Assembly: GCA_018675335.1 (NCBI GenBank)
Contig: JABGYH010000007.1
Location: forward strand, 468,986-532,985
Length of the DNA stretch: 64,000 bases
Direction: 5' to 3'
DNA from: Candidatus Woesearchaeota archaeon
Lineage (GTDB): Archaea > Nanobdellota > Nanobdellia > Woesearchaeales > UBA11576
A model generated the notes under the pieces. That model ran no database searches, had not been told where the DNA came from, and was given only the letters and a program-made list of their open reading frames with translations. The translations under genes were made by a program, and so were the position numbers. Shown here in pieces: positions 1-64,000 of this stretch (positions are counted from its first letter, which is position 1; each line of letters begins with the position of its first letter).

Positions 1-1
1 T

Positions 2-259
2 ATTGAAAAAGTTAAAAGAGGTTCTTTTGTACCTGGTGGTTCTACAAAAGGCAATGAATATTATTTAATTGTAAAAGAAATGACCAATGATAAACTTAAA
101 GCAATGTCAAAACCAAAAGGATATATCGAATGTGATAAACTTGTTGATCAACTTGCAAACCCTGAGCAAGACGCAAAAGAAACAACCGTTACTACTTCTA
201 CTACCACAACAATTAATTCTGAACCAGGTGGAGTTCGTAATGACGTAATAAACAAATAA
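2..259 (+). CDS. 3' end of a hypothetical protein (85 codons visible, Thr-rich stretch near the C-terminus)
   Basis: Frame is open from the window edge to TAA at 257-259 (IEKVKRGSFVPGG...TTVTTSTTTTINSEPGG...). No recognisable motif. Confidence 0.45.
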   Translation: MEKVKRGSFVPGGSTKGNEYYLIVKEMTNDKLKAMSKPKGYIECDKLVDQLANPEQDAKETTVTTSTTTTINSEPGGVRNDVINK

Positions 260-421
260 TAATTAAGATTATTATTTATTTTTATTAATTAATTTTTGAT
301 TTATATTTAATTTATTTATGTTTATTTTTAACAATATATTTTATCGCTTATAATAATTATTTTATTTATAATAAAATATTTAAATACTATAACATATTAT
401 GATAATTCTGGGTGACTTTAT

Positions 422-3400
422 TTGAAAAAAAGGGGTAATCGAAATATTTATAGATTTCACACTAATAAAAAAGGAAATATTATGCATGAAATGTATTTCT
501 TTATTTTCCAAGTATTTCTAATAGGAGTAGTAACTATCGCCCTTTTTCAATACGTAAATTCAGTTGCAACCGATATGAGTTTTGAAAAAAAATATGCAGC
601 ACTTGATGCAGGACTATTAATGTCAGTTGTGCAAACTGCTCCAGGATTTACCTTTCATAAATTTCAAGCACCCCATTTTGAAGAAATAAATAAAGATGCC
701 AAAGTACAAATGTATTTTCGAGATTCAGTAGTCGTCGTACACGAACTTGAAGAAATACAAGAATTTAAAGGAAAATTTATTCAAGACAGAAGTCTTATGA
801 ATTATTTAAAAAATGCATTATTTAATTTTGAAGAACCAATTTTTTACAAAGCAGGAAACAAAGTATTTGTAAGTGATAATTCTAATCAAAATCTTCATCA
901 ACAATTATGTTCAAACACAAACACAACATTTCCTGAATGGCGTGATGAAAAAACAATTCTTTTAAAAAAATTAGGAAAAGTTCCTGAAGCAAAAGCAATA
1001 GTTTCTGCAGTAATTGATCCTTCTCAAATGCCTTCCACTCTGCCTGGCGCCCCACAACAAATTGCAACAGATAATGAAATAGATCAATTCCTAGCACAAG
1101 AAGCCCAAAAATTAGGAGTTGAGTTTGTTTTTTTTAAAGCACTAACCATAGTTGAAGCAGGAGGTAAGTTTTTCTCAAGTGATGGTCGAATAGTAATTCG
1201 AATGGAGCCACATGTTTTTAATTCAAGACATTTAGGACCTGAGTTTAAAAAAGTTAAACGAGATGATGCAGGAAGTTGGGGAACTAGTACAATTAATGGG
1301 CGAATGATAGGTGGAGTTAGTTGTCAGGGGGGACAAGAAAATGAATACAAATGTTTTGAAAAAGCAATAACTATCAATGAAAAAGCAGCATACTTGTCAA
1401 TTAGTATGGGTGCACCACAAATTATGGGGTTTAATCATAAAACTGCAGGTTATTCTTCTCCTCAAGAAATGTTTAAAGACTTTCAAGCATCGGGACTTAA
1501 TCAAGTTAAAGGATTTATTAAATTTGTAGAAAATTATAGAACTTTACTAAAGTCTGCACAATCAAAAAACTTCGCATCATTTGGGCAAACATATAATGGT
1601 GATACTACTGGAAAATATGCAGCAAAACTTGAAAAAATATATAATCAACAAAAAATAAAATATAGTGGAGGATCAGCAGTTGCAACAAGTACGGGCGGCG
1701 CTAATTCTGTAAGTTCAGGTACTGTTCCAACAAGTGCATTAACAACCTCAATTGTGAATTCTATTTCCACATCTTTTTCTAGTTTTGGAGGAATTACCGG
1801 AATGGCAACGGGAGACACTGAAGAATCTGGTAAAGAAGGAAACGGGGGGAAAAAATTAGAAGATCTTGATCCTAAAGATTATGTATCTCACACAAGTGAA
1901 GATGCTGATAATGGCGAACTTGAGTCAGATTATAGTCATGTAGAATTAACAGAAGAAGATATTGGAGAATCTAGTTTGGTTGGAATGTCATTTGTTGATT
2001 TGAATGGACTGCCAATTGATTGCACTAAAGGATTATATGCAGAACAAACAATCGATACAACTCTTAAAGAAAAAATAGAAGCAAAAGCATTTGGATCAAA
2101 GAAAACACTCAAACAAGAAATAATTGAATCAGCAACAACAAAAGGATTTCATCCTGCAATGCTTGCAACATTTGCACAACTTGAAACAAATCTTGGAAAA
2201 GAAGATACTTGTCAAAAAACATATCAAAAAAGTATGATTACAAAATGTGGTGCAACTTCCCAAAATATTTGTTCAGATGGAACTAACACTGATCGAGCAC
2301 AACTTGATTGTACAATGAATGAAACTGATTTTGCGTATAGAACTGCGATTTCTGGACAAGATTTATTTGGAACTCCAAAATATACAAAATGCGATTATTT
2401 CTTTAAAGATTTAGATCCATTAAAAATTTGGAGTTGTATTTTTTGCTCTATGAAAGATAATAAACTTGCAAAAGAAGCAATAGGCAATTGTCAAAATGAA
2501 GACTTACCTCCTGAACAATGCACTGTTAATTGTGAATATTCCTCGAAGGTTTTATCAGAATATTGTTCTTGGTCAAATTATTTTGGGCCTGAATTTAAAC
2601 TTAATTCTGAAGCACAAGAAGAACAAATTAAAACAAGTACTTTAATTACTGAAGAAGATATAGAAAAAACTCAAGAAGTAACCACTTATTTTGATAAAAT
2701 AATAAAATTATTAACTGATGATTTAAACGCGCGTTATTCTATTAACGAACAAAAACCATCAATACAAATTGGTATTGGAGGACCAGGAGATGGGGAAGTA
2801 GATAAAGCACTTAAAATATTTATTTCTGCTGAATCAAAAGATATAGATTCTAATCGAAAACTTGCTTGTTTAATTATTAATGAACTTATGACTCCTGAAA
2901 GTGAAGTTGAATTCACACAAATAATTCCTGTGGCAACAGCTAAGTTGGGTGCGAATAATCCATTAAAATTTTTAGATTATGCGAGGGACGTTGATTCAAA
3001 TTCTGCAGGCGACCAAATCGACAAATCAAAACTTGTCGGATCAGAATCAAAGGTTGCCGTATTTATTGATTTAGGACGATTTGCACCCTCCGAAGTTCAA
3101 CCACAACAAATAGCATATGCAATTGATAATGCAGTAAGTAGATACTATGGAACAAAGCCCAAATATCAAGTGGATGGTTTTACAATCAAAGCAAAATATG
3201 GATTGCAAGATCAAATTAAATCATCACCTAGTTCTTGTCAACAAGCAAGTTCAAAAAAATTATTTTTACAATATCCTGCTCACCCAGATTACCCAGAGGG
3301 AAGGCAAGGAGAACTTGGCATGGTGTGGTTACCCAAACAAACACTATGTGGAGGATCCTTCCCTCTAATTATTATGCTTCACGGATGGAGAAATTCTGAG

Positions 3401-4861
3401 AAACCAAATGCAAATTTGTATTTAGGTGAAGATAGTACGCATGCATTTGATTTACTTGCGGAAGTTATGATTAATGCAGGCAAGATTCAACCAGTAATAA
3501 TCGCAGCTCCAATGGATGATCCAAAAAATGAACAAGAAATGAACAAACCTTATTGGAAACAAGATGAATATGATGTTACAACACACGTTGAAAAAATAAA
3601 TGAAGTACTTGCGTCAGATAAAATAACAATAAGTAGTGTTAGTGTGCTTGGTCATGGAAGTGCAATATGTGGTGGAGGAGTTAGACGAGCTGTTGAAAAT
3701 ATTCAAAACATAGATTTAAGTTCGAGCGCAGGAGCAGGACCAACAAAAGCAGCATTATATTTAGTTGGATTATTTGATGGTGGGTGTAATCAATTAAATT
3801 ATGCTCAGTTTGTAACCGAATCAATAAGTTCTGATAAAACAATTGTATCTCAGTTTCATAATGGACTTACAACTGGAGATGATAGTAGCGCAGATACATT
3901 AAAAGGAGAAACATCAGACAATTATTTAACACAAACAATTTATTCACAAAATTATCAAGAAGCATATAAAAATAAACTTAAACCTTGGTATACTTACAAA
4001 CTCAAGTTAAAAGATCAAGATATTTCTCACACTAAAGTTCCTGAAATTGGTTTTGCAGAATTACTTCTTGCGCATTTTAGTTTAGGTCAATCAGTTGTAA
4101 CTCCAAAATCAACGCAAACTGCAAGTATTTCACCTAGTCAAGGAACTCCAGGAACTGGAGGGGTGGATTATTCAAAAACAGAACTTCCCAAATTTAGTTC
4201 TTATAGTGAGTTCAAAAAACACTTCGCAAGTTTATCAACAGAACAAAAAATTGGGTTGTGGGGTTTTGGAAAGGCTAGAAAAGAAACAAGATATATAGTA
4301 TTTCATGATGGGGGAGGTTATGCATTAAAAACTCTAATTTGGGATTGGGCTGCAAGATCACAAAAATTAGATTATTTGCCTGAATGTCAAAGCAAACCTG
4401 AACTTTCAATTTGTCAGTCTAGACGAGTATCTTCACATTATCATATTGGATGTGATGGAACACTAACTGCTTTAATTCCAGATCACATAACTGCATTTCA
4501 TGCAGGATGCAATCCATCAAATCCTAGTTGTTATTTTAAAAGTGTAAATTCAAAATCTATAGGAATTGATTTTAGAAATTGTAAGAAATCAGGAGGAAGC
4601 CCATATACTGCAGAACAACATGCAGCAGGAAAACAATTGATGCAAACATTAAGTACTAAATATAATTTACCGTTAGATGATGATCATGTAGTTGCACACT
4701 TTGAAGTTGGGATGCATGGAGATCCATCCAAAGGATTTAATTGGGCTGCAGTAGGACTCACAGATCATAGAACTAATGGTTATTGTTGTAGACATCCAAC
4801 TGAGCAAAATTGTGCAAGGTATGTTTCAAAAGCAGGAGGAAGTAGTTGGTCTTGCGCGTAA
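422..4861 (+). CDS. Membrane-anchored multidomain peptidoglycan hydrolase: N-acetylmuramidase (PF11860/DUF3380-like) plus C-terminal N-acetylmuramoyl-L-alanine amidase (Amidase_2)
   Basis: 1479-codon ORF. GGGTGA at 410-415 lies 6 nt before TTG 422; the alternative start is ATG 482. N-terminal TM helix (FFIFQVFLIGVVTIALF). Residues ~215-410 match the muramidase family by eye (ALTIVEAGG with Glu codon at 1154, SMGAPQIMGFNHKTAGY, FASFGQTYNG). The last ~150 aa show Amidase_2 signatures (YIVFHDGGG; AHFEVGMHGDPSKGFNW, with His/Asp spaced as Zn ligands). A central esterase-like LIIMLHGW...VLGHGSA segment is uncertain. Confidence 0.8.
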   Translation: MKKRGNRNIYRFHTNKKGNIMHEMYFFIFQVFLIGVVTIALFQYVNSVATDMSFEKKYAALDAGLLMSVVQTAPGFTFHKFQAPHFEEINKDAKVQMYFRDSVVVVHELEEIQEFKGKFIQDRSLMNYLKNALFNFEEPIFYKAGNKVFVSDNSNQNLHQQLCSNTNTTFPEWRDEKTILLKKLGKVPEAKAIVSAVIDPSQMPSTLPGAPQQIATDNEIDQFLAQEAQKLGVEFVFFKALTIVEAGGKFFSSDGRIVIRMEPHVFNSRHLGPEFKKVKRDDAGSWGTSTINGRMIGGVSCQGGQENEYKCFEKAITINEKAAYLSISMGAPQIMGFNHKTAGYSSPQEMFKDFQASGLNQVKGFIKFVENYRTLLKSAQSKNFASFGQTYNGDTTGKYAAKLEKIYNQQKIKYSGGSAVATSTGGANSVSSGTVPTSALTTSIVNSISTSFSSFGGITGMATGDTEESGKEGNGGKKLEDLDPKDYVSHTSEDADNGELESDYSHVELTEEDIGESSLVGMSFVDLNGLPIDCTKGLYAEQTIDTTLKEKIEAKAFGSKKTLKQEIIESATTKGFHPAMLATFAQLETNLGKEDTCQKTYQKSMITKCGATSQNICSDGTNTDRAQLDCTMNETDFAYRTAISGQDLFGTPKYTKCDYFFKDLDPLKIWSCIFCSMKDNKLAKEAIGNCQNEDLPPEQCTVNCEYSSKVLSEYCSWSNYFGPEFKLNSEAQEEQIKTSTLITEEDIEKTQEVTTYFDKIIKLLTDDLNARYSINEQKPSIQIGIGGPGDGEVDKALKIFISAESKDIDSNRKLACLIINELMTPESEVEFTQIIPVATAKLGANNPLKFLDYARDVDSNSAGDQIDKSKLVGSESKVAVFIDLGRFAPSEVQPQQIAYAIDNAVSRYYGTKPKYQVDGFTIKAKYGLQDQIKSSPSSCQQASSKKLFLQYPAHPDYPEGRQGELGMVWLPKQTLCGGSFPLIIMLHGWRNSEKPNANLYLGEDSTHAFDLLAEVMINAGKIQPVIIAAPMDDPKNEQEMNKPYWKQDEYDVTTHVEKINEVLASDKITISSVSVLGHGSAICGGGVRRAVENIQNIDLSSSAGAGPTKAALYLVGLFDGGCNQLNYAQFVTESISSDKTIVSQFHNGLTTGDDSSADTLKGETSDNYLTQTIYSQNYQEAYKNKLKPWYTYKLKLKDQDISHTKVPEIGFAELLLAHFSLGQSVVTPKSTQTASISPSQGTPGTGGVDYSKTELPKFSSYSEFKKHFASLSTEQKIGLWGFGKARKETRYIVFHDGGGYALKTLIWDWAARSQKLDYLPECQSKPELSICQSRRVSSHYHIGCDGTLTALIPDHITAFHAGCNPSNPSCYFKSVNSKSIGIDFRNCKKSGGSPYTAEQHAAGKQLMQTLSTKYNLPLDDDHVVAHFEVGMHGDPSKGFNWAAVGLTDHRTNGYCCRHPTEQNCARYVSKAGGSSWSCA

Positions 4862-4910
4862 AAAAATAAATGCAATTTGATAAATAAACCTGATTTGATA
4901 GTGAAAAAAT

Positions 4911-5483
4911 ATGAAGTTAAATTTTCAAACAAAAATCTTGAAGAACAAGAACGCATTAATTACATTTAACATACTTGCAATGATTCCTAGAATAATTTTT
5001 TTAATTCTTGCGATGATTGCAATAGTAATACTTGTAAGATTATTTGTCGTAGGTCAATTAGATATAGATCCTGTAATTGCAGATGTATTTGAACATTCAT
5101 TATTGTATTCTCCAGGAGGGATTTCATTTCATGATCCATTAACTGGAAGAATATATCCTGGAGTAATTGATGGAACTCAATTTGGAATAAACAAACTCGA
5201 TCTTAATAAATCACTTAGTTTAGGCAATAATCGATTAATTGCTGCAAGAATAAATTTAGAAACTTTTGCGCTTGAAGGAAAACCAATTGTTGTAGGATAT
5301 CCTATATTATTTTATAATGAAGATTGGTACTATAACTGGAAACCATTGGCTGATTTGAATAGTAATTTGAAAGGTCTTGGAAAAGCAGATTATCACGTTA
5401 GAACTTTACCTGTTGTAGTTAGAACAGTTCTTGGGCCATATCAAGGGAAATTAACAATAAGAATGATTATTCCTAGAGGCTAA
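4911..5483 (+). CDS. Hypothetical membrane-anchored protein (Lys-rich N-region plus one TM helix)
   Basis: 190-codon ORF starting 50 nt after the upstream stop, on the same strand. N-terminus is KILKNKNALITFNILAMIPRIIFLILAMIAIVILV. No catalytic motif recognised. Confidence 0.6.
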   Translation: MKLNFQTKILKNKNALITFNILAMIPRIIFLILAMIAIVILVRLFVVGQLDIDPVIADVFEHSLLYSPGGISFHDPLTGRIYPGVIDGTQFGINKLDLNKSLSLGNNRLIAARINLETFALEGKPIVVGYPILFYNEDWYYNWKPLADLNSNLKGLGKADYHVRTLPVVVRTVLGPYQGKLTIRMIIPRG

Positions 5484-5531
5484 GAGTGCAATATTATTTT
5501 TTTGATATATTATTTTTTTAAGAGGAATTTT

Positions 5532-6167
5532 ATGAGTTGGAAAAAATCAGTTAATAAGAATAGAAAAAAAATATTGAAAAATAAAAAAGGATTCATAGCA
5601 AGCGCTATAGTTGATTTATACGCATATATCGTATTTGTGTTAGTTGTTTTAGTCTTTTATTTTATTTTCAAATGGAGTGCAGATGCTGACATTGTAAAAT
5701 ATGAAGCTTATACTTTGAATAATCAAGGCAATTATTTGGTTTCAGTATATTTGAAATTGCCTGTTGATGTAGTATCTCAAGATACTCAATTAACAATGGG
5801 TGAATTAATGCTTCTTGCAGAGGGAGATTCTGATAAATATAAACCTGAATTAATATCGCAAACAAATATTTTTTTACAAAAATTTGCAAATAAAGATAGG
5901 TGTTATATCTTTTTTATTGAAACTGCGAATTGGAAACATTTAGATTATCCCACTAAGTGTAATCAATTTTTTTATGCGTATGGGTCAAACCCGAGTGAAT
6001 TGAATAATCGAATAATAAGATTTTTAGATACAAAAAAGTTTCCACACGAACAATATCAAACACTAATTCCTTCATTAAATTATGAGGGTGATGCAATAGA
6101 TGTACGATTTTATTATATTTCAGAAAGCGTATATGATTTTTATGGATTTAAAGATTTAGTAAATTGA
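5532..6167 (+). CDS. Hypothetical membrane-anchored protein with a class III (type IV pilin-like) signal-peptide-like N-terminus
   Basis: ATG 5532 is preceded by AGAGGA; the ORF-track TTG 5502 has no SD. N-terminus is KNKKGFIASAIVDLYAYIVFVLVVLVF, i.e. K-G-F-I-A-S followed by a hydrophobic helix. Confidence 0.6.
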   Translation: MSWKKSVNKNRKKILKNKKGFIASAIVDLYAYIVFVLVVLVFYFIFKWSADADIVKYEAYTLNNQGNYLVSVYLKLPVDVVSQDTQLTMGELMLLAEGDSDKYKPELISQTNIFLQKFANKDRCYIFFIETANWKHLDYPTKCNQFFYAYGSNPSELNNRIIRFLDTKKFPHEQYQTLIPSLNYEGDAIDVRFYYISESVYDFYGFKDLVN

Positions 6168-6215
6168 ATTAAATGAATTAATTGTTTTAAAAAAATAAAA
6201 TAATTGTGTTAAAGA

Positions 6216-7694
6216 ATGAACAAATCAATTTTAAATAAGTTTTTTAAAAATAAGTTTTTAAGAAATAAACGAGGGATGTTGTTTAACATACTTTTAGTAA
6301 TAGTTACAGTAGTTATTCTTAGCAATGCTTTTGTTCAATTAACACACAAAAAAGAATTTAGAGACTATAATATTGGCGAACAACAAATGAAACAAATTCA
6401 AAAAATTCAAGCAGGAGAAAAGGCAGCATTATGTATTGACTTAGCATCAATTGTTGGAGTAAATCAAGCATTGTTTAAATTACAAGAAAAAGGTGGAACT
6501 AGTGGTGACTGCGGAGAATATTATGGATTTAATTTATGGCATGATAAAAAAGGAAAAGATTGTAGTCCAACAGATAAAGGTGTTAAGGAAGGAATGAAAA
6601 AACATTTCAAAGAAGTTTTTGAAAAATATTATTATTTTTGTCCAGGAGATTTTGTAAGGCAATTTGTAACAACTACTGAAATAAATGATATTAACTCACA
6701 AGCAACAGCATTAGGTGCGGGCACGCCTACAAGTCAAACTGCATCTGCTAATACTGTGCAACAACCATTAAGTCTTAGTGGCGGACTAAGATTTTCAGTA
6801 ATATCTGATGTTCATTTGCCAGGTGGAAAAAAATCTTTGGATGCAGCATTTAATTCAATGAAAAACTTAAATCCCAAACCCAATCTGGTTTGGATAACTG
6901 GAGATTTAACAAACTGTAATAATCATCCATCTAGTGGAGATAAAGACTTTGCATCAATTAAAGAATCAATGCAAATATTAGAATCTCAAGGGATACCTGT
7001 TTTTGTAGTTCCTGGAAATCATGATTTACATGAAAAATCCGGAAAATGCAGGCAACTTTATACTCAAACTTTTGCACAATTCCCAACACAATTATCTGTT
7101 CAAAACCAAGATATTTCAAAACAGCCTTTTTATTATTCATTTGATTTCCAAAATTCACATTTTATAGGGTTAAACATTGCTTCAAATAGTTTTTCAGAAG
7201 AACAAGCACAATGGGTTACAAGTGATATGCAAAAAGCAAAAACTCGAGGCGCACAACATGTTTTTGTATTTTTTCATGTACCTCCTGCAAATCCAATAAA
7301 TCAAAATAGTGGTTTTTCAAAAGCAGGAAGAAAAGGTGTTGTGTATAAAGGCAGTTCAAAAAACTTTATGCAAATATTTTCAAAATTCAATGCAGTGATA
7401 TTTGTTGGACATTTACACGTAAATTATTTAACAAAATATAAAGGAGTAAATATTGTTTATTCAGGAACTTCTTCAAATGATAGAGGAAATAATATTATTA
7501 ATGTTAAAGGAAGAAGACCACCCAAATCATTTTATGTAGTTGATGTTTTAAATGATCAAACATCATTTAGTATTCCGAGTGGAAATAATTTTGATACTCC
7601 ATTTGATACTACTAAACATTGGTTGCCATTACCTGAAAGAACAGATTATGCTTTTGAAAAATTTGATTATGGGAGTGCGCCACTAGTTGGCTGA
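6216..7694 (+). CDS. Membrane-anchored calcineurin-like metallophosphoesterase
   Basis: All five metallophosphoesterase motifs are readable: VISDVHLPGG, ITGDLTN, VVPGNHDL, FFHVPP, VGHLHVN. N-terminus is RNKRGMLFNILLVIVTVVIL. Confidence 0.8.
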   Translation: MNKSILNKFFKNKFLRNKRGMLFNILLVIVTVVILSNAFVQLTHKKEFRDYNIGEQQMKQIQKIQAGEKAALCIDLASIVGVNQALFKLQEKGGTSGDCGEYYGFNLWHDKKGKDCSPTDKGVKEGMKKHFKEVFEKYYYFCPGDFVRQFVTTTEINDINSQATALGAGTPTSQTASANTVQQPLSLSGGLRFSVISDVHLPGGKKSLDAAFNSMKNLNPKPNLVWITGDLTNCNNHPSSGDKDFASIKESMQILESQGIPVFVVPGNHDLHEKSGKCRQLYTQTFAQFPTQLSVQNQDISKQPFYYSFDFQNSHFIGLNIASNSFSEEQAQWVTSDMQKAKTRGAQHVFVFFHVPPANPINQNSGFSKAGRKGVVYKGSSKNFMQIFSKFNAVIFVGHLHVNYLTKYKGVNIVYSGTSSNDRGNNIINVKGRRPPKSFYVVDVLNDQTSFSIPSGNNFDTPFDTTKHWLPLPERTDYAFEKFDYGSAPLVG

Positions 7695-7704
7695 ATAGTT
7701 TAAA

Positions 7705-10674
7705 ATGAATAAAAAACAAAATGTTAAAAAATTGAAATCAATTTTTTTAGTTTTAACTTTAATTACTTTGTTAAGTTTAAGTTCTAGTTTTGTTTTTTCA
7801 GAAGAGGTTGCAGGAATTGATTTATGTTCTACTGCCAAAATTGCATTACTTGGAGATTCAATAACAAATTCAGCAGGGACTGCAGGGTGGGGTAATGAAC
7901 TTAGAAAATTATGCAATAATAATCCAATAAATTATGCTCACGGTGGAAAATTAACTATTTGGATGTTACAAAGATTAAAAGGAGAAAAGGATGACTCAAG
8001 CCCATATATTTCTGGAAAAATACTTGGTCAAGGTTATCAATACTTGATAGTAAAAGGAGGCACTAATGATATATCTTCGTCAAGATCTTTTGAACATATC
8101 ACAAATAATCTAGCTCAAATTTATTCGATTGCAAAGCAAGATGGAATAAAAGTAATCGCTGGAACTATTTCACCATATAATAAAGAACAAAATCCTGAAC
8201 GAAATGAATTAGTAAAACAAGTTAATAGTTGGATCAAACAACAACACTCAGAAGGAAAAATTGATGGAGTAATTGATTTTTATCAATTTCTTGTAGGAAC
8301 AGAACCATGTATGAATTCACAATATGCATCATCCTGTAATAATGTTCATCCTAATACTGCAGGATATAAAGCCATGGCTGAGAAAGTTAAATCAGAATTA
8401 TTTGGGTCTGGATCTGATGGTTCAATTAGTGCCACGCAAACTACGTCCATAAATTTAGGTGAGGGAGTAAAAATACTTCATATTGGAGATAGTCATAGTG
8501 CACAAACCTATGGAAAAGAACTTGCAGCTCAATTAAGAAGTGGTGGTGCTACGGTTAGACATTATGGGCAATGTGGATCAAGACCTTCTTGGTGGTTAGA
8601 AAAAGATTCTACTAAAAATGCAAATTCAGGAGTTTCTGGGCATGCAACAACTTGTGGTTCATTATTTATTTTAGAAGATGGCAAAAAAAATCTTGTAAAA
8701 ACAAGAGCCACCCCATTATTACCTAATTTAATGTCAGAGTTTAAACCAGATTATGTTGCAGTATCACTAGGTGCAAACTTACACGGATTTGTAAATAAAA
8801 AATCAGGAGATGAATGGTTTGTTACAAAAGCATCAAGACTAATGGCAGAACAAATAGTTGCAGCAGGTTCTAAATGTATTTGGATAGGAGTTCCACAAGG
8901 ACCTAATAAAGTTCATTTAGAAAATTTGTATGAACGGATTAAAGCAGGAGTTGGGGATAAATGCACATTTATTGATTCTCGACCACACTCTAATTTTGAT
9001 TTTTGTGGAAATGGGAAATCTTGTTGTTGTAGTGCGAATGTTCATTTTGATGCTCACGGCGCTGCAGGAAAAAATGCAGGTGCAAAATGGGCTCGTGCAA
9101 TATACGCAGAAATAAAAAAATCAGGAGTTTCAATGCCAACTCAAGTTGCAACTCAATCTTTAGTTCCAACTCAAGTAGTTCAAAAAGGGCCGCCTCCAAA
9201 ACCTGCATATTACAATTTTCAATTTTTTCCAATGGGATCTAAAACAACAGTTATTGGTCTTGCAAAAAGTCATTGGGGTCCGACACTTGTAAAACAAGAT
9301 TTAGCAAAAGACTGGGCAGATCTTTTTGGTGGGACTATTTTAGAAAGTAGTGCTGAAAATGCTTTAAGCATAAAATCTGATGTTTCACAAGATTTGAATA
9401 TGAATTTTAATCTTGTTGATGGAATATCTGTTAATACACCTGATTATGGTCAAATGACTTTAAATCCAACACAACAATGTCCGTCAGATATTTGTGAATG
9501 GGACCCAATGGAAAAAGGATTTAGTCGAGATAATATAGATGGACTTGTAATTCATTGTACTGTTGGAGGATCAGCAAAATCAACTGCAAATACTTTCAAA
9601 AAAAGAATGGCAGATCGTCTTAAAGAAAAGCCAGGTAAAAGATATAGTGGAGGAACACAATATGTTTTTGGACGTGATGGAAAATATATTCAACAAGTAA
9701 AAGAAGAAATGGGTCTTTATCATACTAGTGATTCTAAACGAGATAAAACAAATATTGGAATTGAAGTTGCAAATTCTGAAAGTTTATGTAAACAAGTTTG
9801 TACTGGGGGTGTATGTAAACCTGACGCTTGTCAAAAACCAAATGTTCCAACAGGCATTCCAGAATACAATTATTGGAAAAGTAAATCAACTAAATATTTA
9901 GAAACATATAGTGAAACTCAACTCAAAGCATTAGTAAAATTAAGTGCTGAAATTTTCTTAAGACAAAATTTGAAAATTGATGGACTCATAAGACATCTCG
10001 ATGTTACTATGAGTGGAAAAGGAACACATACTGATCCGGGACCTCATTTCCCTTGGGACAAATTCAAAAAAAATGTTTTAGCTGCAGTAAATGAATATAA
10101 AAAACAAGCAGGAAATGGTGCAGTTTCTGAAGGGGCAAGTAGTGGTAGTTTAACAAGTGCTCAAACAGGAGGAATTATTCCTGCAAATCCTGAAGGAAAT
10201 CATGATCCTGTGCCTCAAGTTTATACAAAATATAAACAATTAGAATCCGTTTATGGAACTACTGAATCAGGGATTAAATCTCAGTTAGTTAGTATTGATT
10301 TTATGGGGCGAAAAGTTCCTGTTCATAAAAACGCAAAAAAAGCATTTGAATATGTACTCGCAGATATTAAACAATGTCCTGAAGCACAAAGTTATCCTTA
10401 CTGGAGCACTGTTTGGACACACAATTATCGTTGTGTACTTCATAAAGGAACTCCTCCAAATTGTGACATTGGACTAAGTGCTCACAGTTTTGGAACTGCA
10501 ATTGATATAAATCCTAAAGGTAATCCCTATTCCAAAACAAAATTAGTTTATGATATTCCTCCTTGCGTTATTGGTGCATTTAAACGATATGGTTTTAGAT
10601 GGGGGGGAGATTGGAAAACTGCAAAAGATGCAATGCATTTTGAGTTTATGGGAAATCCTGCAAGTTTGGCTTGA
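7705..10674 (+). CDS. Secreted four-domain cell-wall hydrolase: SGNH esterase, second SGNH-like domain, Amidase_2, peptidase M15 (VanY/Hedgehog-type)
   Basis: Signal peptide KKLKSIFLVLTLITLLSLSSSFVFS. SGNH blocks are IALLGDSITNS, KGGTNDI and VHPNTAGYKAMA. Second domain has ILHIGDSHSAQ...VHFDAHGAAG. Amidase_2 signatures are LVIHCTVGG, NIGIEVAN and RHLDV...THTDPGPHFPW. M15 Zn motif is SAHSFGTAIDINP (H-x6-D, His codon at 10483) plus DAMHFEF (His codon at 10636). Confidence 0.85.
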   Translation: MNKKQNVKKLKSIFLVLTLITLLSLSSSFVFSEEVAGIDLCSTAKIALLGDSITNSAGTAGWGNELRKLCNNNPINYAHGGKLTIWMLQRLKGEKDDSSPYISGKILGQGYQYLIVKGGTNDISSSRSFEHITNNLAQIYSIAKQDGIKVIAGTISPYNKEQNPERNELVKQVNSWIKQQHSEGKIDGVIDFYQFLVGTEPCMNSQYASSCNNVHPNTAGYKAMAEKVKSELFGSGSDGSISATQTTSINLGEGVKILHIGDSHSAQTYGKELAAQLRSGGATVRHYGQCGSRPSWWLEKDSTKNANSGVSGHATTCGSLFILEDGKKNLVKTRATPLLPNLMSEFKPDYVAVSLGANLHGFVNKKSGDEWFVTKASRLMAEQIVAAGSKCIWIGVPQGPNKVHLENLYERIKAGVGDKCTFIDSRPHSNFDFCGNGKSCCCSANVHFDAHGAAGKNAGAKWARAIYAEIKKSGVSMPTQVATQSLVPTQVVQKGPPPKPAYYNFQFFPMGSKTTVIGLAKSHWGPTLVKQDLAKDWADLFGGTILESSAENALSIKSDVSQDLNMNFNLVDGISVNTPDYGQMTLNPTQQCPSDICEWDPMEKGFSRDNIDGLVIHCTVGGSAKSTANTFKKRMADRLKEKPGKRYSGGTQYVFGRDGKYIQQVKEEMGLYHTSDSKRDKTNIGIEVANSESLCKQVCTGGVCKPDACQKPNVPTGIPEYNYWKSKSTKYLETYSETQLKALVKLSAEIFLRQNLKIDGLIRHLDVTMSGKGTHTDPGPHFPWDKFKKNVLAAVNEYKKQAGNGAVSEGASSGSLTSAQTGGIIPANPEGNHDPVPQVYTKYKQLESVYGTTESGIKSQLVSIDFMGRKVPVHKNAKKAFEYVLADIKQCPEAQSYPYWSTVWTHNYRCVLHKGTPPNCDIGLSAHSFGTAIDINPKGNPYSKTKLVYDIPPCVIGAFKRYGFRWGGDWKTAKDAMHFEFMGNPASLA

Positions 10675-10721
10675 TTTTAAAATTATTATTTATTAGAATT
10701 CCAAATGAATTAAAACAAAAA

Positions 10722-12707
10722 ATGAATCAAAACAAAACATGTAAAAAATTGAAAGCGATGTTTGTATTTTTAATTGTATTAGGTTTATTTATTCAATTGA
10801 TTAGTTTATCTGTTGCAGAAGAAATTAGTGAATCTGATTTGAATAATTTTAGTGCTGATTTAATTAATTATCCTGATGATATACTTGACATAGATTATGA
10901 TTTAGGAGAAAAAATTATTTATTTTACAATAGAATCAAATTCAGGAAAAATTAATATTGGAGATTTATTTATTTTTAATAAAGACTATACTCTTCCTGAT
11001 TATTCTGAAGATTTAGAATTAAAATATTTAGTTGAATTCTATGATTTTTATGGAACTCTTTTATCTTCTGAAGAAACATCTGAAATTTATGTTGGTGTTA
11101 TGAATCCTGCAACAGAAAAAATTGTAATAAAAAAAGATCAAATAATAGTTTATGAACATAGTTTTGACGTAAACATTCAAAAATTAAACTCGATTTCAAA
11201 TAATCTCGAAAAATATATTTTTATTGAATCAGTATTAACTGATGATGATGTAAAATTTAACAAAGCATATGTTATTGAAGATAATTCGTTTTATTCAGGA
11301 CTTTTTTTGAAACATTCAGGACCTCTCGATTATGAAAAAGTATACTTAGTATTATCTTCTTCAGATAATCCTTCAGTATTTGAATTGGAATATGATTATT
11401 TAGCATTTCAATATGATGTTGAGGATATCCAAACATTAGATCCTGAACTCAAACCTGATGATTCATTTTTACCTTTACTCAATTCAGAAAAAAAGAAAAA
11501 ACTTATTAAAATTGAAATGGACGCTAAAGACGATTATGAACTATTATTATTTAATTCGTTAACAAAATTATTACAAATTTATCAACCTAATTTATGGGGG
11601 TTTGATGAACTAATGTATCAGAGATCTATTGATTTTTGTGATGGTGATGGGATTTGCGAGCCTTGCTTTAGTGATGATTGTTTAGTTTCTGAAACTTTCG
11701 CATCTTGCGGGGATTGTAGTTCTGGAAGTTTAGATAATTATTGCGATTTAAGATCTGATGGGGTTTGTGATCCTGATTGCGAAGGCTATGATTTAGATTG
11801 TGGATTTTGTGAAAAAGATCGGGGCTGTTTATTATCTTCTAAATCATTTGAAGAAATAAGTTGTGACACTATTGGTGGATTTAATTGTTTAACTGATATG
11901 AGTTGTTATGACGGATTAGTTGTTGACACACTCGATTCGGGAATTTGTTGCGTTGGTGGTTTTTGTCAAGCAGACTATTATGGTGCTTTATATGATTTTG
12001 AATCGGAACCTGAGTTTGATATTGAATATGATGAAAAGGGAGTTGTTCAAATATTTAAACCAACAATTGTTGACTTGGATAATTCTCAATTAGCTAACTC
12101 TTTGTCACCATTACCTTTTGAACAAAATATTAATTTATTATCTGCAGAAGCTGCAGAACAAAAAATAATGGAAGATTTTAGTACTATTGATTTTGAAATT
12201 TCAAAAACTGGAGAAGCAGTACCTAAAGAAATAGTTGAGTTAGAAGAAAGCGAAAAAGAATTTGAAAAATCAATGCAACAAGATTTTGAACAAACAAGTC
12301 AAGAAATAAATTCACCACTAAAACCATATTCATTTTTGTTTATATTTATTTTAATTATAGTTGTTATTTTAATTGTGTTTGCGTTTATTGTATCTTTTGT
12401 TAGAAATTCAAAAAAACAAATACCTCTAACTAAAGAGTATAATTCTAAACAATTTGCGCAACCAACCACTCAAGTAAATCAAAGATCAACTCAACAATTT
12501 GCGCAACCAACTAATAAGTTATCTGCACAAAATCAACCTGCCTACTATGATTTACAAAAAATAATAACTGACATGGTGAAAAGAAGATATAATTATTCTC
12601 AAATAAAACAAATATTAATTAAAAAAGGATACTTATCTTCAAATGTAGATTCAGAAATAAGAAAACACTATTCCAATTTTACTCAAAAATATGGTGTGAG
12701 AAAATAA
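10722..12707 (+). CDS. Cys-rich surface protein with signal peptide, C-terminal TM anchor and short cytoplasmic tail
   Basis: ATG 10722 yields a canonical signal peptide (KKLKAMFVFLIVLGLFIQLISLSVA/EE), whereas TTG 10671 overlaps the upstream stop. Cys-rich core is CDGDGICEPCFSDDC...CDPDCEGYDLDCGFC. TM segment is YSFLFIFILIIVVILIVFAFIV. The tail contains a QFAQPT repeat. Confidence 0.65.
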   Translation: MNQNKTCKKLKAMFVFLIVLGLFIQLISLSVAEEISESDLNNFSADLINYPDDILDIDYDLGEKIIYFTIESNSGKINIGDLFIFNKDYTLPDYSEDLELKYLVEFYDFYGTLLSSEETSEIYVGVMNPATEKIVIKKDQIIVYEHSFDVNIQKLNSISNNLEKYIFIESVLTDDDVKFNKAYVIEDNSFYSGLFLKHSGPLDYEKVYLVLSSSDNPSVFELEYDYLAFQYDVEDIQTLDPELKPDDSFLPLLNSEKKKKLIKIEMDAKDDYELLLFNSLTKLLQIYQPNLWGFDELMYQRSIDFCDGDGICEPCFSDDCLVSETFASCGDCSSGSLDNYCDLRSDGVCDPDCEGYDLDCGFCEKDRGCLLSSKSFEEISCDTIGGFNCLTDMSCYDGLVVDTLDSGICCVGGFCQADYYGALYDFESEPEFDIEYDEKGVVQIFKPTIVDLDNSQLANSLSPLPFEQNINLLSAEAAEQKIMEDFSTIDFEISKTGEAVPKEIVELEESEKEFEKSMQQDFEQTSQEINSPLKPYSFLFIFILIIVVILIVFAFIVSFVRNSKKQIPLTKEYNSKQFAQPTTQVNQRSTQQFAQPTNKLSAQNQPAYYDLQKIITDMVKRRYNYSQIKQILIKKGYLSSNVDSEIRKHYSNFTQKYGVRK

Positions 12708-12710
12708 AAA

Positions 12711-15700
12711 TTGAAAACTATGGTTTATGCAAATAATAAAAGTAAAAACAAGAATAAGTTTAGAATGAATTTATTAGTTTTAACTATCTTGTTTATATTT
12801 TTAGTATCATTAGTTTCTGTTCAAGCAATAACTTATGCACAACATTCGCCAAAATGGAAACCTGAATGGAATGATTACATTGCCGAAGGAATTGACACAA
12901 AAGCACCCAAGTTACTTGATGAAACTTTTTTACCGCCAGATGCTTTTGAAATATGTCCTGGATTAAAAGGATCGAGCACAGATCAAAAAAAAGCATTTTG
13001 GGCATTATTTTTCGCATCATTTGCTAAATTTGAATCAGGATTTAATCCTGGAACTACATTTGACGAAAAAGCACTATCTCAAAAATACGGAAAAGAAATA
13101 ATTAGTGAAGGCCTCTTGCAATTAAGTTATGGTGATGGAAAAAATCATCCTCCTTGTGAAATAAGTAAAGCAAAACAAAATGTTCAAGATCCAAAAGTAA
13201 ATCTTCAATGTGGCACAGTAATTATGAAAAATCAAATAATTAAAAAAGGAGTTTTATTTCCTGATGGTAAACATTATTATTGGTCAGTTCTAACAAAAAA
13301 TAGGGCTAATGGTGTTGAAACATACAAAAAAGTTCAAGATTATTTTTTAAAATATGCCCCTCAATTAGGTTTTTGTGGGGAGGGGGATGTAAGTTCTGCT
13401 AGTTCTCAATCAAGTTGTCAACTAACAACCAATGCACAACCAAATGAATTTAAAAATATGTTAATTTTAGGAAATGTTGAAGAGTCAGTTCGAGTTAAAC
13501 GAATTAATGGCGCATATGAATTAATGCAAAAAGGCAATTATGAAAATATTATAGTTTCTGGAGGGTGTGGTGCACATAAATCTGCAAAAGACAATTGTGA
13601 ATCAGTACACATGGCGAAATTATTAGAACAAAAAGGAGTTTCTTCCGATAAGATATATCAAGAAGGAAAATCTGGAAGCACAAATTCTAATTATAAAAAT
13701 TCCATAAAATTAACTAAACCTGATGGTTCTTTAGTTTTTAAACCAGGAGAAAAAACAGTTGTTGTCTCAAATCATCCGCATGCAAAATCAGTTGCATATT
13801 GTTTAAGATATGTTAATAAAATTGATGCATATTATTATATTGTGGGTGAATCATCTGTTCCTATGATAGTTCCAGAGGATTCTAAAGTAAATTATGCAGG
13901 AATGGTTACTAGTTGTATGCTTTCAAAAAAAGAAGTCGAATGTGCTTCTGCAGTAGAAGGTTCAGGCGTTGTTTCACAAACTCCTCCTTCAAGTATATCA
14001 CAATCAGGAGTATTTGTTCCACAAATATCCTACTTACCAACATTTTCTAGTACTTTTCGTAAAACTGATTATTCATTTAATCCTTCATTTAGACTTGATG
14101 TCGCTTACGATTTTGAAATATATAATAAAATAGTTGAGCAAGTAAAAGAATTGAAGCGATGTAAGGGAGACGTTGATTGCGTTGAAGAAGAATTAAAACA
14201 AAGATCAAATAATTTGTGGATGGGAAAAATATTTTCAGATGTTCAAAAAGCAACTGGTGGAGACGAACTTTTTTCATTTTGGATGGGAAAACACGCAGGG
14301 CGAATAGTAAATGAAGAAACTAAAACTCTTGAAAATTCTATAGGAATTGATGTTGGAGAAGTTCCTGAATGGAATTTATATTGTGAAAATCCTGCAGAAG
14401 ATGCAGTAAGTTCAATTGCAGAATTTATTGATGATTGTGCACGAGTAAAAGATACAAATTGTTATTGTGAATTTGAAACCCCTGAACGATTTGTTAATTT
14501 ATTTATTGATTTTGATGTTAGACTTAATTCTAATCCTAGTTCAAAAAATGTTGTTATAAGTTTACCTGAACCTCTCGAAGTCGATCAAAGTATTTACTCA
14601 GGAGAATATGGTTTGTTTGGGAGTAGTTTATTTGGAGATAAGTATAAATTTAATTCAAAATCATTTGAAGTTTCTGATGCGCTACTTTATACTGTTCGAG
14701 ATAATAGTCTTATGACTGATGCGTTAGATTTTGTAACTATGCAAGATACGCCCGAAGGAAAATTTTTAGTTGGTAATTTTGATTTTGAGCTTGATGAATA
14801 CAGTTCAATATATTTAACAAAAAATTCTTCTGAAATTGATATGGGACTTTATTTTGATGTTCCTGATTCTAGCATGAAACAATGTGATATGGAACAAACA
14901 CCAATGAGATTTTTTAAATTCTGTGTTAAATCATTTTCTACATTTTACGCATTTGATCCGCAAAAGAAAAAATTAGAAGAAAAAGACGTTGTAATAAAAT
15001 TTGCAGAAATATTTAGGACATCACTTCCTGAAGTACAAAATTTTAAAGCAATGAGTTTATACGGATTTGAAGGTGGAACCTGGGTTATGTGGGATGAAAT
15101 TACTGAAGGGGACATGGATTCATATCAGATTTTTGTTTTGGATCCGTCCAAATCAGGAAAGATAAGTAAAATATCTCCTGAAGAAGCACTAGTAAAACAA
15201 TTTAGTGGAGACTTAGGAGATGTCAAATTAGAAAAAATAGATGTTAGTAGTTCTGAAGAGATACAATCAATTGATTTAACTCGATTTATATGTTCCGATG
15301 CAACTGACACTTGTACCATTTCTTACGAAGGAGAATCCGAACAGGGATCTGCAATTGAATTATTACCTGAACAATTATACTATGTTAAACAAGGACATTA
15401 TTATCTTTATTTTATTCCGGAACTTGAAATTGGAAAAAATTATTGGATGGGAATATATGGGGTTGATGTTGATGATTATAAATCTCCTGCAATTACTGGA
15501 ATAACTGCCAAATCTGAAGATAAATTACCTCCTGCAATTGTAAATTTAGAAGTTGAGGAAGTCACATTTAAAGAAGAAGAAGCGGGAACTGTAAGATTCT
15601 TTGTAACTGAAATTCCTTCATATAATTTAGATGGGACTGAACTGAACTTTACTGAAATATCTCGAATTGATTTATTTTGTGCAAATACTGCAACACCTCA

Positions 15701-15917
15701 AATTGGTTCTAATTTAGCTGAACAAAAAATAGTAAGTTTGGGTGCACTACCCTTCCCAGTTTTAGAAGTTACACATCCATTCTCCGCATTAAAAACTTGT
15801 CCAAAAGATTTAGATCAAACATCTCATTTTTTTGCAATTGCTGTTGATAAATCAGGAAATTCATTTAAAGGAGAATTTCCAACAGATTATACTTATCCTC
15901 TCTTCTTTAGTGAATGA
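12711..15917 (+). CDS. Exported lytic transglycosylase (SLT-like) plus DUF218/YdcF-like domain protein with a large C-terminal region of unknown function
   Basis: SLT signatures are FAKFESGFNP (Glu codon at 13032) and EGLLQLSYGDG. A DUF218-like segment is IIVSGGCGAHKS...YQEGKSGSTNSNYKNS. N-terminal anchor is FRMNLLVLTILFIFLVSLVSVQA. The C-terminal end carries FN3-like AVDKSGN. Start is TTG 12711 or ATG 12720. Confidence 0.75.
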   Translation: MKTMVYANNKSKNKNKFRMNLLVLTILFIFLVSLVSVQAITYAQHSPKWKPEWNDYIAEGIDTKAPKLLDETFLPPDAFEICPGLKGSSTDQKKAFWALFFASFAKFESGFNPGTTFDEKALSQKYGKEIISEGLLQLSYGDGKNHPPCEISKAKQNVQDPKVNLQCGTVIMKNQIIKKGVLFPDGKHYYWSVLTKNRANGVETYKKVQDYFLKYAPQLGFCGEGDVSSASSQSSCQLTTNAQPNEFKNMLILGNVEESVRVKRINGAYELMQKGNYENIIVSGGCGAHKSAKDNCESVHMAKLLEQKGVSSDKIYQEGKSGSTNSNYKNSIKLTKPDGSLVFKPGEKTVVVSNHPHAKSVAYCLRYVNKIDAYYYIVGESSVPMIVPEDSKVNYAGMVTSCMLSKKEVECASAVEGSGVVSQTPPSSISQSGVFVPQISYLPTFSSTFRKTDYSFNPSFRLDVAYDFEIYNKIVEQVKELKRCKGDVDCVEEELKQRSNNLWMGKIFSDVQKATGGDELFSFWMGKHAGRIVNEETKTLENSIGIDVGEVPEWNLYCENPAEDAVSSIAEFIDDCARVKDTNCYCEFETPERFVNLFIDFDVRLNSNPSSKNVVISLPEPLEVDQSIYSGEYGLFGSSLFGDKYKFNSKSFEVSDALLYTVRDNSLMTDALDFVTMQDTPEGKFLVGNFDFELDEYSSIYLTKNSSEIDMGLYFDVPDSSMKQCDMEQTPMRFFKFCVKSFSTFYAFDPQKKKLEEKDVVIKFAEIFRTSLPEVQNFKAMSLYGFEGGTWVMWDEITEGDMDSYQIFVLDPSKSGKISKISPEEALVKQFSGDLGDVKLEKIDVSSSEEIQSIDLTRFICSDATDTCTISYEGESEQGSAIELLPEQLYYVKQGHYYLYFIPELEIGKNYWMGIYGVDVDDYKSPAITGITAKSEDKLPPAIVNLEVEEVTFKEEEAGTVRFFVTEIPSYNLDGTELNFTEISRIDLFCANTATPQIGSNLAEQKIVSLGALPFPVLEVTHPFSALKTCPKDLDQTSHFFAIAVDKSGNSFKGEFPTDYTYPLFFSE

Positions 15918-16015
15918 TTTTAATTGAAAATTAATTTTAATTAGTTTTAATTATTTTTGAATTGATTCTACAGTTTAATTATTCTTATAATATTGTTTTC
16001 ATTTCTTTTTTTTTT

Positions 16016-16285
16016 ATGGTAAATCATCCAAGACAAGTTAAAGGATTTAATGGGTCATTAGATGAATTAGCTTGCGCCATAGGTAATATGACTTATGATC
16101 AAACAGCGGAGGTTATAGGAAAACTTGCAGATGATTTGAAAAGACAAGCAGATGCAGATCATGCTAGGGGAAGAGTTAAACTAGCAACTGAATTATATGC
16201 TACTGCAGAAAGATTATATTCCTCGCGCGATAGGATGAATGCTGCATGGACAATATGTATTCCTTACATGAATGATTCGAAATAA
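16016..16285 (+). CDS. Small hypothetical helical protein
   Basis: ATG 16016 lies within ORF 15962-16285. The product MVNHPRQVKGF...RGRVKLATELYATAERLY has no recognised family. Confidence 0.45.
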   Translation: MVNHPRQVKGFNGSLDELACAIGNMTYDQTAEVIGKLADDLKRQADADHARGRVKLATELYATAERLYSSRDRMNAAWTICIPYMNDSK

Positions 16286-16430
16286 GTTTCATTTTATTTT
16301 TAAACTTTAAAAAGAAATCAACAGTTTTTTAAAGATCTATTTTTAACGTAACTATAGTGTATTGTCCTAACTCAATATTGGATAATCATAATAAATAATC
16401 ATATTAAATAATAAACTCGGGTGGTAATTA

Positions 16431-17429
16431 ATGTTTCAACTTCCTTATGAAAAAATAGTCGAATTAATACAAGAAAAGTCTGAATTAAGCCAAGCTGAAG
16501 TAGAAATGAAGATCAAAGAAAAACTAGATCAATTATCTGGTTTGATTTCAAAAGAAGGCGCCGCACACATTGTAGCAAACCAATTAGGGGTCAGCATAAT
16601 GGATCAGAGTGGTGGTGCTATAAAACTTAAAAATGTTCTTTCTGGAATGAAAAATGTAGAAGCTGCAGGAAAAGTTTTAGGTGTTTATGACATAAGAGAT
16701 TTTGAACGAGAAGGAAAGCCGGGAAAAGTTGGATCGTTTTTGATTGGTGACGAAACTGGAGTTTTAAGAGTAACTTGTTGGCACGCTAAAACTGAAGTTA
16801 TGAAAGACCTTAGTGTTGGAGATATAGTTTCAATTAAAGGTGCGCAAGCTCGCCAAAATAATGGTAGAATAGAATTACATTCAAATGATCGTACTGAAAT
16901 TATAAAAAATCCTGAAGGAGTAGTTATTGATGTTCCAACAAATATGCCTTCTCAAGATGTAACTCGAAAACATATTTCTGAACTTACTGATAATCAATTC
17001 AATGTTGAATTACTAGCAACAATTGTTCAAGTTTTTAACCCGAATTTTTTTGAAGTATGTCCTAATTGTAAAAAGAGAGTTCGTGGCAGTGAAGATAGTT
17101 TTGTATGTAATGAACATGGACAAGTATCTCCTGATTTTTCATATGTTATGAACTGCGTTTTAGATGATGGAACTGAAACCATTCGAACAGTATTTTTTCG
17201 CGATCAATTATTAAAACTTGCGAGTAAAACACATGAAGAAATATTACAATACAAAGAAGTTCCAGATAAAATGGAAGAACTCAAAAATAATTTGCTCGGT
17301 CAATTAATTAAAGTTGATGGAAGAACAAAGAAAAACGATATGTTTGATCGTGTTGAGTTTACTGCGCGAACTGTTGATCCTAACCCAAATCCTGAAGAAG
17401 AACTAAAAAAGTATACTAAAGAGGATTAA
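16431..17429 (+). CDS. Replication protein A-like ssDNA-binding protein (OB folds plus Zn ribbon)
   Basis: GGGTGG SD at 16419-16424. OB-fold segments (GKVGSFLIGDETGVLRVTCW, IELHSNDRTEI) and a CPNCKKRV...CNEHG zinc motif, as in archaeal RPA/RFA. Confidence 0.7.
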   Translation: MFQLPYEKIVELIQEKSELSQAEVEMKIKEKLDQLSGLISKEGAAHIVANQLGVSIMDQSGGAIKLKNVLSGMKNVEAAGKVLGVYDIRDFEREGKPGKVGSFLIGDETGVLRVTCWHAKTEVMKDLSVGDIVSIKGAQARQNNGRIELHSNDRTEIIKNPEGVVIDVPTNMPSQDVTRKHISELTDNQFNVELLATIVQVFNPNFFEVCPNCKKRVRGSEDSFVCNEHGQVSPDFSYVMNCVLDDGTETIRTVFFRDQLLKLASKTHEEILQYKEVPDKMEELKNNLLGQLIKVDGRTKKNDMFDRVEFTARTVDPNPNPEEELKKYTKED

Positions 17430-17531
17430 TTTTTTAATAATTTTTTTCTTATTTATTTTTCTTAACTTGTCTAATATTAATCATTTTAAGCTAGAAATCT
17501 TTATTAACTTCTGTTTTTTAACTATTTTAAA

Positions 17532-18143
17532 ATGAAAACACGAAAAAGATCTGGTTCTATCATAATTTTAGCATTATTAGTATTTACTATGTTTTTTTTA
17601 GTTGGGTGCGCATGTGACGAAAAGGAAGTAAAATACTTTGAAAAAGTACCCATAATTGAAAATAAAGCAAATATTGTGGAATCAACTGAAACTATACAAG
17701 AAGAATACTTAGATAAAGAATGCATTTCAGTTCCAAATTACGAATTAGAATTAGGCGAGCTTACTTGGCTTAATGGAGAAAAAACCGGGGATAATCAAGC
17801 AAAAAGAACAGTTACTATAACTAATCCCAATCCAAAACTAGTCACATTTTATTTTGATAAAGTTTTTTTAGCTGGGGAAGAAGAGGTTTGGAGAAGTAGT
17901 CCATCATATGAACAAAAATTACCTGCAAAGGGATCTAGAAATGTTTATTTGATTTGGAATACGGAATACTCAAAAGATAAAGATATAGTTGTAGATTTAA
18001 TGAACAAAACATCAATTCCTGGAAAACAATCTTGTGAATTTGTGAAAAAAACTAAAGATGTTGAGATTTCTGTTAATACAACAGTTCCCTATACTGAAAC
18101 TCACTTCGAAACTGTAATTAAGACAAAAAAAGTTTGTACATAA
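17532..18143 (+). CDS. Putative lipoprotein (lipobox LVGC)
   Basis: N-terminus is KRSGSIIILALLVFTMFFLVGCACDE. No other motif recognised. Confidence 0.55.
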   Translation: MKTRKRSGSIIILALLVFTMFFLVGCACDEKEVKYFEKVPIIENKANIVESTETIQEEYLDKECISVPNYELELGELTWLNGEKTGDNQAKRTVTITNPNPKLVTFYFDKVFLAGEEEVWRSSPSYEQKLPAKGSRNVYLIWNTEYSKDKDIVVDLMNKTSIPGKQSCEFVKKTKDVEISVNTTVPYTETHFETVIKTKKVCT

Positions 18144-18413
18144 GTTTTAGTTGAGTTTTAAGAAAATTATTTAGATTAGTTCTTTTATTTATTTTTATTA
18201 AATTAAAATGAGGTTTAAAACAACTATGCGGAGTATTTCAATTTTTTGTGAAATTTTTAGATCGAAAACGTTTCTGCATGTGCTCAAAAATTAATTTGAT
18301 TTTTGGCATCCTAAAAATCTTGGATTTTTATGAAATCAATGATATTTCGTTAAATAAAATGAACAAAAAGTTTCAAGTTATTCTCCAAGGCATAGTTTGT
18401 ATATTTATCTAAA

Positions 18414-18872
18414 ATGATGTTTAAAACACATATGTTGTTTAGTTATTTAATATGTTTAATTAGTTTAAGTATTCTTAATCCCAAAAATGTTTTTGGATTT
18501 ATGATCTTATTTTTAGTCGCTGGTGCGTTTCCTGATATTGATCATCCGAAAAGTAAAATCGGAAAAAAAGTGAAAATCATTGCTTTTTTGTTTGAGCATC
18601 GAGGTTTTTTTCATTCTTTAATTGCTGCAATATTATTTTCAATTGGCGCATATTATTTATTTGGTGGAACAGAATATTCTTGGGCCATATTTTTGGGATA
18701 TAGTTCGCATTTAATTTTAGATTTATTATCTCATCAAGGAATTATGCCAATTCATCCATTTTCAAAATTTAGACTTTCAGGCGTATTTAAAACAGGAGGA
18801 TTTTTTGAATGGATATTATTTGTTAGTTTAATATTTTTTGATATATATTTTTCGATTAAGTATTTTTTCTGA
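18414..18872 (+). CDS. Membrane-bound metal-dependent hydrolase, YdjM/DUF457 family
   Basis: FPDIDHPKSKIG, HRGFFHS and GYSSHLILDLLSH motifs, with several TM helices. Confidence 0.7.
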   Translation: MMFKTHMLFSYLICLISLSILNPKNVFGFMILFLVAGAFPDIDHPKSKIGKKVKIIAFLFEHRGFFHSLIAAILFSIGAYYLFGGTEYSWAIFLGYSSHLILDLLSHQGIMPIHPFSKFRLSGVFKTGGFFEWILFVSLIFFDIYFSIKYFF

Positions 18873-19000
18873 TTTTGATTTGTATTTTGTAGTTTTTTAA
18901 AAATTGATTTTTACTGAACTTTTTAGTTTCATAGTTGTTCAACTTCACAATTGTATAAACCGTAAACTTTAAAAAGAATGAAATTATTCTTTATATAAAT

Positions 19001-19273
19001 ATGAATATAAAAGAAGAGAGACTTGCAAGAGGACTTAGTGCGAACTCTCGCAGACAGATTCTAAAACTTATTTCAGACCAAGAATTAACAGTAAAAGATA
19101 TTGCGCAACAAACAAACATGAGTGTATCATTAACTTCTAGACATTTAACATTACTTTATGATTTAGGTTTTTTAAATTTAAGAATAAAGCATCCAAACAA
19201 GTTCTATTCATTAAAAATTAAGGAATTAAAAGATTTATTGAAAGTTTATGATAAGGTAATTAAAAAACTATGA
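19001..19273 (+). CDS. ArsR/SmtB-type winged-helix transcriptional regulator
   Basis: SRRQILKLISDQELTVKDIAQQTNMSVSLTSRHLTLLYDLGFL is a typical ArsR HTH. Its stop TGA (19271-19273) overlaps ATG 19270 of the giant gene. Confidence 0.75.
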   Translation: MNIKEERLARGLSANSRRQILKLISDQELTVKDIAQQTNMSVSLTSRHLTLLYDLGFLNLRIKHPNKFYSLKIKELKDLLKVYDKVIKKL

Positions 19274-22200
19274 ACTCAATTAATTTGAAACAAATTAGTG
19301 AAAGCCAAAAATTGGCAATGGTTTTAATAGTTACATTACTTATTGGTATTGGTGGAATTCTTAGTATAAATTTAAATTCAACAAATGTGGGAGTTGCGTC
19401 TGAAAATAACAATAATTTGTTTTCAGATTCAATTAATAGTTTCTTTTCTAGTAAAATGGGATTAACTGGATATTCCGTAAAAGACTCAGGAATTTTAGAT
19501 GTTGGGGTTGATGATAGCAGCGAGAATGAAAATTTGTTAGAGGTTCAAGGAGAATGGACTGGTTGTCAATCAGGGCCTATATTAACTCCTGGAATTTTTA
19601 CATTAACTCAAGATGATACTACTACTGAAACTTGTTTCCTTATAAGTACTGATGATTTGTGGATAGATTGTCAAGGGCACACGTTTACTAATGATCTGGG
19701 AGATTCAGGTGTTTATGTAAGTAATAGCAGGGATAATATTTCAGTTTTTAACTGTACTTTTATTAATTTTAGTTCTGGTGTAGATATTCATGGAGCGAGT
19801 ATTGGCTCAAATATTTCTTATGTAAACATTTATAATTCAGTATATGGAATTAAATTAGGATCAACTTCGGGAGGAGTTACAAATAGTTATTTTATTAATA
19901 ATCAAATCATAAATACAACTCAAGAAGCAATTAAATTTGATTCATTTGAAACAAATACTGGAAATTATTTTATTAATAATTATTTACAAAATTTTTCAAA
20001 AGGCTTTTTAATTGTTTCTGAGGATTCTGCAATAAATTATTTTTATAATAATCAATTAATTAATGGAACTATATTTGGATTTCAATTTGGTCAAAATACT
20101 ACTTCCATATTGATAAATAATACAATATCAAATGTTTTACAACGAAGTTTAGAACTTAATAGTGATGCTGAAGTAGAATCAATTGATACTACCCTAATAA
20201 ATGCAGGGTTATATGCAATAGATGATACAACAGATCCTGGCAATTATAGTTCACTGATTTATAATAATTCATTTGGTTTAATTAATTGGACAAAAGAAGA
20301 TCTTACAATTGGCGCGTTTGATTTAGAAGTTGGTTCAACAATATTTTTAGAAGAGAATAATATTGGTTTGGCAGACTTACCGGGGCTATCATCTCTTGAT
20401 TCTTTTGCACAAATAGAAATTAAGGGAGTTGATTTTACTGGGGATCCACAACTGGTTAAATTAGGAACTAATTGTAGCAGTCCAAATTGTAATGTAACGT
20501 CTTCTCTATCTGGACAATATGTCAAAGCAGATGTTAATGGTTTTAGTAATTACTCAATATATCAAGAAGAAACAACTCAAGAATATTTTACTTTTCAGAT
20601 TAATACCAGTCATATTGCTGGAACTAATTTTTCATTTCAGGCCGACGATGCGAATTTAACAGTTTGGTGGAATGAAACAAACTACACAAATTACGTTGAT
20701 TATGATGGACTAATGTGGCATAATTATTCTACTGAGGGAATTTACAATATTTCAGTAAATGGAACTGCATCAAGAATATCATTTTATGAAGGAACTGAAG
20801 ATGCACTAATAGACATACTAACAAATGTATCAAATGGGGTTAGTGGAATTACTAGTGCTTATAGAATGTTTATGGATGCAGATAATTTTGGAATAACTCC
20901 ATTAACTGAACCTAATTTCTTTGATGAGCTTTCTGAAAATATAACTACGTTGCAAAGCATATTTTCTTCATCGAGTTTTAATCAAGATGTTAGTAATTGG
21001 AATGTTTCTAATGTAATTACTATGTCTGAATCGTTTTCAAATTCGCCTTTTAACCAAAATATCGATAATTGGGATGTATCTAATGTTAAAGATATGAGTT
21101 TAATGTTTAATTATGCTCAAGATTTTAATCAAAATCTTAGCAACTGGAATGTTTCAAATGTTTTAGATATGCGCAACATGTTTTCAGGAGCATTTGATTT
21201 TAATGGAAATATAACTGATTGGGATGTTTCTAATGTAATTAATATGAATTCAATGTTTAATAATGCATTAAATTTTAATCAAAACATAAGTTCGTGGAAT
21301 GTTTCTAATGTTACTAACATGGGATATATGTTTAGAAGTACTTATGATTTTAATCAAGATATTGGTTCTTGGGACGTCTCGAATGTTGAGCAAATGGATT
21401 TTATGTTTAATATTGTTTCTGATTTTAATCAGGATATTAGTGCTTGGAATGTTTCTAAAGTTACTAATATGAACTCTATGTTTAGACAATCAGAAAGTTT
21501 TAATCAAAACTTAAGTTCTTGGGATGTTTCAAATGTTCAAAATATGCGTAATATGTTTTATAATTCTGTTTTTGATCAGGATATAAGTTCTTGGAATGTT
21601 TCTAATGCGGTTGATATGAGTTATATGTTTTATGATTCTATTTTTGATCAGAATATTAGTTCTTGGGATGTGTCGAATGTAACTGATATGACACACATGT
21701 TTCAAAATTCAGATTTTAATCAAAATATTAGTAGTTGGAATGTATCTAATTTGATTGATATGGGTTATATGTTTTGGAATTCTCAGTTTAATCAAAGTAT
21801 TGGTGAGTGGGATGTATCAAGTGTAACTAATATGAATAGTACATTTATTTATTCTCAGTTTGATCAGGATATAAGTTCTTGGAATGTTTCTAATGTGGTT
21901 GATATGAGTTACATGTTTTATGACTCTTTCTTTGATCAGGATATTGGTGCTTGGAATGTTTCTAGTGTGACAGATATGAGCGGCATGTTTGAAAGTTATC
22001 AATTATCTCGAGAAAATTATGATAGTTTGTTAAATGGTTGGGCTGAATTAACATTGACTGATTCAGTAATTTTTGGTGCAGGAAATTCACAATATTGTTT
22101 AGGTGAGACTGCTAGAAATTCAATATTAACAAATGAATCAGAATATAATTGGACAATTACTGATGGTGGAAAAAATTGTAGTGGTATAAGTTTTGATCCA

Positions 22201-25200
22201 ACCAATAAGTTTACTTTTCAAATTAATACCAGTCATATTGCTGGAACTAATTTTTCATTTCAGGCCGACGATGCGAATTTAACAGTTTGGTGGAATGAAA
22301 CAAACTACACAAATTACACAGATTATACTGGACTCATGTGGCACAATTATTCTGCAGATGGAATTTATAATATTTCAGTAAATGGAACTGCCTCAAGAAT
22401 ATCCTTCTTTGAAGGCGCCGAAGATGCACTAATTGATATTTTAACTAATATATCTTTAGGAGTTAGTGGAATTACAAATGCTGAAAATATGTTTCGTGAT
22501 ACAGTCAATTTTGGAATAACTCAATTAACCGAACCTAATTTTTTTGATGAAATTTCTGAAAATATAACTACTATGCAATATATGTTTTCGGGTTCTAAGT
22601 TTAATCAAGATATTAGTTCTTGGGATGTTTCAAATGTAACTAATATGTATGTCCTGTTTGGAAATTCTCCATTTAATCAAGATATCAGTAGTTGGAATGT
22701 TTCTAATGTTGGCACTATGGGCTATATGTTTTCAAATACTATTTTTAATCAAGATATTAGTTCTTGGGATGTTTCAAATGTGGTAGTTATGGCTAATATG
22801 TTTGCTAATTCTTTTTTTAATCAAGATATTAGTTCTTGGGATGTTTCAAATGTAACTAATATGTATGCTATGTTTGGAAATTCTCCATTCAATCAAGATA
22901 TTGGTAGTTGGAATGTTTCAAATGTTATTAATTTGCAGTACATGTTTCAAGATTCGCAATTATCTAGAGAAAATTATGATAGTTTGTTAAATGGCTGGGC
23001 TGAATTAACATTAACTGATTCCGTGAATTTTGAAGCAGGAAATTCTCAATATTGTTTAGGTGAGGAATCAAGAAATGATACGTTGATTGATACTTATAAT
23101 TGGGTTATTACAGATGGTGGAAAAAATTGTAGTGGGATCATAAATAATTTACCAATTATTAACGATTTGATATTAAATTCAACAAATAATTTAATTAATA
23201 ACACGAATCAGAATTTAACCTCATATTGGACTGTTAGTGATGATGACGAAGATAGTGTAAAAAATATTACTGATTGGAAAGTTAATGGAACTTCTTTATT
23301 TATTGCAAATATTCCTTTTGAAGGGGGAAGTAATTTTTCATTTACTAAAGATTATTCTCCAATTGAAAATGAAATAATTGTTAACGGTGCAGATTGGATT
23401 AGTACTGGTGGTTTTGATGGGCGTGGCGCGTATGATTTTACCCAAAATACTGATGTTGTTTCAATTATGAGTTCTGCAAATAATGATTTAACTGGAAAAT
23501 ATGGAATAACTTTTTCTGTTTGGATATATCCTACTTCTTCGAGTGCGTGGTCTAGAATTTTTTATCGTAAGTGGAGTACAGTTGATGAAGATCCTTGGTC
23601 TGCGTACTCAATGTATTTTGATGATGCTGGAAAAATAGGATTTGCATTAACGCTGGATGACAATAATGCTTATGGAACTACAACAAGTTCTGCAATTCCT
23701 TTAAATCAGTGGTTAAATATTGTTGGACGCTACAATGGAACAAATATTTCTATATATGTAAATGGGGTTTTAAACAATACTGCACAAGGAAATGGATCAT
23801 TAATTCCTTTAGGGGATCCAATAATTAATGGCAATATAGATATTGGTAAAAATACGTTTAAAACAACTCAAACTTTTTCAGGATTAATTGATGAATTTAT
23901 GATATTTAATAGATCTTTAAGTGATGAACAGATTTTTGTAATTTATGAAAACAAATCTAATATTTTAGTTTCAGAAGAAACTACAACTGGAGAAAACTGG
24001 TCATTTTGTGTTACTCCAAATGATGGTATTGGTGATGGAAATCAAGTTTGTTCAAATGAAGTAGAAATATTAGGGGGTGATTGTGATTATTATATTAATA
24101 GTTGTGGTAACTTAAATAATCCCGGAAATTATTGTTTGACTGAGAACTTAACGAGTTCTGAAACTTGTTTAACATTAAATAATAATTCAATTACTCTTGA
24201 TTGTCAAGGATATAATGTTACAGGAGATAATTCTGTTGATAATTCTCAAGGAATAACTTCTCCAGAAGGTAATTTTGAAAATGGAACTATACAAAATTGT
24301 GAAATTTCAGGATTTGAACAAGGTATTTATTTAAATAATTTTAATAATGTTTTAATTTTTAACAATACTGTTTTTAATAATTATTTTGGTCAATCAGGTG
24401 CGGGTATTTACCTATCAGGAGGGGTTAATGTTAGTCTTAGTGATAATAATATATATGATAATTATGAATATGGTATTTCTTTAAACCAAGTTAGCAATTC
24501 TTCAATTTTTAATAATTTAATTTATAATATTAGTGATGGTGCCTCTTGGGTTTCAAAAGGAATATATTCTGATGCTTCATTTAATTTAACTTTTTTTAAT
24601 AATTTTATTAACTCAAGTTCTGATGGATTTTATGGTTCTGGAAATTATATTAATTTTTCAAACAATCAAATTTGGAATATGAATACGACTGGTGCGAAGT
24701 TAAATAATATTAATAACTCTATTTTGGAATATAATATTATGACTAATATGCGACCTGCTTCAACTTCAATTAGGATATCAAATCCAATAAATTTAAGTTT
24801 TAGATTTAATAATTTAACTAACGTATCTAGACTTCTCTCAATTGGTGAGACTTTAGAAAATCAAATTTTACTTGAATCAAATAATTTTAATTCTTATTAT
24901 CTTTATACTTATAATATTAATTTAGGAAGTGTTTCGATTTTAGCAGATAATAATTATTGGAATGGATCTACTTGCGAACAAATAATGTCCATGGTTGATC
25001 ACGATGATGATTCAAAATTTTTCTTAACTAATGTGTTAAATGATAGTTGGCCTCAAGGAATACCTGAAGATTGTGGGGAGTTATATTGTGGTCAATTCGT
25101 AAATGAGTCAAAAAATTTAACTGAAAATAGACAATGTGAACATGAATGGATAAAAATTGTTGAAGATAATATAACTATTGATGGTTTGAATAATTTAATT

Positions 25201-28200
25201 AACTATAGTCGAGGAACGAGAACATCAAATGGAATTACTGCTTTGAATGTTGTTAACATTACAGTTCAAAACTGTTCATTGTTGCGTCCTGATGGTTATC
25301 AACAAGATCAACCAGCAATTTATTTTGAAAATGTTTCTCAATCAGAAATTTTTAATAATTCATTTAATATTTTAGGTTATGAACATTATTCATATCCTGT
25401 TTATTTATACGAATCTCAATTAATTGACGTTTATGATAATTATATGAATACTGAATGTTATTATTGTTATGGGGTTTTCACAAAAAATTCTGATCAAATA
25501 ACAATTCATAATAATACTGTTAATACTAGCATGTTAGATGCGCATGGATTTAAATCAGAATATTCAACTAATATTGATTATTTTTTAAATAATATTACTG
25601 CTAATGCTTATTTATCTGAAGGCTTTAGAATAGAAGATTCAGAAAATGTTTCAATAATAAATAATTTTTTTAATGCAACCAGTTATTCTAGCAATCCTGT
25701 AAATGCTCAAAGCACTATTAATTTAACTATTGAAAGCAATGAGTTTTTGACGCCGGGATCTGGAGGATTATCAATATCTGGAACGCAATATTCTCATTTT
25801 GATCATAATATTGCAAATAATAATACTATTGATGGTTTTTCTATTTGGGTAAATAAATCAGTACAAAATCATCAATTGAATAATGAATTATTAAATGATT
25901 TTGGGCAAGTAATTTGTTTGAACTGCGAAAATGTAAGTTATTATAATACTACTTTTGGAATTGATGGCCTTGGACTCTTTGGTGGAACCAATATAAGTTT
26001 AATTAATTCCTCTTTTAGTACAAGTACTTCTGGAAGTATTTTGGATTATACTTTAGCTAATTTTAATTTTTTAAATTCATCAATAAATGGTGCGGGACCT
26101 ACTAATTATGGTTTGGTAATTAATTCTATAAATGCAACAATTCAAAATAGTTTAATTAATACAGCTGGATCGGGAGTTGATTCAATTCAAGTAAATTCAG
26201 AGGGTTTTGTAATTAATAATAGTGAAATTTTTTCAGGACCTTTAGCTTTAAGACTTAATAATGCAGATTTTTCTTTTGTAGATAATATTAATACTACTAC
26301 TGTTTCTGGTCAAGGAATAGTTCTTGAATGGTCTGATTTTGTAATTATTAAGAATTCAAATATTAATTCAACTAGTTATTCTTTACGTAATTATTATTCA
26401 GATAATAATCTTTTTGAAAATTTAGATCTATATTCTGAGAGTAATTGTGGATTGTTTCTTTATGCAGGTGACGCGGAAAACTTAACATTAAAAGATTCAA
26501 TCATTAAACATAATTCAGCCAATTCTGTTTGCAGTCAAGATAATAATATTATGGCCAGATTATTAAATACATCATTTAATCATTCAAAAAACTTTTCTTT
26601 TTCTAATAGTGATGGAGCAATATTTGTTGATTGGTATGTTCAATTTAATGTAACAAATATTACTGAAGAACAATTAGATTTAGCAGAAATACAAATTTTG
26701 AATGTTACTGGTGATTTGATTGAATCAGTTAATACTAATTCTAGCGGTCTTACAGAAATGTTAACTATTAGAGAATTTAATCAAACATCTTCAAATAAAA
26801 CTATGATGACTCCTCATGATGTTACTATTGATTTAGCAGGATTTGAACAAGAAAATTTTATGTTAAATTTATCCGAAACTGAAAGTACATTACAAAACAT
26901 AACTTTAATTCCTACTGGATATTATCAAGAAGTTAGTGAATGTGGAGTTTTAGATACTGAAGATATGTATTATAAATTAGTTGCAGATTTAGAATCAAAT
27001 GAAACTTGTATAACTATTGCTGCAGAAGGAATAACTCTTGATTGTCAAGAACATTCAATAAATTATTCTATAAATGAAAGTTTTGGTTATGGGATAAATA
27101 ATTCAGGATACACTGAAGTAAATATTAATAATTGCACTGTTAAAACGAGTAGTGGTTGGGGTGCAGGACCTGCGATATATTTTAATGGAAGTCAAGGTGG
27201 AATTCATAACAGTAATATTACTATGCCTGAAGATAATTCTGCAATTTATGTAGATTATCCAACTGTTAGTGTGAATATATCAAATAATTATATTTCTGCT
27301 GTGGGTGCTTCAGGGGAAGGAATTACCTTTGCAGGTTTTAATAGTTATATTGAAAATAATTTTATTGAGGTGGATGTTGTCGATGCAATACGTATAGTAC
27401 AATATGGATTTGCCAATAAAATATTTAATAATACAATTTATTCTGAACTCGCAACACAAATTGGAATTAATATTGTTGATTCATATAATCAAGGAAATCC
27501 AAATGGATTAAATAATAATATTTCTTCTAATAAATTAACAAACTCTCAAATTTGGATTCAAAATTCAAATAATAATTTTTTAGAGGATAATAAAATTAAT
27601 TCTACTGAATATAATAGTATTGGGCTAATTAACTCTTTTAATTTAAGTATTGATTCTTCCAATCTAGTTGAAGGATTTTCAGTTTATTATAATGAATCAA
27701 TTGAAAATGAGATATTGTTAGAAAACGAAATTGTAAATGAAACATATGGTCAAATAATTTGTAATAATTGTTCAAATATAACTTATAACAATGTTACTTT
27801 TGGTAGTGATGGTATTACCTTTTTTAATTCTGCAAATATTTCAATTAATAATTCCCGCGGAATTTCTGGTGTGGGGTCATTAGTTTGGGCATATAATTCT
27901 AAAGATATAAATATAACTTTTAGTGTATTTAATTCATCTCAAGAAGAGGAAGATGGAATGTCTTTATTTTCTCTTAATTTATATCAATCAAATAATTCTA
28001 ATATTTATGGTAATACTTTTATTGCTGACAAAACAGATACGTTTAGTCTATATTATTCATCAGTAAACGATGTTTTTGTTTCTAATAATTTGTTCGATTT
28101 GAATTCTTATAGGAGTAGAGGAATCAGTTGTGGTAGTTGCACTGGAGAACTTAGTTTTAATTATAACAATTTTTCTATTGGCGGAAATTATTCGCAAGCG

Positions 28201-31200
28201 TTTTATTATTTACCCTCGCATGCAGAAATTAGTCATAATAAATTTAATAGTTCTAATGTAATTGAAGATTTAAGTTATGTCTTAGATTCAAACATTTTTG
28301 ATTCAACCAATTTAACAATTTATAATAATAGTTTTTATGGTTATTTGAGACTTATGAATTTGAGAGGATATTCATATAATGTTTCAAATAATTATTTTGA
28401 TATGGATGATTCAGATCAATCACTTTTAACTCTTTCAACTAGTAATTCATTTTTTAATAACAATATTATGGGATGTCCTTCAAACTATTGTGTTCAATTA
28501 GTTGCTGGAACAAATAATAATTTCACAAATAATACCTTGATTGGGGATGATTCTATTGTGATCGATGATGGATCTGGAATTTTTATTGATGGTGAATTAA
28601 ATACAACTGGAATATATTTTTCTGGGAGTGCTGCTGGTAATATTACAATCGCACAGTCAGTTTACTTTAATATTACCAATTCTACTTTGGACGGATTGGA
28701 TAATTCTCAAGTTTTGGTTAATGATTTATTTGGTGCGGGAGTAATTAATGCAATGACTAATTCAACCGGTTTAACTGGTTATTATGTTTTGAATGAGTTT
28801 TTGGAAAATAAAACTGAAAGAATTAATTACTCTCCTCATCAAGTTAATGTAAGTTTAGCAGGTTACAATAGTAATAATTCTTTGGTAAACATTAGTGAAC
28901 TTGAAGATTTTGAAATTCAAAAAACTCTTGAAATTTTTGTTGGAGGCAGTTTAGCAATTCAACAAAATGAACCTGCTGAATTTTTGTTAATTGATAATGG
29001 CGCTATTTTTAATTACAGTGTTAATATAAGTTGTCAAGATGGTCCTTGCGGGAATATAACTTTGATACTTGATCCTCAAGACTCTGAAGAAAAAGGAAAT
29101 GTAACTTTGGATAGTTCAGGTGATAAGACTAAACAAATTGTTTCAATTAATAGTGTTAATCTTGAGGATAATAACTCGTTTTTATATGATGTTCAACTAA
29201 GTGGATGTTATTTGACTGAGGGACAAAGTGATGCGTACGATGGATTTTTTGATTTAAATGTTAATTATTCTGAATATGGTGGACTTCGGTTTGAAGATAA
29301 TTCTTTAGAAGGTTGGGCTAATTGTGAATCACAAATAATTAGTGATTTAAATATTACTAGAAAAATTTATGTTTCAGATCAAGAAAATTGGATACGATAT
29401 TTGGAGATTTTACAAAATCCAACTGAACAAGAAATTTGTGTTAATGTTTCTATAAGTGGTGATTTAGGATCTGATTCGAGTACTGTTTGTGTAAATACCT
29501 CTGATGGAGATAATGATTTTACTATTGCAGATTCTTGGTTTATTACTGATGATGAAGGTGATTTAGGTGGAGGAAGTGAGAATGATCCTACATTGGCATT
29601 TGTTTTTCAAGAAGATAATTTTGGTGTTGAAAGAATTGATTCTGCATATTGTGCTGATGGTGATGATATGCCTTATTGGCAATGGAATGATACTTGTGTT
29701 TTTCCAGGTGAAACTAAAATTTTAATGCATTATGGAGTTCAACAAACAGATAGATCTGCAGCACTTGTCGAAGTATTAGATATTCAAGAAAATTTTTTGA
29801 GTGAAATTCATACTGCGAGAATGTCTGATGCAGAACAAGAACAAATTATTAATTGGGGTTTTAGCAAAGGAGTAATTCCTAATGGTTCGGGAAATCCATT
29901 TTATACAGTTAGTGAAAATCCTCGAACAAGTATTACTGATAATTGTTTAACTAATATGCAAGCAGATGAGTCTTGTGAAATAAATTGGACAGTTCATACA
30001 AATTCATCAGGTGGGGATTATACATTTTTTGTAATTGCAGAATCAGATATTTCTGAAGTTTTGGGAGTGTTAAGTTCAAATGTTACTATTTTAGTTGATG
30101 GTGCAAATCCAGAATTAGTTTCTAAACAACCGCAGAATGATGCGATATTTGGAGACGGTCCAATTAGTCAAGATTTTAATTGCACATTTAGTGATGATGT
30201 TAATTTATCAAATATTTCTTTGTATATTACTGATGAAACTGATCAAAATTTTGTACTTAATTCCTCTCAAAATAAAATTGGGCTAGAAAATACTAGTGAT
30301 TGGAATTTAGATTTAATTGATGGGAATTATACTTGGGCGTGTTTAGCAAAAGATCAATTTGGCAAACAAGCTTGGAGTCAAAATAATACTGTTGAAGTTG
30401 GTTATTCTGGTTTTTTAATCGATGAATGTATAAATATTACTCTTCCTGGAAATTATATTTTATCAAATTCAATTAATTCAATTAGTGGAAATTGCATCAA
30501 TATTAATGTTTCAAATGTTAATTTAGATTGTCTAGAAAATACTATTAGTAGTTCAAATATGAACAATGGAATTAATGTCGAAGATGCAGATAATATTTCT
30601 ATTACGGGATGTTCTTTTGAAAATTTAAGTCGAGGAATTAATATTGTTGGAAACTATGGGATTTATTTAAACAACCTAAATATAAATAGAAATCAAGTTA
30701 CTTCAAATAACGTATCTTATGGAATTTACTTATATTATATTAACAATAGCATTATACAAAATAATTTATTTGAATCATTACCGTATGCTATTTATGGAGA
30801 TTATTCCGATAATCTATTAGTTCAAAATAATAATTTTGATTCTGGCGATAGTGTGCTTCGTATTTATTATGTGAATAATCTTTCTTTTAATCAAAATAAT
30901 TTAACCAGTATATCTTCTGATGTAATAAATTTACAAGGAGTATTATTGGGGTCAGGAGATAAATTAAATATTTCTCAAAATAATTTTATTGATACTTCAA
31001 GTACATTATATTTTTCAGGAGCTTTTAATGTGAGTGCTCAACAAAACTATTGGAATTCTACTAGTTGTTCTGAAATAATTAGTAAGATTGGTTATCAAGG
31101 GGGAACTAAGTTTGAATTTGAACCTTTCTTAGATGATGTTTGGCCAGCGGGTGAAGAACAAGATTGTGGTGAAGAAATTTATTGCGGGATGATTATTGAT

Positions 31201-34200
31201 GAGTCAATAAATTTAACACAAGATTTGAGTTGTGATTCTAATGGTCTTAATTTTGGAGGTAGTAATTTAGTTATTGATTGTAAAGGATATAAAATAAAAT
31301 CAGAAAATATTTATTCATATTATACTGCAATTCGAGACTTGTATAATTCAAATAATACAATTCAAAACTGTTCTGTTGAACAATTTAGATCTGGTGTTGG
31401 AGGAGATGGAACTAATTTAACAATCAAGTATAACAATTTTACCAATCATACAAGCTTACTTTCTTATTATGGCTCCGTAAATTTATCCTACAATAATTTT
31501 TTTAATATATCTGAAACTTTTTTGCTTGTTGATGGTGAAATAATAGCTGAAAATAATTATTGGAACTCAACAGATTGTAATGAAATCTCAAATAAAATTT
31601 CACGAAATCATCTTGGATCTAACATAGTTTTTTATCCTGTATTAGATGCGCCGTGGCCAATAGGACAACCCCGAGATTGTCAATCTCCATATTGTAATGA
31701 ATTTTTGAATCACTCAATAATATTAACAGAAGATTTGAACTGCTTAGTAAATGGTTTAATTATTGATAATGAGAATATAACTGTAGATTGTGCAGGACAT
31801 ACAATTAGATATTCTGGAGATGATTATTATTCAGATTACACTACTGGTTTGAATATTGAAAGAACTAATGCAACAATAAAAAATTGTAATGTGAGTAATT
31901 TTTATGATGGAATAAGAGGATATTTTACTGATAGAATTAATCTTTCAGATATTGAAATTTATAATTCTTCTCAGTTTGGAATCACTTTTAATAATGTTCC
32001 TTATTCTAATTTAAACAATCTTAGTTTGATAAATAATGAGCGTGCAATTGAATTTCAAGATCAACCAGATACAAATGTTACTAATTCTCTAATTTATAAC
32101 ACTCAACTAATGGATTATGTTAATGTGGACCTTTTAAGATTACATGGGACAAATTTGTTTTTTGAAAATATAACTATAGAAAATATATCTGCAGAATATT
32201 GTAGTTCTTTTAGTGCAATAAATGTTCGAGATATGTCACATTCAGAATTTAGAAATGTAGTTATTAAAAATATGTCAAATCCTGGAGGGTGTGACTCATA
32301 TTATGAGGCAAATGGAATTTATGTTTCTTCGTATGGTTACACATATGATAATATAACTTTTGTTAATTTAGATATTCAAAACGTAAGTGATAAGTCAATT
32401 TATACTCCATATGCTGCTGAAATTAATTATGTGTTTGATACAGAAAATGGGACTATTTCTTGGCAAAATAAATCCGCTGTTGATATAAATGCAACTAGTT
32501 TTGTATTGGGAGAACAAGTATTTATTGAGGAAAATTTATTAGGTTTGGCCGACAATGAATTATTAAGTAATTTAAATTCTACTGCTCAATTAATCTTTAA
32601 AGGTTTAGGGCATCCTGCAGAACCTGAAATTTTGAAAAATGGAGTTTTATGCGGAGAAGAAGAAGGATGTAATGTAACTTATTTTAATTCACAAGAAGAT
32701 ATGTTAATCGTTGAAGTTGATTCATTTAGTAATTATTCAACTCAATTAAATTTAATTGATTACGAATTTAGTGTTGAAGTCGGAGAAAACGTGACAGGAT
32801 CTGTTGGTGAGAATGTAAGTTATGTTGTTAATGTTACTAATGAAGGTTTAATTTCAGATAATTACACCATATATTTAGATTCAAATGAAACTGATTATGC
32901 AAATATTAATCAAACTGAATTTGACCAAGTTGGGTTTGGAGAACAAATTAGTTTTAATTTAACAACTAGGGATGATTCTCCGGGAGATTATTTGGCAGGA
33001 GTTTATGTTAGGTCAGAGGGAAATAATTCTAATGATCTGTTAATTCAATTTAATACTACTTTTGAAACGCAGGCAGGAATAATAAATGTAACCAAATTGA
33101 ATCCTTTAGGGTCTGAAGAAACTGTGCAATATAATACTATTTTTAATTATTCAATTTTAGTTGGTTGTGAATTAGGGGATTGTGGGAATATTAGTTCTGA
33201 ATTATTTAGGTATAACAATACTGAAATTGAAATAGTTCCTTATTGGAGTGGCAATCCATATAGATCAATAAATCCAACCCCCAAAAATTATACTAATTAT
33301 TCTTGTCTTGGAAACATGACTCAAGGAGATACTTGTCAATTAGATTGGTTGGTGTTTTCTGAAGAACTTCCTGGACTAAATAGTATGGTTTATGCAAATT
33401 TGAGTTCTGATGTTTTAGGTTTTTCTAATACTATGAGTGATGAAGTAAATATTACTATGGACTATATTTCAGGAAATCTTAATCAAACAAGAATTGTTCC
33501 AATATCAAATCAATTGTTTAAATCTCCTGATGATTATATTAATTATACAATTTTAGTTGGTTGTAATGTAATTTCAGGCTGCAATGATTTAACTGTGAGT
33601 TTATATTGGTATAATAATACAGACCATGAACTTGTTCCTTATAATAGTGGGACTCCGTTTAGAGATATTATTTCTAATCCTAAAACTAAATTTACTGATG
33701 AGTGTTTAGATGATATGTTATTTGAAGAAACATGCCAATTAGAATGGGGCATAATCGTAGATTCAAATGTGCCAAATTCTGAATATGATATTTATTCAAA
33801 TATCACCTCTAGTTCAGAGGGTATATTGCCAATAGTTACTGAAGAATTAAATATTACTATTGGTGAGACTACTGAAATTGAAATAAATTTAATTGAGCCA
33901 CAAAATACAATTACTAATTTTACTCAAAACGAATTTAATAATTATAGTGTTAACATTAGTTGTGTGGGAAGTAATGATTGTGGTATCATAACTGCTGGAG
34001 TTTATTTTCAAAATATTTCAAATGATACTTTTGAACAAGTATTTTCATTTTATGATGTGAGTGATTTAACATCAATTGCTAGATATGATTATAGTGGAGA
34101 ATCAATATTTTCGTTTAGTGAATATAATAAATCTTTAAATTCTATTTCTGAAGGAGGGGATTATGTTTATTTAGCAAGCACTGAAGATGACATTTATCAA

Positions 34201-37200
34201 TATGATTTAGTGACTGGTGAATTAACTAATAATTGGGATGCAGTGATGGATGGTGATATTGGTTGGGCAACAGAAGTTGTTTCCGATAATCAAAGTAATT
34301 TTTATTATACTACTCTTGCTTCGGAAGTTGTAGCTAAACGAAATTCTTCAGGTGATTCTCAATGGTATTATAATTTTGATGAATCTGCATCTCAATCTAT
34401 TGAAGGAATTGCATTAAGTAACGATGATAGATTATTTTTGTATTCTGAAGAAAATTTAACAATTTTGAACAATTTAGATTCGGAAACTCCGTCATTTTAT
34501 GCTAATTTAACTTATGAGGGGGAAACAATTAAAGCAGTAGTTGCTGAGCATAATTCTAATAGAATGTTCTTTGTTGTTACTAAAGATGACACTACGGGTA
34601 ATTTATCTTTTTATCAATATGATGATGGTGATGGAGTTACTTGGAACGGGGATGAATTAACTGGTTCGTTATCCTTTTTGCCTGCGGATTATAATATTAG
34701 TTCGGAATCTGATGCATTGCTTGGTGCTGAAATGACTGCTTGGGTGTATCCTGTTGTGCTATTTAAAAATAAAGATGATTCTTACGCATATAATCTGATA
34801 TCTTTTGAATGGAATTTTGAAAATGTATTTATTAATTCTCAAATTAGACCTGGAAATGAAAGTGAATCATACTCTAATTATAATTTACGAACTGAAAAAT
34901 CTGGTGATGATCCAGTCACTACTGTGAGTGCAACATCAACTGCAGGAGATGGAAAAATTTTGATTCATGATTATAATGGGAATTATATAAGTGAATATAA
35001 TTATTCTCAATTACCAATAAATTTAGTTTCATTTAATTTAAATGGTCTAAATATAGCCGAATCTGCTAATGAAACAATTCCGTTTAATTTTGGAGCTTAT
35101 TTTTATGTAAATACGTCAAATCCAACTCAAACAAATTTTTTATTATCGGGAGAATCTGAAATTATTAATTGGTATGTCAATGCAACTGGGCCTTTATTTT
35201 CGTCATATATCCTGCAATCCGAATCATATTTATCCGAAACTCCATTTGTTAATTCCTCTTCACAAATATTAAATATAACTATAGTTTCTGCAGGAGAGTC
35301 TAATTTTTCTGGTTTGGTCGAATTGACAAATCCAATAGTATGTAGTAATGGGTATACTTCAGGTAATGGAGATTTTAATATTTCTAATGAAACAGTAATT
35401 TGTGAAAATGGACTTTTAGAAGTTATGGGGGACATAAATATATTTGAATCGATGCAAGGTGATTCTGAATTTATCGAAGTTAATAATTTTACTTTAGATG
35501 AAATAGGCTATGTTGATTTTGTTGAAGAAAATTATATTGGGTCGGTTAATATTCCTGTTGATATAAGTTTTGTTGATCAAAATTATAGTCCTGATTGGGA
35601 TAGCGGAATTGGCGAATTTAGAATAACATTTAATGAAGCAAATAAAATTGGTGTTTATTTAGATAATGTTCCTGAAAATGTAATTTATATGATTGATACT
35701 GATGGAAATTCTTCATTAGGAGTTAATTTTGGCGGGCCTATGAATGGAACTGAAGTTATTTTTGGTAATATTGGAGGGAATTATGTTGCGGGTTGTTGGA
35801 ATGAAACTGCACCTATGGAACAGCCATTTACTTTTTTAGAAAGTGGAGATTACTGTGATAATTCATTTCATTCAAATATAGGTTCAAATACGACTGTGAT
35901 TTATGATACTTTTGGAACTGCAGCAGAATACGTTTTTGATGTTACATCAGGATGGCATGAAGAAGAACTTCTTGTTTGGGTAGTTCAATTTAATGCTAGC
36001 GCAGGTGATAACGGTGAGATGGGATATACCTTATTTGCATCTACTAATTTATCTGGGTTTGGAGAAGTAGAATCTGGCTCTGAAGGAAATTTAATAATTA
36101 GAAATGTTACCTTAAAACCTGAAGGCTCAATTAATTCTTTTGGAAATTTATCAATTAATTATTCAATTGTAGAATTTCAAATGACTGAAAATGGAAGTAG
36201 TAATTTTAGTATTGGTAGTGGCGAGTATGATCAAGAGTATAGTGCAATTGCAAATATTTCTTTAAGTGAAATTAGAAGTAATGATTCTGAATATTATTGG
36301 GGTTTTAGAGTGTATGGTGTAGATCATGTTACTTTATTTGATAATGATTTTTCTGATTCTGGACTTGTTGGTGATCAATGGGGTTGGACTCATGATAATC
36401 GATTTGGTCAATGCTATAATTTGTCTATTGTTTCAAATATTTTTAGTAATTCTGCAGAACAAAGATCAGTTAATTTAGCAGACACAATATATGATTTAGA
36501 ATTTGTTTCAAATGAAATTAAAAATTATGCTTCATTATCTATTTCAGATATTTTAGGAGAAAATACTTCAGTAGTTATTAGTTCAAATATTTTAGGGTCT
36601 TTATTTATAGAAAATTTAAATGATACTTTATTTGAAAATAATACTATTATTGGTTCGATGATTTTAGCTAATGAAGCTGAACAAAACTCTTCAAATAATA
36701 CTTTTTTGAATAATAATTTTCAGGGCGGAATAATTGATAATAATTATCTTTTTGAAAATGTTTTAGTTTATAATAATTCTTATGGCGAGTTTAGAGTTGA
36801 AAGTAATAATATATCTATTGAACCTGGACCGTATAGTTTAGGTTTAGGAATGTCCGAATTATTTATTGAAAATAATAATATTACTATTGAAACAATTTTT
36901 GAATCTTGGAATGCAACACTTAAATTTTACGATCTTCCTTGGAGCGGAGGCGTAAATTTAACTCGAAATAATATTTTACAATTAGAATGTAATTATTACG
37001 AGTGTGAGTATAATAATATTACAGGCATTATGCAAGTTAATCAAACTGAACTTCCAATTGACGTTACTTATTCAACTGTTGGAAATATGGGTGTTTTTGA
37101 AGAACATACTTTCTTAGAATCATTCTTTGATGATTTTAGTCCTAATTTGAATTTATCATTTTACGAACTTGATTTAGATGAATTAGGAGTTATTTTTTCA

Positions 37201-39996
37201 AGCGATGATTATTTGCATGCAGAATTTGATTTAACTCAAGAAGAGTCTTCTAGTGTTGAGGTTATTACATTAAATTATGTTGAACCTTCTGTTGATTTTG
37301 AGGCTTTTGTAAATGTTAGTTTGCATCCAGAGTTAGGTTCTTTTGAAGAAGATGCTGTTTTATCAAGTGGGTTATTTGTATTTAATGAATTTAATGATGA
37401 CTTGTTTTTTGGTTGTGATTTTATTTATAATTCGTCTGGTTACTATTTTATGGGTGAATCTGATATTGATGAAACTAATTTGCCAATATCTGGTGTTGCT
37501 GATTCAGGAATTCTTAGTTTATCTTTTGATTCAGTTAACAATCAATCAACCTGTAGTTATGATGGTAATGAAATTACATTCAATGCAACTGTTGGAGAAG
37601 ATTATGTTTTAGCACTGGGGATGGGTCTTGATCGAGATGAAAATTGGGATAATGTTACAGGTGCAGGAAATGTTTCGATGGATGATTTAACATTTACAAC
37701 CATATCTCCTGGTTTTTTAGAATCATTCTTTGATGATTTTAGTCCTAATTTGAATTTATCATTTTATAATTTAGATGTGAATGAATTAGGAGTTAATTTT
37801 TCATCTATTGATTATTTACATTCCGAATTTGATTTAACTCAAGAAACAGGTTCTATTGTCGATATTATTACTTTTGATTATTTGGAAATTGGTGAAGATT
37901 TTGATGCATCAGTATATGTTAATTTGTTTCCCGAAATAGGATCATTTACTGAGGATGCTTATTTGTTTAATGCAATTTCTGTTTTTAATGTTGAAGATGA
38001 TGATTTATATTTTGGGTGTGAAGTTTCATATAATTCTTCTGGATATTATTTTAAAGGTAGGTCTGATATTGATGAAACTAATTTGCCGATAGGAGAAGTT
38101 TCTAGTTCAGGTTTAATTAATATGTCTTTTGACTCTGTTAATAACCAATCAACTTGTAGTTATGATGGTAATGAAATAATATTTAATGCAACTGTTGGAA
38201 GCGAATATATTTTAGCGTTAAATATGGGTCTTGATCGAGATTATGAATATACTAATGTCACTGGAATTGGAAATGTTTCGATGGATGATTTAACATTTAA
38301 TATTGAATCTCCTGGAGAATTAGAATCATTTTTTGATAATTTTTCAGAATTTAATGAAAGTTTTTATGATGTTTCAGATGAGGATAATGCAAGTTATGAA
38401 ACAACGCCTGCATTATTTATGAACGAAAGTATTGAAGATGATTCGGGAATATATGTTGATTTTTTAACTGAGGATTATGTACCTCTAAATAATTTTTCTC
38501 TTTCAATGGAGGTTAATTTAATTCCTCAAATTGGAAGTTTTGAAAATGGAACTTATTTATTGTCGTATGTTGGAGTGGTAAGCTCTGGCGAAGATGATGA
38601 TTGGTATGGGTGTGAATTAAGATATAATAGTTCGGGATATTTCTTTTCAGCAGTTTCAGAACCAGATTTTATTGGCACGAGCGCGCAAATTGTGGGTGAA
38701 GGAAAAATTACTTTTACTTATAATAGTTCAGATAATTCATCCGTTTGTTTATTTGATAATACTTCAATTCAATTTAGTGCTCCATTAGTTCCATTAGAAT
38801 TCAAAGTAGCAATGTCGATGGGAATTGATAATGATAATGAACAAACTTTTGGGAACGGCGAGGGTAATGTAACTATTGATAATCTAAATTATACTATAAT
38901 TCATACATTTGAAAATGATGTTCCAGTTATTCCTCAAACACCAGGTGGTGGAAGTGGTGGAGGTGGAAGTGATAATCCTGTGACTCATTATGTAATTCCA
39001 ACATATGACGGAGTGGATATTTCAGTAAATAGTAAAGATAAAATAACTTTGCTGTACGAAGGACAAGAGTATGATTATAAAATAAGTCAATTAACAACTT
39101 CATTATTGTTGCTTAGTAGACTTTATTCGCCTTACTTATACAATTTTGTTCCTGGTAGTGAAGTTACTATAGGTGTAAGTAATATTTTTGAAGATCAAGT
39201 TATTATAACTTACACTCAAATAGGAAAATTAGATGTGATGAATTTTAAATTGTATGCATCCCCTAAAAAACCAAATTATAATTTATTACCCCCTAAGAAA
39301 AAAGTATTTACTCCTATAATTGATGATCCTATAATCCCTGAGGAGGATACATTTATACCTGAAAAAATACTTGAAGAAATCCAAGATATGATTGAAGTTC
39401 CAGTACTAGAAGAAATGCCAAAAGAACCAATATGGGATAAAATAAAAAGTTTATTGTGGTTTGTATTATATGTATGTTTAATTTTAGGCGTGGTTGCTGG
39501 AGCAAGTTATGCAGTTCCAAAAACATATTCTTATTTGAGTTATGTGTGGCCATTAAGAAGATTTAACCCTTCAGATTTATTAAAAGGAAGACCACAACGA
39601 AAATTAGATCAAGTAAGTAATAAATTTGAATCAGTTAAACATGAAGATTCACAAATTGAAAAAATAGAACAGAATAAAGTGGAAACTTCCAAAGTAAAAA
39701 ATAATAAATTAGAACAAGTAATTGAACCGGTAAAAATAATTCCTGAAGTTAAACCAATTGAAAACCCAACCCCAATTGAAGAGTCAAATTCAGTTGAGTC
39801 TGATAATCAAATTATGGGACATGTTGATTTAAATGAAATTGATAGTAAAATAAATTTAGCATTTAAAAAATCCGAAATTGATAGTTTAGATGAACATGAT
39901 ACTCGAATTGATACAGTTCATGATGCGTTAGAAGAAATTAATCAAGCATTGGACAAAGTCAAAAAAGAAATGAAAGATTCGAATAAGAAAGAATAA
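19270..39996 (+). CDS. Giant (6,908 aa) cell-surface protein: N-terminal TM/signal, right-handed beta-helix modules, BspA/DUF285-type repeats, LamG domain, CARDB-like modules, tandem C-terminal repeats, C-terminal TM anchor
   Basis: Uninterrupted 20,727-nt ORF. N-terminal helix LAMVLIVTLLIGIGGIL. 14 + 5 repeats of F[ND]Q[DN]IssW[ND]VSNVtnMxxMF. LamG-like segment FSVWIYPTSS...LNIVGRYNGTNISIYVNG...IDEFMIFNRSLS at about 23385-23950. Seven modules start with a Cys-framed cap of the type ETCLxxxxxxITLDCQG. TM segment LLWFVLYVCLILGVVAGASYAV lies at about 39451-39516 and is followed by a ~160-aa tail. Confidence 0.85.
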   Translation: MNSINLKQISESQKLAMVLIVTLLIGIGGILSINLNSTNVGVASENNNNLFSDSINSFFSSKMGLTGYSVKDSGILDVGVDDSSENENLLEVQGEWTGCQSGPILTPGIFTLTQDDTTTETCFLISTDDLWIDCQGHTFTNDLGDSGVYVSNSRDNISVFNCTFINFSSGVDIHGASIGSNISYVNIYNSVYGIKLGSTSGGVTNSYFINNQIINTTQEAIKFDSFETNTGNYFINNYLQNFSKGFLIVSEDSAINYFYNNQLINGTIFGFQFGQNTTSILINNTISNVLQRSLELNSDAEVESIDTTLINAGLYAIDDTTDPGNYSSLIYNNSFGLINWTKEDLTIGAFDLEVGSTIFLEENNIGLADLPGLSSLDSFAQIEIKGVDFTGDPQLVKLGTNCSSPNCNVTSSLSGQYVKADVNGFSNYSIYQEETTQEYFTFQINTSHIAGTNFSFQADDANLTVWWNETNYTNYVDYDGLMWHNYSTEGIYNISVNGTASRISFYEGTEDALIDILTNVSNGVSGITSAYRMFMDADNFGITPLTEPNFFDELSENITTLQSIFSSSSFNQDVSNWNVSNVITMSESFSNSPFNQNIDNWDVSNVKDMSLMFNYAQDFNQNLSNWNVSNVLDMRNMFSGAFDFNGNITDWDVSNVINMNSMFNNALNFNQNISSWNVSNVTNMGYMFRSTYDFNQDIGSWDVSNVEQMDFMFNIVSDFNQDISAWNVSKVTNMNSMFRQSESFNQNLSSWDVSNVQNMRNMFYNSVFDQDISSWNVSNAVDMSYMFYDSIFDQNISSWDVSNVTDMTHMFQNSDFNQNISSWNVSNLIDMGYMFWNSQFNQSIGEWDVSSVTNMNSTFIYSQFDQDISSWNVSNVVDMSYMFYDSFFDQDIGAWNVSSVTDMSGMFESYQLSRENYDSLLNGWAELTLTDSVIFGAGNSQYCLGETARNSILTNESEYNWTITDGGKNCSGISFDPTNKFTFQINTSHIAGTNFSFQADDANLTVWWNETNYTNYTDYTGLMWHNYSADGIYNISVNGTASRISFFEGAEDALIDILTNISLGVSGITNAENMFRDTVNFGITQLTEPNFFDEISENITTMQYMFSGSKFNQDISSWDVSNVTNMYVLFGNSPFNQDISSWNVSNVGTMGYMFSNTIFNQDISSWDVSNVVVMANMFANSFFNQDISSWDVSNVTNMYAMFGNSPFNQDIGSWNVSNVINLQYMFQDSQLSRENYDSLLNGWAELTLTDSVNFEAGNSQYCLGEESRNDTLIDTYNWVITDGGKNCSGIINNLPIINDLILNSTNNLINNTNQNLTSYWTVSDDDEDSVKNITDWKVNGTSLFIANIPFEGGSNFSFTKDYSPIENEIIVNGADWISTGGFDGRGAYDFTQNTDVVSIMSSANNDLTGKYGITFSVWIYPTSSSAWSRIFYRKWSTVDEDPWSAYSMYFDDAGKIGFALTLDDNNAYGTTTSSAIPLNQWLNIVGRYNGTNISIYVNGVLNNTAQGNGSLIPLGDPIINGNIDIGKNTFKTTQTFSGLIDEFMIFNRSLSDEQIFVIYENKSNILVSEETTTGENWSFCVTPNDGIGDGNQVCSNEVEILGGDCDYYINSCGNLNNPGNYCLTENLTSSETCLTLNNNSITLDCQGYNVTGDNSVDNSQGITSPEGNFENGTIQNCEISGFEQGIYLNNFNNVLIFNNTVFNNYFGQSGAGIYLSGGVNVSLSDNNIYDNYEYGISLNQVSNSSIFNNLIYNISDGASWVSKGIYSDASFNLTFFNNFINSSSDGFYGSGNYINFSNNQIWNMNTTGAKLNNINNSILEYNIMTNMRPASTSIRISNPINLSFRFNNLTNVSRLLSIGETLENQILLESNNFNSYYLYTYNINLGSVSILADNNYWNGSTCEQIMSMVDHDDDSKFFLTNVLNDSWPQGIPEDCGELYCGQFVNESKNLTENRQCEHEWIKIVEDNITIDGLNNLINYSRGTRTSNGITALNVVNITVQNCSLLRPDGYQQDQPAIYFENVSQSEIFNNSFNILGYEHYSYPVYLYESQLIDVYDNYMNTECYYCYGVFTKNSDQITIHNNTVNTSMLDAHGFKSEYSTNIDYFLNNITANAYLSEGFRIEDSENVSIINNFFNATSYSSNPVNAQSTINLTIESNEFLTPGSGGLSISGTQYSHFDHNIANNNTIDGFSIWVNKSVQNHQLNNELLNDFGQVICLNCENVSYYNTTFGIDGLGLFGGTNISLINSSFSTSTSGSILDYTLANFNFLNSSINGAGPTNYGLVINSINATIQNSLINTAGSGVDSIQVNSEGFVINNSEIFSGPLALRLNNADFSFVDNINTTTVSGQGIVLEWSDFVIIKNSNINSTSYSLRNYYSDNNLFENLDLYSESNCGLFLYAGDAENLTLKDSIIKHNSANSVCSQDNNIMARLLNTSFNHSKNFSFSNSDGAIFVDWYVQFNVTNITEEQLDLAEIQILNVTGDLIESVNTNSSGLTEMLTIREFNQTSSNKTMMTPHDVTIDLAGFEQENFMLNLSETESTLQNITLIPTGYYQEVSECGVLDTEDMYYKLVADLESNETCITIAAEGITLDCQEHSINYSINESFGYGINNSGYTEVNINNCTVKTSSGWGAGPAIYFNGSQGGIHNSNITMPEDNSAIYVDYPTVSVNISNNYISAVGASGEGITFAGFNSYIENNFIEVDVVDAIRIVQYGFANKIFNNTIYSELATQIGINIVDSYNQGNPNGLNNNISSNKLTNSQIWIQNSNNNFLEDNKINSTEYNSIGLINSFNLSIDSSNLVEGFSVYYNESIENEILLENEIVNETYGQIICNNCSNITYNNVTFGSDGITFFNSANISINNSRGISGVGSLVWAYNSKDINITFSVFNSSQEEEDGMSLFSLNLYQSNNSNIYGNTFIADKTDTFSLYYSSVNDVFVSNNLFDLNSYRSRGISCGSCTGELSFNYNNFSIGGNYSQAFYYLPSHAEISHNKFNSSNVIEDLSYVLDSNIFDSTNLTIYNNSFYGYLRLMNLRGYSYNVSNNYFDMDDSDQSLLTLSTSNSFFNNNIMGCPSNYCVQLVAGTNNNFTNNTLIGDDSIVIDDGSGIFIDGELNTTGIYFSGSAAGNITIAQSVYFNITNSTLDGLDNSQVLVNDLFGAGVINAMTNSTGLTGYYVLNEFLENKTERINYSPHQVNVSLAGYNSNNSLVNISELEDFEIQKTLEIFVGGSLAIQQNEPAEFLLIDNGAIFNYSVNISCQDGPCGNITLILDPQDSEEKGNVTLDSSGDKTKQIVSINSVNLEDNNSFLYDVQLSGCYLTEGQSDAYDGFFDLNVNYSEYGGLRFEDNSLEGWANCESQIISDLNITRKIYVSDQENWIRYLEILQNPTEQEICVNVSISGDLGSDSSTVCVNTSDGDNDFTIADSWFITDDEGDLGGGSENDPTLAFVFQEDNFGVERIDSAYCADGDDMPYWQWNDTCVFPGETKILMHYGVQQTDRSAALVEVLDIQENFLSEIHTARMSDAEQEQIINWGFSKGVIPNGSGNPFYTVSENPRTSITDNCLTNMQADESCEINWTVHTNSSGGDYTFFVIAESDISEVLGVLSSNVTILVDGANPELVSKQPQNDAIFGDGPISQDFNCTFSDDVNLSNISLYITDETDQNFVLNSSQNKIGLENTSDWNLDLIDGNYTWACLAKDQFGKQAWSQNNTVEVGYSGFLIDECINITLPGNYILSNSINSISGNCININVSNVNLDCLENTISSSNMNNGINVEDADNISITGCSFENLSRGINIVGNYGIYLNNLNINRNQVTSNNVSYGIYLYYINNSIIQNNLFESLPYAIYGDYSDNLLVQNNNFDSGDSVLRIYYVNNLSFNQNNLTSISSDVINLQGVLLGSGDKLNISQNNFIDTSSTLYFSGAFNVSAQQNYWNSTSCSEIISKIGYQGGTKFEFEPFLDDVWPAGEEQDCGEEIYCGMIIDESINLTQDLSCDSNGLNFGGSNLVIDCKGYKIKSENIYSYYTAIRDLYNSNNTIQNCSVEQFRSGVGGDGTNLTIKYNNFTNHTSLLSYYGSVNLSYNNFFNISETFLLVDGEIIAENNYWNSTDCNEISNKISRNHLGSNIVFYPVLDAPWPIGQPRDCQSPYCNEFLNHSIILTEDLNCLVNGLIIDNENITVDCAGHTIRYSGDDYYSDYTTGLNIERTNATIKNCNVSNFYDGIRGYFTDRINLSDIEIYNSSQFGITFNNVPYSNLNNLSLINNERAIEFQDQPDTNVTNSLIYNTQLMDYVNVDLLRLHGTNLFFENITIENISAEYCSSFSAINVRDMSHSEFRNVVIKNMSNPGGCDSYYEANGIYVSSYGYTYDNITFVNLDIQNVSDKSIYTPYAAEINYVFDTENGTISWQNKSAVDINATSFVLGEQVFIEENLLGLADNELLSNLNSTAQLIFKGLGHPAEPEILKNGVLCGEEEGCNVTYFNSQEDMLIVEVDSFSNYSTQLNLIDYEFSVEVGENVTGSVGENVSYVVNVTNEGLISDNYTIYLDSNETDYANINQTEFDQVGFGEQISFNLTTRDDSPGDYLAGVYVRSEGNNSNDLLIQFNTTFETQAGIINVTKLNPLGSEETVQYNTIFNYSILVGCELGDCGNISSELFRYNNTEIEIVPYWSGNPYRSINPTPKNYTNYSCLGNMTQGDTCQLDWLVFSEELPGLNSMVYANLSSDVLGFSNTMSDEVNITMDYISGNLNQTRIVPISNQLFKSPDDYINYTILVGCNVISGCNDLTVSLYWYNNTDHELVPYNSGTPFRDIISNPKTKFTDECLDDMLFEETCQLEWGIIVDSNVPNSEYDIYSNITSSSEGILPIVTEELNITIGETTEIEINLIEPQNTITNFTQNEFNNYSVNISCVGSNDCGIITAGVYFQNISNDTFEQVFSFYDVSDLTSIARYDYSGESIFSFSEYNKSLNSISEGGDYVYLASTEDDIYQYDLVTGELTNNWDAVMDGDIGWATEVVSDNQSNFYYTTLASEVVAKRNSSGDSQWYYNFDESASQSIEGIALSNDDRLFLYSEENLTILNNLDSETPSFYANLTYEGETIKAVVAEHNSNRMFFVVTKDDTTGNLSFYQYDDGDGVTWNGDELTGSLSFLPADYNISSESDALLGAEMTAWVYPVVLFKNKDDSYAYNLISFEWNFENVFINSQIRPGNESESYSNYNLRTEKSGDDPVTTVSATSTAGDGKILIHDYNGNYISEYNYSQLPINLVSFNLNGLNIAESANETIPFNFGAYFYVNTSNPTQTNFLLSGESEIINWYVNATGPLFSSYILQSESYLSETPFVNSSSQILNITIVSAGESNFSGLVELTNPIVCSNGYTSGNGDFNISNETVICENGLLEVMGDINIFESMQGDSEFIEVNNFTLDEIGYVDFVEENYIGSVNIPVDISFVDQNYSPDWDSGIGEFRITFNEANKIGVYLDNVPENVIYMIDTDGNSSLGVNFGGPMNGTEVIFGNIGGNYVAGCWNETAPMEQPFTFLESGDYCDNSFHSNIGSNTTVIYDTFGTAAEYVFDVTSGWHEEELLVWVVQFNASAGDNGEMGYTLFASTNLSGFGEVESGSEGNLIIRNVTLKPEGSINSFGNLSINYSIVEFQMTENGSSNFSIGSGEYDQEYSAIANISLSEIRSNDSEYYWGFRVYGVDHVTLFDNDFSDSGLVGDQWGWTHDNRFGQCYNLSIVSNIFSNSAEQRSVNLADTIYDLEFVSNEIKNYASLSISDILGENTSVVISSNILGSLFIENLNDTLFENNTIIGSMILANEAEQNSSNNTFLNNNFQGGIIDNNYLFENVLVYNNSYGEFRVESNNISIEPGPYSLGLGMSELFIENNNITIETIFESWNATLKFYDLPWSGGVNLTRNNILQLECNYYECEYNNITGIMQVNQTELPIDVTYSTVGNMGVFEEHTFLESFFDDFSPNLNLSFYELDLDELGVIFSSDDYLHAEFDLTQEESSSVEVITLNYVEPSVDFEAFVNVSLHPELGSFEEDAVLSSGLFVFNEFNDDLFFGCDFIYNSSGYYFMGESDIDETNLPISGVADSGILSLSFDSVNNQSTCSYDGNEITFNATVGEDYVLALGMGLDRDENWDNVTGAGNVSMDDLTFTTISPGFLESFFDDFSPNLNLSFYNLDVNELGVNFSSIDYLHSEFDLTQETGSIVDIITFDYLEIGEDFDASVYVNLFPEIGSFTEDAYLFNAISVFNVEDDDLYFGCEVSYNSSGYYFKGRSDIDETNLPIGEVSSSGLINMSFDSVNNQSTCSYDGNEIIFNATVGSEYILALNMGLDRDYEYTNVTGIGNVSMDDLTFNIESPGELESFFDNFSEFNESFYDVSDEDNASYETTPALFMNESIEDDSGIYVDFLTEDYVPLNNFSLSMEVNLIPQIGSFENGTYLLSYVGVVSSGEDDDWYGCELRYNSSGYFFSAVSEPDFIGTSAQIVGEGKITFTYNSSDNSSVCLFDNTSIQFSAPLVPLEFKVAMSMGIDNDNEQTFGNGEGNVTIDNLNYTIIHTFENDVPVIPQTPGGGSGGGGSDNPVTHYVIPTYDGVDISVNSKDKITLLYEGQEYDYKISQLTTSLLLLSRLYSPYLYNFVPGSEVTIGVSNIFEDQVIITYTQIGKLDVMNFKLYASPKKPNYNLLPPKKKVFTPIIDDPIIPEEDTFIPEKILEEIQDMIEVPVLEEMPKEPIWDKIKSLLWFVLYVCLILGVVAGASYAVPKTYSYLSYVWPLRRFNPSDLLKGRPQRKLDQVSNKFESVKHEDSQIEKIEQNKVETSKVKNNKLEQVIEPVKIIPEVKPIENPTPIEESNSVESDNQIMGHVDLNEIDSKINLAFKKSEIDSLDEHDTRIDTVHDALEEINQALDKVKKEMKDSNKKE
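20960..21990 (+). repeat. Array of 14 in-frame 24-25-aa BspA/DUF285-type leucine-rich repeats (coding)
   Basis: I counted W[ND]VS[NKS]..M...[MT]F units in the translated giant ORF. The period is 72-75 nt. Confidence 0.85.
22585..22950 (+). repeat. Second array of 5 BspA/DUF285-type repeats (coding), part of a duplicated cassette
   Basis: Same repeat consensus as the first array. Two ~110-nt stretches inside it (about 22602-22712 and 22824-22934) are nearly identical. Confidence 0.8.
37111..38919 (+). repeat. Three tandem 603-nt (201-aa) coding repeats near the C-terminus of the giant protein
   Basis: Units start at 37111, 37714 and 38317 with FLESFFDDFSPNLNLSFY / FLESFFDDFSPNLNLSFY / ELESFFDNFSEFNESFY. 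Copies 1 and 2 are clearly more similar to each other than to copy 3. Confidence 0.85.
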
Positions 39997-40022
39997 ACTA
40001 GTTTAATTCTATGTTTGTAAGT

Positions 40023-40060
40023 TCACTGGACACTGGACAGTTGCGTGTGAGCTATTTAAA
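40023..40060 (+). promoter_or_regulatory. Conserved GC-rich element (copy 1) fused to a TATA-like box
   Basis: tcactggacactggacagttgcgtgtgagctat + ttaaa. The first 33 nt are identical to 56866-56898. Contains the tandem heptamer ACTGGAC-ACTGGAC and ends in tatttaaa. Confidence 0.6.
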
Positions 40061-40212
40061 TGATCAACTTAACCTATTCTTTGTTGTAAACAAGCACTCC
40101 CGATCAAAGTCCTCTTTACCCTTGTTTGCAACGACCTCCATTTCCTGAGGCCAAAGTTGTCTATAATTTAAGGGAAATTGAAACAAAAAGCGAAAGCAAG
40201 GGGGAAAAGAAA

Positions 40213-40470
40213 ATGGAAAAAACAATGCCAGTTAAAGTTTTCAAAGTAGGTGCTATTTCTGCTTCAATTTGGGTTAATAAAATTCAAAAAGATGGAAAAG
40301 AATTTGCATATAGTACTATAAGTTTAGAACGCAATTACAAGGATCGAGAAGGTCAGTGGAAAAAAACTAATTCAATGAGACTTAATGATATTCCCAAAGC
40401 TACACTTATTTTGAATAAATCGTATGAATATTTAGCAATGGAACATCCAGAATTAGCGCAAATGGCGTAA
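40213..40470 (+). CDS. Small (85 aa) putative ssDNA-binding protein, tentatively PC4/YdbC-like
   Basis: ATG 40213 is preceded by AAGGGGG. The TTG 40126 extension lies inside a predicted leader hairpin. ISASIWVNK...ISLERNYKDREGQWKKTNSMRLNDIPKATLIL resembles the PC4-like beta-sheet plus helix pattern. The function call is weak. Confidence 0.4.
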   Translation: MEKTMPVKVFKVGAISASIWVNKIQKDGKEFAYSTISLERNYKDREGQWKKTNSMRLNDIPKATLILNKSYEYLAMEHPELAQMA

Positions 40471-40533
40471 TTTGCAAAAAATAATACTTAATAGATAATA
40501 CACACAATTTTAAATATATGAGGTGATTAACAA

Positions 40534-41583
40534 ATGGCGAGTAAATCTGAAAAAAATAAAACTGAAGAAATTATGCCTGAAATTGGCGTTGAAGATATTC
40601 TTCCAACATCATTAAAAATGGAATCCGAATCAAATAACGAAGTAAAAGAAAAAGAATTTACATTATATGACTTGCCAGGAGTGGGAGCTGCAACTGCTGA
40701 AAAACTTAAAGAATCAGGATATGATACTGTGATGTCTATTGCTATAGCATCTCCTGGAAAACTAACTGATGATGTTGGTGTAAGTGAAGGAGTTGCTCGA
40801 AAAATGATAAATGCTGCTCGTGATTCTTTAAGCATGGGATTTGTTTCTGGAGATGAGATTTTAAAGAAAAGAGCAAATGTAGTAAAGATTCCTACTAGTA
40901 GTGCGATGTTTGATGAATTAATGGGAGGCGGTTTTGAAACATCTGCAATTACTGAAGTTTTTTCAGAATTTGGTGGTGGAAAAACTCAAATTGGTCACAT
41001 ATTATCTGTGAATATTATTAAACAACTTCCTGATGCGTATGTTGTGTATGTAGATACAGAAAATACATTTCGTCCGGAAAGAATTATACAATTAGCAAAG
41101 GGCGCAGGAGTTGATCCTTCTGAAGTTTTAAAAAGAATAAAAGTTGCGAAAGCGTATAACTCTGATCATCAAATGTTACTTGTAGAAAAAGTACAAGACT
41201 TAATTAATAATGATAATCTTAATGTAAAATTAGTTGTTGTGGATTCGTTAACTTCTCATTTTAGAGCAGAATTTATTGGAAGAGGAACTCTTGCAGAAAG
41301 ACAGCAGAAATTGAATAAACACATGCATACTCTTGCAAGACTTGCAGATTCAAATAATTTATGTGTTTATGTAACCAATCAAGTTATGTCTAAACCTGAT
41401 CAATTTTTTGGAGATCCAACTACTGCAATTGGAGGGCATATTGTAGGTCACGCATCTACGTTTAGGATTTATTTAAGAAAAGGTCGTAAAGGTTCGAGAG
41501 TTGCAAAACTTGTAGATTCGCCAAATTTGCCTGAAGGGGAAGCTAATTTTATGGTTGTCGAAGAAGGTTTAAAAGACCTTTAA
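40534..41583 (+). CDS. radA: DNA repair and recombination protein RadA
   Basis: GAGGTGA SD at 40520-40526. N-terminal HhH (LPGVGAATAEKLKESGY), Walker A SEFGGGKTQ and Walker B LVVVDSLTSHFRAE. Length is typical of archaeal RadA. Confidence 0.92.
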   Translation: MASKSEKNKTEEIMPEIGVEDILPTSLKMESESNNEVKEKEFTLYDLPGVGAATAEKLKESGYDTVMSIAIASPGKLTDDVGVSEGVARKMINAARDSLSMGFVSGDEILKKRANVVKIPTSSAMFDELMGGGFETSAITEVFSEFGGGKTQIGHILSVNIIKQLPDAYVVYVDTENTFRPERIIQLAKGAGVDPSEVLKRIKVAKAYNSDHQMLLVEKVQDLINNDNLNVKLVVVDSLTSHFRAEFIGRGTLAERQQKLNKHMHTLARLADSNNLCVYVTNQVMSKPDQFFGDPTTAIGGHIVGHASTFRIYLRKGRKGSRVAKLVDSPNLPEGEANFMVVEEGLKDL

Positions 41584-41724
41584 ACTCATTTTTTCTTTTA
41601 TTTTCTTTTTTAAATAATTATTTAGGCTATTTCTTTCTCGATAATTTTAAATACTACTTTACGTTTTAGATTAGTATTGTAGCTTGTCTACAAGATTAAA
41701 ACTAATTTATAGGTGTTATATAGC

Positions 41725-42414
41725 ATGTATGGGAATAATTACGGTGGAAATAATGATAGGCGTGGAGGATTTCGCGCGCCTGTGGCTCCTGTGAGAGAAG
41801 GAGAAGAAGTTGATGTAAGAATTGAAGCAGTTGGAGAAAAAGGCGACGGCGTTGCAAAGAAAAAAGGATTTGTTCTTTTTATTCCTAACGCTCGTGAAGG
41901 TGATGAAGTTAGAGTTAAAATCACTAGAGTATTGAAAAAAGTAGGATTTGCTGAAGTTATAGGCCCGGCACAAGGACCGATTGATGAGGATCAACCACCT
42001 CAGAGAAGACCTAGAGAAGATAATCGACCTGTTGCTCAACCAGAACCAATGCGTGCATCAGTACCTTCACCTGAAGATACCGAAGATTTCGGAGATGAAC
42101 CTGAAGAATCTGCACCTGAAGAAGCTGCACCTGAAGAAGCTGCACCTGAAGAATCTGCACCTGAAGAAGCTGCACCTGAAGAAGCTGCACCTGAAGAAAT
42201 GCCTGCAGAAGTTCCAGTTGCAGAACCAGTTGAAGAAGTAAATTCTGAACCTGCTTTAGAAACTCCAGTTGAAGAAGCACCTGTAACAGAACCTGAAGCT
42301 GCACCTGAAGAAGTGCCTGCAGAAGAACCAGTTGCTGAAACTCCAGTTGATGATATGGAAATTCCACCTCCTCCATTAGATGATGAATCTGATGAAGAGA
42401 AAAAAGAAGAATAA
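41725..42414 (+). CDS. TRAM-domain protein with a long acidic Pro/Glu/Ala-rich C-terminal tail
   Basis: EVDVRIEAVGEKGDGVAKKKGFVLFIPNAREGDEVRVKITRVLKKVGFAEV is a TRAM OB fold. The tail is built of APEE[AS] repeats. ATG 41725 follows AGGTG. Confidence 0.75.
   Translation: MYGNNYGGNNDRRGGFRAPVAPVREGEEVDVRIEAVGEKGDGVAKKKGFVLFIPNAREGDEVRVKITRVLKKVGFAEVIGPAQGPIDEDQPPQRRPREDNRPVAQPEPMRASVPSPEDTEDFGDEPEESAPEEAAPEEAAPEESAPEEAAPEEAAPEEMPAEVPVAEPVEEVNSEPALETPVEEAPVTEPEAAPEEVPAEEPVAETPVDDMEIPPPPLDDESDEEKKEE
42109..42198 (+). repeat. Perfect 45-nt x 2 (15-nt x 6) coding tandem repeat
   Basis: tctgcacctgaagaagctgcacctgaagaagctgcacctgaagaa occurs twice back to back and encodes SAPEEAAPEEAAPEE x 2. Confidence 0.9.
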
Positions 42415-42771
42415 ATTTCTTTTTATTTTTTTATTTCTTATTTTTATTTTTTTTATTTTATTAATCTGGTAGATTTTCTTAACAAAAGTTTTATAAATAA
42501 TTGAAGCATACTTTATAATATGTTAAATAAAATTGTAATTAAACAATTTGAATTTTTCTTTTTCTTTAGCTTTTGCTAACTTCATAATTTCTAAAATAAG
42601 TTTCTTCAAACGCTTGGCTTGAAATCCAAAATAGCATGAAACAAAAATTAGAATTCAAATCAGAACAATAATTGATTCTAGAAAATTCTATGTTGATTTT
42701 ATTGAATGAATTTTTTTAAAATTAAAATTAAAACATAAAATAGCTTAAGCTATGCAGATTTGGAGGAAAAA

Positions 42772-43512
42772 ATGCAAAATCAAACAATTCAAGGAATAAA
42801 TTTAAGAGAAGAAAATTTGGAGGGTGCAGGTATTAGTTGTAATGAAATTAGCGACTTAATTCATGAATTAGTTAGCGAGTTAGAAACTCATGATTTGAGT
42901 GTTGAATTAGTAACGCCAAAAGAATTGCCAGGAGATCAACAAGATTTGTTAATTGATTTACTTTATGATGTCGCACTTGATTCATTTGGAAGATGGTTAC
43001 CGTATGAGGCCATAGATGGGAGAACAAGGGAAGCTGATTATGTTCTTTTACTTAAACGAGATGAAAGAGTAATTGGATACGCAGTAAATGAAGTTATGGA
43101 ACTCGCAGGAAAAACTGTTAATTATTATAACACTATTTTACTTCGACGAGAAATACAACATCAGGGAATTGCAGAACCCTTATTTAAATTAGAACTTGCT
43201 TTAGGGCCGTCAGATTATTTATTATCTCGAACACAAAATCCTGCGCTTTATCGAGCAATGGATAGATTATGTTCTCAAACAGGATATAAAATGCACCCTA
43301 ATGGAGTTGAAGTTCCTGAAGCATTAAAGAAAATAGTTTTAGCATATGATCCTGAAGTTGGAGCTGATCTTGTAAAGAGAGGAGTTTATTTTGGGCGTGC
43401 ACTGATGTATGATACTCCAAAACCTAAAACTGAAGAAGCACATATTTGGGAAAAATTAGGTGTTGAAAAAGGAGACGCTATAATGCTTGTTGCAGAACGA
43501 GTACAAAATTAA
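42772..43512 (+). CDS. Putative GNAT-family acetyltransferase
   Basis: GGAGG lies before ATG 42772. IGYAVNEV...LLRREIQHQGIAEPLF resembles the acetyl-CoA binding motif A (Q/R-x-x-G-x-A). Confidence 0.5.
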   Translation: MQNQTIQGINLREENLEGAGISCNEISDLIHELVSELETHDLSVELVTPKELPGDQQDLLIDLLYDVALDSFGRWLPYEAIDGRTREADYVLLLKRDERVIGYAVNEVMELAGKTVNYYNTILLRREIQHQGIAEPLFKLELALGPSDYLLSRTQNPALYRAMDRLCSQTGYKMHPNGVEVPEALKKIVLAYDPEVGADLVKRGVYFGRALMYDTPKPKTEEAHIWEKLGVEKGDAIMLVAERVQN

Positions 43513-43586
43513 ATTTAAAATAAGTTCGTTGGATGAATTTATTAAATAATTAAATTATTTTTTTTAGTTTTTTTTTTAGAATTATT

Positions 43587-43940
43587 TTATTTAACTCTTG
43601 AAATATAAAATGCAACATTTTGGTATTTTTGTTCTTTTTCTGAGTCATATCCTGAACTTGATTCAATCAAATCTTTTTTTGATTTCCATCTTGGGCCAAA
43701 ATATTTGAGCGGAGTGTCGTTTACTAATTCTTGCCAAGAAGAATATGTTTTAATATTTGTAACTCGAACTGTTATTGATTCTTCTAAATTGGGGCGTTTT
43801 TTGAATTCAATAATATCTCCAATGCTAATTTTACTTCTTTTTTCATCTAATAAACGTAATTCTACAAGTTTTAAGTCTGCAGCGATTTCATCAAAACAAA
43901 TTGATTCTAATCTCATTTGGTGTTCAGTTTGTTGAGTCAT
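43587..43940 (-). CDS. ASCH (ASC-1 homology) domain protein
   Basis: FDEIAADLKLVELRLLDEKRSKISIGDIIEF...ITVRVTNI is a typical ASCH/PUA-like pattern. Confidence 0.6.
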   Translation of the reverse strand: MTQQTEHQMRLESICFDEIAADLKLVELRLLDEKRSKISIGDIIEFKKRPNLEESITVRVTNIKTYSSWQELVNDTPLKYFGPRWKSKKDLIESSSGYDSEKEQKYQNVAFYISRVK

Positions 43941-44141
43941 TTTGGCTTGTGGTATGTATTGATTGTTTTTTAGCTGAGTTTAGTTTTAGGGGGATTATTT
44001 AAAAATGTTTTGGGAAATATTCAGAAAGGCATATAAATTAGAATAAATATGAATTTATGAATAATAGTTTTTTTAAATTATGTTTTAATTTATGATTTAA
44101 TAATATGATAATAATATTTTAATTATAATGGGTGAATAATC

Positions 44142-45221
44142 ATGGAAATTGAAGAAAAAATCAAACTTATCAAAGAAGTTGGAGAAGAAATCATTAATGA
44201 AGATGAATTAAGAGAATTACTCCAAAATAAAGAACATCCAATAGCATATGATGGTTTTGAACCTAGCGGGCGAATACATATTGCTCAAGGACTTCTTCGT
44301 TCAATAAATGTTAATAAATTAACTAAAGCAGGAATTCATTTTAAATTCTGGGTTGCTGATTGGTTTGCACTTATGAATAATAAAATGGGTGGCGACTTAG
44401 AAAAAATTAGAACTGTTGGTGAATATTTCATTGAAGTTTGGAAAGCTTGCGGAATGGATTTAACCCATGTAGAATTTTTATGGGCATCTGAAAATATGGG
44501 TCAAGATTATTGGCTAAGAGTAATAAAAATTGGAACATTAAATACTGTTACAAGAATTACTAGATGTTCACAAATTATGGGTCGAAATGAAAAAGATTCA
44601 TTAAGTGCTGCGCAAATATTTTATCCTTGCATGCAATGTTCTGACATTTTCCATCTAGATGCAGACATAACTCAATTAGGGATGGATCAAAGAAAAGTAA
44701 ATGTACTTGCTCGCGAAGTAGCACCAAAATTAGGACATAAAAAACCTGTGGTTATATCTCATCATATGTTAATGGGACTTACTCCTCCTGCAGATCTTGG
44801 TTCGGACGTGAGTGGCGCTGATGCAAGTATTGCAAAAAAGATGTCGAAATCAAATCCGGATTCTGCAATTTTTATGACTGATACTTTTGATGAAATAAAA
44901 AGAAAATTTAAAAAAGCATATTGTCCAGAAGGAGAAGTTAAGGATAATCCAGTATTAGAATATTGTAAATATATTATTTTTGAAAAAATTGAGGAATTTG
45001 TTATTGAACGTCCAGAAAAATGGGGGGGAAATATGCAATTTAATTCATATGCTGATTTAGAAGCTGCATTTGTAAAAAAAGAATTACATCCAATGGATTT
45101 GAAAACTGCAGCAGCAAAATATATTGATTCATTAATTGATCCAGTAAGAAAACATTTTGAAACTGATGAGAAGGCAAAACAGCTTCTTGAGAAAGTTGAA
45201 AGTTATATTGTTACTAGGTAA
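44142..45221 (+). CDS. tyrS: Tyrosine--tRNA ligase (archaeal type)
   Basis: YDGFEPSGRIHIAQG (HIGH region), KMSKS, and AYCPEGEVKDNPVLEY...RPEKWGG...ELHPMDLK closely follow the M. jannaschii TyrRS pattern. GGGTGA SD at 44130-44135. Confidence 0.9.
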   Translation: MEIEEKIKLIKEVGEEIINEDELRELLQNKEHPIAYDGFEPSGRIHIAQGLLRSINVNKLTKAGIHFKFWVADWFALMNNKMGGDLEKIRTVGEYFIEVWKACGMDLTHVEFLWASENMGQDYWLRVIKIGTLNTVTRITRCSQIMGRNEKDSLSAAQIFYPCMQCSDIFHLDADITQLGMDQRKVNVLAREVAPKLGHKKPVVISHHMLMGLTPPADLGSDVSGADASIAKKMSKSNPDSAIFMTDTFDEIKRKFKKAYCPEGEVKDNPVLEYCKYIIFEKIEEFVIERPEKWGGNMQFNSYADLEAAFVKKELHPMDLKTAAAKYIDSLIDPVRKHFETDEKAKQLLEKVESYIVTR

Positions 45222-45244
45222 ATATTATATGGTGAATAATTAAA

Positions 45245-46348
45245 ATGAAATCATTAAAAGAAAAAATAAATCAATTTCAGAAGTATTTATGTGCTGAAGG
45301 TATTAAGTATTCTCTGTTTATTAATATGGATGATGACAAATTTGATCCTAATTTTTTTTATTTAAGTGGTTTTAGGGGCTATGGATTATTAGTTGTAGGT
45401 CAAAAAGGTAAATTGAAATTATACGTAAATTCGATGGAATATTTGCGTGCAAAGAAATCATATCCTTGGGTTTCGGTTGTTAAATGTTCCAATAGTTTAA
45501 TTAAACAAATAAAAAAAGATTTTAAAATTGGGAAGCGAGACAAACTAGGAGTTGATTTGAGTGCTTTAACTTGTGTTGCTTTAAATAAATTAAAACAAGC
45601 AGTTACTTGTGAGTTTCGAGATGTTTCAACTGCACTAGTTTGTTTAAGAAAAACTAAAACTTCACAAGAAATTATTAAAATTAAAAAAGCATGTAAAATA
45701 ACAGATGAAATTATGCAATCTATGTTTTGGAATTTTAAAAAATTTAAAACTGAAACTGATGTTGAAGCATTTTTGGTGAGTTGTGCGATTTCTCGAGGAG
45801 TAGAATTATCTTTTAAACCAATAGTTATGGCTGGAAAACAAGGGATGCCGCATTTTAAAGCGCGAAATGTTAAACTTTGCAAAGGATTTTTAGTAATTGA
45901 TTTTGGAATTAGAGTTGATGGCTATTGTTCTGATATGACTAGAACAATTTATTTGGGAACTCCATTAGTTAAGGAAGTTGAACTTTATTATTTAATTTTG
46001 AATACGCAACAAAAATCAATTGAATCAGTTTCTAAAGGAATTCATTTTTTAGAACTTCATGAAAATGCAGCATCTTTTTTAGGCAAATATTCAAATAAAT
46101 TTATTCATGGTTTAGGGCATGGTGTGGGAATACAAATTCATGAAGCACCTCATGTAAAACCAAAAAAAGGAATTGATCCTAAAAATGCTTTAGGTGACAT
46201 GTTGGAAAAAGGAGACATAATTACCATTGAACCTGGAATTTATGCTCCTGGAAAATATTCAATAAGAATAGAAGATACAATACTAGTTACAGAAAACGGT
46301 TGTGAAATTTTAACGAAAACTGGGAAAAACTTATTGATAATCAAATAA
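45245..46348 (+). CDS. Xaa-Pro aminopeptidase/dipeptidase (peptidase M24B)
   Basis: Metal-ligand blocks VIDFGIRVDGYCSDMTRT, HGLGHGVGIQIHEAP, IEPGIY and IRIEDT. Confidence 0.85.
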   Translation: MKSLKEKINQFQKYLCAEGIKYSLFINMDDDKFDPNFFYLSGFRGYGLLVVGQKGKLKLYVNSMEYLRAKKSYPWVSVVKCSNSLIKQIKKDFKIGKRDKLGVDLSALTCVALNKLKQAVTCEFRDVSTALVCLRKTKTSQEIIKIKKACKITDEIMQSMFWNFKKFKTETDVEAFLVSCAISRGVELSFKPIVMAGKQGMPHFKARNVKLCKGFLVIDFGIRVDGYCSDMTRTIYLGTPLVKEVELYYLILNTQQKSIESVSKGIHFLELHENAASFLGKYSNKFIHGLGHGVGIQIHEAPHVKPKKGIDPKNALGDMLEKGDIITIEPGIYAPGKYSIRIEDTILVTENGCEILTKTGKNLLIIK

Positions 46349-46394
46349 AAATAAATTTAAAAATATTTTTTTAATTATGATTTTTTTTTTAAAA

Positions 46395-47453
46395 TTAAAA
46401 TTTTCCATTCTTCTGAAATAGTTTACCGTCGAGATAAATTTCTCCTTGTTCGCGCATATCTTTAATCATATCCCAATGAAGCATTGATTTATTTGTTCCA
46501 TTTGCATCTTCAAAAGACATACCCAAAGCAAGATGAATTGTTCCGCCAATTTTTTCATCAAATAATATTTGTTTAGTAAATTGAGTAATTCCAAAATTTA
46601 GTCCAATTCCAAATTCTCCAAGATATTTCGCACCGCTATCGATATTAATCATTTTTGTAAGCAATGTTTGATTTTTGGTCGCTGTAGCTTTGATTACTTT
46701 TCCGTCTTTGAATTCTAATTTAATTCCTTCTACTTCTTTTCCTTCATAAATTGCAGGAAATGAATATTCAATAAAACCTTGAGTAGTTTTTTCTAAAGGG
46801 CATACATAAACTTCTCCATCAGGCATATTACATTGGCCATAACACATAACTGCTGGACGATCTTTTATTGAAAAAGAAATATCAGTATTTTTTCCAATAA
46901 TTCTGACTTGTTTTGCACTATCCAGGCGTTGTTTAATCTTTTTTTGAAGAACTTTCATTTTATTCCAATCAACATTAACTGCTGAAAAAACAAAATCTTC
47001 ATATTCTTCTAACGACATTTCTGCATCTTGAGCGAGTGCATTAGTTGGAAATTTAGTAAGGACCCAATCATTTTTTAACCAAATCTTTTTTATTGGGAAA
47101 AATGATTTTCTAAATTTTGATAACGTATCATTTGAAATATTTGAAAACTCACGAGTATTATATTCTCCACCAATGCGAATAATTTTATTTGTTTCTTTCG
47201 CTTCTAATAAATCAACTTTTGAAGTCTTTGTTAGTGCAGTCTCTCCCGCATATTTAAGAAATGTATGTTGAAAATTAGGCAAATTGGGTTTTAGTCTAAC
47301 TATTGCTTTGTTTTTTAATGCAAGTTTGTAACATTCTAGTGCAAGTGGGCTTGCATTCGAATCAAAAATAATCAAAACATTATCATTTTTTTTAATTCTT
47401 GTAGAATAATTAACAAGAATATCTGCAAATTGTTTAATTCTTGGATCGGTCAT
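46395..47453 (-). CDS. Aminopeptidase, M29 (AmpS/PepS) family
   Basis: NMPDGEVY, GEFGIGLN, GGTIHLALG and MLHWDMI blocks. Confidence 0.8.
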   Translation of the reverse strand: MTDPRIKQFADILVNYSTRIKKNDNVLIIFDSNASPLALECYKLALKNKAIVRLKPNLPNFQHTFLKYAGETALTKTSKVDLLEAKETNKIIRIGGEYNTREFSNISNDTLSKFRKSFFPIKKIWLKNDWVLTKFPTNALAQDAEMSLEEYEDFVFSAVNVDWNKMKVLQKKIKQRLDSAKQVRIIGKNTDISFSIKDRPAVMCYGQCNMPDGEVYVCPLEKTTQGFIEYSFPAIYEGKEVEGIKLEFKDGKVIKATATKNQTLLTKMINIDSGAKYLGEFGIGLNFGITQFTKQILFDEKIGGTIHLALGMSFEDANGTNKSMLHWDMIKDMREQGEIYLDGKLFQKNGKF

Positions 47454-47719
47454 ATTAATTTGGAGTTTGTTAAAATATATAAATGTTATTTACTTAATTT
47501 CCTTTTTTTGATTTTGTTTATTCAGGAGTATTTATGTGCTTTTATTTATTTAATCTTATTTATTCAGGATTATTTATTTGATTTTATTTGTTAATGAATA
47601 TTTTCTTGAATGATTTATTTGGATTATGGGTTTAAATGGATGAAGTTATATTTGTGGATGGTGCCTCCACATAATTTAAAAACACAAGGTTTAAATATTA
47701 CTGAGCAGAAATTAAGACG

Positions 47720-48892
47720 ATGGCAACAAAAAAACAAACAATAAAATCCCGTCAAATAAAAGATGAAGCAGTAATACAAGCTTTGATGGGAGGTTATACT
47801 GAAAGTTCATTATTAGAGCGAGAAAATAAATTGCTAAAAGAAACAGTTAACCATCTAAAAAAAGAATTAGATAGGTATCAACACCCTCCACTATTAGTTG
47901 CTGAAGTTCGTGATTTGATGGGTGATAATGCAGTTTTAAAATTAAATAATGGAAATGAGTTCTATGTATCTGTAAATTCAAATTTAAAAGATTTAACGTC
48001 TGGTGATGCAGTGTTAGTTGAACAAAAAAATCTTACCATTGTAAAAAAAATTCCAGTTACTAAATCATTCAATGTAGAAAAATTTGTGATTGTTGAAAAA
48101 CCAAACATAAGTTGGTCAAAAATTGGCGGGTTAGAACAACAAAGAAATGAATTACAAGAAGTAGTTGAATTACCTTTGAAAAAACCTGAATTATTTAAAA
48201 AAGTAGGAATTCAACCTCCTAAAGGAATATTATTATATGGTCCTCCTGGAACTGGAAAAACATTACTTGCAAAAGCCGTAGCATCCAGTACTGATTCAAA
48301 CTTTATTGAAGTTGTAGGAAGTGAACTTGTACAAAAATTTATTGGAGAAGGTGCAAAATTAATTAAAGAAATATTTCAATTGGCTAGAGATAAAGCTCCT
48401 TCAATTATTTTTATTGATGAAATTGACGCACTTGCTTCTAGAAGAATTGATATTGGAACTAGTGGGGAGAGAGAAGTTCAAAGAACATTTATGCAACTTC
48501 TTGCAGAAATTGATGGATTCAAACCATTAGGTGATGTAAAAATTATTGGTTGTACCAATCGAAAAGATATTTTAGATCTTGCAATAACTAGGCCAGGTAG
48601 GTTTGATAGATTAATTGAAGTACCACTTCCTAACGCTGAAGGTGTTGAACAAATATTTAAAATTCATACAAAAAATATGACTCTTGACTCTAAAATTAAA
48701 TTAAAAGAACTTAATAAAAAATTAGTAGGATATAGTGGTGCGGAAATAAAAGCAGTTTGTACTGAAGCAGGATATTTTGCAATTCGTGCTAATAGAACAA
48801 AGATATTAGCAAAAGATTTTGATGAAGCACTTATTAAAGTTCAACGTGAAGAAGAACTTGAGGGTGACGACTATATGAAAATGTTTGGTTAA
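47720..48892 (+). CDS. pan: Proteasome-activating nucleotidase (AAA+ ATPase PAN)
   Basis: N-terminal coiled coil and OB domain. Walker A GPPGTGKT, Walker B IIFIDEIDA, second region of homology, and a C-terminal hydrophobic-Tyr-X-like end (YMKMFG). Confidence 0.9.
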   Translation: MATKKQTIKSRQIKDEAVIQALMGGYTESSLLERENKLLKETVNHLKKELDRYQHPPLLVAEVRDLMGDNAVLKLNNGNEFYVSVNSNLKDLTSGDAVLVEQKNLTIVKKIPVTKSFNVEKFVIVEKPNISWSKIGGLEQQRNELQEVVELPLKKPELFKKVGIQPPKGILLYGPPGTGKTLLAKAVASSTDSNFIEVVGSELVQKFIGEGAKLIKEIFQLARDKAPSIIFIDEIDALASRRIDIGTSGEREVQRTFMQLLAEIDGFKPLGDVKIIGCTNRKDILDLAITRPGRFDRLIEVPLPNAEGVEQIFKIHTKNMTLDSKIKLKELNKKLVGYSGAEIKAVCTEAGYFAIRANRTKILAKDFDEALIKVQREEELEGDDYMKMFG

Positions 48893-49156
48893 GGTTGTCG
48901 TAATATTTTATTTTTTTTTACTTCTTTTATTATTTCTTTGATTGATAATATCTTGTTTGATTGTTGGAATTCTATCAAAATCATTTATAAACCTTTTTTA
49001 AATCAATTTATGTATTTTTAAACCCGTATTTTATAACTTCAAAAGATTTAAATAAATGGTAAAATTCTTTAAAATAGAAAAAACCTAAAATATAGGATTA
49101 ATAGATGATTTAGATTATTTTAATCAAGTTTCAAACATAAAACGGGGGTTTACCAC

Positions 49157-49900
49157 ATGAAATTAAGTTTAGCTGAACCAAACTATCTAAAAGATAGCGT
49201 ATCAATTATTTCTGAGCTTGTAAATGAAGCATCATTCAAATTCACACCAAATTCAATAGAACTTATTGCTATGGATCCTGCAAATGTCGCAATGGTCATA
49301 TTTAAGTTATTGAGCAGTGCATTTGTTGAATACAAGGTAGAAAAAGAAACAGATATTGCTATTAATTTGAACAATCTTAAACAAATTTTAAGAAGAGCAA
49401 AATCTAGTGATACATTAGATTTAGAAATTGAAGAAAGTAAATTAAAAATTACTCTAAGAGGAAAAAGTACTAGAAAATTCTTCTTACCAATTATTGACTT
49501 AGAAGAAAAAGAACAAAGAATTCCTGACCTAAATTTTCCTGTCGAAATTGTAACTCAAACAAATATACTAAATGATGCAATTGAAGATGTAGATGTTGTT
49601 GCAGAAAGCGTAAGTTTCATGGCCGAAAATAATACATTTATTGTAAAAGCAGAAGGAGATTTAAGTAAAGCACAAATTGAAATTCCAGGAGATGAAGCTA
49701 CTCGTATTAATGTAACATCTGATGATAAAATAAAAGCAAAATATTCTATTGAATATTTGAAAAAAATGATTAATGCATCAAAACTTGCAGATACAGTAAC
49801 AATTCGGTTTAATAAAGATTATCCGTTAAAACTCGATTATGTAAGTATTGATAAAATTTTCATAAGTTTTATTTTAGCTCCAAGAGTTGAGAACGAATAA
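49157..49900 (+). CDS. pcn: DNA polymerase sliding clamp PCNA
   Basis: 247 aa. The pattern LKDSVSIISELVNEASFKFTPNSIELIAMDPANVAMV...YPLKLDY is typical of archaeal PCNA. Confidence 0.88.
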   Translation: MKLSLAEPNYLKDSVSIISELVNEASFKFTPNSIELIAMDPANVAMVIFKLLSSAFVEYKVEKETDIAINLNNLKQILRRAKSSDTLDLEIEESKLKITLRGKSTRKFFLPIIDLEEKEQRIPDLNFPVEIVTQTNILNDAIEDVDVVAESVSFMAENNTFIVKAEGDLSKAQIEIPGDEATRINVTSDDKIKAKYSIEYLKKMINASKLADTVTIRFNKDYPLKLDYVSIDKIFISFILAPRVENE

Positions 49901-49990
49901 ACATTTAATTTTAAATAATTTATTTTTTTATATTGTTTTTTCTTTTTGTATCTATTTTAAAATTTTTAATATTTGGTTTAAGGTTGAAAC

Positions 49991-50419
49991 ATGAATATCT
50001 CAGATGATTTATTACTTGTGAAAGATCAATCATTTAGACTTATTTGTGAAAATGAATATGCAATTTGTTTTCACGATTTTAAGGCAATTCATTTTGGACA
50101 TTGCGTCGTGATGCTTAAACGACGAGTTAAACATCTTTTTGAACTTAATATGCATGAAAGTAAAGCTTTTTTTGAACTCATTGAAAAAGCAAGTGAGTTG
50201 GTAGCTAAGGCAACTGGTAAAAATGTGATTGTTTTGAAAAATATGGGCGAGTTCATATCCCATAAAGAACAGGTTCATTTTCATATTCTTCCTTCTGATT
50301 ACAAATTTGGCGATATGTATTTCACAATGCACGTTGTAAAAAAAATTGAAAAAAGAGATCGAAAGTTATGGACAAAAGAAGAATTGACAAAAGTTTCCGA
50401 AAAAATTAGAAATGTCTAA
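49991..50419 (+). CDS. HIT-family hydrolase
   Basis: Histidine triad QVHFHILP. Size is about 140 aa. Confidence 0.7.
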   Translation: MNISDDLLLVKDQSFRLICENEYAICFHDFKAIHFGHCVVMLKRRVKHLFELNMHESKAFFELIEKASELVAKATGKNVIVLKNMGEFISHKEQVHFHILPSDYKFGDMYFTMHVVKKIEKRDRKLWTKEELTKVSEKIRNV

Positions 50420-50499
50420 AATCGTTAAGCATATTTAATTTGGTCTTGGTGAGTTGTTACTTGCATATTTTGTTTTGTTTTTTAATTTTGACATTGTTT

Positions 50500-50757
50500 T
50501 TATTCGTCTACTTTTTGTTCTAGGTTTGATTTTTGCACAGGTTCAAATTGATGTTGTGCTTTTATGGACCCATAAAAATATCCTCCTGCAAATGCTAAAA
50601 GTGTAAGTCCTATTGTTGTAGGAGTGTATTCAGTATTAAATAATCCATATGCTGATGCACAAATACCTCCCGCAGCAACATATCCTACTGCGACATCTGT
50701 GATTGTCATATGCCTTTCTTTAGTTCTATTTATTTCATATTGGTTTTTTTTCTTCAT
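50500..50757 (-). CDS. Small membrane protein (two TM helices)
   Basis: An 85-aa ORF with VAVGYVAAGGICASAYGLF and LTLLAFAGGYFYG helices. Confidence 0.45.
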   Translation of the reverse strand: MKKKNQYEINRTKERHMTITDVAVGYVAAGGICASAYGLFNTEYTPTTIGLTLLAFAGGYFYGSIKAQHQFEPVQKSNLEQKVDE

Positions 50758-50882
50758 AATTTTTCCTTGTGATAATTTATTAATAAAAAGAATAAGCTAG
50801 CACAAGTTTAATTAATTGAGTGTACGCATTTATTGTTAAATGTAAACTTTATTTTGTTAGAATTATTGTGGTTTTATCGAAT

Positions 50883-52160
50883 TTAACTTCTAGAACCAAC
50901 GCCTGTGGAACCTTGATAATGACTTTTTAATTCGTCAGATCCATATGATCTTAAAACGGGTTGGTCATATTTATGAATGAGTCCTAACCCTATTGGAGTT
51001 CCTTTCTTAACCATTAATGGGAACTTTCGTCTTACTGGATGAGCAGTCACAAATCCTTGATAACCGGGATCAACCCAACCCGCACAAGCAGTATGATGAT
51101 CAACAAAAATCATTGAAGGATCAGGTCTAGTCTGAGGTCCGATTTTAGGATCATATCTATGAACAAACGGAATTTGGTGAAGAATTTGAATTCCAACATC
51201 CCCTGAAAGATCAAATTTAGGATGAATTTGACACACTGAAAATAAATTAGTTGTATTAATTAATTCAGGAGTTGTGGCTATTTTTTTGTATAAAACATCT
51301 GAAGCGGGTTTATTTTCAGTATCTATTGGACCAATATTTTCGTTAAATCTAAGAATATGATCTCCAACAGTTAATAAAATATATGGGCCATACATTTCAA
51401 AATCTGTTGTACAAACAGTTCTTGCTATTTCTTCTGCTTCTTTTGGATCAGTAACTACATATCCATCTGCTAATTCTTCGGTTTTAGGATAAAAAAATAA
51501 TTGACCAAATTTAGACTGACCATAAAGAATTATTGAATTGGGATTATTGTTTCGTAAAGAAACAAATGGGCCTTCATCTGATTGTTGTAACATCATGCTA
51601 TCAAGAGTTAAACCTAATCTTCCTCTACTACTTCTAAGATCTAATTGGACACTAAACTCTCTTGGATCGAAATCAATTGATTCGTGAAAGTATAATTCCG
51701 CATAACAACCTGGCGGAAGAGTTATTGGGATATCTTTTTGATTTGGGAGTATAACTGCAAACTCATCTGTAGGTTCTGCATCAATTATGTGTAAAGGTAA
51801 CATTTTACAATCTTCCCATGAATCTCCCATTGATTGTCTCGTTGTTTGATCTAAGTATTCTCTAACACCTAAGCTTAAATGGGTTTTAGCCATTGCTTCA
51901 CCATCAAAAACTTTAACTTTTCCAATTCGCACATCTAATGAAGCAGGTTGGATTTGATCAGTAGTTGGAGTTGGAGTTATTTTGATTTTTCTAGATTTAA
52001 TTGCTGCAATTAGACCTCTATCGCTAAGTAAATATTGAGCTAGTATTGCTGGAACTGGATCATTAGGTAAAATGGGTGTAATCATATGATTGGAAATGGA
52101 AGTGGTATTTATAAAAATTATTGGTGTTTGGTTATTATTATAGTTTAGTTTGATTAGCAT
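50883..52160 (-). CDS. dCTP deaminase-like protein (long two-lobed DCD family)
   Basis: LLSDRGLIAAIKSRKIKI...IQPASLDVRIG matches the dCTP deaminase/dUTPase-fold N-terminal signature. The true start may be the internal MITPILP at 52085. Confidence 0.6.
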   Translation of the reverse strand: MLIKLNYNNNQTPIIFINTTSISNHMITPILPNDPVPAILAQYLLSDRGLIAAIKSRKIKITPTPTTDQIQPASLDVRIGKVKVFDGEAMAKTHLSLGVREYLDQTTRQSMGDSWEDCKMLPLHIIDAEPTDEFAVILPNQKDIPITLPPGCYAELYFHESIDFDPREFSVQLDLRSSRGRLGLTLDSMMLQQSDEGPFVSLRNNNPNSIILYGQSKFGQLFFYPKTEELADGYVVTDPKEAEEIARTVCTTDFEMYGPYILLTVGDHILRFNENIGPIDTENKPASDVLYKKIATTPELINTTNLFSVCQIHPKFDLSGDVGIQILHQIPFVHRYDPKIGPQTRPDPSMIFVDHHTACAGWVDPGYQGFVTAHPVRRKFPLMVKKGTPIGLGLIHKYDQPVLRSYGSDELKSHYQGSTGVGSRS

Positions 52161-52273
52161 ATTTTTTTGAAGTTTTGTTTAAATTTTTGATTTAAATTGA
52201 TTTTATTTGGTTTAAAAAAGAAATATTTAAATTTGATAAAAAAATAATCCAAAAAAAGAGGTGTGAAACTGGT

Positions 52274-52732
52274 ATGAATCCTACAGATTATTTATCGCAA
52301 TGGTTGAAAAGATATCTTAAAAATAGAGATATCGTGTTTCATAAAATACAAACCATAGAAGAAAAAGAAGGCTTCGTTTTAGTAGAAGAAAAAACTAAAA
52401 AAATAGTATATTATATTGAACCGTTCATCAAATCATTAAAAGAACTTTTGTTAAAACTAGAATCAGATTCAACAGAACATAAAGGGCTTGTTTTTTACAA
52501 TACTACTCCAAACTTTAAAGAATTATTGAAACATTGGGATGAAATTTCTAAAATAAAAAATTTAGTTGTGTATTTTGTAAATCCATTTTCTCGTCTTGAA
52601 AAAAAATGGATGTTATTTCCAAAAACTCATGCGCTAATAAGTGGGGATGATGTTCACGAAGGGCTTAATTCCTTATTTTTAACAGTAGAAGAAACAACTG
52701 AAGACGAACTTACAAAAATAATAACTGAATAA
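52274..52732 (+). CDS. Hypothetical protein
   Basis: A 152-aa ORF with GAGGTG upstream. No motif recognised. Confidence 0.5.
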   Translation: MNPTDYLSQWLKRYLKNRDIVFHKIQTIEEKEGFVLVEEKTKKIVYYIEPFIKSLKELLLKLESDSTEHKGLVFYNTTPNFKELLKHWDEISKIKNLVVYFVNPFSRLEKKWMLFPKTHALISGDDVHEGLNSLFLTVEETTEDELTKIITE

Positions 52733-52763
52733 AATAAATCAAAAATTATTTCTATTTTTTTGT

Positions 52764-53183
52764 TTAAATAAGTAGTTTGAATAAAATTGGAATTAATAAT
52801 CCTAATATTATTCCGACGAGAACTTGAGATTTAGTATGTCCTGCAATCACATTAATTTTATCTGTTTTTACTAATTTATTAACTCTTTTAATCAAATCAT
52901 CAACAGTATGTCTAACGCCCAGAGCATCTCTAATAACTACGATTGAAAATACTAATGAAACAAAAAAAAGTGGTGCGTTAATTGAATCAAATAATGCTAC
53001 GCTCATTGTTAGCGCAGTAACTGAAGCGGAATGAGATGAAGGCATACCTCCAGTTTTATACCAGGAATGCCAAGATAATTTTTTAGATTTATAGCTATCA
53101 TAAATGAACTTAACTAAATGGCATATAAGAAAAGTAATTGCGGTTGCAAGAACTATTTTACTTGAAAAAAATTCTGATAACAT
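52764..53183 (-). CDS. Divergent PAP2 / acid phosphatase-related membrane protein (DUF212)
   Basis: GGMPSSHSASVTAL and IRDALGVR motifs. Confidence 0.7.
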   Translation of the reverse strand: MLSEFFSSKIVLATAITFLICHLVKFIYDSYKSKKLSWHSWYKTGGMPSSHSASVTALTMSVALFDSINAPLFFVSLVFSIVVIRDALGVRHTVDDLIKRVNKLVKTDKINVIAGHTKSQVLVGIILGLLIPILFKLLI

Positions 53184-53257
53184 AAAGAATCACTCCACCT
53201 CTTTTTTAAAAATTTAATAAATTTGAATTAAAAAATATTTTGAAAATTTAGACAACC

Positions 53258-53536
53258 CTATTCTGCGATGTCTTCATCATCAGGACCATAGTTAGGAACT
53301 GCAGCTTTGCTGATAATCATGATGTCACCTATAGATTTAACTAATTGGTGTGGAACAATAACTCCTTTAGCAGAACCTAAAACTCTAGCTAAAAAACTGC
53401 TTTTTGTAGCTTTAACTCTCCAACCAGCAACTTTAGTTTTAGTAAGAATTGCTTCTTCAATATCACCAAAATAATCTCCAGCATCAGTAAAAACTTTCAT
53501 TTCATACGCTTCAGTGATTTTATGCATTTTTAACAT
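53258..53536 (-). CDS. PRC-barrel domain protein
   Basis: A 92-aa product with VFTDAGDYFGDIEEAIL...VKSIGDIMIISK. A strong SD (AAGGAGGGG on the coding strand) sits at about 53541-53552. Confidence 0.6.
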   Translation of the reverse strand: MLKMHKITEAYEMKVFTDAGDYFGDIEEAILTKTKVAGWRVKATKSSFLARVLGSAKGVIVPHQLVKSIGDIMIISKAAVPNYGPDDEDIAE

Positions 53537-53767
53537 TAGTAACCCCTCCTTTGGCAGTTTTTAATAAACGTAAGCAGAGATCTGTATGTAGACTCTGTTT
53601 TGTGCCATATTATTATCAAAACCTATTAATAATTGATATTTATTAATTAATAAATAAATCAAATATATTTATAAATTTTATCATTATCTATTTATATATA
53701 AGTTTGTGGTTTATTAACTACTCCAATAATTATTGGAAAATTATATTGTTAAAAAAATTGGATAAAA

Positions 53768-54526
53768 ATGAAATATAAAAATCTCACCCTAATAGGGACA
53801 AGTCACGTATCTGCACAAAGTGTTGCTGAAATAAAGCACACAATTGAGAAAGTAAAACCTGAAGCAGTAGCAGTAGAATTAGATGTTAATAGATTACAAG
53901 CGCTCATGACTGAACAAAAAAGTAAGTTAAGTATTAGAGATATATTACAGATTGGTTTAAAAGGATATTTATTTGCGAAAATTGGTGGTTGGGTACAACA
54001 AAAAATTGGTCAAATAGTTCGTGTAAAGCCTGGAAGTGATATGAGAATTGCAGTCATAACTGCGGATAAAGAAAAATCAAAAATTTATTTAATAGATCAA
54101 CATATACAAATCACTCTTAAAAATTTATCAAAACGTCTTACTTGGAGAGAACGAGGGCGAATGGTTGTTGATGTTTTTCGCGCAATGATTTATCGTGAAA
54201 AAGAACTTGCGAAATGGGGAATAAAAAATTGGGATTTAACAACCGTTCCTGACAAACATGTTATTAGCAAAATGATTAATCAAGTGAAAAAAAGATATCC
54301 AAATATTTATGGAGTTTTAATTGATGATCGAAATAAAATTATGGCAAAAAGACTAGTAAAAATAATGAAGCAACATGACGGAATAGTAGTGGGAGTTGTT
54401 GGTGCAGGACATGAAGAAGGAATGATGAAAGAGATGAAGCGCATTTGGAATTCTGTTGAGGTTGTAAAAACTAAAAACTCTAAAAAAACTGAGACTACTC
54501 ATAAAATAAATATTTCTTCAAAATAG
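53768..54526 (+). CDS. TraB/PrgY-family protein
   Basis: LIGTSHVSAQSV...PEAVAVELD and VGAGHEEGM signatures. Confidence 0.75.
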   Translation: MKYKNLTLIGTSHVSAQSVAEIKHTIEKVKPEAVAVELDVNRLQALMTEQKSKLSIRDILQIGLKGYLFAKIGGWVQQKIGQIVRVKPGSDMRIAVITADKEKSKIYLIDQHIQITLKNLSKRLTWRERGRMVVDVFRAMIYREKELAKWGIKNWDLTTVPDKHVISKMINQVKKRYPNIYGVLIDDRNKIMAKRLVKIMKQHDGIVVGVVGAGHEEGMMKEMKRIWNSVEVVKTKNSKKTETTHKINISSK

Positions 54527-54592
54527 GAAATAACTAATATTTTACTTTTTTTTTAGAAAACTATTTAAAAACTGATTTCTGTAATAACTAAT

Positions 54593-55342
54593 ATGAGTAG
54601 TTGGATCAATTTCAAAGATAAGTTTAGACTATATGGCCAATTTTCTGCGAAAGAAATAAAAGGACTCATAATCACTATTTTAGTTCTATCATTTATTGTT
54701 TCATTTCGAAATTGGGGAATTGATAAATTTGATTTTGAATTTGGACTTGTGAATTTACTCGTCGCAATAGTTTTAGTAACCATCTCATTTGGTATTCGAG
54801 AATTAGGCCATAAAACTGCAGGAGTTTTAGTTGGGTATAAAGTTGAATATAAACCTTGGACTTTAGGACTTGTAATTGGATTATTGCTTGCATTTGTTTC
54901 TAATGGATATTTATTTTTTTTAGCACCTGGAGGAATTATGCTCCATCATCTTTCAAAACATAGACTCGGGAGATTTTGGTATGCGCCTGAAAATAGCACT
55001 CGAGGATGGTTATGTGCTGCAGGACCTATAACTAACATAATTCTTGCAATGATTGCAAAAATTTTATTTGTAAGTACTGGTTTTGGAATATTTCAAGAAC
55101 TCGTACTCATTAATATTTGGCTTGCAGTATTTAGTATGCTTCCGATTCCTCCACTGGATGGATCTAGATTCTTTTTTGGGTCGAAACATTTGTATGTATT
55201 TAGTGTTGGCGCAATACTCGCATGTGCACTTTTTTTAAGAATATCCGAATATACTTTACTTTCATTATTGGGTGGATTATTTTTTGGTGCAATAATTTTG
55301 TTAATATTCTTTGTAGTTATTGATAAAAAGTTTACGATTTAG
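54593..55342 (+). CDS. Peptidase M50 (site-2 protease)-like membrane protein with a variant metal motif
   Basis: Multi-TM protein. NIWLAVFSMLPIPPLDG is the NxxPxxxLDG motif. The expected HExxH reads RELGH (54797-54811). Confidence 0.65.
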   Translation: MSSWINFKDKFRLYGQFSAKEIKGLIITILVLSFIVSFRNWGIDKFDFEFGLVNLLVAIVLVTISFGIRELGHKTAGVLVGYKVEYKPWTLGLVIGLLLAFVSNGYLFFLAPGGIMLHHLSKHRLGRFWYAPENSTRGWLCAAGPITNIILAMIAKILFVSTGFGIFQELVLINIWLAVFSMLPIPPLDGSRFFFGSKHLYVFSVGAILACALFLRISEYTLLSLLGGLFFGAIILLIFFVVIDKKFTI

Positions 55343-55349
55343 GTAAAAA

Positions 55350-55901
55350 ATGAAATCTGCAATTTTAGTTATAGACATGTTATCTGATTTTTTTTTAGAC
55401 AAACCTATGTTAAATGAAAAAGAATCTTTGGTTAAAAATATTAATTCATTAACCAAAACTGCTAGATCTAAACAAATTCCTATTTTTTTTATCCGACAAG
55501 AATTTTTACCCGATCTTTCTGATGCGTATTATTTCATGAAAAAACGTAAAGAATACACAACAATCAAAGGAACTGACGGTTGTGCATTTGTTAATGGGTT
55601 AGTTACTGAAAAAACTGATCATATTATAACAAAAAAAAGATTTAGTGCTTTTTTTAAAACTAATTTATTGTCTAAGTTAAACAAATTAGGAATTGATACT
55701 TTAATTATAACTGGAATTTTTTCTCATGCGTGTGTTCGCCAAACAACAATTGATGCGTATCAATTAGATTTTAACCCTATTTTGGCAAAAGAATGTATTT
55801 CTTCTTGGGATAAAAAACATCAAAAAGTAACTTTAGATTATTTAAATTTAGGTTTGATGATTCCTTTATTATCTAATTCTGCAATTAAAAGAAGAATTTA
55901 G
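55350..55901 (+). CDS. Isochorismatase-family cysteine hydrolase
   Basis: ILVIDMLSDF, a conserved Lys region, and LIITGIFSHACVRQTTIDA with the catalytic Cys. Confidence 0.75.
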   Translation: MKSAILVIDMLSDFFLDKPMLNEKESLVKNINSLTKTARSKQIPIFFIRQEFLPDLSDAYYFMKKRKEYTTIKGTDGCAFVNGLVTEKTDHIITKKRFSAFFKTNLLSKLNKLGIDTLIITGIFSHACVRQTTIDAYQLDFNPILAKECISSWDKKHQKVTLDYLNLGLMIPLLSNSAIKRRI

Positions 55902-55902
55902 G

Positions 55903-56175
55903 TTAACTCATTAAAGAGAAGAATGCTTTTTGACCTAGATAAATTATGATTGCCCAAGTTAAAAATGTTGTGAATCCAAATATTAGTAAAAGCATATATG
56001 CTCCGCAAAGAATATCTAGAATGGAATTAATTTCTGGAAAGAACAAAACTCCTTTGAATATTAAATAAACTACAAATATAATTCCAATTCTCCAATAAGA
56101 AAAAACTTCTAAGTGAAAGAGTAAAATAACTATTGCAGTTATTAAATCACCAATTCCTAAAATTTTTCCAATCAT
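55903..56175 (-). CDS. Small membrane protein
   Basis: A 90-aa ORF with three hydrophobic helices. Confidence 0.45.
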   Translation of the reverse strand: MIGKILGIGDLITAIVILLFHLEVFSYWRIGIIFVVYLIFKGVLFFPEINSILDILCGAYMLLLIFGFTTFLTWAIIIYLGQKAFFSLMS

Positions 56176-56274
56176 TAATTTTTAATAAATTGAGATAAAT
56201 ATTTAAATATAGTTGGTTTGATATTTTTTTCATATTATTAGATTCTGATAGTATAGATTAATTTGGAGACAATA

Positions 56275-56847
56275 ATGATTTCAAAAGTAGCAAAAGATGT
56301 ATGGAAATTTACAGGAGATGACATGGTTAATGTCTATTTTTTAGATTTTGAACAAAAAATCATAGTTGATTGTGGGAATCGATGTGATAGTGCATTAATT
56401 GATCAGTTCTTAGGAAAAGTCACTGATTTTAAATTTGTGGAAGTAGTAATTTTTACTCATCTACATTATGATCATATAGGTAATTTTGATTTATTTCCTA
56501 ATGCAAAATTTTATGCGTCTTCTGAAGAAATTGCAGATTTTAAAGCAAGAAAAACTGTAACTGGACATTTAACTGAAGAATTTTTAAAAAAATTAGATTT
56601 AAAATTAGAAGTTTTACCTGAAAAATTTAATCGATTAGAACTGATTAAAACTCCTGGGCATACTCGAGGATCAATATGTATTTGGTATCCTGAAGAAAGT
56701 ATTCTTTTTAGTGGAGATACTATGTTTGGGAATAAAATGTTTGGAAGAACAGACCTACCCACATCATCACCGGGAGATTTAAATAAATCTATTGTAAAAC
56801 TTGTGGGTTATAATTATCGAATTCTGTGTTCTGGACATGATTATTAA
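56275..56847 (+). CDS. MBL-fold metallo-hydrolase
   Basis: FTHLHYDHIGN (HxHxDH), TPGHTRGS, and GHDY at the C-terminus. ATG 56275 follows TGGAGA. Confidence 0.8.
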   Translation: MISKVAKDVWKFTGDDMVNVYFLDFEQKIIVDCGNRCDSALIDQFLGKVTDFKFVEVVIFTHLHYDHIGNFDLFPNAKFYASSEEIADFKARKTVTGHLTEEFLKKLDLKLEVLPEKFNRLELIKTPGHTRGSICIWYPEESILFSGDTMFGNKMFGRTDLPTSSPGDLNKSIVKLVGYNYRILCSGHDY

Positions 56848-56865
56848 TTTTTTTCTCTTTTTTGC

Positions 56866-56903
56866 TCACTGGACACTGGACAGTTGCGTGTGAGCTATAT
56901 AAA
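56866..56903 (+). promoter_or_regulatory. Conserved GC-rich element (copy 2) fused to a TATA-like box, about 22 nt upstream of the hef ATG
   Basis: tcactggacactggacagttgcgtgtgagctat + ataaa. There is one mismatch to copy 1 over 38 nt. The spacing from tatataaa (56896-56903) to ATG 56925 fits a leaderless transcript. Confidence 0.6.
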
Positions 56904-56924
56904 CAAAGTTGTTATTACTAACTT

Positions 56925-59450
56925 ATGATGGGATCAATTGATGCGATGGAACAAGTTATAACTCAAGGTGGTAAGTTTTATAATCTCACAGATTTTATTT
57001 ATGGCAAACCCAGTACAACCGTTATTAATGGTAGAACTAATACAAGAACTATGAAAACTCTTGATGAAATGGAAAAAGAATTTGAGAAAGAGCTAGAACA
57101 AAAAGCTAAATTAGAAAAATTAAAACAATCAACTAAAACAAATTCATTAAAAAAATCTGAAAAATTTGAGAAGATAAGTTCAAATTCAGTACCTAATGTT
57201 AAAGAAACGTCTGAATTATTAAATACTCAATTAAAACCTAGATTGTATCAAGAAACAATACTTGGAACTTGCTCATTCAATAATACTTTAGTTGTTCTTC
57301 CAACTGGAATGGGAAAAACAATGATTGCAATGTTGCTTGCAGCAAATAGACTCAAAACATTTCCTAATTCTAAAATTTTAGTGCTTGCACCAACTAGACC
57401 TCTTGTTGAACAACATTTACATACATTTCGTAAGCACACTAACTTGACTGAAGATGAAACTGTTTTATTCACTGGACATGTTAAACCTGAAAAACGAGCA
57501 GAACAATGGAAAACTGCAAAAGCAATATTTAGTACACCACAAGGACTTGAAAATGATGTTTTAAGTGGCAGAATTAAACTTACTGAGGTGTCATTAATTG
57601 TTTTTGATGAAGCACATCGTGCGACAGGAGATTATAGTTATGTTTTCTTGGCAAAAAAATATGATTCTCAAGCGACCTATTCTCGAGTTTTAGCATTAAC
57701 TGCAAGTCCTGGAAGCGATGCAGAAAAAATAATTGAAGTTTGTCAAAATTTAAAAATAGAAGCAGTCGAAGTAAGAACTGATGAAGATCCTGATGTGAAA
57801 CCATATATTCAAGACGTAGAACTCAAATGGATTTCAGTACAATTTCCAGAACAATTTAAAAAATTACACTCTTATTTGCAAGAATCATATAAATCAAAAA
57901 TTGCACAAGCAAAAAACTATGGTTATATTAAAAATGGTAGTTCGCCATCAAAAACAGAACTTCTTAGAGTGCAAGGATTTTTACATAAAGAACTTTCTAA
58001 AGGCTTTAAAGATGAAGGATTATTCAAATCAATATCTTTAATTGCGGAAGCTATGAAAGTTCAGCATGCAATTGAACTTATTGAAACTCAAGGAGTAACT
58101 CCGCTTGTTGAATATTTGGATAAATTAGAAACTGAAGCAGTTCAGGGAAAATCAAAAGCTGCAAAAAATCTTTCAATTGATATAAATTTTAAATCTGCAA
58201 AAATTATTGCAACAAGATTAAACGAAGAAGGAGTAGAACATCCAAAAGTTCAAACATTAGTTGATTTAATTACAAAAGAAACAATTAATCCAAATCAAAA
58301 AATAATCTTATTCAATCAGTACAGAGATAGTGCATTAAAACTTAAAACTGAATTAGATTTAGCAGGGATTTCAAATCAAATATTTTTTGGGCAAGCCAAG
58401 AAAAAAGGACGGGGCCATAGTCAAAAAGAGCAAAAACAAATTTTAAATGATTTTAGATTTGGAAAATTTCAAATATTAATTTCAACTAGTGTTGGTGAAG
58501 AAGGTCTTGATATTCCGAAAGTTGATTCTGTTATTTTTTATGAACCAATACCCTCAGCAATACGAACTATTCAGAGGCGAGGAAGAACTGGTCGAAGTGA
58601 AAAAGGTAAAGTATTTGTTTTAATGACTAAGGGTACGCGGGATGAAGGATATAGGTGGAGTGCACATCATAAAGAAAAAAGAATGTATCGTGTTTTAGAA
58701 GAAATAAGGAAAGGATTTGAAAAAGCAGGACTTACCAAACAAACACAAAAATATGTTAAACCTTTAGAAAAATCCGAATCAAAATTAACTGATTTTATTT
58801 CAGAAAAACCTTTGCTAATTTATGCAGATCATCGAGAAAAATCAAATACAATAGTTAAAGAAATGTCATCTCAAGGAATTCACATTGAACTTAAACAATT
58901 AACACTTGGGGATTATCAACTTTCTAAACGAGTTATTGTCGAACTCAAAAAAGTTTCTGATTTTGTAGACTCAATAATTGATGGTAGATTACTTGATCAA
59001 GTAAAACGACTCAAAAGTGAAGTTGAAAGACCAGTTATCATAATTGAAGGTGAAGAAAATATTTATTCACAACGAAAAATTCATCCGAATGCAATCAGGG
59101 GAATGATTGCAACAATTACAATTAGTTTTGGGATCCCAATAATTCAAACAAGAAATGTGTCAGAAACTGCAGCATTATTATTGATCATGGCTAAACGTGA
59201 ACAAGATGAGTTTAGTAGTGAATATTCTATGCATGGATCTCGTAAACCAATTACTGTGAAAGAACAAGTGGAATATATTGTTAGTTCGCTACCAGGAATT
59301 GGTCCTGGACTTGCAAAACCATTACTTGAAAAGTTTAAGACAATTAAAAATATTGTTAATGCAACTGAAGATGAATTAAAAGAAGTTGCAAAAATAGGAG
59401 ATAAAAAAGCTAAAGAAATACAAAAAGTTTTAACTCAAGAATGGATTTGA
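56925..59450 (+). CDS. hef: Hef-type helicase-nuclease (SF2 helicase + ERCC4/XPF nuclease + HhH2)
   Basis: Helicase motifs LPTGMGKT, VFDEAHRA, LTASPG and QRRGRTGR. Nuclease signatures are YADHREK and GDY...VELKKVSDFVDSIIDGR. C-terminal HhH2 is LPGIGPGLAKPLLEKF...IGDKKAKEI. Confidence 0.88.
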   Translation: MMGSIDAMEQVITQGGKFYNLTDFIYGKPSTTVINGRTNTRTMKTLDEMEKEFEKELEQKAKLEKLKQSTKTNSLKKSEKFEKISSNSVPNVKETSELLNTQLKPRLYQETILGTCSFNNTLVVLPTGMGKTMIAMLLAANRLKTFPNSKILVLAPTRPLVEQHLHTFRKHTNLTEDETVLFTGHVKPEKRAEQWKTAKAIFSTPQGLENDVLSGRIKLTEVSLIVFDEAHRATGDYSYVFLAKKYDSQATYSRVLALTASPGSDAEKIIEVCQNLKIEAVEVRTDEDPDVKPYIQDVELKWISVQFPEQFKKLHSYLQESYKSKIAQAKNYGYIKNGSSPSKTELLRVQGFLHKELSKGFKDEGLFKSISLIAEAMKVQHAIELIETQGVTPLVEYLDKLETEAVQGKSKAAKNLSIDINFKSAKIIATRLNEEGVEHPKVQTLVDLITKETINPNQKIILFNQYRDSALKLKTELDLAGISNQIFFGQAKKKGRGHSQKEQKQILNDFRFGKFQILISTSVGEEGLDIPKVDSVIFYEPIPSAIRTIQRRGRTGRSEKGKVFVLMTKGTRDEGYRWSAHHKEKRMYRVLEEIRKGFEKAGLTKQTQKYVKPLEKSESKLTDFISEKPLLIYADHREKSNTIVKEMSSQGIHIELKQLTLGDYQLSKRVIVELKKVSDFVDSIIDGRLLDQVKRLKSEVERPVIIIEGEENIYSQRKIHPNAIRGMIATITISFGIPIIQTRNVSETAALLLIMAKREQDEFSSEYSMHGSRKPITVKEQVEYIVSSLPGIGPGLAKPLLEKFKTIKNIVNATEDELKEVAKIGDKKAKEIQKVLTQEWI

Positions 59451-59467
59451 AAAACTTAGTTTTTATT

Positions 59468-59680
59468 TTACATTAATTCTTTTGTTAAATAATCAGTAAT
59501 TAAAAGAATTATTATTCCGAGTCCTAATGAAACTGTGAAACTTGTGATTGGTAACTGAGGAACTAAGAATTCGTCTAATAACCCCCACACTCCTCTCCAA
59601 AAACAAACAACTGCAAAACCTATAAGTAGTGCGAAAATTATTTGGTGATGAGATTTTAATTTACTAATTCTTCTTAACAT
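59468..59680 (-). CDS. Small membrane protein
   Basis: A 70-aa ORF with two TM helices. Confidence 0.4.
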   Translation of the reverse strand: MLRRISKLKSHHQIIFALLIGFAVVCFWRGVWGLLDEFLVPQLPITSFTVSLGLGIIILLITDYLTKELM

Positions 59681-59815
59681 ATTCGCACAAAAATCATTTT
59701 GAGTTTATATATTTAAGTATTTTAATGTGAGTTTTTATTTTTAAGAAAATAGTTGAGTTAATTATTAGCTGTTAATTGATATTGAATTAATAAAAAATGA
59801 GAAAGTTTATTTTAT

Positions 59816-60091
59816 TTAATCTTCTTCAGGTTCTTCAATATCTTCGCCAAAATCATTTGCAGTATCTGCAATAATTAAAGTTTCACATTTTTGAATATCT
59901 TCAATAGTATTAATATTGTTTTGCATAAATTCTTCAAACGAAGTAGAAGTTTCACAATCAATCTTTACAATTAAATCATATCTACCATAAGTCTCATTAA
60001 GTATTGCTACTTCTTCAAAATTGTTCATTCTAGTTGCAACAAGCTTTTTCTTGCCAAATTTGGTATTTAATAATAGATATGCTGAATACAT
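59816..60091 (-). CDS. Stand-alone Lrp/AsnC-type ligand-binding (RAM) domain protein
   Basis: YSAYLLLNT...VAILNETYGRYDLIVKIDCET...FEEFMQN has the beta-alpha-beta-beta-alpha-beta pattern of AsnC_trans_reg. No HTH is present. Confidence 0.55.
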   Translation of the reverse strand: MYSAYLLLNTKFGKKKLVATRMNNFEEVAILNETYGRYDLIVKIDCETSTSFEEFMQNNINTIEDIQKCETLIIADTANDFGEDIEEPEED

Positions 60092-60193
60092 AATAAAAAG
60101 AAAAAGAGAATGGATTTATAAAATTTTTGCTCTTAAATTTAGGCATTGCTTTTATTAGTTTTAGTGAATTCTTTGCACGTATGGTGTGGGAAC

Positions 60194-61042
60194 TTAAAAT
60201 TTCATGTGCTTAAGCCTTTTAATGCGTTCTTCCATTGGTGGGTGAGTTGATAATAGTGCAAATAAGTTTTTTGAAGTGAATGGATTTATGATGAACAACG
60301 AAGAAGTTGCTTCTGAACCCAATTTCATTTTATTATGGTGTGAACTATTGTGAAGTTTTGCAAGCGCACTTGCTAGCGCTTGAGGATTTTTGATAAATCC
60401 TGCGCCAGTTTCATCTGCAAGGTATTCTCTAGATCTTGAAATTGCAAGACGAATTATTGTTGCAATTAAAGGAGTTATGATTGCTAAAACTAAAAATTGT
60501 AATATGTTTCCACCATCTCGATCTCGATTTCCAAAACCCCCAAAAATCGCACCCCATCTTGCTATAAATCCCACATAACTAATTACTGCGGCAATTGTTG
60601 CAGCAATTGTTTGAATTAAAATATCTCTATTTTTGATGTGTGCCATTTCATGTGCAATTACTCCTCTAAGTTCATCTTTTGAAAGTAATTTCATGATTCC
60701 TTCTGTGCAAGCAACAACTGCATGTTTTGGGTTTCTACCTGTTGCAAATGCGTTACTTTGTTCGGAAGGTACTATGTATACTTGGGGCATAGGAATTTGA
60801 GCTAAATGCGCGACTTCTTTTACAATTGAAACTAATTCGGGATAATCTTTTTTAGAAACTTTCTTTGCACGATAAACCATTAAAACAAATTTGTCTGAAA
60901 ACCAATACGAACCAAAATTCATAACGATTGCAAAAATAAGTCCTATAGTTAAACCATTAAATCCCCCTAGTAGCCAACCTACTGCAAGTAATACTCCAGA
61001 TAAAAGTCCTAATAGAACAACTGTTTTTAATTGATTTAACAT
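60194..61042 (-). CDS. htpX: Membrane zinc protease HtpX (peptidase M48)
   Basis: HEMAHIKNRD (HExxH), EYLADETG, and four TM helices. ATG 61042 is preceded by GGGTGA, which lies inside the GTG-extended ORF that runs to 61060. Confidence 0.88.
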   Translation of the reverse strand: MLNQLKTVVLLGLLSGVLLAVGWLLGGFNGLTIGLIFAIVMNFGSYWFSDKFVLMVYRAKKVSKKDYPELVSIVKEVAHLAQIPMPQVYIVPSEQSNAFATGRNPKHAVVACTEGIMKLLSKDELRGVIAHEMAHIKNRDILIQTIAATIAAVISYVGFIARWGAIFGGFGNRDRDGGNILQFLVLAIITPLIATIIRLAISRSREYLADETGAGFIKNPQALASALAKLHNSSHHNKMKLGSEATSSLFIINPFTSKNLFALLSTHPPMEERIKRLKHMKF

Positions 61043-61302
61043 GTGATCACCCAAGTACACAGAATATGTGTTATTTAATAATTATTATTTAGTATTTATT
61101 TTTGTTATTTGTTATTGAGTGTTTGTTATCAAAACTGATTTATATATTTAACCACTTTAAAATAATTTATTATAATTTAGTGAGATTCTAATTTGTTGTG
61201 AATTTTTTCATAAAACCATTTATAAAGTTTTTTTAGTATTGCTTAAATATGTTAATAACTATTCCTAAATTAATAAATACTACATTAAATTAAGGCTTCT
61301 AA

Positions 61303-62985
61303 GTGAATAATATGGATCCTGTAATGCTTAGCAAAGTTCTAAAACACTATAAAAAAATAGATGTACAACAAGCCATAATAGACGGAGCTACAGATAAAGA
61401 AATTTCAGGCAGTTATGGTGGAAAAGGATATACTAGAAGGCCTGATGTGTTACAATATCCTACCGACGTAATTGAAATGGTAAAAAAAGGAGTTACAAGT
61501 TTTCATGCGAGTGAAGAACTCTGGCGAAACCCTTTACAAATAAAAACCGGATCACCAAGAAGAGAAATGGACGATCTAAGAAAAGGGTGGGATTTGGTTT
61601 TAGACATTGATTGTACCTGGTTGGATTATAGTAAAATTGCAGCACATCTTTTAATACAGGCAATAAAATATCAGGGAATAAAATCAGTAAGTTGTAAGTT
61701 TTCGGGTAATCATGGATTTCATATTGGAGTTCCGTTTGAATCATTTCCTGAAAATGTTTTAGGAATTGAAACAAGAACATTATTTCCTGAAGGTCCTCGA
61801 AAAATTGCAGAATACTTAAAAGAAATGATAAAAGAACATTTATCTCGAGAAATACTAGAATTTGATAGTTTAGATGTTATAATGAAAAAGTCAGGAAAAC
61901 CTTACGAAGAACTTGTTGTTGATGGGAAGTTTGACCCATTCACTATTTTAGAAGTTGATACAATTCTTATTTCTTCTCGGCATTTGTATAGGATGGCATA
62001 TTCATTTAACGAAAAAAGCGGGTGGGTAAGTTTGCCGTTAGATCCTGACAAAGTTAAAGAATTTGATGTAAAAGACTCGTATTCTGAAAATGTAGTTGTT
62101 AATGATTTTAGATTTATGGATAAACGAAATATTGTTTTAGGTGAGGCTCGAGATTTGATAATTAAAAGTTATGATTTTGCCGCCGAGCAAGAACAAAAAA
62201 AGAAAAAAATCGCACAAGATAAAAAAGTTTTCAAAGTAGAAAAAAGAAATGAAGAAGTAGATCTTGAAAAATTTGAAATAAAAATTCCTGAAGAATTATT
62301 TCCACCTTGCATTAAAAAGATTTTTGGAGGGCTTGAAGATGGGAAGAAACGAGCAGTTTTCATATTAATTAATTTTCTTGCGAGTTGTAATTGGTCGTAT
62401 GAAGATATGGAAGATTATCTTGAGCGATGGAACAAACAAAATAAAGAACCTTTACGTGAAGTTTATTGGAGGGGGCAATTAAGATATGCTAAAACTCAAA
62501 ATAAAAAAGTACTTCCCCCTAATTGTAATAATAAAATGTATTACACTGATTTACAAATTTGTTGTCCTGATGGTATTTGCAGGGGAGTTAAAAATCCAGT
62601 TAATTATGCAGTTAGAAGAATGAAAAGTTTAATTGCAATTGAAAAGAAAAAAACTAAAACAAAAAATAAATCAGAAAACAAAAAAGAAACTTCAAATAAG
62701 AAAAAACAGGATGAGGATCAAGAAACAAATACTCAAGAAGCGCCCACTGATCAAGAAACAAATAATTCTGAAGGGTTAAAAGATCAAGACAAGTCTGATG
62801 AGTCAGAATCTTTGAAAAATGAAAATGTTTTAACTGTGGATGATGAGTCCGTTGATAATTCTACTTCTGAAGATGTTACCTCAGATGATTTGGTCGAATC
62901 AAATGACATAAGTAAATCTTCTAATCAAAATGGTTCCGTAGTTAATAAAAATAATATTGATAATGAAAATGACCGTGCAGAATAA
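61303..62985 (+). CDS. priS: DNA primase, single-chain PriS catalytic domain fused to a Cys-containing PriL-CTD-like domain, with a low-complexity tail
   Basis: DLVLDID (61591-61611) and SGNHGFH (61702-61722) are AEP primase motifs. The C-terminal part PPCIKKIFGGLEDGKKRAVFILINF...PPNCNN...ICCPDGIC provides possible Fe-S ligands. Start is GTG 61303 or ATG 61312. Confidence 0.75.
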   Translation: MNNMDPVMLSKVLKHYKKIDVQQAIIDGATDKEISGSYGGKGYTRRPDVLQYPTDVIEMVKKGVTSFHASEELWRNPLQIKTGSPRREMDDLRKGWDLVLDIDCTWLDYSKIAAHLLIQAIKYQGIKSVSCKFSGNHGFHIGVPFESFPENVLGIETRTLFPEGPRKIAEYLKEMIKEHLSREILEFDSLDVIMKKSGKPYEELVVDGKFDPFTILEVDTILISSRHLYRMAYSFNEKSGWVSLPLDPDKVKEFDVKDSYSENVVVNDFRFMDKRNIVLGEARDLIIKSYDFAAEQEQKKKKIAQDKKVFKVEKRNEEVDLEKFEIKIPEELFPPCIKKIFGGLEDGKKRAVFILINFLASCNWSYEDMEDYLERWNKQNKEPLREVYWRGQLRYAKTQNKKVLPPNCNNKMYYTDLQICCPDGICRGVKNPVNYAVRRMKSLIAIEKKKTKTKNKSENKKETSNKKKQDEDQETNTQEAPTDQETNNSEGLKDQDKSDESESLKNENVLTVDDESVDNSTSEDVTSDDLVESNDISKSSNQNGSVVNKNNIDNENDRAE

Positions 62986-63412
62986 ATCCCTTAAACGAGT
63001 TTTAGCATTCGGAACATTTGATGTACTTCACAAAGGTCATAAAGATTTTTTAACACAGGCCAGACAATATGGCGATTTATTATTTGTGGTGATAGCTCGA
63101 GATAGAACAGTTAAAATTCATAAAAAAGTAAAATTACATCACAATGAAAATTATCGATTAAAAAGTGTGGTGGAATCAGGCATTGCAGATTTTGTACTTC
63201 TTGGAAATAAAAAACGTAAAATGGATGTTATTCGACGAGTAAAACCAGATATAATTTGTTTAGGTTATGATCAAAAACATTTTATTTTTGAACTTGAACA
63301 GTATATTGATCGGAAAAATCTTAAAATTTTAGTTAAACGATTAAATTCTCATAAACCGCACATTTACAAATCAACAATTATTAGAAAAAAGTTGAATGAA
63401 TCTGATGAATGA
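62957..63412 (+). CDS. Cytidylyltransferase-like nucleotidyltransferase (RibL-type FAD synthetase candidate)
   Basis: VLAFGTFDVLHKGHKDFL is the (T/H)xGH nucleotidyltransferase signature. The gene overlaps the primase 3' end, and the start could instead be 62963 or 62969. Confidence 0.65.
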   Translation: MIMKMTVQNKSLKRVLAFGTFDVLHKGHKDFLTQARQYGDLLFVVIARDRTVKIHKKVKLHHNENYRLKSVVESGIADFVLLGNKKRKMDVIRRVKPDIICLGYDQKHFIFELEQYIDRKNLKILVKRLNSHKPHIYKSTIIRKKLNESDE

Positions 63413-63497
63413 ATTGGATTAATGAGTGGGTGCATGAATATGTGTGTTAATAAGTGAGTTTGATAATGAATAAAACCAATAAATTGAGGTGTTATTG

Positions 63498-64000
63498 ATG
63501 GATGTTAAAATAGCAATAAACGAACGAAAAAGCATAAGAAAATATCAAGAAAAGGAAGTTAGTTCTGAAATTTTACTGGAGCTTATTGATGCTGCAAGGC
63601 TTGCTCCGTCAGGAAATAATGCACAACCTTGGAAATTTAAAATAATTACTGATAAATCTTTGAAACAAAAGCTTCGTGAAAATAATATTTTTCCACAAGA
63701 CTTTGTATATTCTGTTCCTGCTATAATACTTTGTTGTGCGGATCCAACTGAATATAAAAAGAATGTTTCTGGACTTGATGATGCTAATAACCTCAGAGCA
63801 GTTAGAGATTTGTCTATTGCCACATCATTCTTATTATTAAGAGCTACAGAACTTGGTTTAGGTACTTGCTATGTTGGTTGGATGAAAAAAGAAGAAATTT
63901 TGAATTTGTTAGAGTTGCCATCAGAATATGTTGTACCCTATATAATAACAGTAGGATATCCTGCAGAATCGCCTGATTCTAAACCCCGAAAAAATATTGA
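63498..64000 (+). CDS. Nitroreductase-family protein (5' part, runs off the window)
   Basis: Not in the ORF track because no stop is reached. ATG 63498 follows GAGGTG. ERKSIRKYQEKEV...AARLAPSGNNAQPWKF and GLGTCYVGW are nitroreductase signatures. Confidence 0.75.
   Translation, partial: MDVKIAINERKSIRKYQEKEVSSEILLELIDAARLAPSGNNAQPWKFKIITDKSLKQKLRENNIFPQDFVYSVPAIILCCADPTEYKKNVSGLDDANNLRAVRDLSIATSFLLLRATELGLGTCYVGWMKKEEILNLLELPSEYVVPYIITVGYPAESPDSKPRKNI

Follow-up and report, generated by a model that had tools for sequence, protein, structure and literature searches.

A Conserved Woesearchaeal Locus Combines Pilin-Like Surface Protein Genes with Genes for Predicted Murein Hydrolases

Murein hydrolases have been reported in Woesearchaeota, Pacearchaeota, and Nanoarchaeota since 2015, and extracellular DPANN murein hydrolases aimed at bacteria are a published concept (PMC8204110, PMC9723730, PMC12352652, PMC13162412). 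The DPANN murein transglycosylases (2015; fam00969, PMC8204110; GH23 of "vampiristic" Woesearchaeota, PMC9723730) come from the same organism group as the locus described here. They are large exported SLT-type proteins, like O7 of this locus and the Woesearchaeal homologs P0004, P0005, and P0008, and are proposed to act on bacterial hosts by binding or degrading the host wall. The published cases are single proteins with one recognized domain, whereas here at least five murein-cleaving families are clustered with esterases and phosphoesterases, and the conserved locus around them has pilin-like genes and cargo that can be exchanged. Because the concept is already published, the novelty lies in the clustering and the locus architecture rather than in the existence of such genes. 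The modular archaeal peptidoglycan hydrolases surveyed by Strock et al. (2025, PMC12352652), including the GH25 lysozyme of A. boonei, are likewise encoded by archaea, exported, and of bacterial or phage origin; Nanoarchaeota stand out among their carriers, and the clustering of their genes was called unknown in that study. The survey required a known cell wall-binding domain, whereas none was detected in O1 to O7 by Pfam searches, and the surveyed genes are patchy and often plasmid borne, whereas the O1 to O7 locus is chromosomal and positionally conserved.

Saccharibacteria with type IV pili (PMC11623550) and Vampirococcus (PMC8080830) are epibionts with reduced genomes that exploit a bacterial host by means of pili, giant surface proteins, and enzymes that damage murein or membranes. 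They belong to another domain of life, however, their proteins are unrelated, and no single locus with shared N-terminal modules is reported for their pili and hydrolases. In the Sulfolobus bindosome, large non-pilin proteins are able to use class III signals, and, as in the present locus, large proteins with [KR][GA]↓x plus a helix are encoded beside small pilin-like genes; the bindosome proteins are surface displayed (PMC4371748). The bindosome subunits bind sugars and are not hydrolases, and experiments have shown that PibD processes them and BasEF assembles them (PMC4371748), whereas no assembly genes were seen for the present, predicted system. The minor-pilin tips of type IV pili and type II secretion systems (GspH-I-J-K; FimU-PilVWX with PilY1) are, like O1 to O4, conserved, ordered sets of four co-encoded pilin-like proteins. 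One or two members of such a tip set carry large extra domains, and the genes adjoin those of major pilins. O1 and O4 likewise have large extra domains, and the quartet neighbors candidate major pilins, but this is an analogy only, with no sequence or fold similarity, and bacterial tip pilins are not known to carry murein hydrolases. The closest relatives of the O1 and O5 modules are found in phage virion-associated hydrolases and multidomain endolysins (7RUM, 5NM7, PlyA500, LysB4, and tape-measure M15 modules). Virion-associated murein hydrolases breach the wall from outside at the contact point. Unlike in phages, the locus has no phage structural, holin, or replication genes and is chromosomal and archaeal, and its proteins are far larger.

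In the 64-kb window, which is the whole stretch of DNA analyzed, O1 to O7 are seven codirectional, tightly spaced plus-strand genes at positions 422 to 15917, and the ORF listing agrees with the genes and gaps of the initial annotation (alternative starts are 5502/5532 for O3, 10671/10722 for O6, and 12711/12720 for O7). That annotation described a single exported operon; the tight spacing and predicted export stand, but the set is not self-contained: it is the distal portion of a longer conserved block, which counts at least 22 genes. The block runs from giant Ig-like proteins through about 14 small proteins with a K-K-A/G-(Q)-plus-helix N terminus to the quartet O1-O2-O3-O4 and then O5, O6, and O7. 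The last gene of the small-gene array (283 aa, plus strand), with a K-K-A-Q-plus-hydrophobic-helix N terminus, reaches into the window with its 3' end (positions 1 to 259), and the remaining array lies outside it (L002, 1600 to 9778). The array is orthologous to upstream small genes in the related loci L014/L015, L018, L019, and L021. Downstream of O7, a conserved anchor block (16431 to 18872, plus strand) comprises RPA (16431 to 17429), a lipobox-like 203-aa protein, and YdjM (18414 to 18872). An ArsR-type HTH gene (19001 to 19273, plus strand) overlaps the start of a gene for a giant surface protein of 6,908 aa (19270 to 39996, plus strand) with DUF285, Laminin_G_3, and beta-helix domains, which is likely an adhesin. 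This gene starts 3.35 kb after O7, in agreement with the distance of about 3 kb given earlier, and is followed by RadA (40534 to 41583) and a TRAM protein (41713 to 42414). In L018 and L020, RPA-YdjM-x-RadA(-TRAM) also lies downstream of the cassette, and the giant protein is missing from the equivalent position. M24 and M29 peptidases are encoded near the locus.

The quartet O1 to O4 is conserved and ordered in six other DPANN loci, giving seven loci in all, as was found when relatives were compared for synteny, and several of these loci occupy the same position upstream of RPA-YdjM-RadA. Homology is supported by E values of 1e-23 to 1e-34 for O2, 1e-8 to 1e-30 for the N-terminal module of O1, 3e-4 to 1e-21 for O3, and 1e-7 to 1e-30 for the N-terminal module of O4. 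Across the seven loci the N-terminal modules of the quartet are kept, while the catalytic domains on O1, on O4, and in the later genes are exchanged among murein-hydrolase families, with Amidase_3, glucosaminidase plus VanY, M23, NlpC/P60 plus GH75, GDSL, Metallophos, and C39_2 as the exchanged cargo.

O1 (1,479 aa; 422 to 4861; this and all features of O1 to O7 below are on the plus strand) consists of a conserved N-terminal module, which bears a class III-like signal, and, after it, several domains. Its KKG motif and hydrophobic helix (aa 16 to 44; 467 to 553) correspond to RRA↓T ahead of the helix in the L015 ortholog. The N-acetylmuramidase domain (PF11860, aa 238 to 409; 1133 to 1648; Pfam E = 6e-34) matches the endolysins 7RUM, 7Q4S, and 5NM7 (E = 3e-20 to 6e-14), and its VEAGG and QIMGFN motifs align with 7RUM. 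A Cys-rich region (aa 545 to 725; 2054 to 2596) is common to the Woesearchaeal proteins P0003 and P0009 (phmmer/BLAST E of about 1e-11 to 1e-13), and hhalign gave a probability of just 17% against SLT domains. The conserved region at aa 879 to 1084 (3056 to 3673), which has phmmer matches in L021_590 and L017_1582, shows an esterase-like HG...GHG motif by eye only and had no profile match in Pfam. The N-acetylmuramoyl-L-alanine amidase domain (Amidase_2, aa 1288 to 1436; 4283 to 4729; Pfam E = 4.8e-17) aligns with AmpD in its His/Asp ligand region and is missing from the ortholog P0011, which is 45% identical to O1. The O1 N-terminal module is joined to Amidase_3 in L018 and L020 and to other C termini in L019 and L021.

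O2 (190 aa; 4911 to 5483) is a member of a widely distributed family (430 representative clusters at E ≤ 1e-3) whose consensus N terminus is NKKG..S....IPR..FL, and its AlphaFold model (pLDDT 88.9) consists of a helix of about 50 residues and a beta-rich domain; this confident model matched no pilin and no other fold in the PDB. O3 (211 aa, or 221 aa from TTG at 5502; 5532 to 6167) starts with KKG↓FIASAIVD and a helix and has orthologs in L015, L017, L018, L019, L020, and L021. O4 (492 aa; 6216 to 7694) combines a conserved N-terminal module (aa 14 to 173; 6255 to 6734) with a variable catalytic C terminus: the module is 60% identical to that of the L015 ortholog, whose C terminus is unlike, and is joined to GDSL in L017, TSP3 in L018, and M23 in L020. 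In O4 itself it precedes a calcineurin-like metallophosphoesterase domain (aa 192 to 402; 6789 to 7421; Pfam Metallophos E = 6.3e-16), which is complete by its motifs DVH, GDLTN, GNHD, H, and GHLH.

O5 (989 aa; 7705 to 10674) is a four-domain enzyme with a Sec-type signal peptide. Of its two SGNH-type domains, the first (aa 46 to 228; 7840 to 8388) is recognized by Pfam (Lipase_GDSL_2, E = 6e-20) and, among solved structures, comes nearest to the carbohydrate acetyl-esterases 7TOJ and 7TOG (acetyl-xylan esterases). The second (aa 245 to 480; 8437 to 9144) is a tentative SGNH-fold domain: GDSH, G, GxN, and H blocks are visible and a homologous segment in L015 gave a weak DUF459 match, whereas the O5 segment had no profile match and hhalign against domain 1 was negative. 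Its moderate AlphaFold model (pLDDT 62) matches SGNH folds at E = 2e-5 to 7e-4, including TesA and the peptidoglycan O-acetyltransferases OatA and PatB. The Amidase_2 domain (aa 609 to 780; 9529 to 10044; Pfam E = 1.7e-13) aligns with AmiD (2BH7), His...Asp ligands included, and with AmpDh2. The LAS-type zinc peptidase domain (Peptidase_M15_4, aa 924 to 980; 10474 to 10644; Pfam E = 5.5e-19) aligns its SxHxxGxAxD motif and distal His (SAHSFGTAIDI...MHFEF) with the L-Ala-D-Glu peptidase PlyA500 and with LysB4, and is 40 to 59% identical to M15 modules of phage tape-measure and lysin proteins. Woesearchaeal O5 homologs of about 1,000 aa recombine GDSL, DUF218, SLT, Metallophos, M15_4, polysaccharide deacetylase, and 3D domains. 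O6 (661 aa, or 678 aa from TTG at 10671; 10722 to 12707), with relatives in L015 and L017, has a Sec signal, an acidic Cys-rich ectodomain, a C-terminal transmembrane anchor, and no catalytic domain in Pfam, and it is possibly a scaffold. O7 (1,068 aa; 12711 to 15917) consists of a Sec signal, an SLT-like domain, DUF218, and a C-terminal region of about 650 aa. Its lytic transglycosylase-like domain (aa 52 to 207; 12864 to 13331), also part of the earlier claim, was retrieved at E = 1.2e-14 through PDB entry 6TA9, an "SLT domain-containing protein" with which FES and GLLQLS align, but was not detected by Pfam at E ≤ 0.01. The DUF218 domain (aa 251 to 369; 13461 to 13817; Pfam E = 1.1e-12) always adjoins GDSL in the Woesearchaeal homologs P0002 to P0009, and aa 225 to 668 of O7 are 40% identical to an L015 protein carrying Exo_endo_phos and DUF218. 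Pfam matches bear out the muramidase, both Amidase_2 domains, M15, DUF218, and the complete metallophosphoesterase. The assertion that essentially every bond class of murein is covered is an overstatement, as the window encodes neither a glucosaminidase nor a cross-link endopeptidase (M23 or NlpC/P60).

All seven products have the Lys-rich N terminus followed by a hydrophobic helix that had been noted for them (19-mer Kyte-Doolittle values of 2.3 to 3.2), but these N termini are of two kinds: O1 to O4 start with K-K/R-G/A plus a helix, like the small upstream products, and O5 to O7 have ordinary Sec signal peptides. The K-K/R-G/A immediately ahead of the helix is kept in orthologs and in a 45-sequence alignment of the O2 family and is missing from Sec-type and housekeeping proteins. 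Judged by its residues, the N terminus of the small proteins and O1 to O4 resembles an archaeal class III (prepilin) signal, and EppA-type prepilin sites are [KR][GA]↓Q (PMC4371748). No pilin or class III signal model in Pfam/NCBIfam matched any of these proteins, just a few of them agree with a strict FlaFind-like pattern, no solved pilin was retrieved with a profile of the small upstream proteins, and no prepilin peptidase or PilB/PilC was found in the window or the flanks read. A Lys-rich segment ahead of a membrane helix is also expected of a plain signal anchor under the positive-inside rule. The small upstream proteins would probably undergo prepilin-type maturation and assemble into a structure resembling a pilus or bindosome, although pilin membership is not proven, as profile and fold searches returned no match.

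O1 to O7 are predicted exported proteins with intact-looking, murein-specific catalytic domains, encoded on an archaeal chromosome; they would be active on murein, and their owner would have none of its own. We favor, with moderate confidence, the reading that the locus encodes a surface apparatus with which a DPANN (Woesearchaeota-type) archaeon opens or digests bacterial murein at contact with a bacterium. O1 to O4 would stay on the archaeal surface, either signal anchored or through prepilin-like processing into a pilus- or bindosome-like structure. The SGNH esterases may de-O-acetylate MurNAc and thereby open the glycan to cleavage by the SLT and muramidase domains; the two Amidase_2 domains would take off stem peptides, and the M15 domain would cleave within them. 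Phosphodiester-linked wall polymers may be handled by the phosphoesterase and, through an unspecified activity, by DUF218. The lack of a known cell wall-binding domain agrees better with proteins tethered to the producer than with diffusing ones, and the closeness of the O5 M15 module to phage tape-measure modules, which serve wall breach from outside, was counted in favor of a breach at contact.

Among the alternatives, nutrient scavenging survives best, although we consider it unlikely: free murein debris (necromass) would be digested and amino sugars and amino acids taken up, with no cell contact or killing. DPANN genomes are biosynthetically poor, which speaks for scavenging, as do the mix of esterase, phosphoesterase, and peptidase, which looks catabolic, the nearby M24 and M29 peptidases, and the Sec-secreted O5 and O7, which have no anchor and could simply diffuse away. 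Woesearchaeales also transcribe peptidoglycan-decomposition genes during carcass decay (PMC13162412). However, neither the locus nor the window contains a transporter or a MurNAc/GlcNAc catabolic gene, the cluster is set among giant adhesin-like and pilin-like surface proteins, and four of the seven proteins are membrane tethered. It is less probable still that the proteins are diffusible antibacterial weapons, that is, lysins secreted for competition as in Halogranum salarium. Archaeal peptidoglycan hydrolases are able to kill bacteria (PMC12352652), the domains here are closest to phage endolysins, and an archaeon would need no immunity protein, but the modular lysins of Strock et al. have the wall-binding domains missing here, most of the present proteins are very large (492 to 1,479 aa) and several are anchored, and the locus is vertically conserved at one chromosomal position rather than patchy or plasmid borne.

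There is only a slim chance that the substrate is not bacterial murein but chitin/chitosan, the pseudomurein of a methanogen host, or the organism's own envelope glycans. In favor, a GH75 chitosanase-like domain occurs in one relative, SGNH domain 1 has its nearest solved relatives among acetyl-xylan esterases, no role specific to murein attaches to DUF218, Metallophos, or O6, and the literature links Woesearchaeota to methanogens (discussed in PMC9723730). Against this, Amidase_2, Amidase_3, the M15 LAS peptidase, PF11860, SLT, M23, NlpC/P60, and glucosaminidase recur in the seven loci. These families target MurNAc-linked peptides or the MurNAc-GlcNAc glycan, and pseudomurein has neither MurNAc nor D-amino acids. 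Autolysins remodeling a murein-like wall made by the lineage itself are more doubtful again: DPANN archaea have many bacterial-type genes (PMC8204110), but the 64-kb window and the flanks contain no gene for murein synthesis, no DPANN murein is reported in the literature found, and housekeeping autolysins do not usually show such free swapping of catalytic families between relatives. That the first 16 kb are a bacterial or phage fragment misjoined to an archaeal contig is effectively refuted, even though the catalytic domains are all of bacterial or phage type: the arrangement recurs on seven contigs from at least two samples (ENA, JGI), the largest of 556 kb; GC is 0.27 to 0.34 throughout, with a tetranucleotide correlation of r = 0.96 against the window's housekeeping genes; radA and tyrS have GGTGA-type ribosome-binding sites in common with this region; relatives show the cassette followed by RPA-YdjM-RadA; and no phage DNA matched the locus. 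The contig also carries the archaeal markers RPA, RadA, PCNA, PAN, Hef, and PriL. The archaeal owner, the nonchimeric assembly, and the Shine-Dalgarno likeness put forward initially are all upheld.

The core of the initial reading passes the in silico comparisons of domains, owner, chimerism, and synteny, with three corrections: the block is larger, its N termini are of two kinds, and the concept has already been published. A local breach of the bacterial wall may lead to attachment, cytoplasmic contact, or nutrient release. What is new is that the hydrolases sit within a larger conserved locus of pilin-like surface proteins, in which enzyme "warheads" are swapped between genomes.

The seven genes of the cluster encode exported proteins with intact-looking, murein-specific catalytic domains, and they lie on an archaeal chromosome at a conserved locus whose catalytic cargo is exchanged in a modular manner. 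The ORFs, as read on the + strand, are O1 (422-4861), O2 (4911-5483), O3 (5502/5532-6167), O4 (6216-7694), O5 (7705-10674), O6 (10671/10722-12707), and O7 (12711-15917). As described in the initial annotation, they are co-directional and closely spaced, with gaps of -4 to ~49 nt, and 7/7 products have a Lys-rich start followed by a strongly hydrophobic segment. Most of the domains that it had called were recovered by Pfam profile searches, but the SLT domain and the second SGNH domain were missed. O1 contains a muramidase domain, PF11860 (E=6e-34; 118 bits against a gathering cut-off of 22.3), whose VEAGG (catalytic Glu) and QIMGFN motifs align with those of the endolysin 7RUM, as in members of this family. 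Amidase_2 domains (PF01510; cut-off, 26 bits) are present in O1 (E=5e-17; 63 bits) and O5 (E=2e-13; 51.5 bits); in both, the C-terminal His...Asp zinc ligands align with those of AmpD and AmiD, and the N-terminal His is visible in the sequence itself (FHDGGG and VIHCTVGG), which places both domains in PF01510. O5 also carries a Peptidase_M15_4 domain (E=6e-19; 69 bits against a cut-off of 25), in which SAHSFGTAIDI (SxHxxGxAxD) and the distal His of MHFEF align with PlyA500 (2VO9) and LysB4, identifying it as an LAS zinc peptidase. The M15 module is 40-59% identical to modules in the tape-measure proteins with which phages breach a wall from its outer side. The Metallophos domain of O4 (E=6e-16; 59.8 bits) has all five metal-binding motifs of calcineurin-like metallophosphoesterases (DxH, GDxxD/N, GNH[DE], H, and GHxH), and O7 contains a DUF218 domain (E=1e-12). 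No Pfam match to SLT (PF01464) was found in O7 at E<=0.01; residues 52 to 207 match a solved "SLT domain-containing protein" (6TA9; E=1.2e-14), with FES and GLLQLS aligned.

The first SGNH domain of O5 was recovered as Lipase_GDSL_2 (E=6e-20; 72.9 bits), with Asn in place of the block V Asp (NNVH), as read from the alignment. For residues 245 to 480 of O5, the AlphaFold model, of moderate pLDDT (62), has a fold matching TesA, OatA, and PatB (E of 2e-5 to 7e-4). No profile matched this region and its hhalign comparison with the first GDSL domain was negative (1.8%), so that it is a putative second SGNH domain at the fold level, assigned solely through the fold search. Pfam recognized no domain in O2, O3, or O6. 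A Cys-rich region of O1 (aa 545 to 725; "HPAMLATFAQLET") looked SLT-like by eye and was considered as a third glycan-cleaving domain; it was rejected because its hhalign probability against SLT alignments was just 17% and the Glu is not conserved in the ortholog P0011.

The initial annotation regarded the seven genes as one consolidated operon. The co-directional cluster stands, but on the source contig (L001/L002) it forms the distal part of a longer block whose genes point the same way. Upstream of O1, this block starts with a 1422-aa Ig-like (Big_13) protein, followed by ~14 small genes whose products carry K-K-A/G, usually then Gln, and then a very hydrophobic helix (e.g., SKKAQGLSLNLIIVAV and NKKRGQGLSMTVIVVAA), with Gln at position +1 in 10/14 of them. 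Like N-termini are found in the ordered quartet O1 to O4, namely KKG|NIMHEMYFFIF in O1, KKG|FIASAIVD in O3, KRG|MLFNILLV in O4, and, less clearly, NKNA|LITFNIL in O2; the signal peptides of O5, O6, and O7 are of the ordinary Sec type. The proposal that all seven products are exported or anchored outside the cell fits their hydrophobic N-termini, of which there are two kinds. In addition, two paralogous ~315-aa array proteins (L002 3964-5925; L015 3520-5519; L018 2625-4708) combine the K-K-A-Q helix with a Gly/Ala-rich C-terminal hydrophobic segment; in contrast to typical pilins, they probably have an anchor at each end.

The same arrangement was found in related genomes. A relative on contig Ga0209045_1000405 from JGI (L014/L015), at 45-57% protein identity, encodes giant proteins, 15 K-K-A-Q genes, and orthologs of O1-O2-O3-O4 in that order, followed by enzymes unlike those of the window; the metagenome scan that recovered it gave 53% identity. 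With members of the O2 family as probes, five further loci (L017 to L021) were read, and all five contain homologs of the N-terminal module of O1 (O1N), O2, O3, and the N-terminal module of O4 (O4N) in that order, with L017 partial, as its contig starts at O2. The homology of the quartet is statistically supported across loci, and the synteny that the initial annotation proposed to look for was observed. The cargo differs. In the window, O1N is joined to Muramidase ... Amidase_2 and O4N to Metallophos, with further domains in O5 and O7. In L015, O1N carries Muramidase and O4N carries Metallophos (weak), accompanied by GH75 + DUF459-like + NlpC/P60 and by Exo_endo_phos + DUF218. O4N of L017 carries GDSL, beside Metallophos + C39_2 and a weak M15_4 + C39_2. 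L018 has Amidase_3 on O1N, TSP3 on O4N, and Glucosaminidase + VanY nearby. In L020, O4N carries M23, no other enzyme was recognized, and the O1N-Amidase_3 gene is fused to the O2 gene to encode a single 617-aa protein (P0085; 10001-11854), evidence in favour of O1 and O2 being linked physically or functionally. No murein-specific domain was recognized in L019, and just a weak C39_2 match was found in L021. Phosphoesterases recur across the loci as Metallophos, Pur_ac_phosph_N, or Exo_endo_phos.

After the cassette, RPA-YdjM-x-RadA(-TRAM) follows in L018 and L020 exactly as in the window. The flank is the same even though RadA identity is only 64-69% and the cargo differs, and therefore the position is old and the cargo is mobile. 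Between YdjM and RadA, the window contains a giant gene whose 6908-aa surface product has DUF285 repeats together with Laminin_G_3 and beta-helix domains. A 90-aa ArsR-type HTH gene runs 4 nt into its start, the two genes together spanning 19001-39996; in L018 and L020, this position lacks the giant gene. A 203-aa protein (17532-18143) without a Pfam match has a signal peptide that ends in a lipobox-like LVGC motif (MKTRKRSGSIIILALLVFTMFFLVGCAC) and may be an archaeal lipoprotein. A second Woesearchaeal group (L003 to L008) has GDSL, DUF218, SLT, Metallophos, M15_4, M23, polysaccharide deacetylase, and 3D domains recombined in ~1000-aa proteins. A GDSL-domain scan of species-representative genomes returned just four related archaeal loci, and O2, O3, and O6 were not linked to these by BLAST at 1e-5. 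A ~45-aa motif (LPKRQEEIDEAW...VWD...W.W..KVYY) is a recurrent linker in different Woesearchaeal hydrolases (L004 10001-13195 and 14096-16705; P0002 to P0009) and is near-identical between two distinct proteins of a single genome. It was not seen in the window proteins; it could serve in docking or binding, or it could mark a hotspot of domain shuffling.

The N-termini of the quartet and the array resemble prepilin signals. The EppA-type archaeal prepilin processing site is [KR][GA]|Q ahead of a hydrophobic helix, and in the Sulfolobus bindosome, class III-type signals can be used by large non-pilin proteins (PMC4371748). A loose class III pattern (a short charged N-terminus, [KR][GA]|, and a helix of ~20 residues) fits 17/18 of the array and O1 to O4 products and also orthologs from five other loci, and it does not occur in the Sec-type or housekeeping proteins. 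A stricter, FlaFind-like pattern fits just a few of the locus proteins. In Pfam and NCBIfam, neither the upstream small proteins nor O2/O3 matched the N-terminal families of pilins or archaellins (PF07790, PF04021, and TIGR02537) at E<=1, the sole sub-threshold hints being the bindosome protein BasB (0.03) and a prepilin-type domain (0.013). The O2 family comprises 430 representative clusters at E<=1e-3, of ~170-190 aa and uncharacterized function; its N-terminus (NKKG..S....IPR..FL) keeps K-K-G/A before the helix, as seen in the family alignment. The AlphaFold model of O2 (pLDDT 88.9) predicts helices at 13 to 47 and 53 to 66 (~50 helical residues) and then a beta domain of ~6 strands. By Foldseek, this model had no significant match in the PDB (best E, 0.04), and for the beta domain the summed matches were weak and involved bacterial He_PIG and cadherin-like Ig repeats (P0132 and P0135). 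A profile of the small proteins matched no solved pilin among the PDB sequences, and no prepilin peptidase (PibD, FlaK, or EppA) or PilB/PilC-type assembly protein was found in the window or the readable flanks. O1 to O4 could possibly be plain signal anchors obeying the positive-inside rule, which explains less easily the uniform K-K-A-Q in 14 adjacent genes kept across loci. A pilin identity of O1 to O4 and the array is accordingly not established.

We consider it probable that the products of the locus serve in contact-dependent breaching of the bacterial wall, with the enzymes acting on bacterial murein at the archaeal surface. The N-terminal helices would retain O1 to O4, and O6 would be kept in place by a helix at its C-terminus. 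No cell-wall-binding domain (LysM, SH3, PG_binding, and similar) was found in O1 to O7 at E<=0.01, which fits positioning by the producer cell and not by the substrate. SGNH esterases would take off O-acetyl groups, which hinder lytic transglycosylases; SLT and the muramidase would cleave the glycan, and the amidases and the M15 peptidase would remove and cut the stem peptides. This order of action is chemically coherent for these enzyme families. The phosphoesterases might, speculatively, attack phosphodiester-linked wall polymers, any role of DUF218 being equally speculative. Within such a wall-breaching role, true prepilin processing and filament assembly of O1 to O4 are conceivable, though the odds lean against them. 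A bolder reading, also less likely than not, is that the system is a type-IV-pilus-like or bindosome-like filament in which the four conserved "minor-pilin" proteins O1 to O4 bear interchangeable murein-hydrolase warheads and act as a drill at the contact point, with cargo swapped among lineages to match different hosts.

The principal alternative, that the enzymes scavenge murein debris, appears unlikely. Diffusible lysins released for competition are somewhat less likely again. The seven proteins fall outside the modular hydrolases defined by Strock et al. 2025, which pair a catalytic with a recognized cell-wall-binding domain. An action on substrates other than murein is improbable. Autolysins for the archaeon's own wall are more improbable yet.

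An assembly artefact has a negligible probability, and a chimeric or phage origin of the cluster is effectively excluded. The archaeal ownership and non-chimeric assembly argued for in the initial annotation were borne out: the remaining window encodes RPA, RadA, TyrRS, PAN, PCNA, Hef, and PriL, GC is 0.26-0.34 throughout, the tetranucleotide composition of the cluster correlates with that of the housekeeping part of the window (r=0.96), and GGTGA-type ribosome-binding sites are common to both. Seven contigs, drawn from two or more samples (ENA and JGI), show the identical gene order; the largest, ENA ERZ27237606 k141_91901, measures 556,578 bp. No megablast match was found among 50,697 phage records, the cluster is surrounded by archaeal housekeeping and surface genes and not by those of a prophage or lysis cassette, and the nearest named homologs belong to "Candidatus Woesearchaeota" and "Nanoarchaeota" MAGs. 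Between O7 and RPA lies an 89-aa ORF (16016-16285) that both source assemblies annotate as a gene and that has no Pfam match; its GC, 0.367, is the region's highest, and it is rich in Ala, Arg, and Asp relative to its neighbours. GC skew is positive in all 2-kb bins of positions 1 to 64000, its cumulative curve climbs monotonically, and the + strand carries almost every long gene; the entire window, strongly strand-biased, appears to belong to a single replichore. Searches of the 64 kb for tRNAs and Rfam families found none. The primase large-subunit gene (61303-62985) encodes 560 aa, of which Pfam covers just residues 300 to 410, leaving a long N-terminal portion that may correspond to a fused small (catalytic) subunit.

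Large extracellular murein transglycosylases in Woesearchaeota and Pacearchaeota, and the idea of these archaea as episymbionts or predators of bacteria, have been published (PMC8204110, PMC9723730, and PMC10936187). Archaeal murein hydrolases have been demonstrated to kill bacteria and are prominent in Nanoarchaeota (PMC12352652), and murein-degrading genes are transcribed by Woesearchaeales (PMC13162412). The finding is therefore not new in kind. The clustering that the initial annotation singled out as unusual keeps that standing, although individual archaeal hydrolases have long been published: in the literature searched, we found no description of operon-scale clustering, of a conserved chromosomal cassette with exchangeable catalytic domains, or of a link to a prepilin-like gene array and a conserved four-protein set. 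According to Strock et al., whether archaeal antibacterial genes cluster is an open question (PMC12352652).

Whether and by what means DPANN archaea parasitize bacteria is an open question, nearly all DPANN are uncultured, and earlier studies were based almost entirely on individual genes for a murein transglycosylase or a lysin. One DPANN clade does cluster such genes, at a fixed chromosomal position, beside pilin-like and giant adhesin-like genes and with exchangeable catalytic modules. The locus offers a genomic marker for candidate bacteria-associated DPANN, and the O2, O3, and O6 families, the K-K-A-Q proteins, DUF218, and the phosphoesterases become guilt-by-association candidates for contact machinery. 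The loci also supply a set of lytic domains, recombined by nature, that are open to expression and direct testing on sacculi. If true, the filament reading would mean that these archaea possess an enzymatic drill that lets them through bacterial walls where the cells meet.

Follow-up and report, generated by a model that had tools for sequence, protein, structure and literature searches.

Gene organisation and genomic context

The window analysed here, a stretch of 64,000 nucleotides, contains a cluster of co-oriented genes for wall-active proteins, which overlap or are separated by spacers of 4–50 bp (Table 1). The gene under study is an uninterrupted reading frame of 989 codons (its coordinates take in the stop), and its ATG lies 11 bp past the stop of the upstream gene. 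The same protein is called on 7 contigs from several assemblies, with the same neighbours, and the homologues P0002–P0009 align with it from residue 1 onward.

Table 1. Features of the 989-residue protein and of the neighbouring genes (nucleotide positions in the window, residue numbers in the protein)
Feature	Position	Strand	Basis or remark
Whole reading frame, exported four-module wall-active protein (predicted)	7705..10674	+	ORF call, 7 contigs, N-terminal alignment
Probable Sec signal peptide, aa 1-32	7705..7800	+	Kyte-Doolittle scan
SGNH/GDSL esterase domain 1, aa 46-228	7840..8388	+	Pfam, PDB matches, homologue alignment
SGNH domain 2, DUF459/PatB-like branch, aa 246-479	8440..9141	+	Homologues, conserved residues, AlphaFold, Foldseek
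Linker/unassigned, aa 480-568	9142..9408	+	No Pfam match; AlphaFold pLDDT <50 over most
Amidase_2 unit, aa 569-804 (Pfam core aa 609-780)	9409..10116	+	Pfam, AmiD/AmpDh2/AmpD alignments, Foldseek
M15 (VanY/LAS-type) Zn peptidase, aa 845-985 (Pfam core aa 924-980)	10237..10659	+	Pfam, PDB, alignment, Foldseek
1479-aa membrane-anchored protein, Muramidase (PF11860) + Amidase_2	422..4861	+	Same co-oriented cluster
492-aa protein, N-terminal TM, calcineurin-like phosphoesterase (Metallophos)	6216..7694	+	11 bp upstream of the reading frame
678-aa protein: signal sequence, Cys-rich region, C-terminal TM	10671..12707	+	No family match
1068-aa exported protein (predicted), N-terminal SLT then DUF218	12711..15917	+	PDB 6ta9
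6908-aa surface protein: DUF285 repeats, beta-helix, Laminin_G_3, C-terminal TM	19270..39996	+	Domain matches

The window is archaeal and resembles Woesearchaeota (DPANN). Archaeal housekeeping genes flank the reading frame on both strands, and the window includes RadA/Rad51 (E 4.7e-80), PCNA, an RPA-type OB protein with DUF2240, the proteasome-activating ATPase (PAN) and the Hef helicase-nuclease. The GC content is uniform (0.26–0.34), and homologues that carry an organism name belong to ‘Candidatus Woesearchaeota archaeon’. The producer is a tiny and probably parasitic archaeon devoid of a bacterial-type wall. As the window is archaeal, the substrate of a murein-cutting enzyme would belong to another organism; the first-pass annotation had not recognised the archaeal setting, and its frame of autolysin or phage endolysin was therefore abandoned, as the protein belongs to neither class.

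The phosphoesterase module encoded immediately upstream is found fused to the C-terminus of mosaic proteins in relatives. Downstream, the 678-residue protein gene overlaps the stop of the reading frame by 4 bp, and it is followed by a gene whose SLT domain is most like Bdellovibrio DslA (PDB 6ta9, E 1.2e-15). The giant surface protein encoded further along is a possible adhesin.

Probable export signal and overall architecture

The protein begins with a Lys-rich n-region followed by a hydrophobic core (aa 12–31) and the residues V-F-S ahead of EE, where the cleavage site was placed by the −3/−1 rule. This is the sole hydrophobic segment that the Kyte-Doolittle scan detects in the 989 residues. 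Together with the Lys-rich start and the 23 cysteines of the chain it makes export probable, judging from the sequence. The segment could also act as an uncleaved signal anchor rather than a cleaved signal peptide.

Four modules follow, in the order SGNH 1, SGNH 2, Amidase_2 and M15 Zn peptidase (Pfam matches were counted above the gathering scores). Four units on one secreted chain had already been proposed in the first-pass annotation, whose order and coordinates hold: the domain bounds agree within a few residues. Its statement that the ligand residues are present in every unit stands in full only for M15, since the triad aspartate is missing from both SGNH domains and the amidase carries a histidine instead of the usual lysine. 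No recognised cell-wall-binding domain (LysM, SH3, PG_binding, SPOR or similar) was detected in the chain with Pfam at E<=1. Between SGNH 2 and the amidase, a Pro/Thr/Gln-rich stretch precedes about 60 residues without a family match, and a piece of this region, ‘KTTVIGLAK’, resembles in sequence the leader that P0165 and P0167 carry ahead of M15. The AlphaFold model of the C-terminal half has low confidence, with a pLDDT that averages 58.9.

The SGNH domains

Domain 1 matches Lipase_GDSL_2 (PF13472; aa 49–223, E 6e-20, 72.9 bits, cut-off 32.9) and Lipase_GDSL (PF00657; E 1.1e-15, 58.8 bits, cut-off 23.6). The catalytic residues are Ser52 in the GDS of block I, Gly80/81 in block II, Asn121 in the GGTND of block III and His215 in block V. 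The Ser, Gly, Asn and His are conserved across 8 homologues and align to 7toj/7tog. The aspartate of the DxxH motif was not found: the domain reads Asn212-Asn-Val-His215 where 7toj has D-F-L-H, and in the homologue alignment the position three residues before the histidine is N, G or D throughout the clade. The best sequence matches of domain 1 among solved structures are the acetyl-xylan esterases 7tog and 7toj (7toj E 3.4e-12), and Bacteroides GDSL acylhydrolases are also among the top PDB matches; Ape1 is not among the PDB matches at E<=0.01. JGI labels the homologues ‘lysophospholipase L1-like esterase’.

The query segment of domain 2 has no Pfam match of its own. Nevertheless, the GDSHS-type unit proposed earlier at 8452–9115 (aa 250–471) turned out to be a real SGNH domain, as homologues, conserved residues and the structural model all indicate. 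An exhaustive phmmer search returned 482 cluster representatives at E<=1e-3. In an alignment of 62 relatives, the Asp-Ser of block I, the Gly-x-Asn of block III and the His of block V are invariant; Ser263, Asn358 and His447 are the corresponding residues here, and Gly291 is nearly invariant. Pfam assigns these relatives to Lipase_GDSL_2 (48/62), to DUF459 (PatB, PF04311; 42/62) and to SGNH_AT3 (14/62), although the query itself falls below the DUF459 threshold. DUF459 is a peptidoglycan O-acetyltransferase family (PMC9487903). As in domain 1, the block V aspartate was not found, Ala444 standing against the family consensus G-D-G-x-H; the closest subclade shares N-x-H-F-D-x-H-G as a conserved replacement motif. 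The domain also carries a Cys-rich insert (C434, C440–442).

The AlphaFold2 model of domain 2 (pLDDT 86.5, pTM 0.87) is matched by Foldseek with probability 1.0 to TesA, DUF4886, Cj0610c/PatB and Axe2 at TM 0.39–0.56; these are generic SGNH matches, none exceeding a TM of 0.56. A phage tail fibre SGNH appears at rank 25 of the same list. The family profile, searched against the PDB, retrieves Ape1 (4k3u, 1.8e-6) and PatB (8tlb, 1.1e-5); TesA outscores Ape1, and TesA, a generic lipase, Ape1 and PatB score about equally. With domain 1 nearest to acetyl-xylan esterases and domain 2 so evenly placed, the earlier notion of peptidoglycan-specific SGNH domains is not borne out. The inserted CBM35-like module of Ape1 is present in neither domain, each of which comprises ~185–235 residues.

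The amidase and peptidase units

The amidase matches Amidase_2 (PF01510; E 1.7e-13, 51.5 bits, cut-off 26). The zinc ligands His617, His764 and Asp777 and the catalytic Glu687 are in place; these residues do not vary among three Woesearchaeota-type units, and they line up with their counterparts in AmiD and AmpDh2. The usual lysine two residues before the last zinc ligand, a position which we take to be that of Lys128 in T7 lysozyme and Lys162 in AmpD, was not found. His775, invariant in the three related units, occupies it, and Lys772 lies three residues further upstream. A four-Cys insert is located at aa 695–709. Foldseek matches AmiD, AmpDh2 and AmpD, with a model of low confidence. Homologous units are found in P0165 (37% identity) and P0084 (31%).

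The C-terminal unit matches Peptidase_M15_4 (PF13539; E 5.5e-19, 69 bits, cut-off 25). Arg909, His927, Asp934, Asp975 and His978 are all present, the SxHxxGxAxD and DxxH motifs are complete, and the residues align to Ply500 (2vo9) and LysB4 (6akv). This part of the AlphaFold model reaches pLDDT 70–92, and Foldseek matches 2vo9, 6akv and 4mut. The nearest solved relatives, Ply500 and LysB4, are L-Ala-D-Glu peptidases, with low identity to the unit described here.

Relatives and module shuffling

Woesearchaeota-type genomes encode a family of ~1000-residue mosaic proteins built from shared modules, which recombine those described above with SLT, CE4, 3D, DUF218 and Metallophos. Among the homologues of domain 1 (44–66% identity), P0004, P0005 and P0008 join the domain to SLT; in P0002 its partner is M15_4. 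Homologues of domain 2 occur with SLT (P0010, P0084, P0104), VanY (P0019), CHAP and GH46 (P0058), 3D (P0006, P0086) and Amidase_2 (P0084). In the sister protein P0006/P0158, a CE4 deacetylase takes the place of SGNH domain 1. Searches of domain architectures and of homologues found no other protein combining SGNH, SGNH, Amidase_2 and M15. On this point the first-pass annotation is supported; the theme is not unique, for this mosaic family draws on the very same modules.

Proposed function and alternatives

We consider it reasonably likely that the protein is exported by a Woesearchaeota-like DPANN archaeon and degrades murein with several catalytic modules, bacterial walls being its target. 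Since the producer has no murein, the wall would be that of a bacterial host, competitor or prey, or would come from the debris of bacteria. The N-terminal signal would route the protein through Sec. Outside the cell, the Amidase_2 module would cleave MurNAc-L-Ala bonds and the M15 module would cut within the stem peptide; by analogy with Ply500 and LysB4, L-Ala-D-Glu is its most likely bond. The SGNH modules would strip the glycan of O-linked acyl groups, among which the 6-O-acetyl on MurNAc is the most plausible, and the de-O-acetylated strands would then be open to the muramidase and SLT/DslA-like enzymes encoded in the cluster. The reading frame, the four folds with their core catalytic residues, the archaeal setting, the cluster and the shuffling in relatives are shown; export, the bacterial target, the bonds cut, the esterase substrate and the cooperation with neighbouring enzymes are inferred. 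Against this reading stand the lack of a recognised wall-binding domain, the spread of the SGNH matches over several kinds of esterase, the missing acid of both SGNH domains, the histidine at the lysine position of the amidase and the low confidence of the C-terminal model; nor would anything in the chain breach an outer membrane.

Lysozymes and lytic transglycosylases cannot act where MurNAc is O-acetylated at C6 (PMC6174289, PMC6627197). A role of the SGNH modules in glycan cleavage is suggested by their fusion to SLT in relatives and by the glycosidases in neighbouring genes. We know of no report of O-acetylation blocking amidases or stem-peptide peptidases; de-O-acetylation should therefore chiefly help glycosidases, and the esterases probably assist the neighbouring ones rather than the fused amidase and peptidase. 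Of the esterase synergy envisaged in the first-pass annotation, the part that survives is thus with the glycosidases (the neighbouring muramidase and SLT proteins and the SLT fusions of relatives), not with the amidase and peptidase on the same chain.

A more ambitious picture, to which we give distinctly less than even weight, is a surface apparatus that strips murein from bacteria which the archaeon parasitises or preys upon. The acid-less Ser-His SGNH domains would be the first archaeal O-acetyl-peptidoglycan esterases and would license the muramidase and the DslA-like transglycosylase of the operon; the fused amidase and L-Ala-D-Glu peptidase would detach the stems, the 6908-residue protein would adhere, and the shuffling would reflect an arms race. 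If true, such genes would provide sequence-level markers for DPANN lineages with bacterial, not archaeal, hosts. The domain mix is unusual; archaea with wall-cutting enzymes are already known in general.

The amidase and peptidase may cut murein while the SGNH domains act on a shielding layer which is stripped first. An acetylated capsule or exopolysaccharide, teichoic acids, the LPS O-antigen and membrane lipids are candidates for such a layer. The acetyl-xylan esterases and Bacteroides acylhydrolases that lead the PDB matches of domain 1 are consistent with this idea, as are the lysophospholipase label given by JGI, the thioesterase/lysophospholipase TesA among the top profile and fold matches of domain 2, the lipase and tail-fibre families matched in PHROGs, and the tail fibre retrieved by Foldseek. 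However, SLT, 3D, VanY, CHAP and Amidase_2 recur as fusion partners of both SGNH types, the majority of domain 2 relatives have a PatB-family match, and no lipid- or polysaccharide-specific module was found in the cluster. We regard a shielding layer as a tentative alternative.

Somewhat less probable still is a nutritional role, in which free murein fragments and necromass would be digested for amino sugars and amino acids and living bacteria would not be attacked. DPANN archaea have been described as depending on external building blocks and recycling cell material (PMC9723730). There is no binding domain, and the window encodes neither an injection system nor a pore-forming toxin, which would fit, as would enzymes that appear to be soluble or anchored on the producer's own surface. 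Against this, the cluster adjoins the giant adhesin-like protein, one neighbour resembles the DslA of a predator, and the heavy shuffling of modules in relatives looks more like an arms race. Nutrition and attack are not mutually exclusive.

It is rather unlikely that the SGNH domains, singly or together, are something other than hydrolases, either catalytically weakened carbohydrate-binding modules or acyl-transferases like PatB and OatA. The missing acid residue (Asn212, Ala444), the closeness of domain 2's family to DUF459/PatB and SGNH_AT3, both of them transferase families, and the absence of any other binding domain from the protein speak for it. Yet Ser, Gly, Asn and His are retained and are invariant or conserved in relatives, and Ser-His dyads without an acid are active in many CE2 esterases (PMC9487903). 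Moreover, the acid position varies clade-wide in domain 1 and is covered by a conserved replacement motif in the domain 2 subclade, no PatA-type MBOAT or AT3 partner was found among the scanned ORFs of the window, and an extracellular transferase would be left without a donor.

An origin of the gene from a phage or virus, as an endolysin, or from bacterial DNA misjoined to an archaeal contig is very improbable: although the M15 part is 37–48% identical to segments on IMG/VR viral contigs and endolysin families in PHROGs match the amidase and M15 parts, the viral matches span only 60–120 residues, the gene and its neighbours recur on contigs of up to 564 kb from independent assemblies, archaeal genes and an even base composition surround it, no viral structural genes were found nearby, and the signal peptide and SGNH domain are common to proteins named as Woesearchaeota. 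With archaeal cellular genes on both sides on a contig of ~560 kb and only short viral matches to M15, assignment to the phage endolysin class was rejected.

Comparison with known systems

Experiments have shown that archaeal peptidoglycan hydrolases kill bacteria, and such enzymes are reported to be prominent in Nanoarchaeota (Strock et al. 2025, PMC12352652). Vigneron et al. 2022 (PMC9723730), who also cite AR20 of Castelle et al. 2015, report large lytic murein transglycosylases in MAGs of Woesearchaeota. The enzymes share with our protein their archaeal genes of bacterial type acting on a polymer that the producer lacks, a signal peptide, reported prominence in Nanoarchaeota and Woesearchaeota, domain shuffling and a reading as antagonism towards, or predation on, bacteria. 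Strock et al. define a modular archaeal hydrolase as having at least one catalytic and at least one recognised cell-wall-binding domain; all proteins of their survey possess the latter, whereas the 989-residue protein has none and falls outside the definition. The Woesearchaeota reports deal with GH23/SLT domains. The texts of PMC12352652 and PMC9723730 do not mention SGNH, nor that of PMC12352652 Amidase_2 or M15, and neither describes four catalytic modules on one chain, two of them esterases.

Ape1 and PatB (PDB 4k3u/4k40, 7tjb, 8tlb) have in common with our domains the SGNH fold, with the Ser of block I, the Gly of II, the Asn of III and the His of V. Domain 2's family shares members with DUF459 (PatB), both proteins are retrieved by its profile, and de-O-acetylation would be coupled to lytic transglycosylases by a common functional logic. 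The present domains differ in having neither the CBM35-type insertion of Ape1 nor a block V aspartate, and the similarity of domain 2 to Ape1 and PatB is no stronger than to TesA. They are also fused to lytic modules in an archaeal producer, and their esterase activity is a prediction.

Endolysins and autolysins with two catalytic domains are likewise modular chains with an Amidase_2-type amidase and/or a stem-peptide peptidase; LysK-type enzymes combine CHAP and Amidase_2, and Atl an amidase and a glucosaminidase. The M15 zinc ligands and DxxH align with those of Ply500. As a rule, such enzymes have a wall-binding domain and no more than two or three catalytic modules and, to our knowledge, none of Ply500, LysB4, the LysK type and Atl has SGNH esterase modules. 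The setting also differs: here it is cellular and archaeal, with predicted Sec export and no lysis cassette.

The toolkit with which Bdellovibrio bacteriovorus treats the wall of its prey consists of CE4 deacetylases and the lysozyme DslA (PMC7511926). A specificity for deacetylated peptidoglycan is not claimed for the archaeal proteins. In both cases foreign murein would be modified and then cleaved by cooperating enzymes, and the counterparts are a DslA-like SLT in the neighbouring 1068-residue protein and a CE4 module in the sister protein. In Bdellovibrio, however, the activities reside in separate proteins of a bacterial producer, whereas here the modules are fused in one chain.

Domain organization of the four-module protein

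The first-pass annotation described a single polypeptide combining two SGNH-type esterase units, an Amidase_2 and an M15 peptidase. All four modules exist, since three of them are recognized by Pfam at the positions the annotation had proposed (see table) and the second SGNH unit is supported by separate tests. The ORF is not an assembly or frame artefact: independent assemblies contain the identical protein, with the same neighbours, on seven contigs, the longest of them 564 kb.

The second SGNH unit (aa 250-471) has no match in a Pfam search. An exhaustive phmmer search with aa 241-482 against 1.84 billion cluster representatives retrieved 482 proteins at E<=1e-3, mostly stand-alone proteins of 210-260 aa. 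In a 62-sequence alignment of this family, the Asp-Ser of block I, the Gly-x-Asn of block III and the His of block V are invariant, and the Gly of block II nearly so. Pfam finds Lipase_GDSL_2 in 48 of the 62 sequences, DUF459 in 42 and the AT3-fused SGNH family in 14. The AlphaFold2 model of this domain, built from 35 sequences, reaches a mean pLDDT of 86.5 and a pTM of 0.87, and Foldseek relates it to the SGNH crystal structures of DUF4886, TesA, Cj0610c/PatB and Axe2 (probability 1.0, TM 0.39-0.56). With TM scores of at most 0.56, these matches are generic for SGNH proteins and do not separate Ape, PatB and lipase.

The model of the C-terminal half has a mean pLDDT of 58.9 and is good for the M15 part only (pLDDT 70-92); aa 480-568 are not resolved by it and carry no domain assignment. 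Its Foldseek matches are AmiD, AmpDh2, AmpD, Ply500, LysB4 and VanXYc. The only hydrophobic segment of the protein (aa 12-31) follows a Lys-rich n-region and precedes V-F-S/EE; we infer that it is a Sec signal peptide or a signal anchor. The protein contains 23 cysteines.

Features of the window and of the related cluster
Feature	Position	Strand	Description
Four-module protein	7705..10674	+	single ORF, 989 aa; ATG 11 bp past the stop of the upstream gene
Lipase_GDSL_2	aa 49-223 of the four-module protein		Pfam, E 6e-20, above curated threshold
Amidase_2	aa 609-780 of the four-module protein		Pfam, E 1.7e-13, above curated threshold
Peptidase_M15_4	aa 924-980 of the four-module protein		Pfam, E 5.5e-19, above curated threshold
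Muramidase protein	422..4861	+	1479 aa, membrane-anchored, Muramidase (PF11860, E 6e-34) + Amidase_2
Small TM protein	4911..5483	+	190 aa, no family match
Small TM protein	5502..6167	+	221 aa, no family match
Phosphoesterase	6216..7694	+	TM-anchored, calcineurin-like (Metallophos)
Cys-rich protein	10671..12707	+	678 aa, C-terminal TM, no family match
SLT protein	12711..15917	+	1068 aa, exported; N-terminal SLT (PDB 6ta9 match), then DUF218
Surface protein	19270..39996	+	6908 aa; beta-helix, DUF285 repeats, Laminin_G_3, C-terminal TM anchor
Related cluster, genes 1-2	L002		2041-aa protein (Pur_ac_phosph_N); small protein
Related cluster, genes 3-4	L002		1198/1205-aa CE4 deacetylase + SGNH domain 2 + 3D + Metallophos; small protein
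Related cluster, gene 5	L002		1033-aa SGNH + DUF218 + M15_4

Catalytic residues and cysteine-rich inserts

The annotation's further claim that every ligand residue is present holds for M15 and for the Amidase_2 core, with His775 standing in for a lysine, but both SGNH domains lack the catalytic Asp. Domain 1 retains Ser52, Gly80/81, Asn121 and His215. Three positions before this histidine stands Asn212, where the acetyl-xylan esterase 7toj has Asp; across eight domain 1 homologues the position is N, G or D. Domain 2 retains Ser263, Gly291, Asn358 and His447, and Ala444 lies where the family consensus reads G-D-G-x-H. The nearest subclade of domain 2 (homologues P0006, P0010b, P0017 and P0019) has a Cys-rich insert and the replacement motif N-x-H-F-D-x-H-G in common. 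Judged from these alignments, the active site looks derived rather than decayed. Functional Ser-His dyads are described for CE2 esterases (PMC9487903).

The amidase residues His617, Glu687, His764 and Asp777 do not vary among three related units and have counterparts in alignments with AmiD and AmpDh2. His775 occupies the site at which AmpD and T7 lysozyme carry Lys. The M15 residues Arg909, His927, Asp934, Asp975 and His978 align to the L-Ala-D-Glu peptidase Ply500.

Two cysteine-rich inserts are present. The amidase carries C-x3-C-x4-C-x4-C (9787..9831, aa 695-709), kept in its closest Woesearchaeota-type homologues P0165 and P0084, and SGNH domain 2 carries C-x5-CCC (9004..9030, aa 434-442), kept in its closest Woesearchaeota-type homologues P0006, P0010 and P0017. 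They may act as disulfide staples or bind a metal.

Genomic context

The window is archaeal DNA, which the first-pass annotation had not noticed. It encodes RadA (Rad51 family, E 4.7e-80), PCNA, a proteasome-activating ATPase, an RPA-type OB-fold protein with DUF2240 and a Hef-type ERCC4 helicase, and its GC content is uniform (0.26-0.34). Neither tRNA genes nor Rfam families at the gathering threshold were found in the 64 kb. The only organism name attached to homologues is 'Candidatus Woesearchaeota archaeon'.

The four-module gene belongs to a compact cluster of same-strand genes, from the muramidase protein to the SLT protein, which are 4-50 bp apart or overlap by 4 bp. In the muramidase protein, the Muramidase domain near the N-terminus and the Amidase_2 at the C-terminus are separated by ~850 Cys-rich residues with no assignment. 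Between this Amidase_2 and that of the four-module protein there is hardly any similarity (E 0.003 over 52 aa), which rules out a recent duplication. The SLT domain (aa 52-207) of the downstream protein was missed by Pfam and matches PDB 6ta9 with E 1.2e-15; this structure is DslA, a lysozyme by which Bdellovibrio acts specifically on the N-deacetylated peptidoglycan of its prey (PMC7511926). Past its DUF218, ~650 residues have no assignment. Immediately after a small HTH gene (19001..19273), ~3 kb beyond the wall-active cluster, comes the gene of the 6908-aa surface protein, which may serve an episymbiotic archaeon as an adhesin.

Relatives and module shuffling

Among the matches listed from a 5.8-billion-cluster index, and identical copies aside, no homologue exceeds 26% query coverage. 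In GTDB species genomes, IMG/VR and JGI metagenome contigs, nothing beyond short matches to the M15 or amidase part turned up, in some cases on phage contigs. A local HMM census of 225 fetched proteins found the four-module combination in the query only. On these grounds the exact chain appears to be unique; the index search was word-based, with at most 8000 candidates, and loci were scanned with six exact peptide patterns, so that the absence of full-length relatives is not proof.

Partial relatives are informative. Eight proteins of ~1000 aa have the signal peptide and domain 1 in common (44-66% identity) and diverge past it into DUF218, SLT, M15_4 and Metallophos modules. Domain 2 recurs at 49% identity in P0006/P0158, which read CE4 deacetylase, domain 2, 3D and Metallophos, in that order. 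It is fused to SLT in P0010 (two tandem SGNH copies) and P0104, and to SLT and Amidase_2 in P0084 (Woesearchaeota). In further large proteins it is joined to VanY (P0019), to CHAP and GH46 (P0058), or to 3D/DUF2272 with an FGE-sulfatase. The only relative found with both C-terminal modules, P0165, has them in reversed order, M15 then Amidase_2. Its frame (L008 1..1420) runs off the start of the contig, which leaves the protein N-terminally incomplete and possibly longer; its full architecture may include an SGNH domain, as in the SGNH+M15 protein P0167. The P0165 contig has ~49-51% GC, pointing to a different kind of organism.

An analogous cluster is found in a related genome from JGI sample 3300072015, itself one of the source samples (a 537,707-bp contig; L002 3270..13597). 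Metallophos is fused in this lineage and encoded by a separate upstream gene in the window. In both clusters small TM proteins lie between the big enzymes, with no homology detectable between the two sets. Overall, the domain architectures show the four-module protein to be one of a family of wall-active mosaics in which a shared set of modules is combined in varying ways.

Proposed function

We consider it probable that the four-module protein is an exported enzyme against bacterial murein; the substrate would be bacterial because the producer has no murein. The Amidase_2 module would cut the MurNAc-L-Ala bond and M15 the stem peptide, probably at L-Ala-D-Glu, going by the nearest solved relatives. 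The SGNH modules would take 6-O-acetyl groups off MurNAc.

That the SGNH modules are true peptidoglycan de-O-acetylases is a tentative reading, somewhat short of an even chance. It is favoured because the domain 2 family overlaps the PatB (DUF459) and OatA-type SGNH proteins (PMC9487903), because its profile matches Ape1 and PatB, and because both SGNH types recur fused to glycan-cleaving SLT or 3D modules. The domain 2 profile scores TesA as well as it does Ape1, and the best solved-structure matches of domain 1 are acetyl-xylan esterases.

The annotation had proposed synergy within the chain. De-O-acetylation as an aid to lysis stands as a proposal, whereas its benefit to the fused amidase and peptidase is doubtful: we know of no report of O-acetylation blocking amidases or stem-peptide peptidases, and the benefit therefore most likely goes to the neighbouring muramidase and SLT enzymes. 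The SLT and 3D modules are of just the glycan-cleaving kind that O-acetylation blocks (PMC6174289, PMC6627197).

As for other identities, pseudomurein is an unlikely substrate: it contains neither MurNAc nor D-amino acids, and the modules belong to bacterial or phage types. The autolysin and endolysin frame of the annotation fails on both counts: an archaeal producer excludes an autolysin, and the cellular genomic context excludes an endolysin or prophage origin.

The hosts of most DPANN archaea are not established, and those known are, to our knowledge, all archaea. An exported enzyme set that, by its domain content, fits bacterial murein only would be direct genomic evidence for antagonism or feeding between an archaeon and bacteria. 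The antibacterial wall-cutting role of the locus is a well-defined, cloneable hypothesis. The PatB-like SGNH subfamily, repeatedly fused to lytic domains, may represent a new class of peptidoglycan de-O-acetylases which, if true, could supply enzybiotic parts against lysozyme-resistant, O-acetylated pathogens.

Comparison with known systems

The concept of archaeal wall-cutting enzymes is already known. Killing of bacteria by archaeal peptidoglycan hydrolases was demonstrated in a survey that also finds such enzymes prominent in Nanoarchaeota (PMC12352652); Woesearchaeota have been proposed to live as predators and to encode 'large lytic murein transglycosylases' (PMC9723730). Neither paper's text refers to SGNH modules or to a chain of four enzymes, and a literature search on SGNH plus endolysin returned no description of such a fusion. 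The combination of four modules was met neither there nor in our sequence searches. The survey proteins were required to have a wall-binding domain, whereas the four-module protein has none. What is new is the composition, two acid-less SGNH esterases with an amidase and M15 and no binding domain, and the joining of a PatB-like SGNH subfamily to lytic modules. Where the known archaeal repertoire consisted of single lytic domains, the locus adds a chain of four modules, among them esterases that putatively remove wall modifications.

What the first reader, a model, noticed from the sequence alone, without database searches (positions are those of the whole stretch)
19001..39996. ArsR-type regulator translationally coupled to a 6,908-aa, 20.7-kb surface-protein gene
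The regulator stop and the giant-gene start share ATGA (19270-19273), so the two are almost certainly co-transcribed. The giant ORF takes up about one third of the window. It is bracketed by an N-terminal helix and a C-terminal TM anchor with a ~160-aa charged tail, predicting a ~6,700-aa ectodomain. Its modules are adhesin- or depolymerase-like: BspA/DUF285 LRRs, LamG, at least 7 pectate-lyase-like beta-helices, CARDB-like units carrying CL.NM...C..W motifs, and a possible beta-propeller at about 34000-35000. N-x-S/T sequons are extremely frequent, for example WNVS in many repeats and runs such as NISxxNxT, which suggests heavy N-glycosylation. Because it lies directly downstream of the murein-hydrolase operon, it is a plausible host or prey-contact organelle. 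Pairing a small metal- or ligand-sensing HTH with such a gene is unusual.
Basis: partly seen in the sequence, partly recalled or inferred. Interest (0 to 1): 0.75.

Follow-up and report, generated by a model that had tools for sequence, protein, structure and literature searches.

The report
Conserved regulator–giant surface protein operon
A tiny DNA-binding protein gene and a 6,908-residue sugar-coated surface-protein gene form a two-gene unit in a marine DPANN (Woesearchaeota) archaeon. The same unit, with the same unusual promoter, recurs in dozens of related lineages, so it is probably the dedicated control module for these cells' fast-evolving contact proteins.

Summary
A 90-aa ArsR/SmtB-fold wHTH gene (19001-19273) overlaps by ATGA an uninterrupted 6,908-aa ORF (19270-39996), and that ORF is called at the same length in separate assemblies.

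The host is an archaeon (RadA, PCNA, PAN, Hef, PriL, RPA; about 29% GC). Its closest relatives are Woesearchaeota MAGs.

The pairing is not accidental. Every wHTH orthologue of at least 57% identity, in about 26 species-level genomes and about 22 metagenome loci, is followed by a large, module-shuffled surface-protein gene of roughly 0.5-3.2 kaa that is rich in N-x-S/T sequons. The junction is usually the same ATGA overlap.

These partner proteins share a leader: a K/R stub, a TM helix, then (L/I)TGAA(V/I).

The operons share a promoter. It has an AGTTTCAy-AGTT-GTGAAACT-type palindrome, then 1-7 phased 8-bp AAyTnnnn units, then a BRE/TATA element AACTTTAWAAAG.

Five or more lineages fuse two wHTH copies into one chain.

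The regulator has no metal- or thiol-sensor residues. Its nearest structures are HlyU-type.

DUF285/PARCEL, LamG and about 7-8 beta-helices are confirmed. CARDB and the beta-propeller are not.

The link to murein hydrolases is loose and is not conserved.

Best reading: an autoregulated operon for a host- or substrate-contact adhesin. The giant is an expanded member of a known DPANN protein kind. The conserved operon and its promoter appear not to have been described.

The parts
18925..18944 (+). Operator-like element AGTTTCATAGTTGTTCAACT. This is the window's variant of the conserved 8-4-8 palindrome AGTTTCAC-AGTT-GTGAAACT.
   Evidence: It occurs once in the 64-kb window (0.14 expected). It occurs once per locus, on the + strand, 60-110 nt upstream of the wHTH ATG in 22 orthologous loci. 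It was found again in about 28 metagenome loci.
18941..18964 (+). Three phased 8-bp units (AACTTCAC AATTGTAT AAACCGTA) that link the palindrome to the BRE/TATA element.
   Evidence: The palindrome-to-TATA distance is a multiple of 8 in 17/17 genome loci and 21/21 metagenome loci (24-72 nt). The unit consensus is AAyTnnnn.
18964..18976 (+). BRE/TATA-like core promoter AAACTTTAAAAAG.
   Evidence: It is conserved as AACTTTAWAAAG 35-46 nt before the wHTH ATG in nearly all orthologous loci. Assigning it as the promoter is an inference.
18986..18990 (+). Conserved ATTCT, probably the initiator / transcription start region. It would give a 5' leader of about 11-15 nt.
   Evidence: It is conserved at the same offset in the aligned upstream regions. 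The position is inferred from the usual archaeal spacing between TATA and the transcription start site.
19001..19273 (+). 90-aa minimal ArsR/SmtB-fold winged-helix protein (alpha1-alpha2-alpha3-alphaR-wing-alpha5) with no sensor site.
   Evidence: Pfam HTH_5 scores 47 bits. A PDB profile search puts HlyU first at E = 3e-12. The AF2 model has pLDDT 95, and Foldseek gives HlyU TM 0.81, followed by CzrA, CadC and SmtB. There are 115 homologues, nearly all 90 aa long.
19253..19260 (+). Degenerate SD-like AAGGTAAT inside the wHTH codons K-V-I, 9 nt before the giant gene's ATG.
   Evidence: 12 of 20 orthologues have AAGGTGAT at this position.
19270..19273 (+). ATGA stop/start overlap.
   Evidence: Searches show it in the window. 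It is conserved in 20/26 genome loci and 16/19 metagenome loci.
19270..19479 (+). Leader of the giant protein: a cytoplasmic stub, a TM helix (aa 13-33), a spacer, and a degenerate LTGYSV (aa 65-70) at the position of the family motif (L/I)TGAA(V/I).
   Evidence: The motif occurs once, at residues 50-110, in 20 of 23 partner proteins (0.04 expected from shuffles). Among 167 ORFs of at least 200 aa it is almost exclusive to wHTH partners.
19552..20559 (+). Beta-helix 1 (aa ~95-330) followed by cap/linker module A (aa 330-430).
   Evidence: Pfam Beta_helix E = 2e-4. Module A recurs at aa 4388-4490 and in about 12 orthologous proteins.
20587..23139 (+). Two DUF285/PARCEL leucine-rich-repeat arrays, each with an N-terminal domain and a C-terminal cap (aa 440-975 and 981-1290). 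This is a recent tandem duplication.
   Evidence: Pfam DUF285 E = 4e-160 and 2e-66, and NCBIfam PARCEL repeat. The first 160 aa of the two copies are 80% identical at the protein level, and the DNA is 86% identical.
23137..24069 (+). LamG/concanavalin-like lectin block (aa 1290-1600).
   Evidence: Laminin_G_3 E = 7e-27. It is the module most widely shared with orthologous partners.
24067..28909 (+). Three beta-helix domains (aa ~1600-1950, 1950-2450, 2550-3120). The last two are each followed by a beta-sandwich (aa 2449-2538 = 3123-3212).
   Evidence: Pfam Beta_helix and NosD hits and self-similarity.
28903..30411 (+). Unassigned region (aa 3212-3600) containing a C...C...W unit, followed by a conserved Ig-like module (aa 3600-3714).
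   Evidence: There is no Pfam or PDB match. The Ig-like module recurs in 8 orthologous proteins at 30-47% identity.
30412..32739 (+). Three further beta-helix domains (aa 3715-4390) and a second copy of module A (aa 4388-4490).
   Evidence: Pfam Beta_helix/NosD and NCBIfam NosD family hits, plus self-similarity.
32767..35340 (+). Repeated ~130-aa units, read as beta-sandwiches from sequence only (aa 4500-4915), then an all-beta region (aa 4915-5357) that might be a beta-propeller.
   Evidence: Self-similarity between 4587-4782 and 4719-4915. Only faint sub-threshold propeller hits. The AF2 model was unusable.
35341..37005 (+). 'Module N' (aa 5358-5912). It is the first ectodomain module in many orthologues, and its C-terminal half looks like a beta-helix plus module A.
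   Evidence: It shows 26-29% identity over about 550 aa to the N-terminal regions of the partners in L006, L017, L020, L025, L028 and L029. There is no Pfam or PDB match.
37006..38904 (+). Three tandem ~200-aa repeats of unknown fold (aa 5913-6545).
   Evidence: Self-similarity of up to 51% identity. No Pfam match.
38902..39996 (+). G/S linker, small domain and Pro-rich stalk (aa 6545-6723), then a TM helix (aa 6724-6746), a 159-aa K/E-rich cytoplasmic tail, and the stop codon.
   Evidence: Hydropathy. The tail has no sequons. It resembles the TM-plus-tail of the syntenic L005 partner.

Best explanation
This is a lineage-wide two-gene operon of Woesearchaeota-type DPANN archaea. A strong BRE/TATA promoter drives a short-leader mRNA.

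The first cistron encodes a minimal, sensor-less ArsR/SmtB-fold winged-helix protein. It probably acts as a homodimer on the conserved palindrome, and possibly on the phased half-site-like 8-bp units that run from the palindrome into the BRE. In that way it would set transcription of its own operon.

The second cistron starts at the ATGA overlap, so its translation is coupled to that of the first. It encodes a membrane-anchored, very acidic, heavily N-glycosylated surface protein built from shuffled carbohydrate- and surface-binding modules: DUF285/PARCEL LRR, LamG lectin, pectin-lyase-like beta-helices and Ig-like sandwiches. This protein is most likely the cell's variable contact/adhesion protein (possibly also glycan-degrading) for a host, a partner cell or a polymer surface.

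The window's 6,908-aa protein is an expanded member. It grew by internal duplication and by accreting modules that are separate or differently ordered in relatives.

What is shown: the ORFs, the overlap, conservation of the pairing, the promoter and leader motifs, the domain content, the topology signals, the sequon excess, and the regulator's fold.

What is inferred: binding of the wHTH to the palindrome, autoregulation and its sign, surface exposure, glycosylation, and the adhesive role.
For: Pairing:
- All four orthologue loci examined first carry wHTH followed by a 2,068-2,710-aa LamG/NosD/beta-helix protein, even though the flanking genes differ.
- In a scan of one genome per species, every wHTH of at least 57% identity is followed by a large ORF with an N-terminal TM helix. 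Complete sizes run from 475 to 3,166 aa, and the gap is -4 in 20 of 26 loci.
- Relatives of 50% identity or less pair instead with PurE, RuBisCO, CBS or P-type ATPase genes.

The partners are mosaic but share modules. They also share a leader motif that occurs once per protein in 20 of 23 cases, against 0.04 expected.

Promoter:
- The palindrome occurs once per locus, always upstream of the wHTH gene.
- The 8-nt phasing holds in 17/17 genome loci and 21/21 independent metagenome loci.

Dimer inference: fused tandem wHTH-wHTH chains, still overlapping the partner gene, occur in L024 and L030-L033, and 181-188-aa forms appear in four metagenome loci.

Fold: AF2 pLDDT 95, Foldseek HlyU TM 0.81, with ArsR/SmtB members filling the top 50 matches.

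Surface and glycosylation:
- TM helices are present at both ends.
- Sequons are 2.1-fold over expectation in the giant (z = 17) and about 2-fold in all partners but one, the 515-aa L019 ORF.
- K+R is 2.8% in the ectodomain.

Coupling: -4 overlaps give termination-reinitiation coupling in archaea (PMC6728339, PMC10666635).

Adhesin precedent: LamG, PKD and pectin-lyase-like glycosylated surface proteins of cultivated DPANN archaea have been proposed to mediate host attachment (PMC10266531; bioRxiv 10.1101/2023.10.27.564410).
Against: - There is no expression, DNA-binding or localisation evidence of any kind.
- The palindrome is not exclusive. A perfect copy lies upstream of an HtpX-like protease gene in an Aenigmatarchaeota MAG (L073). 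Many database hits are in unrelated contexts. Another factor could therefore bind it.
- The window's own palindrome is degenerate (5 of 8 symmetric positions in the outer arms).
- The window's giant has diverged from the family leader. It reads LTGYSV and lacks the K/R-rich stub.
- An 8-bp period does not keep one face of the helix, which is odd for a classical activator site.
- No catalytic residues or substrates were identified for the beta-helices.
- A third of the protein (aa ~4500-6700) has no assigned fold.
- An internal promoter inside the wHTH gene cannot be excluded.
Confidence: 0.55

Rival explanations
1. The large partner is the main envelope (S-layer-like) glycoprotein of these archaea rather than a specialised adhesin. 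Under this reading the wHTH simply ensures high, balanced expression of the cell's dominant surface component.
For: - There appears to be one cassette per locus, with a near-consensus BRE/TATA, which suggests strong expression.
- The partner has an N-terminal signal or anchor and, in about half the cases, a C-terminal TM helix. It carries massive sequon enrichment and is acidic, like archaeal S-layer glycoproteins.
- No S-layer protein has been determined for any DPANN archaeon (bioRxiv 10.1101/2023.10.27.564410).
Against: - Size (475 to 6,908 aa) and module order vary enormously between close lineages. That is hard to reconcile with a lattice-forming protein.
- S-layer candidates in cultivated DPANN archaea are ~1,000-aa Ig-fold proteins. 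Beta-helix and lectin proteins are classed there as other surface proteins (same preprint).
- DUF285 LRR, LamG and beta-helix are binding or glycan-processing modules.
Confidence: 0.15
2. The wHTH and the large protein interact physically. Cytoplasmic parts of the surface protein (the K/R stub, or the K/E-rich C-terminal tail) would sequester or release the regulator, so the operon works as a self-contained contact- or secretion-sensing feedback loop. This is comparable to membrane sequestration of the ArsR-family autorepressor SdpR by SdpI in Bacillus subtilis (recalled from memory, not looked up here).
For: - The -4 overlap is strictly conserved. In H. volcanii, 45% of such gene pairs encode subunits of heteromeric complexes, against 5.6% of distant pairs (PMC10666635).
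- The regulator has no sensor site of its own, so any input must come from elsewhere.
- The only parts conserved across the otherwise shuffled partners are at the membrane and the cytoplasm: the stub, the TM helix and the leader.
- NCBIfam's second-best match is the SdpR autorepressor family, although it is far below cut-off (40 bits against 100).
Against: - There is no direct evidence of an interaction.
- A C-terminal TM plus tail is present in only about half of the partners, and the tails are low-complexity K/E-rich.
- The window's stub is short and uncharged.
- The stub could equally be an ordinary positive-inside signal.
Confidence: 0.12
3. The wHTH is a general regulator or chromatin-like protein. 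Its gene merely supplies a well-translated upstream cistron for the large gene, and the palindrome is bound by some other, more widely distributed DPANN factor.
For: - The perfect palindrome lies upstream of an unrelated HtpX-like gene in an Aenigmatarchaeota MAG, 7 kb from a wHTH that is only 38% identical.
- Several low-GC metagenome contigs carry the palindrome without a wHTH gene.
Against: - Within about 0.5 Mb of orthologous loci the palindrome occurs only at the wHTH promoter.
- ArsR-family proteins typically bind inverted repeats in their own promoters (established family knowledge).
- The fused single-chain dimers fit a palindromic site.
- The stray database hits are at about the level expected by chance for a degenerate 20-mer.
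Confidence: 0.08
4. The 20.7-kb ORF is an assembly artefact or a decaying pseudogene.
For: The gene contains repeat arrays. One short-read assembly breaks at window 20628, inside the 86%-identical repeat.
Against: - Two long contigs from different projects call the same 6,908-aa product, and four contigs are 100% identical across the junction.
- There are no long near-identical repeats.
- The whole ectodomain keeps coding-level signals: 2-fold sequon excess in every 250-aa bin up to the TM helix and paired Cys.
- Orthologues of 2-3 kaa are intact in many genomes.
Confidence: 0.03

Closest known systems
HlyU (Vibrio), an ArsR/SmtB-family regulator of giant exotoxin genes (rtxA1 MARTX operon, hlyA)
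   Same: It is the best sequence and structure match for the 90-aa protein (E = 3e-12; TM 0.81). It is a small ArsR/SmtB-fold dimer without a metal site that controls very large secreted or virulence proteins (PMC4330345, PMC3535394).
   Different: HlyU is bacterial, unlinked to or upstream of its targets, and not translationally coupled to them. It acts by relieving H-NS silencing and is modulated through Cys residues. The archaeal protein has no Cys, sits in the same operon as its presumed target, and faces a BRE/TATA promoter.
Canonical ArsR/SmtB metalloregulators (SmtB, CzrA, CadC, ArsR)
   Same: The fold is the same alpha1-alpha2-alpha3-alphaR-beta-hairpin-alpha5. These proteins typically autoregulate through an inverted repeat in their own promoter.
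   Different: There are no alpha3N or alpha5 metal ligands and no conserved Cys or His outside the recognition helix. The protein scores below NCBIfam's metalloregulator cut-off. The downstream gene is not a metal-resistance gene.
Large LamG / PKD / pectin-lyase-like glycosylated surface proteins of DPANN archaea (Nanobdella MJ1_0451/0701/0776, nanohaloarchaeal LamG proteins) and giant 'SPEARE' proteins
   Same: These are membrane-anchored, sequon-rich proteins from DPANN archaea, built from beta-helix, lectin and Ig-like modules. They are strain-specific and have been proposed to mediate host recognition (PMC10266531; bioRxiv 10.1101/2023.10.27.564410).
   Different: Neither of the two DPANN surface-protein papers consulted describes a dedicated upstream regulator or a shared leader or promoter. 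They were read only through keyword look-ups that did not include regulator terms, so this is not a thorough check. SPEARE-type giants carry a cytoplasmic VirB4/TraG-like ATPase domain, which is absent here. This protein also has DUF285/PARCEL arrays.
DUF285 / PARCEL-repeat (BspA-like LRR) surface proteins of Mycoplasma, Listeria and others
   Same: There are two strong DUF285 arrays (E = 4e-160 and 2e-66).
   Different: Those are bacterial lipoproteins or cell-wall proteins. Here the arrays make up only about 12% of an archaeal multi-module protein.
Repeat-tuned adhesin promoters, e.g. the Helicobacter pylori sabA promoter 'rheostat'
   Same: A variable number of short repeats between an upstream site and the core promoter of an adhesin gene (PMC4081817, from the abstract listing).
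   Different: The H. pylori element is a homopolymeric tract that varies within populations by slippage. Here the 8-bp units are degenerate. Their number varies between lineages (1-7 units after the 16-nt palindrome core), and within-population variation was not tested.

Membership tests
ArsR/SmtB family of winged-helix transcription regulators | Sequence match to the family HTH (Pfam HTH_5) above the curated threshold | tested here: met
   47.1 bits against a cut-off of 22. A profile search of the PDB returns 29 ArsR-type chains, with HlyU at E = 2.6e-12.
ArsR/SmtB family of winged-helix transcription regulators | alpha1-alpha2-alpha3-alphaR-beta1-beta2-alpha5 fold | tested here: met
   The AF2 model has pLDDT 95 with exactly this order of elements. 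Foldseek TM is 0.8-0.88 to HlyU, CzrA, CadC and SmtB.
ArsR/SmtB family of winged-helix transcription regulators | Homodimer that binds an inverted repeat in its own promoter | tested here: inconclusive
   A conserved 8-4-8 palindrome lies upstream of the gene, and natural single-chain wHTH-wHTH fusions exist. Binding itself cannot be tested here.
ArsR/SmtB metal (or thiol) sensors specifically | alpha3/alpha3N Cys ligands, alpha5 Asp/His/Glu ligands, or a redox-active Cys pair | tested here: not met
   The window protein has no Cys, and 18 of 24 clade members have none. The only conserved His is H48, in the recognition helix. Helix alpha5 (aa 76-89) has no His or Cys. NCBIfam HTH_metalloreg scores 49.8, below its cut-off of 55.
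DUF285 / PARCEL-repeat surface proteins | Tandem ~24-25-aa DUF285 repeats above the Pfam and NCBIfam thresholds | tested here: met
   Pfam PF03382 scores 524 and 221 bits against a cut-off of 25. TIGR02167 scores 134 and 62 bits against a cut-off of 30. The DNA period is 72-75 nt.
DPANN pectin-lyase-like / LamG glycosylated surface proteins | A signal or TM anchor, parallel beta-helix and/or concanavalin-like lectin domains, and many N-x-S/T sequons | tested here: met
   Beta_helix/NosD and Laminin_G_3 hits, TM helices, and 332 sequons at z = 17.
Nanohaloarchaeal giant 'SPEARE' / VirB4-domain giant proteins | Cytoplasmic VirB4/TraG-like ATPase domain (earlier read as protease/endonuclease domains) and an adjacent AAA+ ATPase gene | tested here: not met
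   No ATPase or protease Pfam/NCBIfam hit anywhere in the 6,908 aa. The downstream genes are an 85-114-aa ORF and RadA.
Archaeal S-layer glycoprotein | Forms the 2-D lattice, is among the most abundant proteins, and is often anchored by PGF-CTERM/archaeosortase or a C-terminal TM helix | not testable with these tools
   A C-terminal TM helix is present and no PGF-CTERM-type model scored. Abundance and lattice formation need experiments. The extreme variation in size and module order argues against this family.
Translationally coupled (termination-reinitiation) gene pair | A co-directional -4 (ATGA) or -1 overlap on one transcript | tested here: met
   ATGA at 19270-19273, conserved in 36 of 45 orthologous loci. 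The coupling itself has been shown experimentally only for model archaea (PMC6728339, PMC10666635).

The most novel reading that the evidence does not exclude
The operon is a self-contained contact-sensing circuit.

The sensor-less wHTH would be made in fixed ratio with the giant surface protein and held by, or released from, that protein's conserved cytoplasmic stub or tail. Engagement, secretion or processing of the ectodomain would then feed back on transcription. Processing might occur at the conserved (L/I)TGAA(V/I) site.

The feedback would act through a palindrome plus an array of phased 8-bp half-sites that runs into the BRE. The number of units would set the gain in each lineage.

This would be a new type of archaeal one-operon surface-signalling device, and a handle on how DPANN cells regulate host attachment.
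Probability: 0.12. Interest if true: 0.85.

Novelty: new variant of a known kind. Interest (0 to 1): 0.6.

Why it matters
Almost nothing is known about how DPANN archaea regulate the surface proteins thought to mediate attachment to hosts, and no Woesearchaeota member is in pure culture.

This locus offers four concrete handles:
- a small, easily expressed DNA-binding protein;
- a defined candidate operator with an odd 8-bp phased architecture;
- a leader motif that marks one specific class of surface proteins;
- a positional marker (the wHTH gene) that locates each lineage's hypervariable contact protein in fragmented metagenomes.

If the regulator binds the palindrome, it would be the first promoter/regulator pair defined for this large uncultured group. 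It would also provide a way to read 'attachment state' from metatranscriptomes.

The giant protein itself is an extreme but expected member of a known kind.

Tried and rejected
1. The search for homologous proteins was run with giant aa 4900-5976 and with the module-N alignment. Each run returned 8,000 word candidates and none scored. The word index seems to be swamped by the N/S-rich composition, so no admissible MSA rows were obtained for the giant's modules.

2. PDB profile searches with module N, module A and the Ig-like module found nothing.

The single-sequence model of aa 4867-5345 had pLDDT 36 and is unusable, so the beta-propeller claim remains untested.

4. TRF did not detect the 8-bp array because the units are too degenerate. 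The sigma-70 and intrinsic-terminator scans are irrelevant for an archaeon and gave chance-level results.

5. I first noted that there was no SD before the giant's ATG. This was corrected: an SD-like AAGGTGAT encoded by K-V-I is common in orthologues and degenerate in the window.

6. I first assumed the palindrome was exclusive to this promoter. The metagenome scan showed many unrelated hits, including a 36-copy unrelated repeat element. The claim is therefore limited to 'unique within the orthologous loci'.

7. Rejected: a metal-sensing role, because there are no ligand residues.

8. Rejected: a functional link to the murein-hydrolase genes, because the synteny is not conserved.

9. Rejected: SPEARE-type membership, because there is no ATPase domain.

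10. Rejected: a class III (pilin-type) signal peptide. By inspection of the N-terminus there is no K/R-G/A cleavage motif before the hydrophobic stretch.

11. Rfam and tRNA scans of the window found nothing.
Full report
**Observation**

The window holds a 90-aa ORF (19001-19273, +). Its TGA stop shares ATGA with the ATG of an uninterrupted 6,908-aa ORF (19270-39996, +).

The small protein matches Pfam HTH_5 (ArsR family) at 47.1 bits against a cut-off of 22.

The large protein has these features:
- An N-terminal hydrophobic helix (aa 13-33).
- A C-terminal TM helix (aa 6724-6746) followed by a 159-aa K/E-rich tail.
- Two strong DUF285/PARCEL arrays and a LamG domain.
- Pfam beta-helix/NosD hits at five places. 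Further copies recognised by self-similarity bring the total to about 7-8 beta-helices.

CARDB was not detected. The suggested beta-propeller has only sub-threshold hints, and a single-sequence AF2 model was useless at pLDDT 36.

N-x-S/T sequons number 332, against 155 +/- 10 expected from composition (z = 17). None are in the cytoplasmic tail. The ectodomain is extremely acidic, with K+R at 2.8% and D+E at 13%.

**Is the ORF real?**

- The identical 90-aa protein is on nine contigs.
- Two long contigs from different projects (ENA, 556 kb; JGI, 242 kb) both call a 6,908-aa product.
- The four contigs whose DNA could be fetched are 100% identical to the window over their spans. One of them may be the window's own source.
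- One short-read assembly ends at window 20628. That is inside the only notably similar internal repeat (20587-20886 against 22210-22509, 86% identity). All other internal repeats are 75% identical or less.

An assembly artefact or pseudogene is therefore unlikely. Long reads would settle it.

**Organism**

The neighbouring genes are archaeal: RadA, PCNA, proteasome-activating nucleotidase, Hef, the primase large subunit and RPA. GC is about 29%. The wHTH homologues that carry names are from Candidatus Woesearchaeota.

The murein-hydrolase genes (422-15917) are real. However, four genes separate them from the regulator.

**The key result: the pairing is conserved**

The wHTH has 115 homologues, nearly all exactly 90 aa long.

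In four orthologue loci on long contigs, the wHTH is followed by a 2,068-2,710-aa protein. Three of the four carry LamG, and two of those also carry NosD/beta-helix. Three of the four use the same 4-nt overlap.

The flanking genes differ. One locus shares the window's context of RPA and YdjM upstream and RadA downstream. The other three have NOG1 upstream and ribosomal L10e/L16 downstream.

A scan of one genome per species returned 75 loci. Tabulating them showed the following:
- Every wHTH of at least 57% identity is followed by a large + strand ORF with an N-terminal hydrophobic helix.
- Complete sizes are 475, 515, 1,094 ... 3,085 and 3,166 aa. The window's version is more than twice the largest.
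- The gap is -4 in 20 of 26 distinct loci, -11 in two, and +9 to +29 in four.
- Relatives of 50% identity or less (Thermoplasmata, other DPANN) are followed instead by PurE, RuBisCO, CBS or P-type ATPase genes.

The link is therefore specific to this clade.

**The partner proteins**

The partners are positional orthologues but mosaic. They share LamG, beta-helix, a ~100-aa cap module, a ~110-aa Ig-like module and a ~550-aa 'module N'. In the window module N sits at aa 5358-5912, but in many relatives it is the first ectodomain module. The order is shuffled, at about 25-45% identity.

What they do share is a leader: a K/R-rich cytoplasmic stub, a TM helix, a 20-60-aa spacer, and then (L/I)TGAA(V/I).
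- This motif occurs exactly once, at residues 50-110, in 20 of 23 partners (0.04 expected from shuffles).
- Among 167 ORFs of at least 200 aa in these loci, it is found only in the wHTH partners, plus one extra gene in L012 that lies beside a transposase remnant.
- The window's giant has a degenerate LTGYSV at aa 65-70.

About half of the partners also have a C-terminal TM helix and a K/E-rich tail. Sequon enrichment of about 2-fold (z 4.5-13) holds for every partner except one 515-aa ORF (L019).

**The promoter**

Upstream of the wHTH gene, loci with unrelated flanks share one architecture:
- An 8-4-8 palindrome, AGTTTCAC-AGTT-GTGAAACT. The right arm reads GTTCAACT in the window and several other loci.
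- A variable number of 8-bp units with consensus AAyTnnnn (A1 93%, A2 85%, T4 91%).
- The BRE/TATA-like element AACTTTAWAAAG.
- About 10 nt, then a conserved ATTCT.
- A further 10-16 nt, then the ATG.

The window coordinates are: palindrome 18925-18944, units to 18964, BRE/TATA 18964-18976, ATTCT 18986-18990, ATG 19001.

The palindrome-to-TATA distance is 24, 32, 40, 48, 64 or 72 nt in 17 of 17 loci. The palindrome pattern occurs once in the 64-kb window (0.14 expected). It also occurs once per ~20-kb orthologous locus, always at this position.

As a reverse test I scanned the metagenome collection for the palindrome.
- Of 122 hits, about 28 are followed by a wHTH gene.
- 36 belong to an unrelated repeat element.
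- The rest are scattered, at roughly the number expected by chance for a degenerate 20-mer in so large a collection.

The palindrome is therefore not exclusive database-wide. The scan did supply an independent sample. In 21 of 21 distinct loci the spacing is again a multiple of 8 (24-56 nt), and 16 of 19 have the ATGA overlap.

One non-cassette hit is probably meaningful. A perfect palindrome sits upstream of an HtpX-like protease gene in an Aenigmatarchaeota MAG.

**The regulator**

With the 24-sequence alignment, AF2 gives a pLDDT-95 model. Its elements are alpha1 (3-12), alpha2 (15-23), alpha3 (31-38), alphaR (42-55), a beta-hairpin wing (58-71) and alpha5 (76-89).

Foldseek's best matches are HlyU (TM 0.81). 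CzrA, CadC, SmtB, NolR, BigR, SqrR and PagR follow.

The clade has no conserved Cys, and its only conserved His (H48) lies in the recognition helix. NCBIfam's metalloregulator model scores 49.8, below its cut-off of 55.

It is therefore an ArsR/SmtB-fold protein without a recognisable sensor site.

In at least five genome lineages (L024, L030-L033) two wHTH copies are fused into one 179-188-aa chain that still overlaps the partner gene. Four metagenome loci carry wHTH ORFs of similar length (181-188 aa). A natural single-chain dimer fits a homodimer acting on a palindromic site.

**Mechanism proposed**

A strong BRE/TATA promoter makes a short-leader bicistronic mRNA. The wHTH dimer binds the palindrome. 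It may also bind the phased units, which resemble the right half-site (...AAACT) and run into the BRE. Through this binding it would tune its own operon.

The 8-bp period does not preserve helical face. I therefore favour cooperative occupancy toward the BRE (autorepression, or a set-point) over a face-specific activator contact. The sign of regulation is not determined.

Translation of the large gene is coupled through the ATGA overlap. In most orthologues it is helped by an SD-like AAGGTGAT encoded by the conserved K-V-I codons. The window has AAGGTAAT at 19253-19260. Termination-reinitiation at -4 overlaps has been demonstrated in archaea (PMC6728339, PMC10666635).

The product would be inserted by its N-terminal helix, N-glycosylated and displayed on the surface. 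LRR, lectin and beta-helix modules argue for binding, and perhaps cutting, glycans on a host, a partner cell or particulate polymer. This is the role already proposed for pectin-lyase-like and LamG surface proteins of cultivated DPANN archaea (PMC10266531; bioRxiv 10.1101/2023.10.27.564410).

The extreme variation in size and module order between close lineages fits a protein under diversifying pressure. It does not fit a lattice-forming S-layer subunit.

**Rivals**

- An S-layer-like role cannot be excluded without abundance data.
- A physical wHTH-partner interaction is the most interesting alternative. Three things support it weakly. First, in H. volcanii 45% of closely overlapping gene pairs encode complex subunits (PMC10666635). 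Second, the regulator has no sensor of its own. Third, only the membrane-proximal and cytoplasmic parts of the partners are conserved. There is no direct evidence.
- The L073 site leaves open that another factor binds the palindrome.

**Novelty**

Giant and large modular surface proteins in DPANN archaea are known, so the 6,908-aa protein is an expanded member of that kind.

Four features did not turn up in four keyword literature searches, or in keyword look-ups inside the Omnitrophota giant-gene preprint and the two DPANN surface-protein papers. Those searches were narrow, so this is absence of evidence only. The four features are:
- the clade-wide dedicated wHTH;
- the translational coupling;
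- the shared leader motif;
- the phased-repeat promoter.

I rate it a new variant of a known kind: a dedicated small regulator plus a large secreted-protein gene, functionally reminiscent of HlyU-rtxA1. The interest is moderate to high because it is directly testable.

Noticed in passing
window 422-4861 and 7705-10674: The upstream murein-hydrolase-like proteins are depleted in N-x-S/T sequons and are Cys-rich. The 1,479-aa muramidase + amidase has 2 sequons against 10.8 expected. The 989-aa GDSL + amidase + M15 has 0 against 7.8 expected (z about -3). This is the opposite of the giant protein. It suggests either selection against glycosylation or a recent bacterial origin.
   Followed up: partly
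L073 8261-8280 (Aenigmatarchaeota MAG JBAZQV010000031.1; the same sequence as L191): A perfect copy of the 20-bp palindrome AGTTTCACAGTTGTGAAACT lies upstream of an HtpX-like M48 protease gene and is divergent from a RuBisCO gene. It is 7 kb from a wHTH that is only 38% identical. The operator may be used more widely in DPANN archaea.
   Followed up: partly
L024 10001-10540; L031 257-823; also L030, L032, L033; 181-188-aa wHTH ORFs in L112, L119, L172, L182: In several lineages the regulator is a fused tandem wHTH-wHTH single chain of 179-188 aa. It still overlaps the large partner gene by 4 nt. The four metagenome cases are inferred from ORF length only.
   Followed up: yes
L012 733-8838: A second 2,701-aa gene carries the leader motif (LTGAAI at residue 51) but has no wHTH upstream. 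It sits beside what looks like a transposase remnant on the opposite strand. It may be a mobilised paralogue.
   Followed up: partly
metagenome loci L089-L190 (many from Ga0049107 / Ga0049108): An unrelated repeat element of about 50 nt or more begins with the same palindrome (AGTTTCATAGTTGTGAAACTTATTCGGTTCTTTCACGGAGCCCTTCAAT). It occurs at least 36 times in contigs of 40-47% GC and is followed by diverse sequence. It may be a mobile-element terminus.
   Followed up: no
L040-L072 (Thermoplasmata / Saliniplasma MAGs), e.g. L047 10001-10747: Distant relatives of the wHTH (37-45% identity) abut a 154-157-aa PurE (AIR carboxylase) gene, with gaps of 0-20 nt (0 in about half of them). This is a different conserved regulator-target pair. 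Others pair with RuBisCO, CBS or P-type ATPase genes.
   Followed up: partly
N-termini of partner proteins in L006, L014, L018, L024, L027, L033, L035: The cytoplasmic stubs share a recurrent x-W-(K/E)-R motif. Several partners (L008, L014, L018, L019, L023) also have (K/A/S/G)-E-R immediately before the TM helix. Both are absent from the window's giant.
   Followed up: no
window 16302-16314 and 61218-61230 (-): The same BRE/TATA 13-mer (AAACTTTAAAAAG, or AAACTTTATAAAT with one mismatch) occurs upstream of the RPA gene and of the M48 protease gene. No palindrome is present at the M48 site, and the pattern search found none anywhere in the window outside 18925-18944. This 13-mer is probably the organism's strong core-promoter consensus.
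   Followed up: partly
window 40214-40470: A small ORF of about 85 aa lies between the giant gene and radA. A similarly sized 84-aa gene sits at the same position in the syntenic L005 locus. It has no Pfam match.
   Followed up: no
giant aa 3212-3610 and 4867-5345 (window 28903-30099 and 33868-35304): By eye, the ~130-aa C...C...W unit appears twice with a whole extra domain inserted between its two halves. The insertions are about 240 aa in one case and about 350 aa in the other. The larger insertion is the putative propeller.
   Followed up: no
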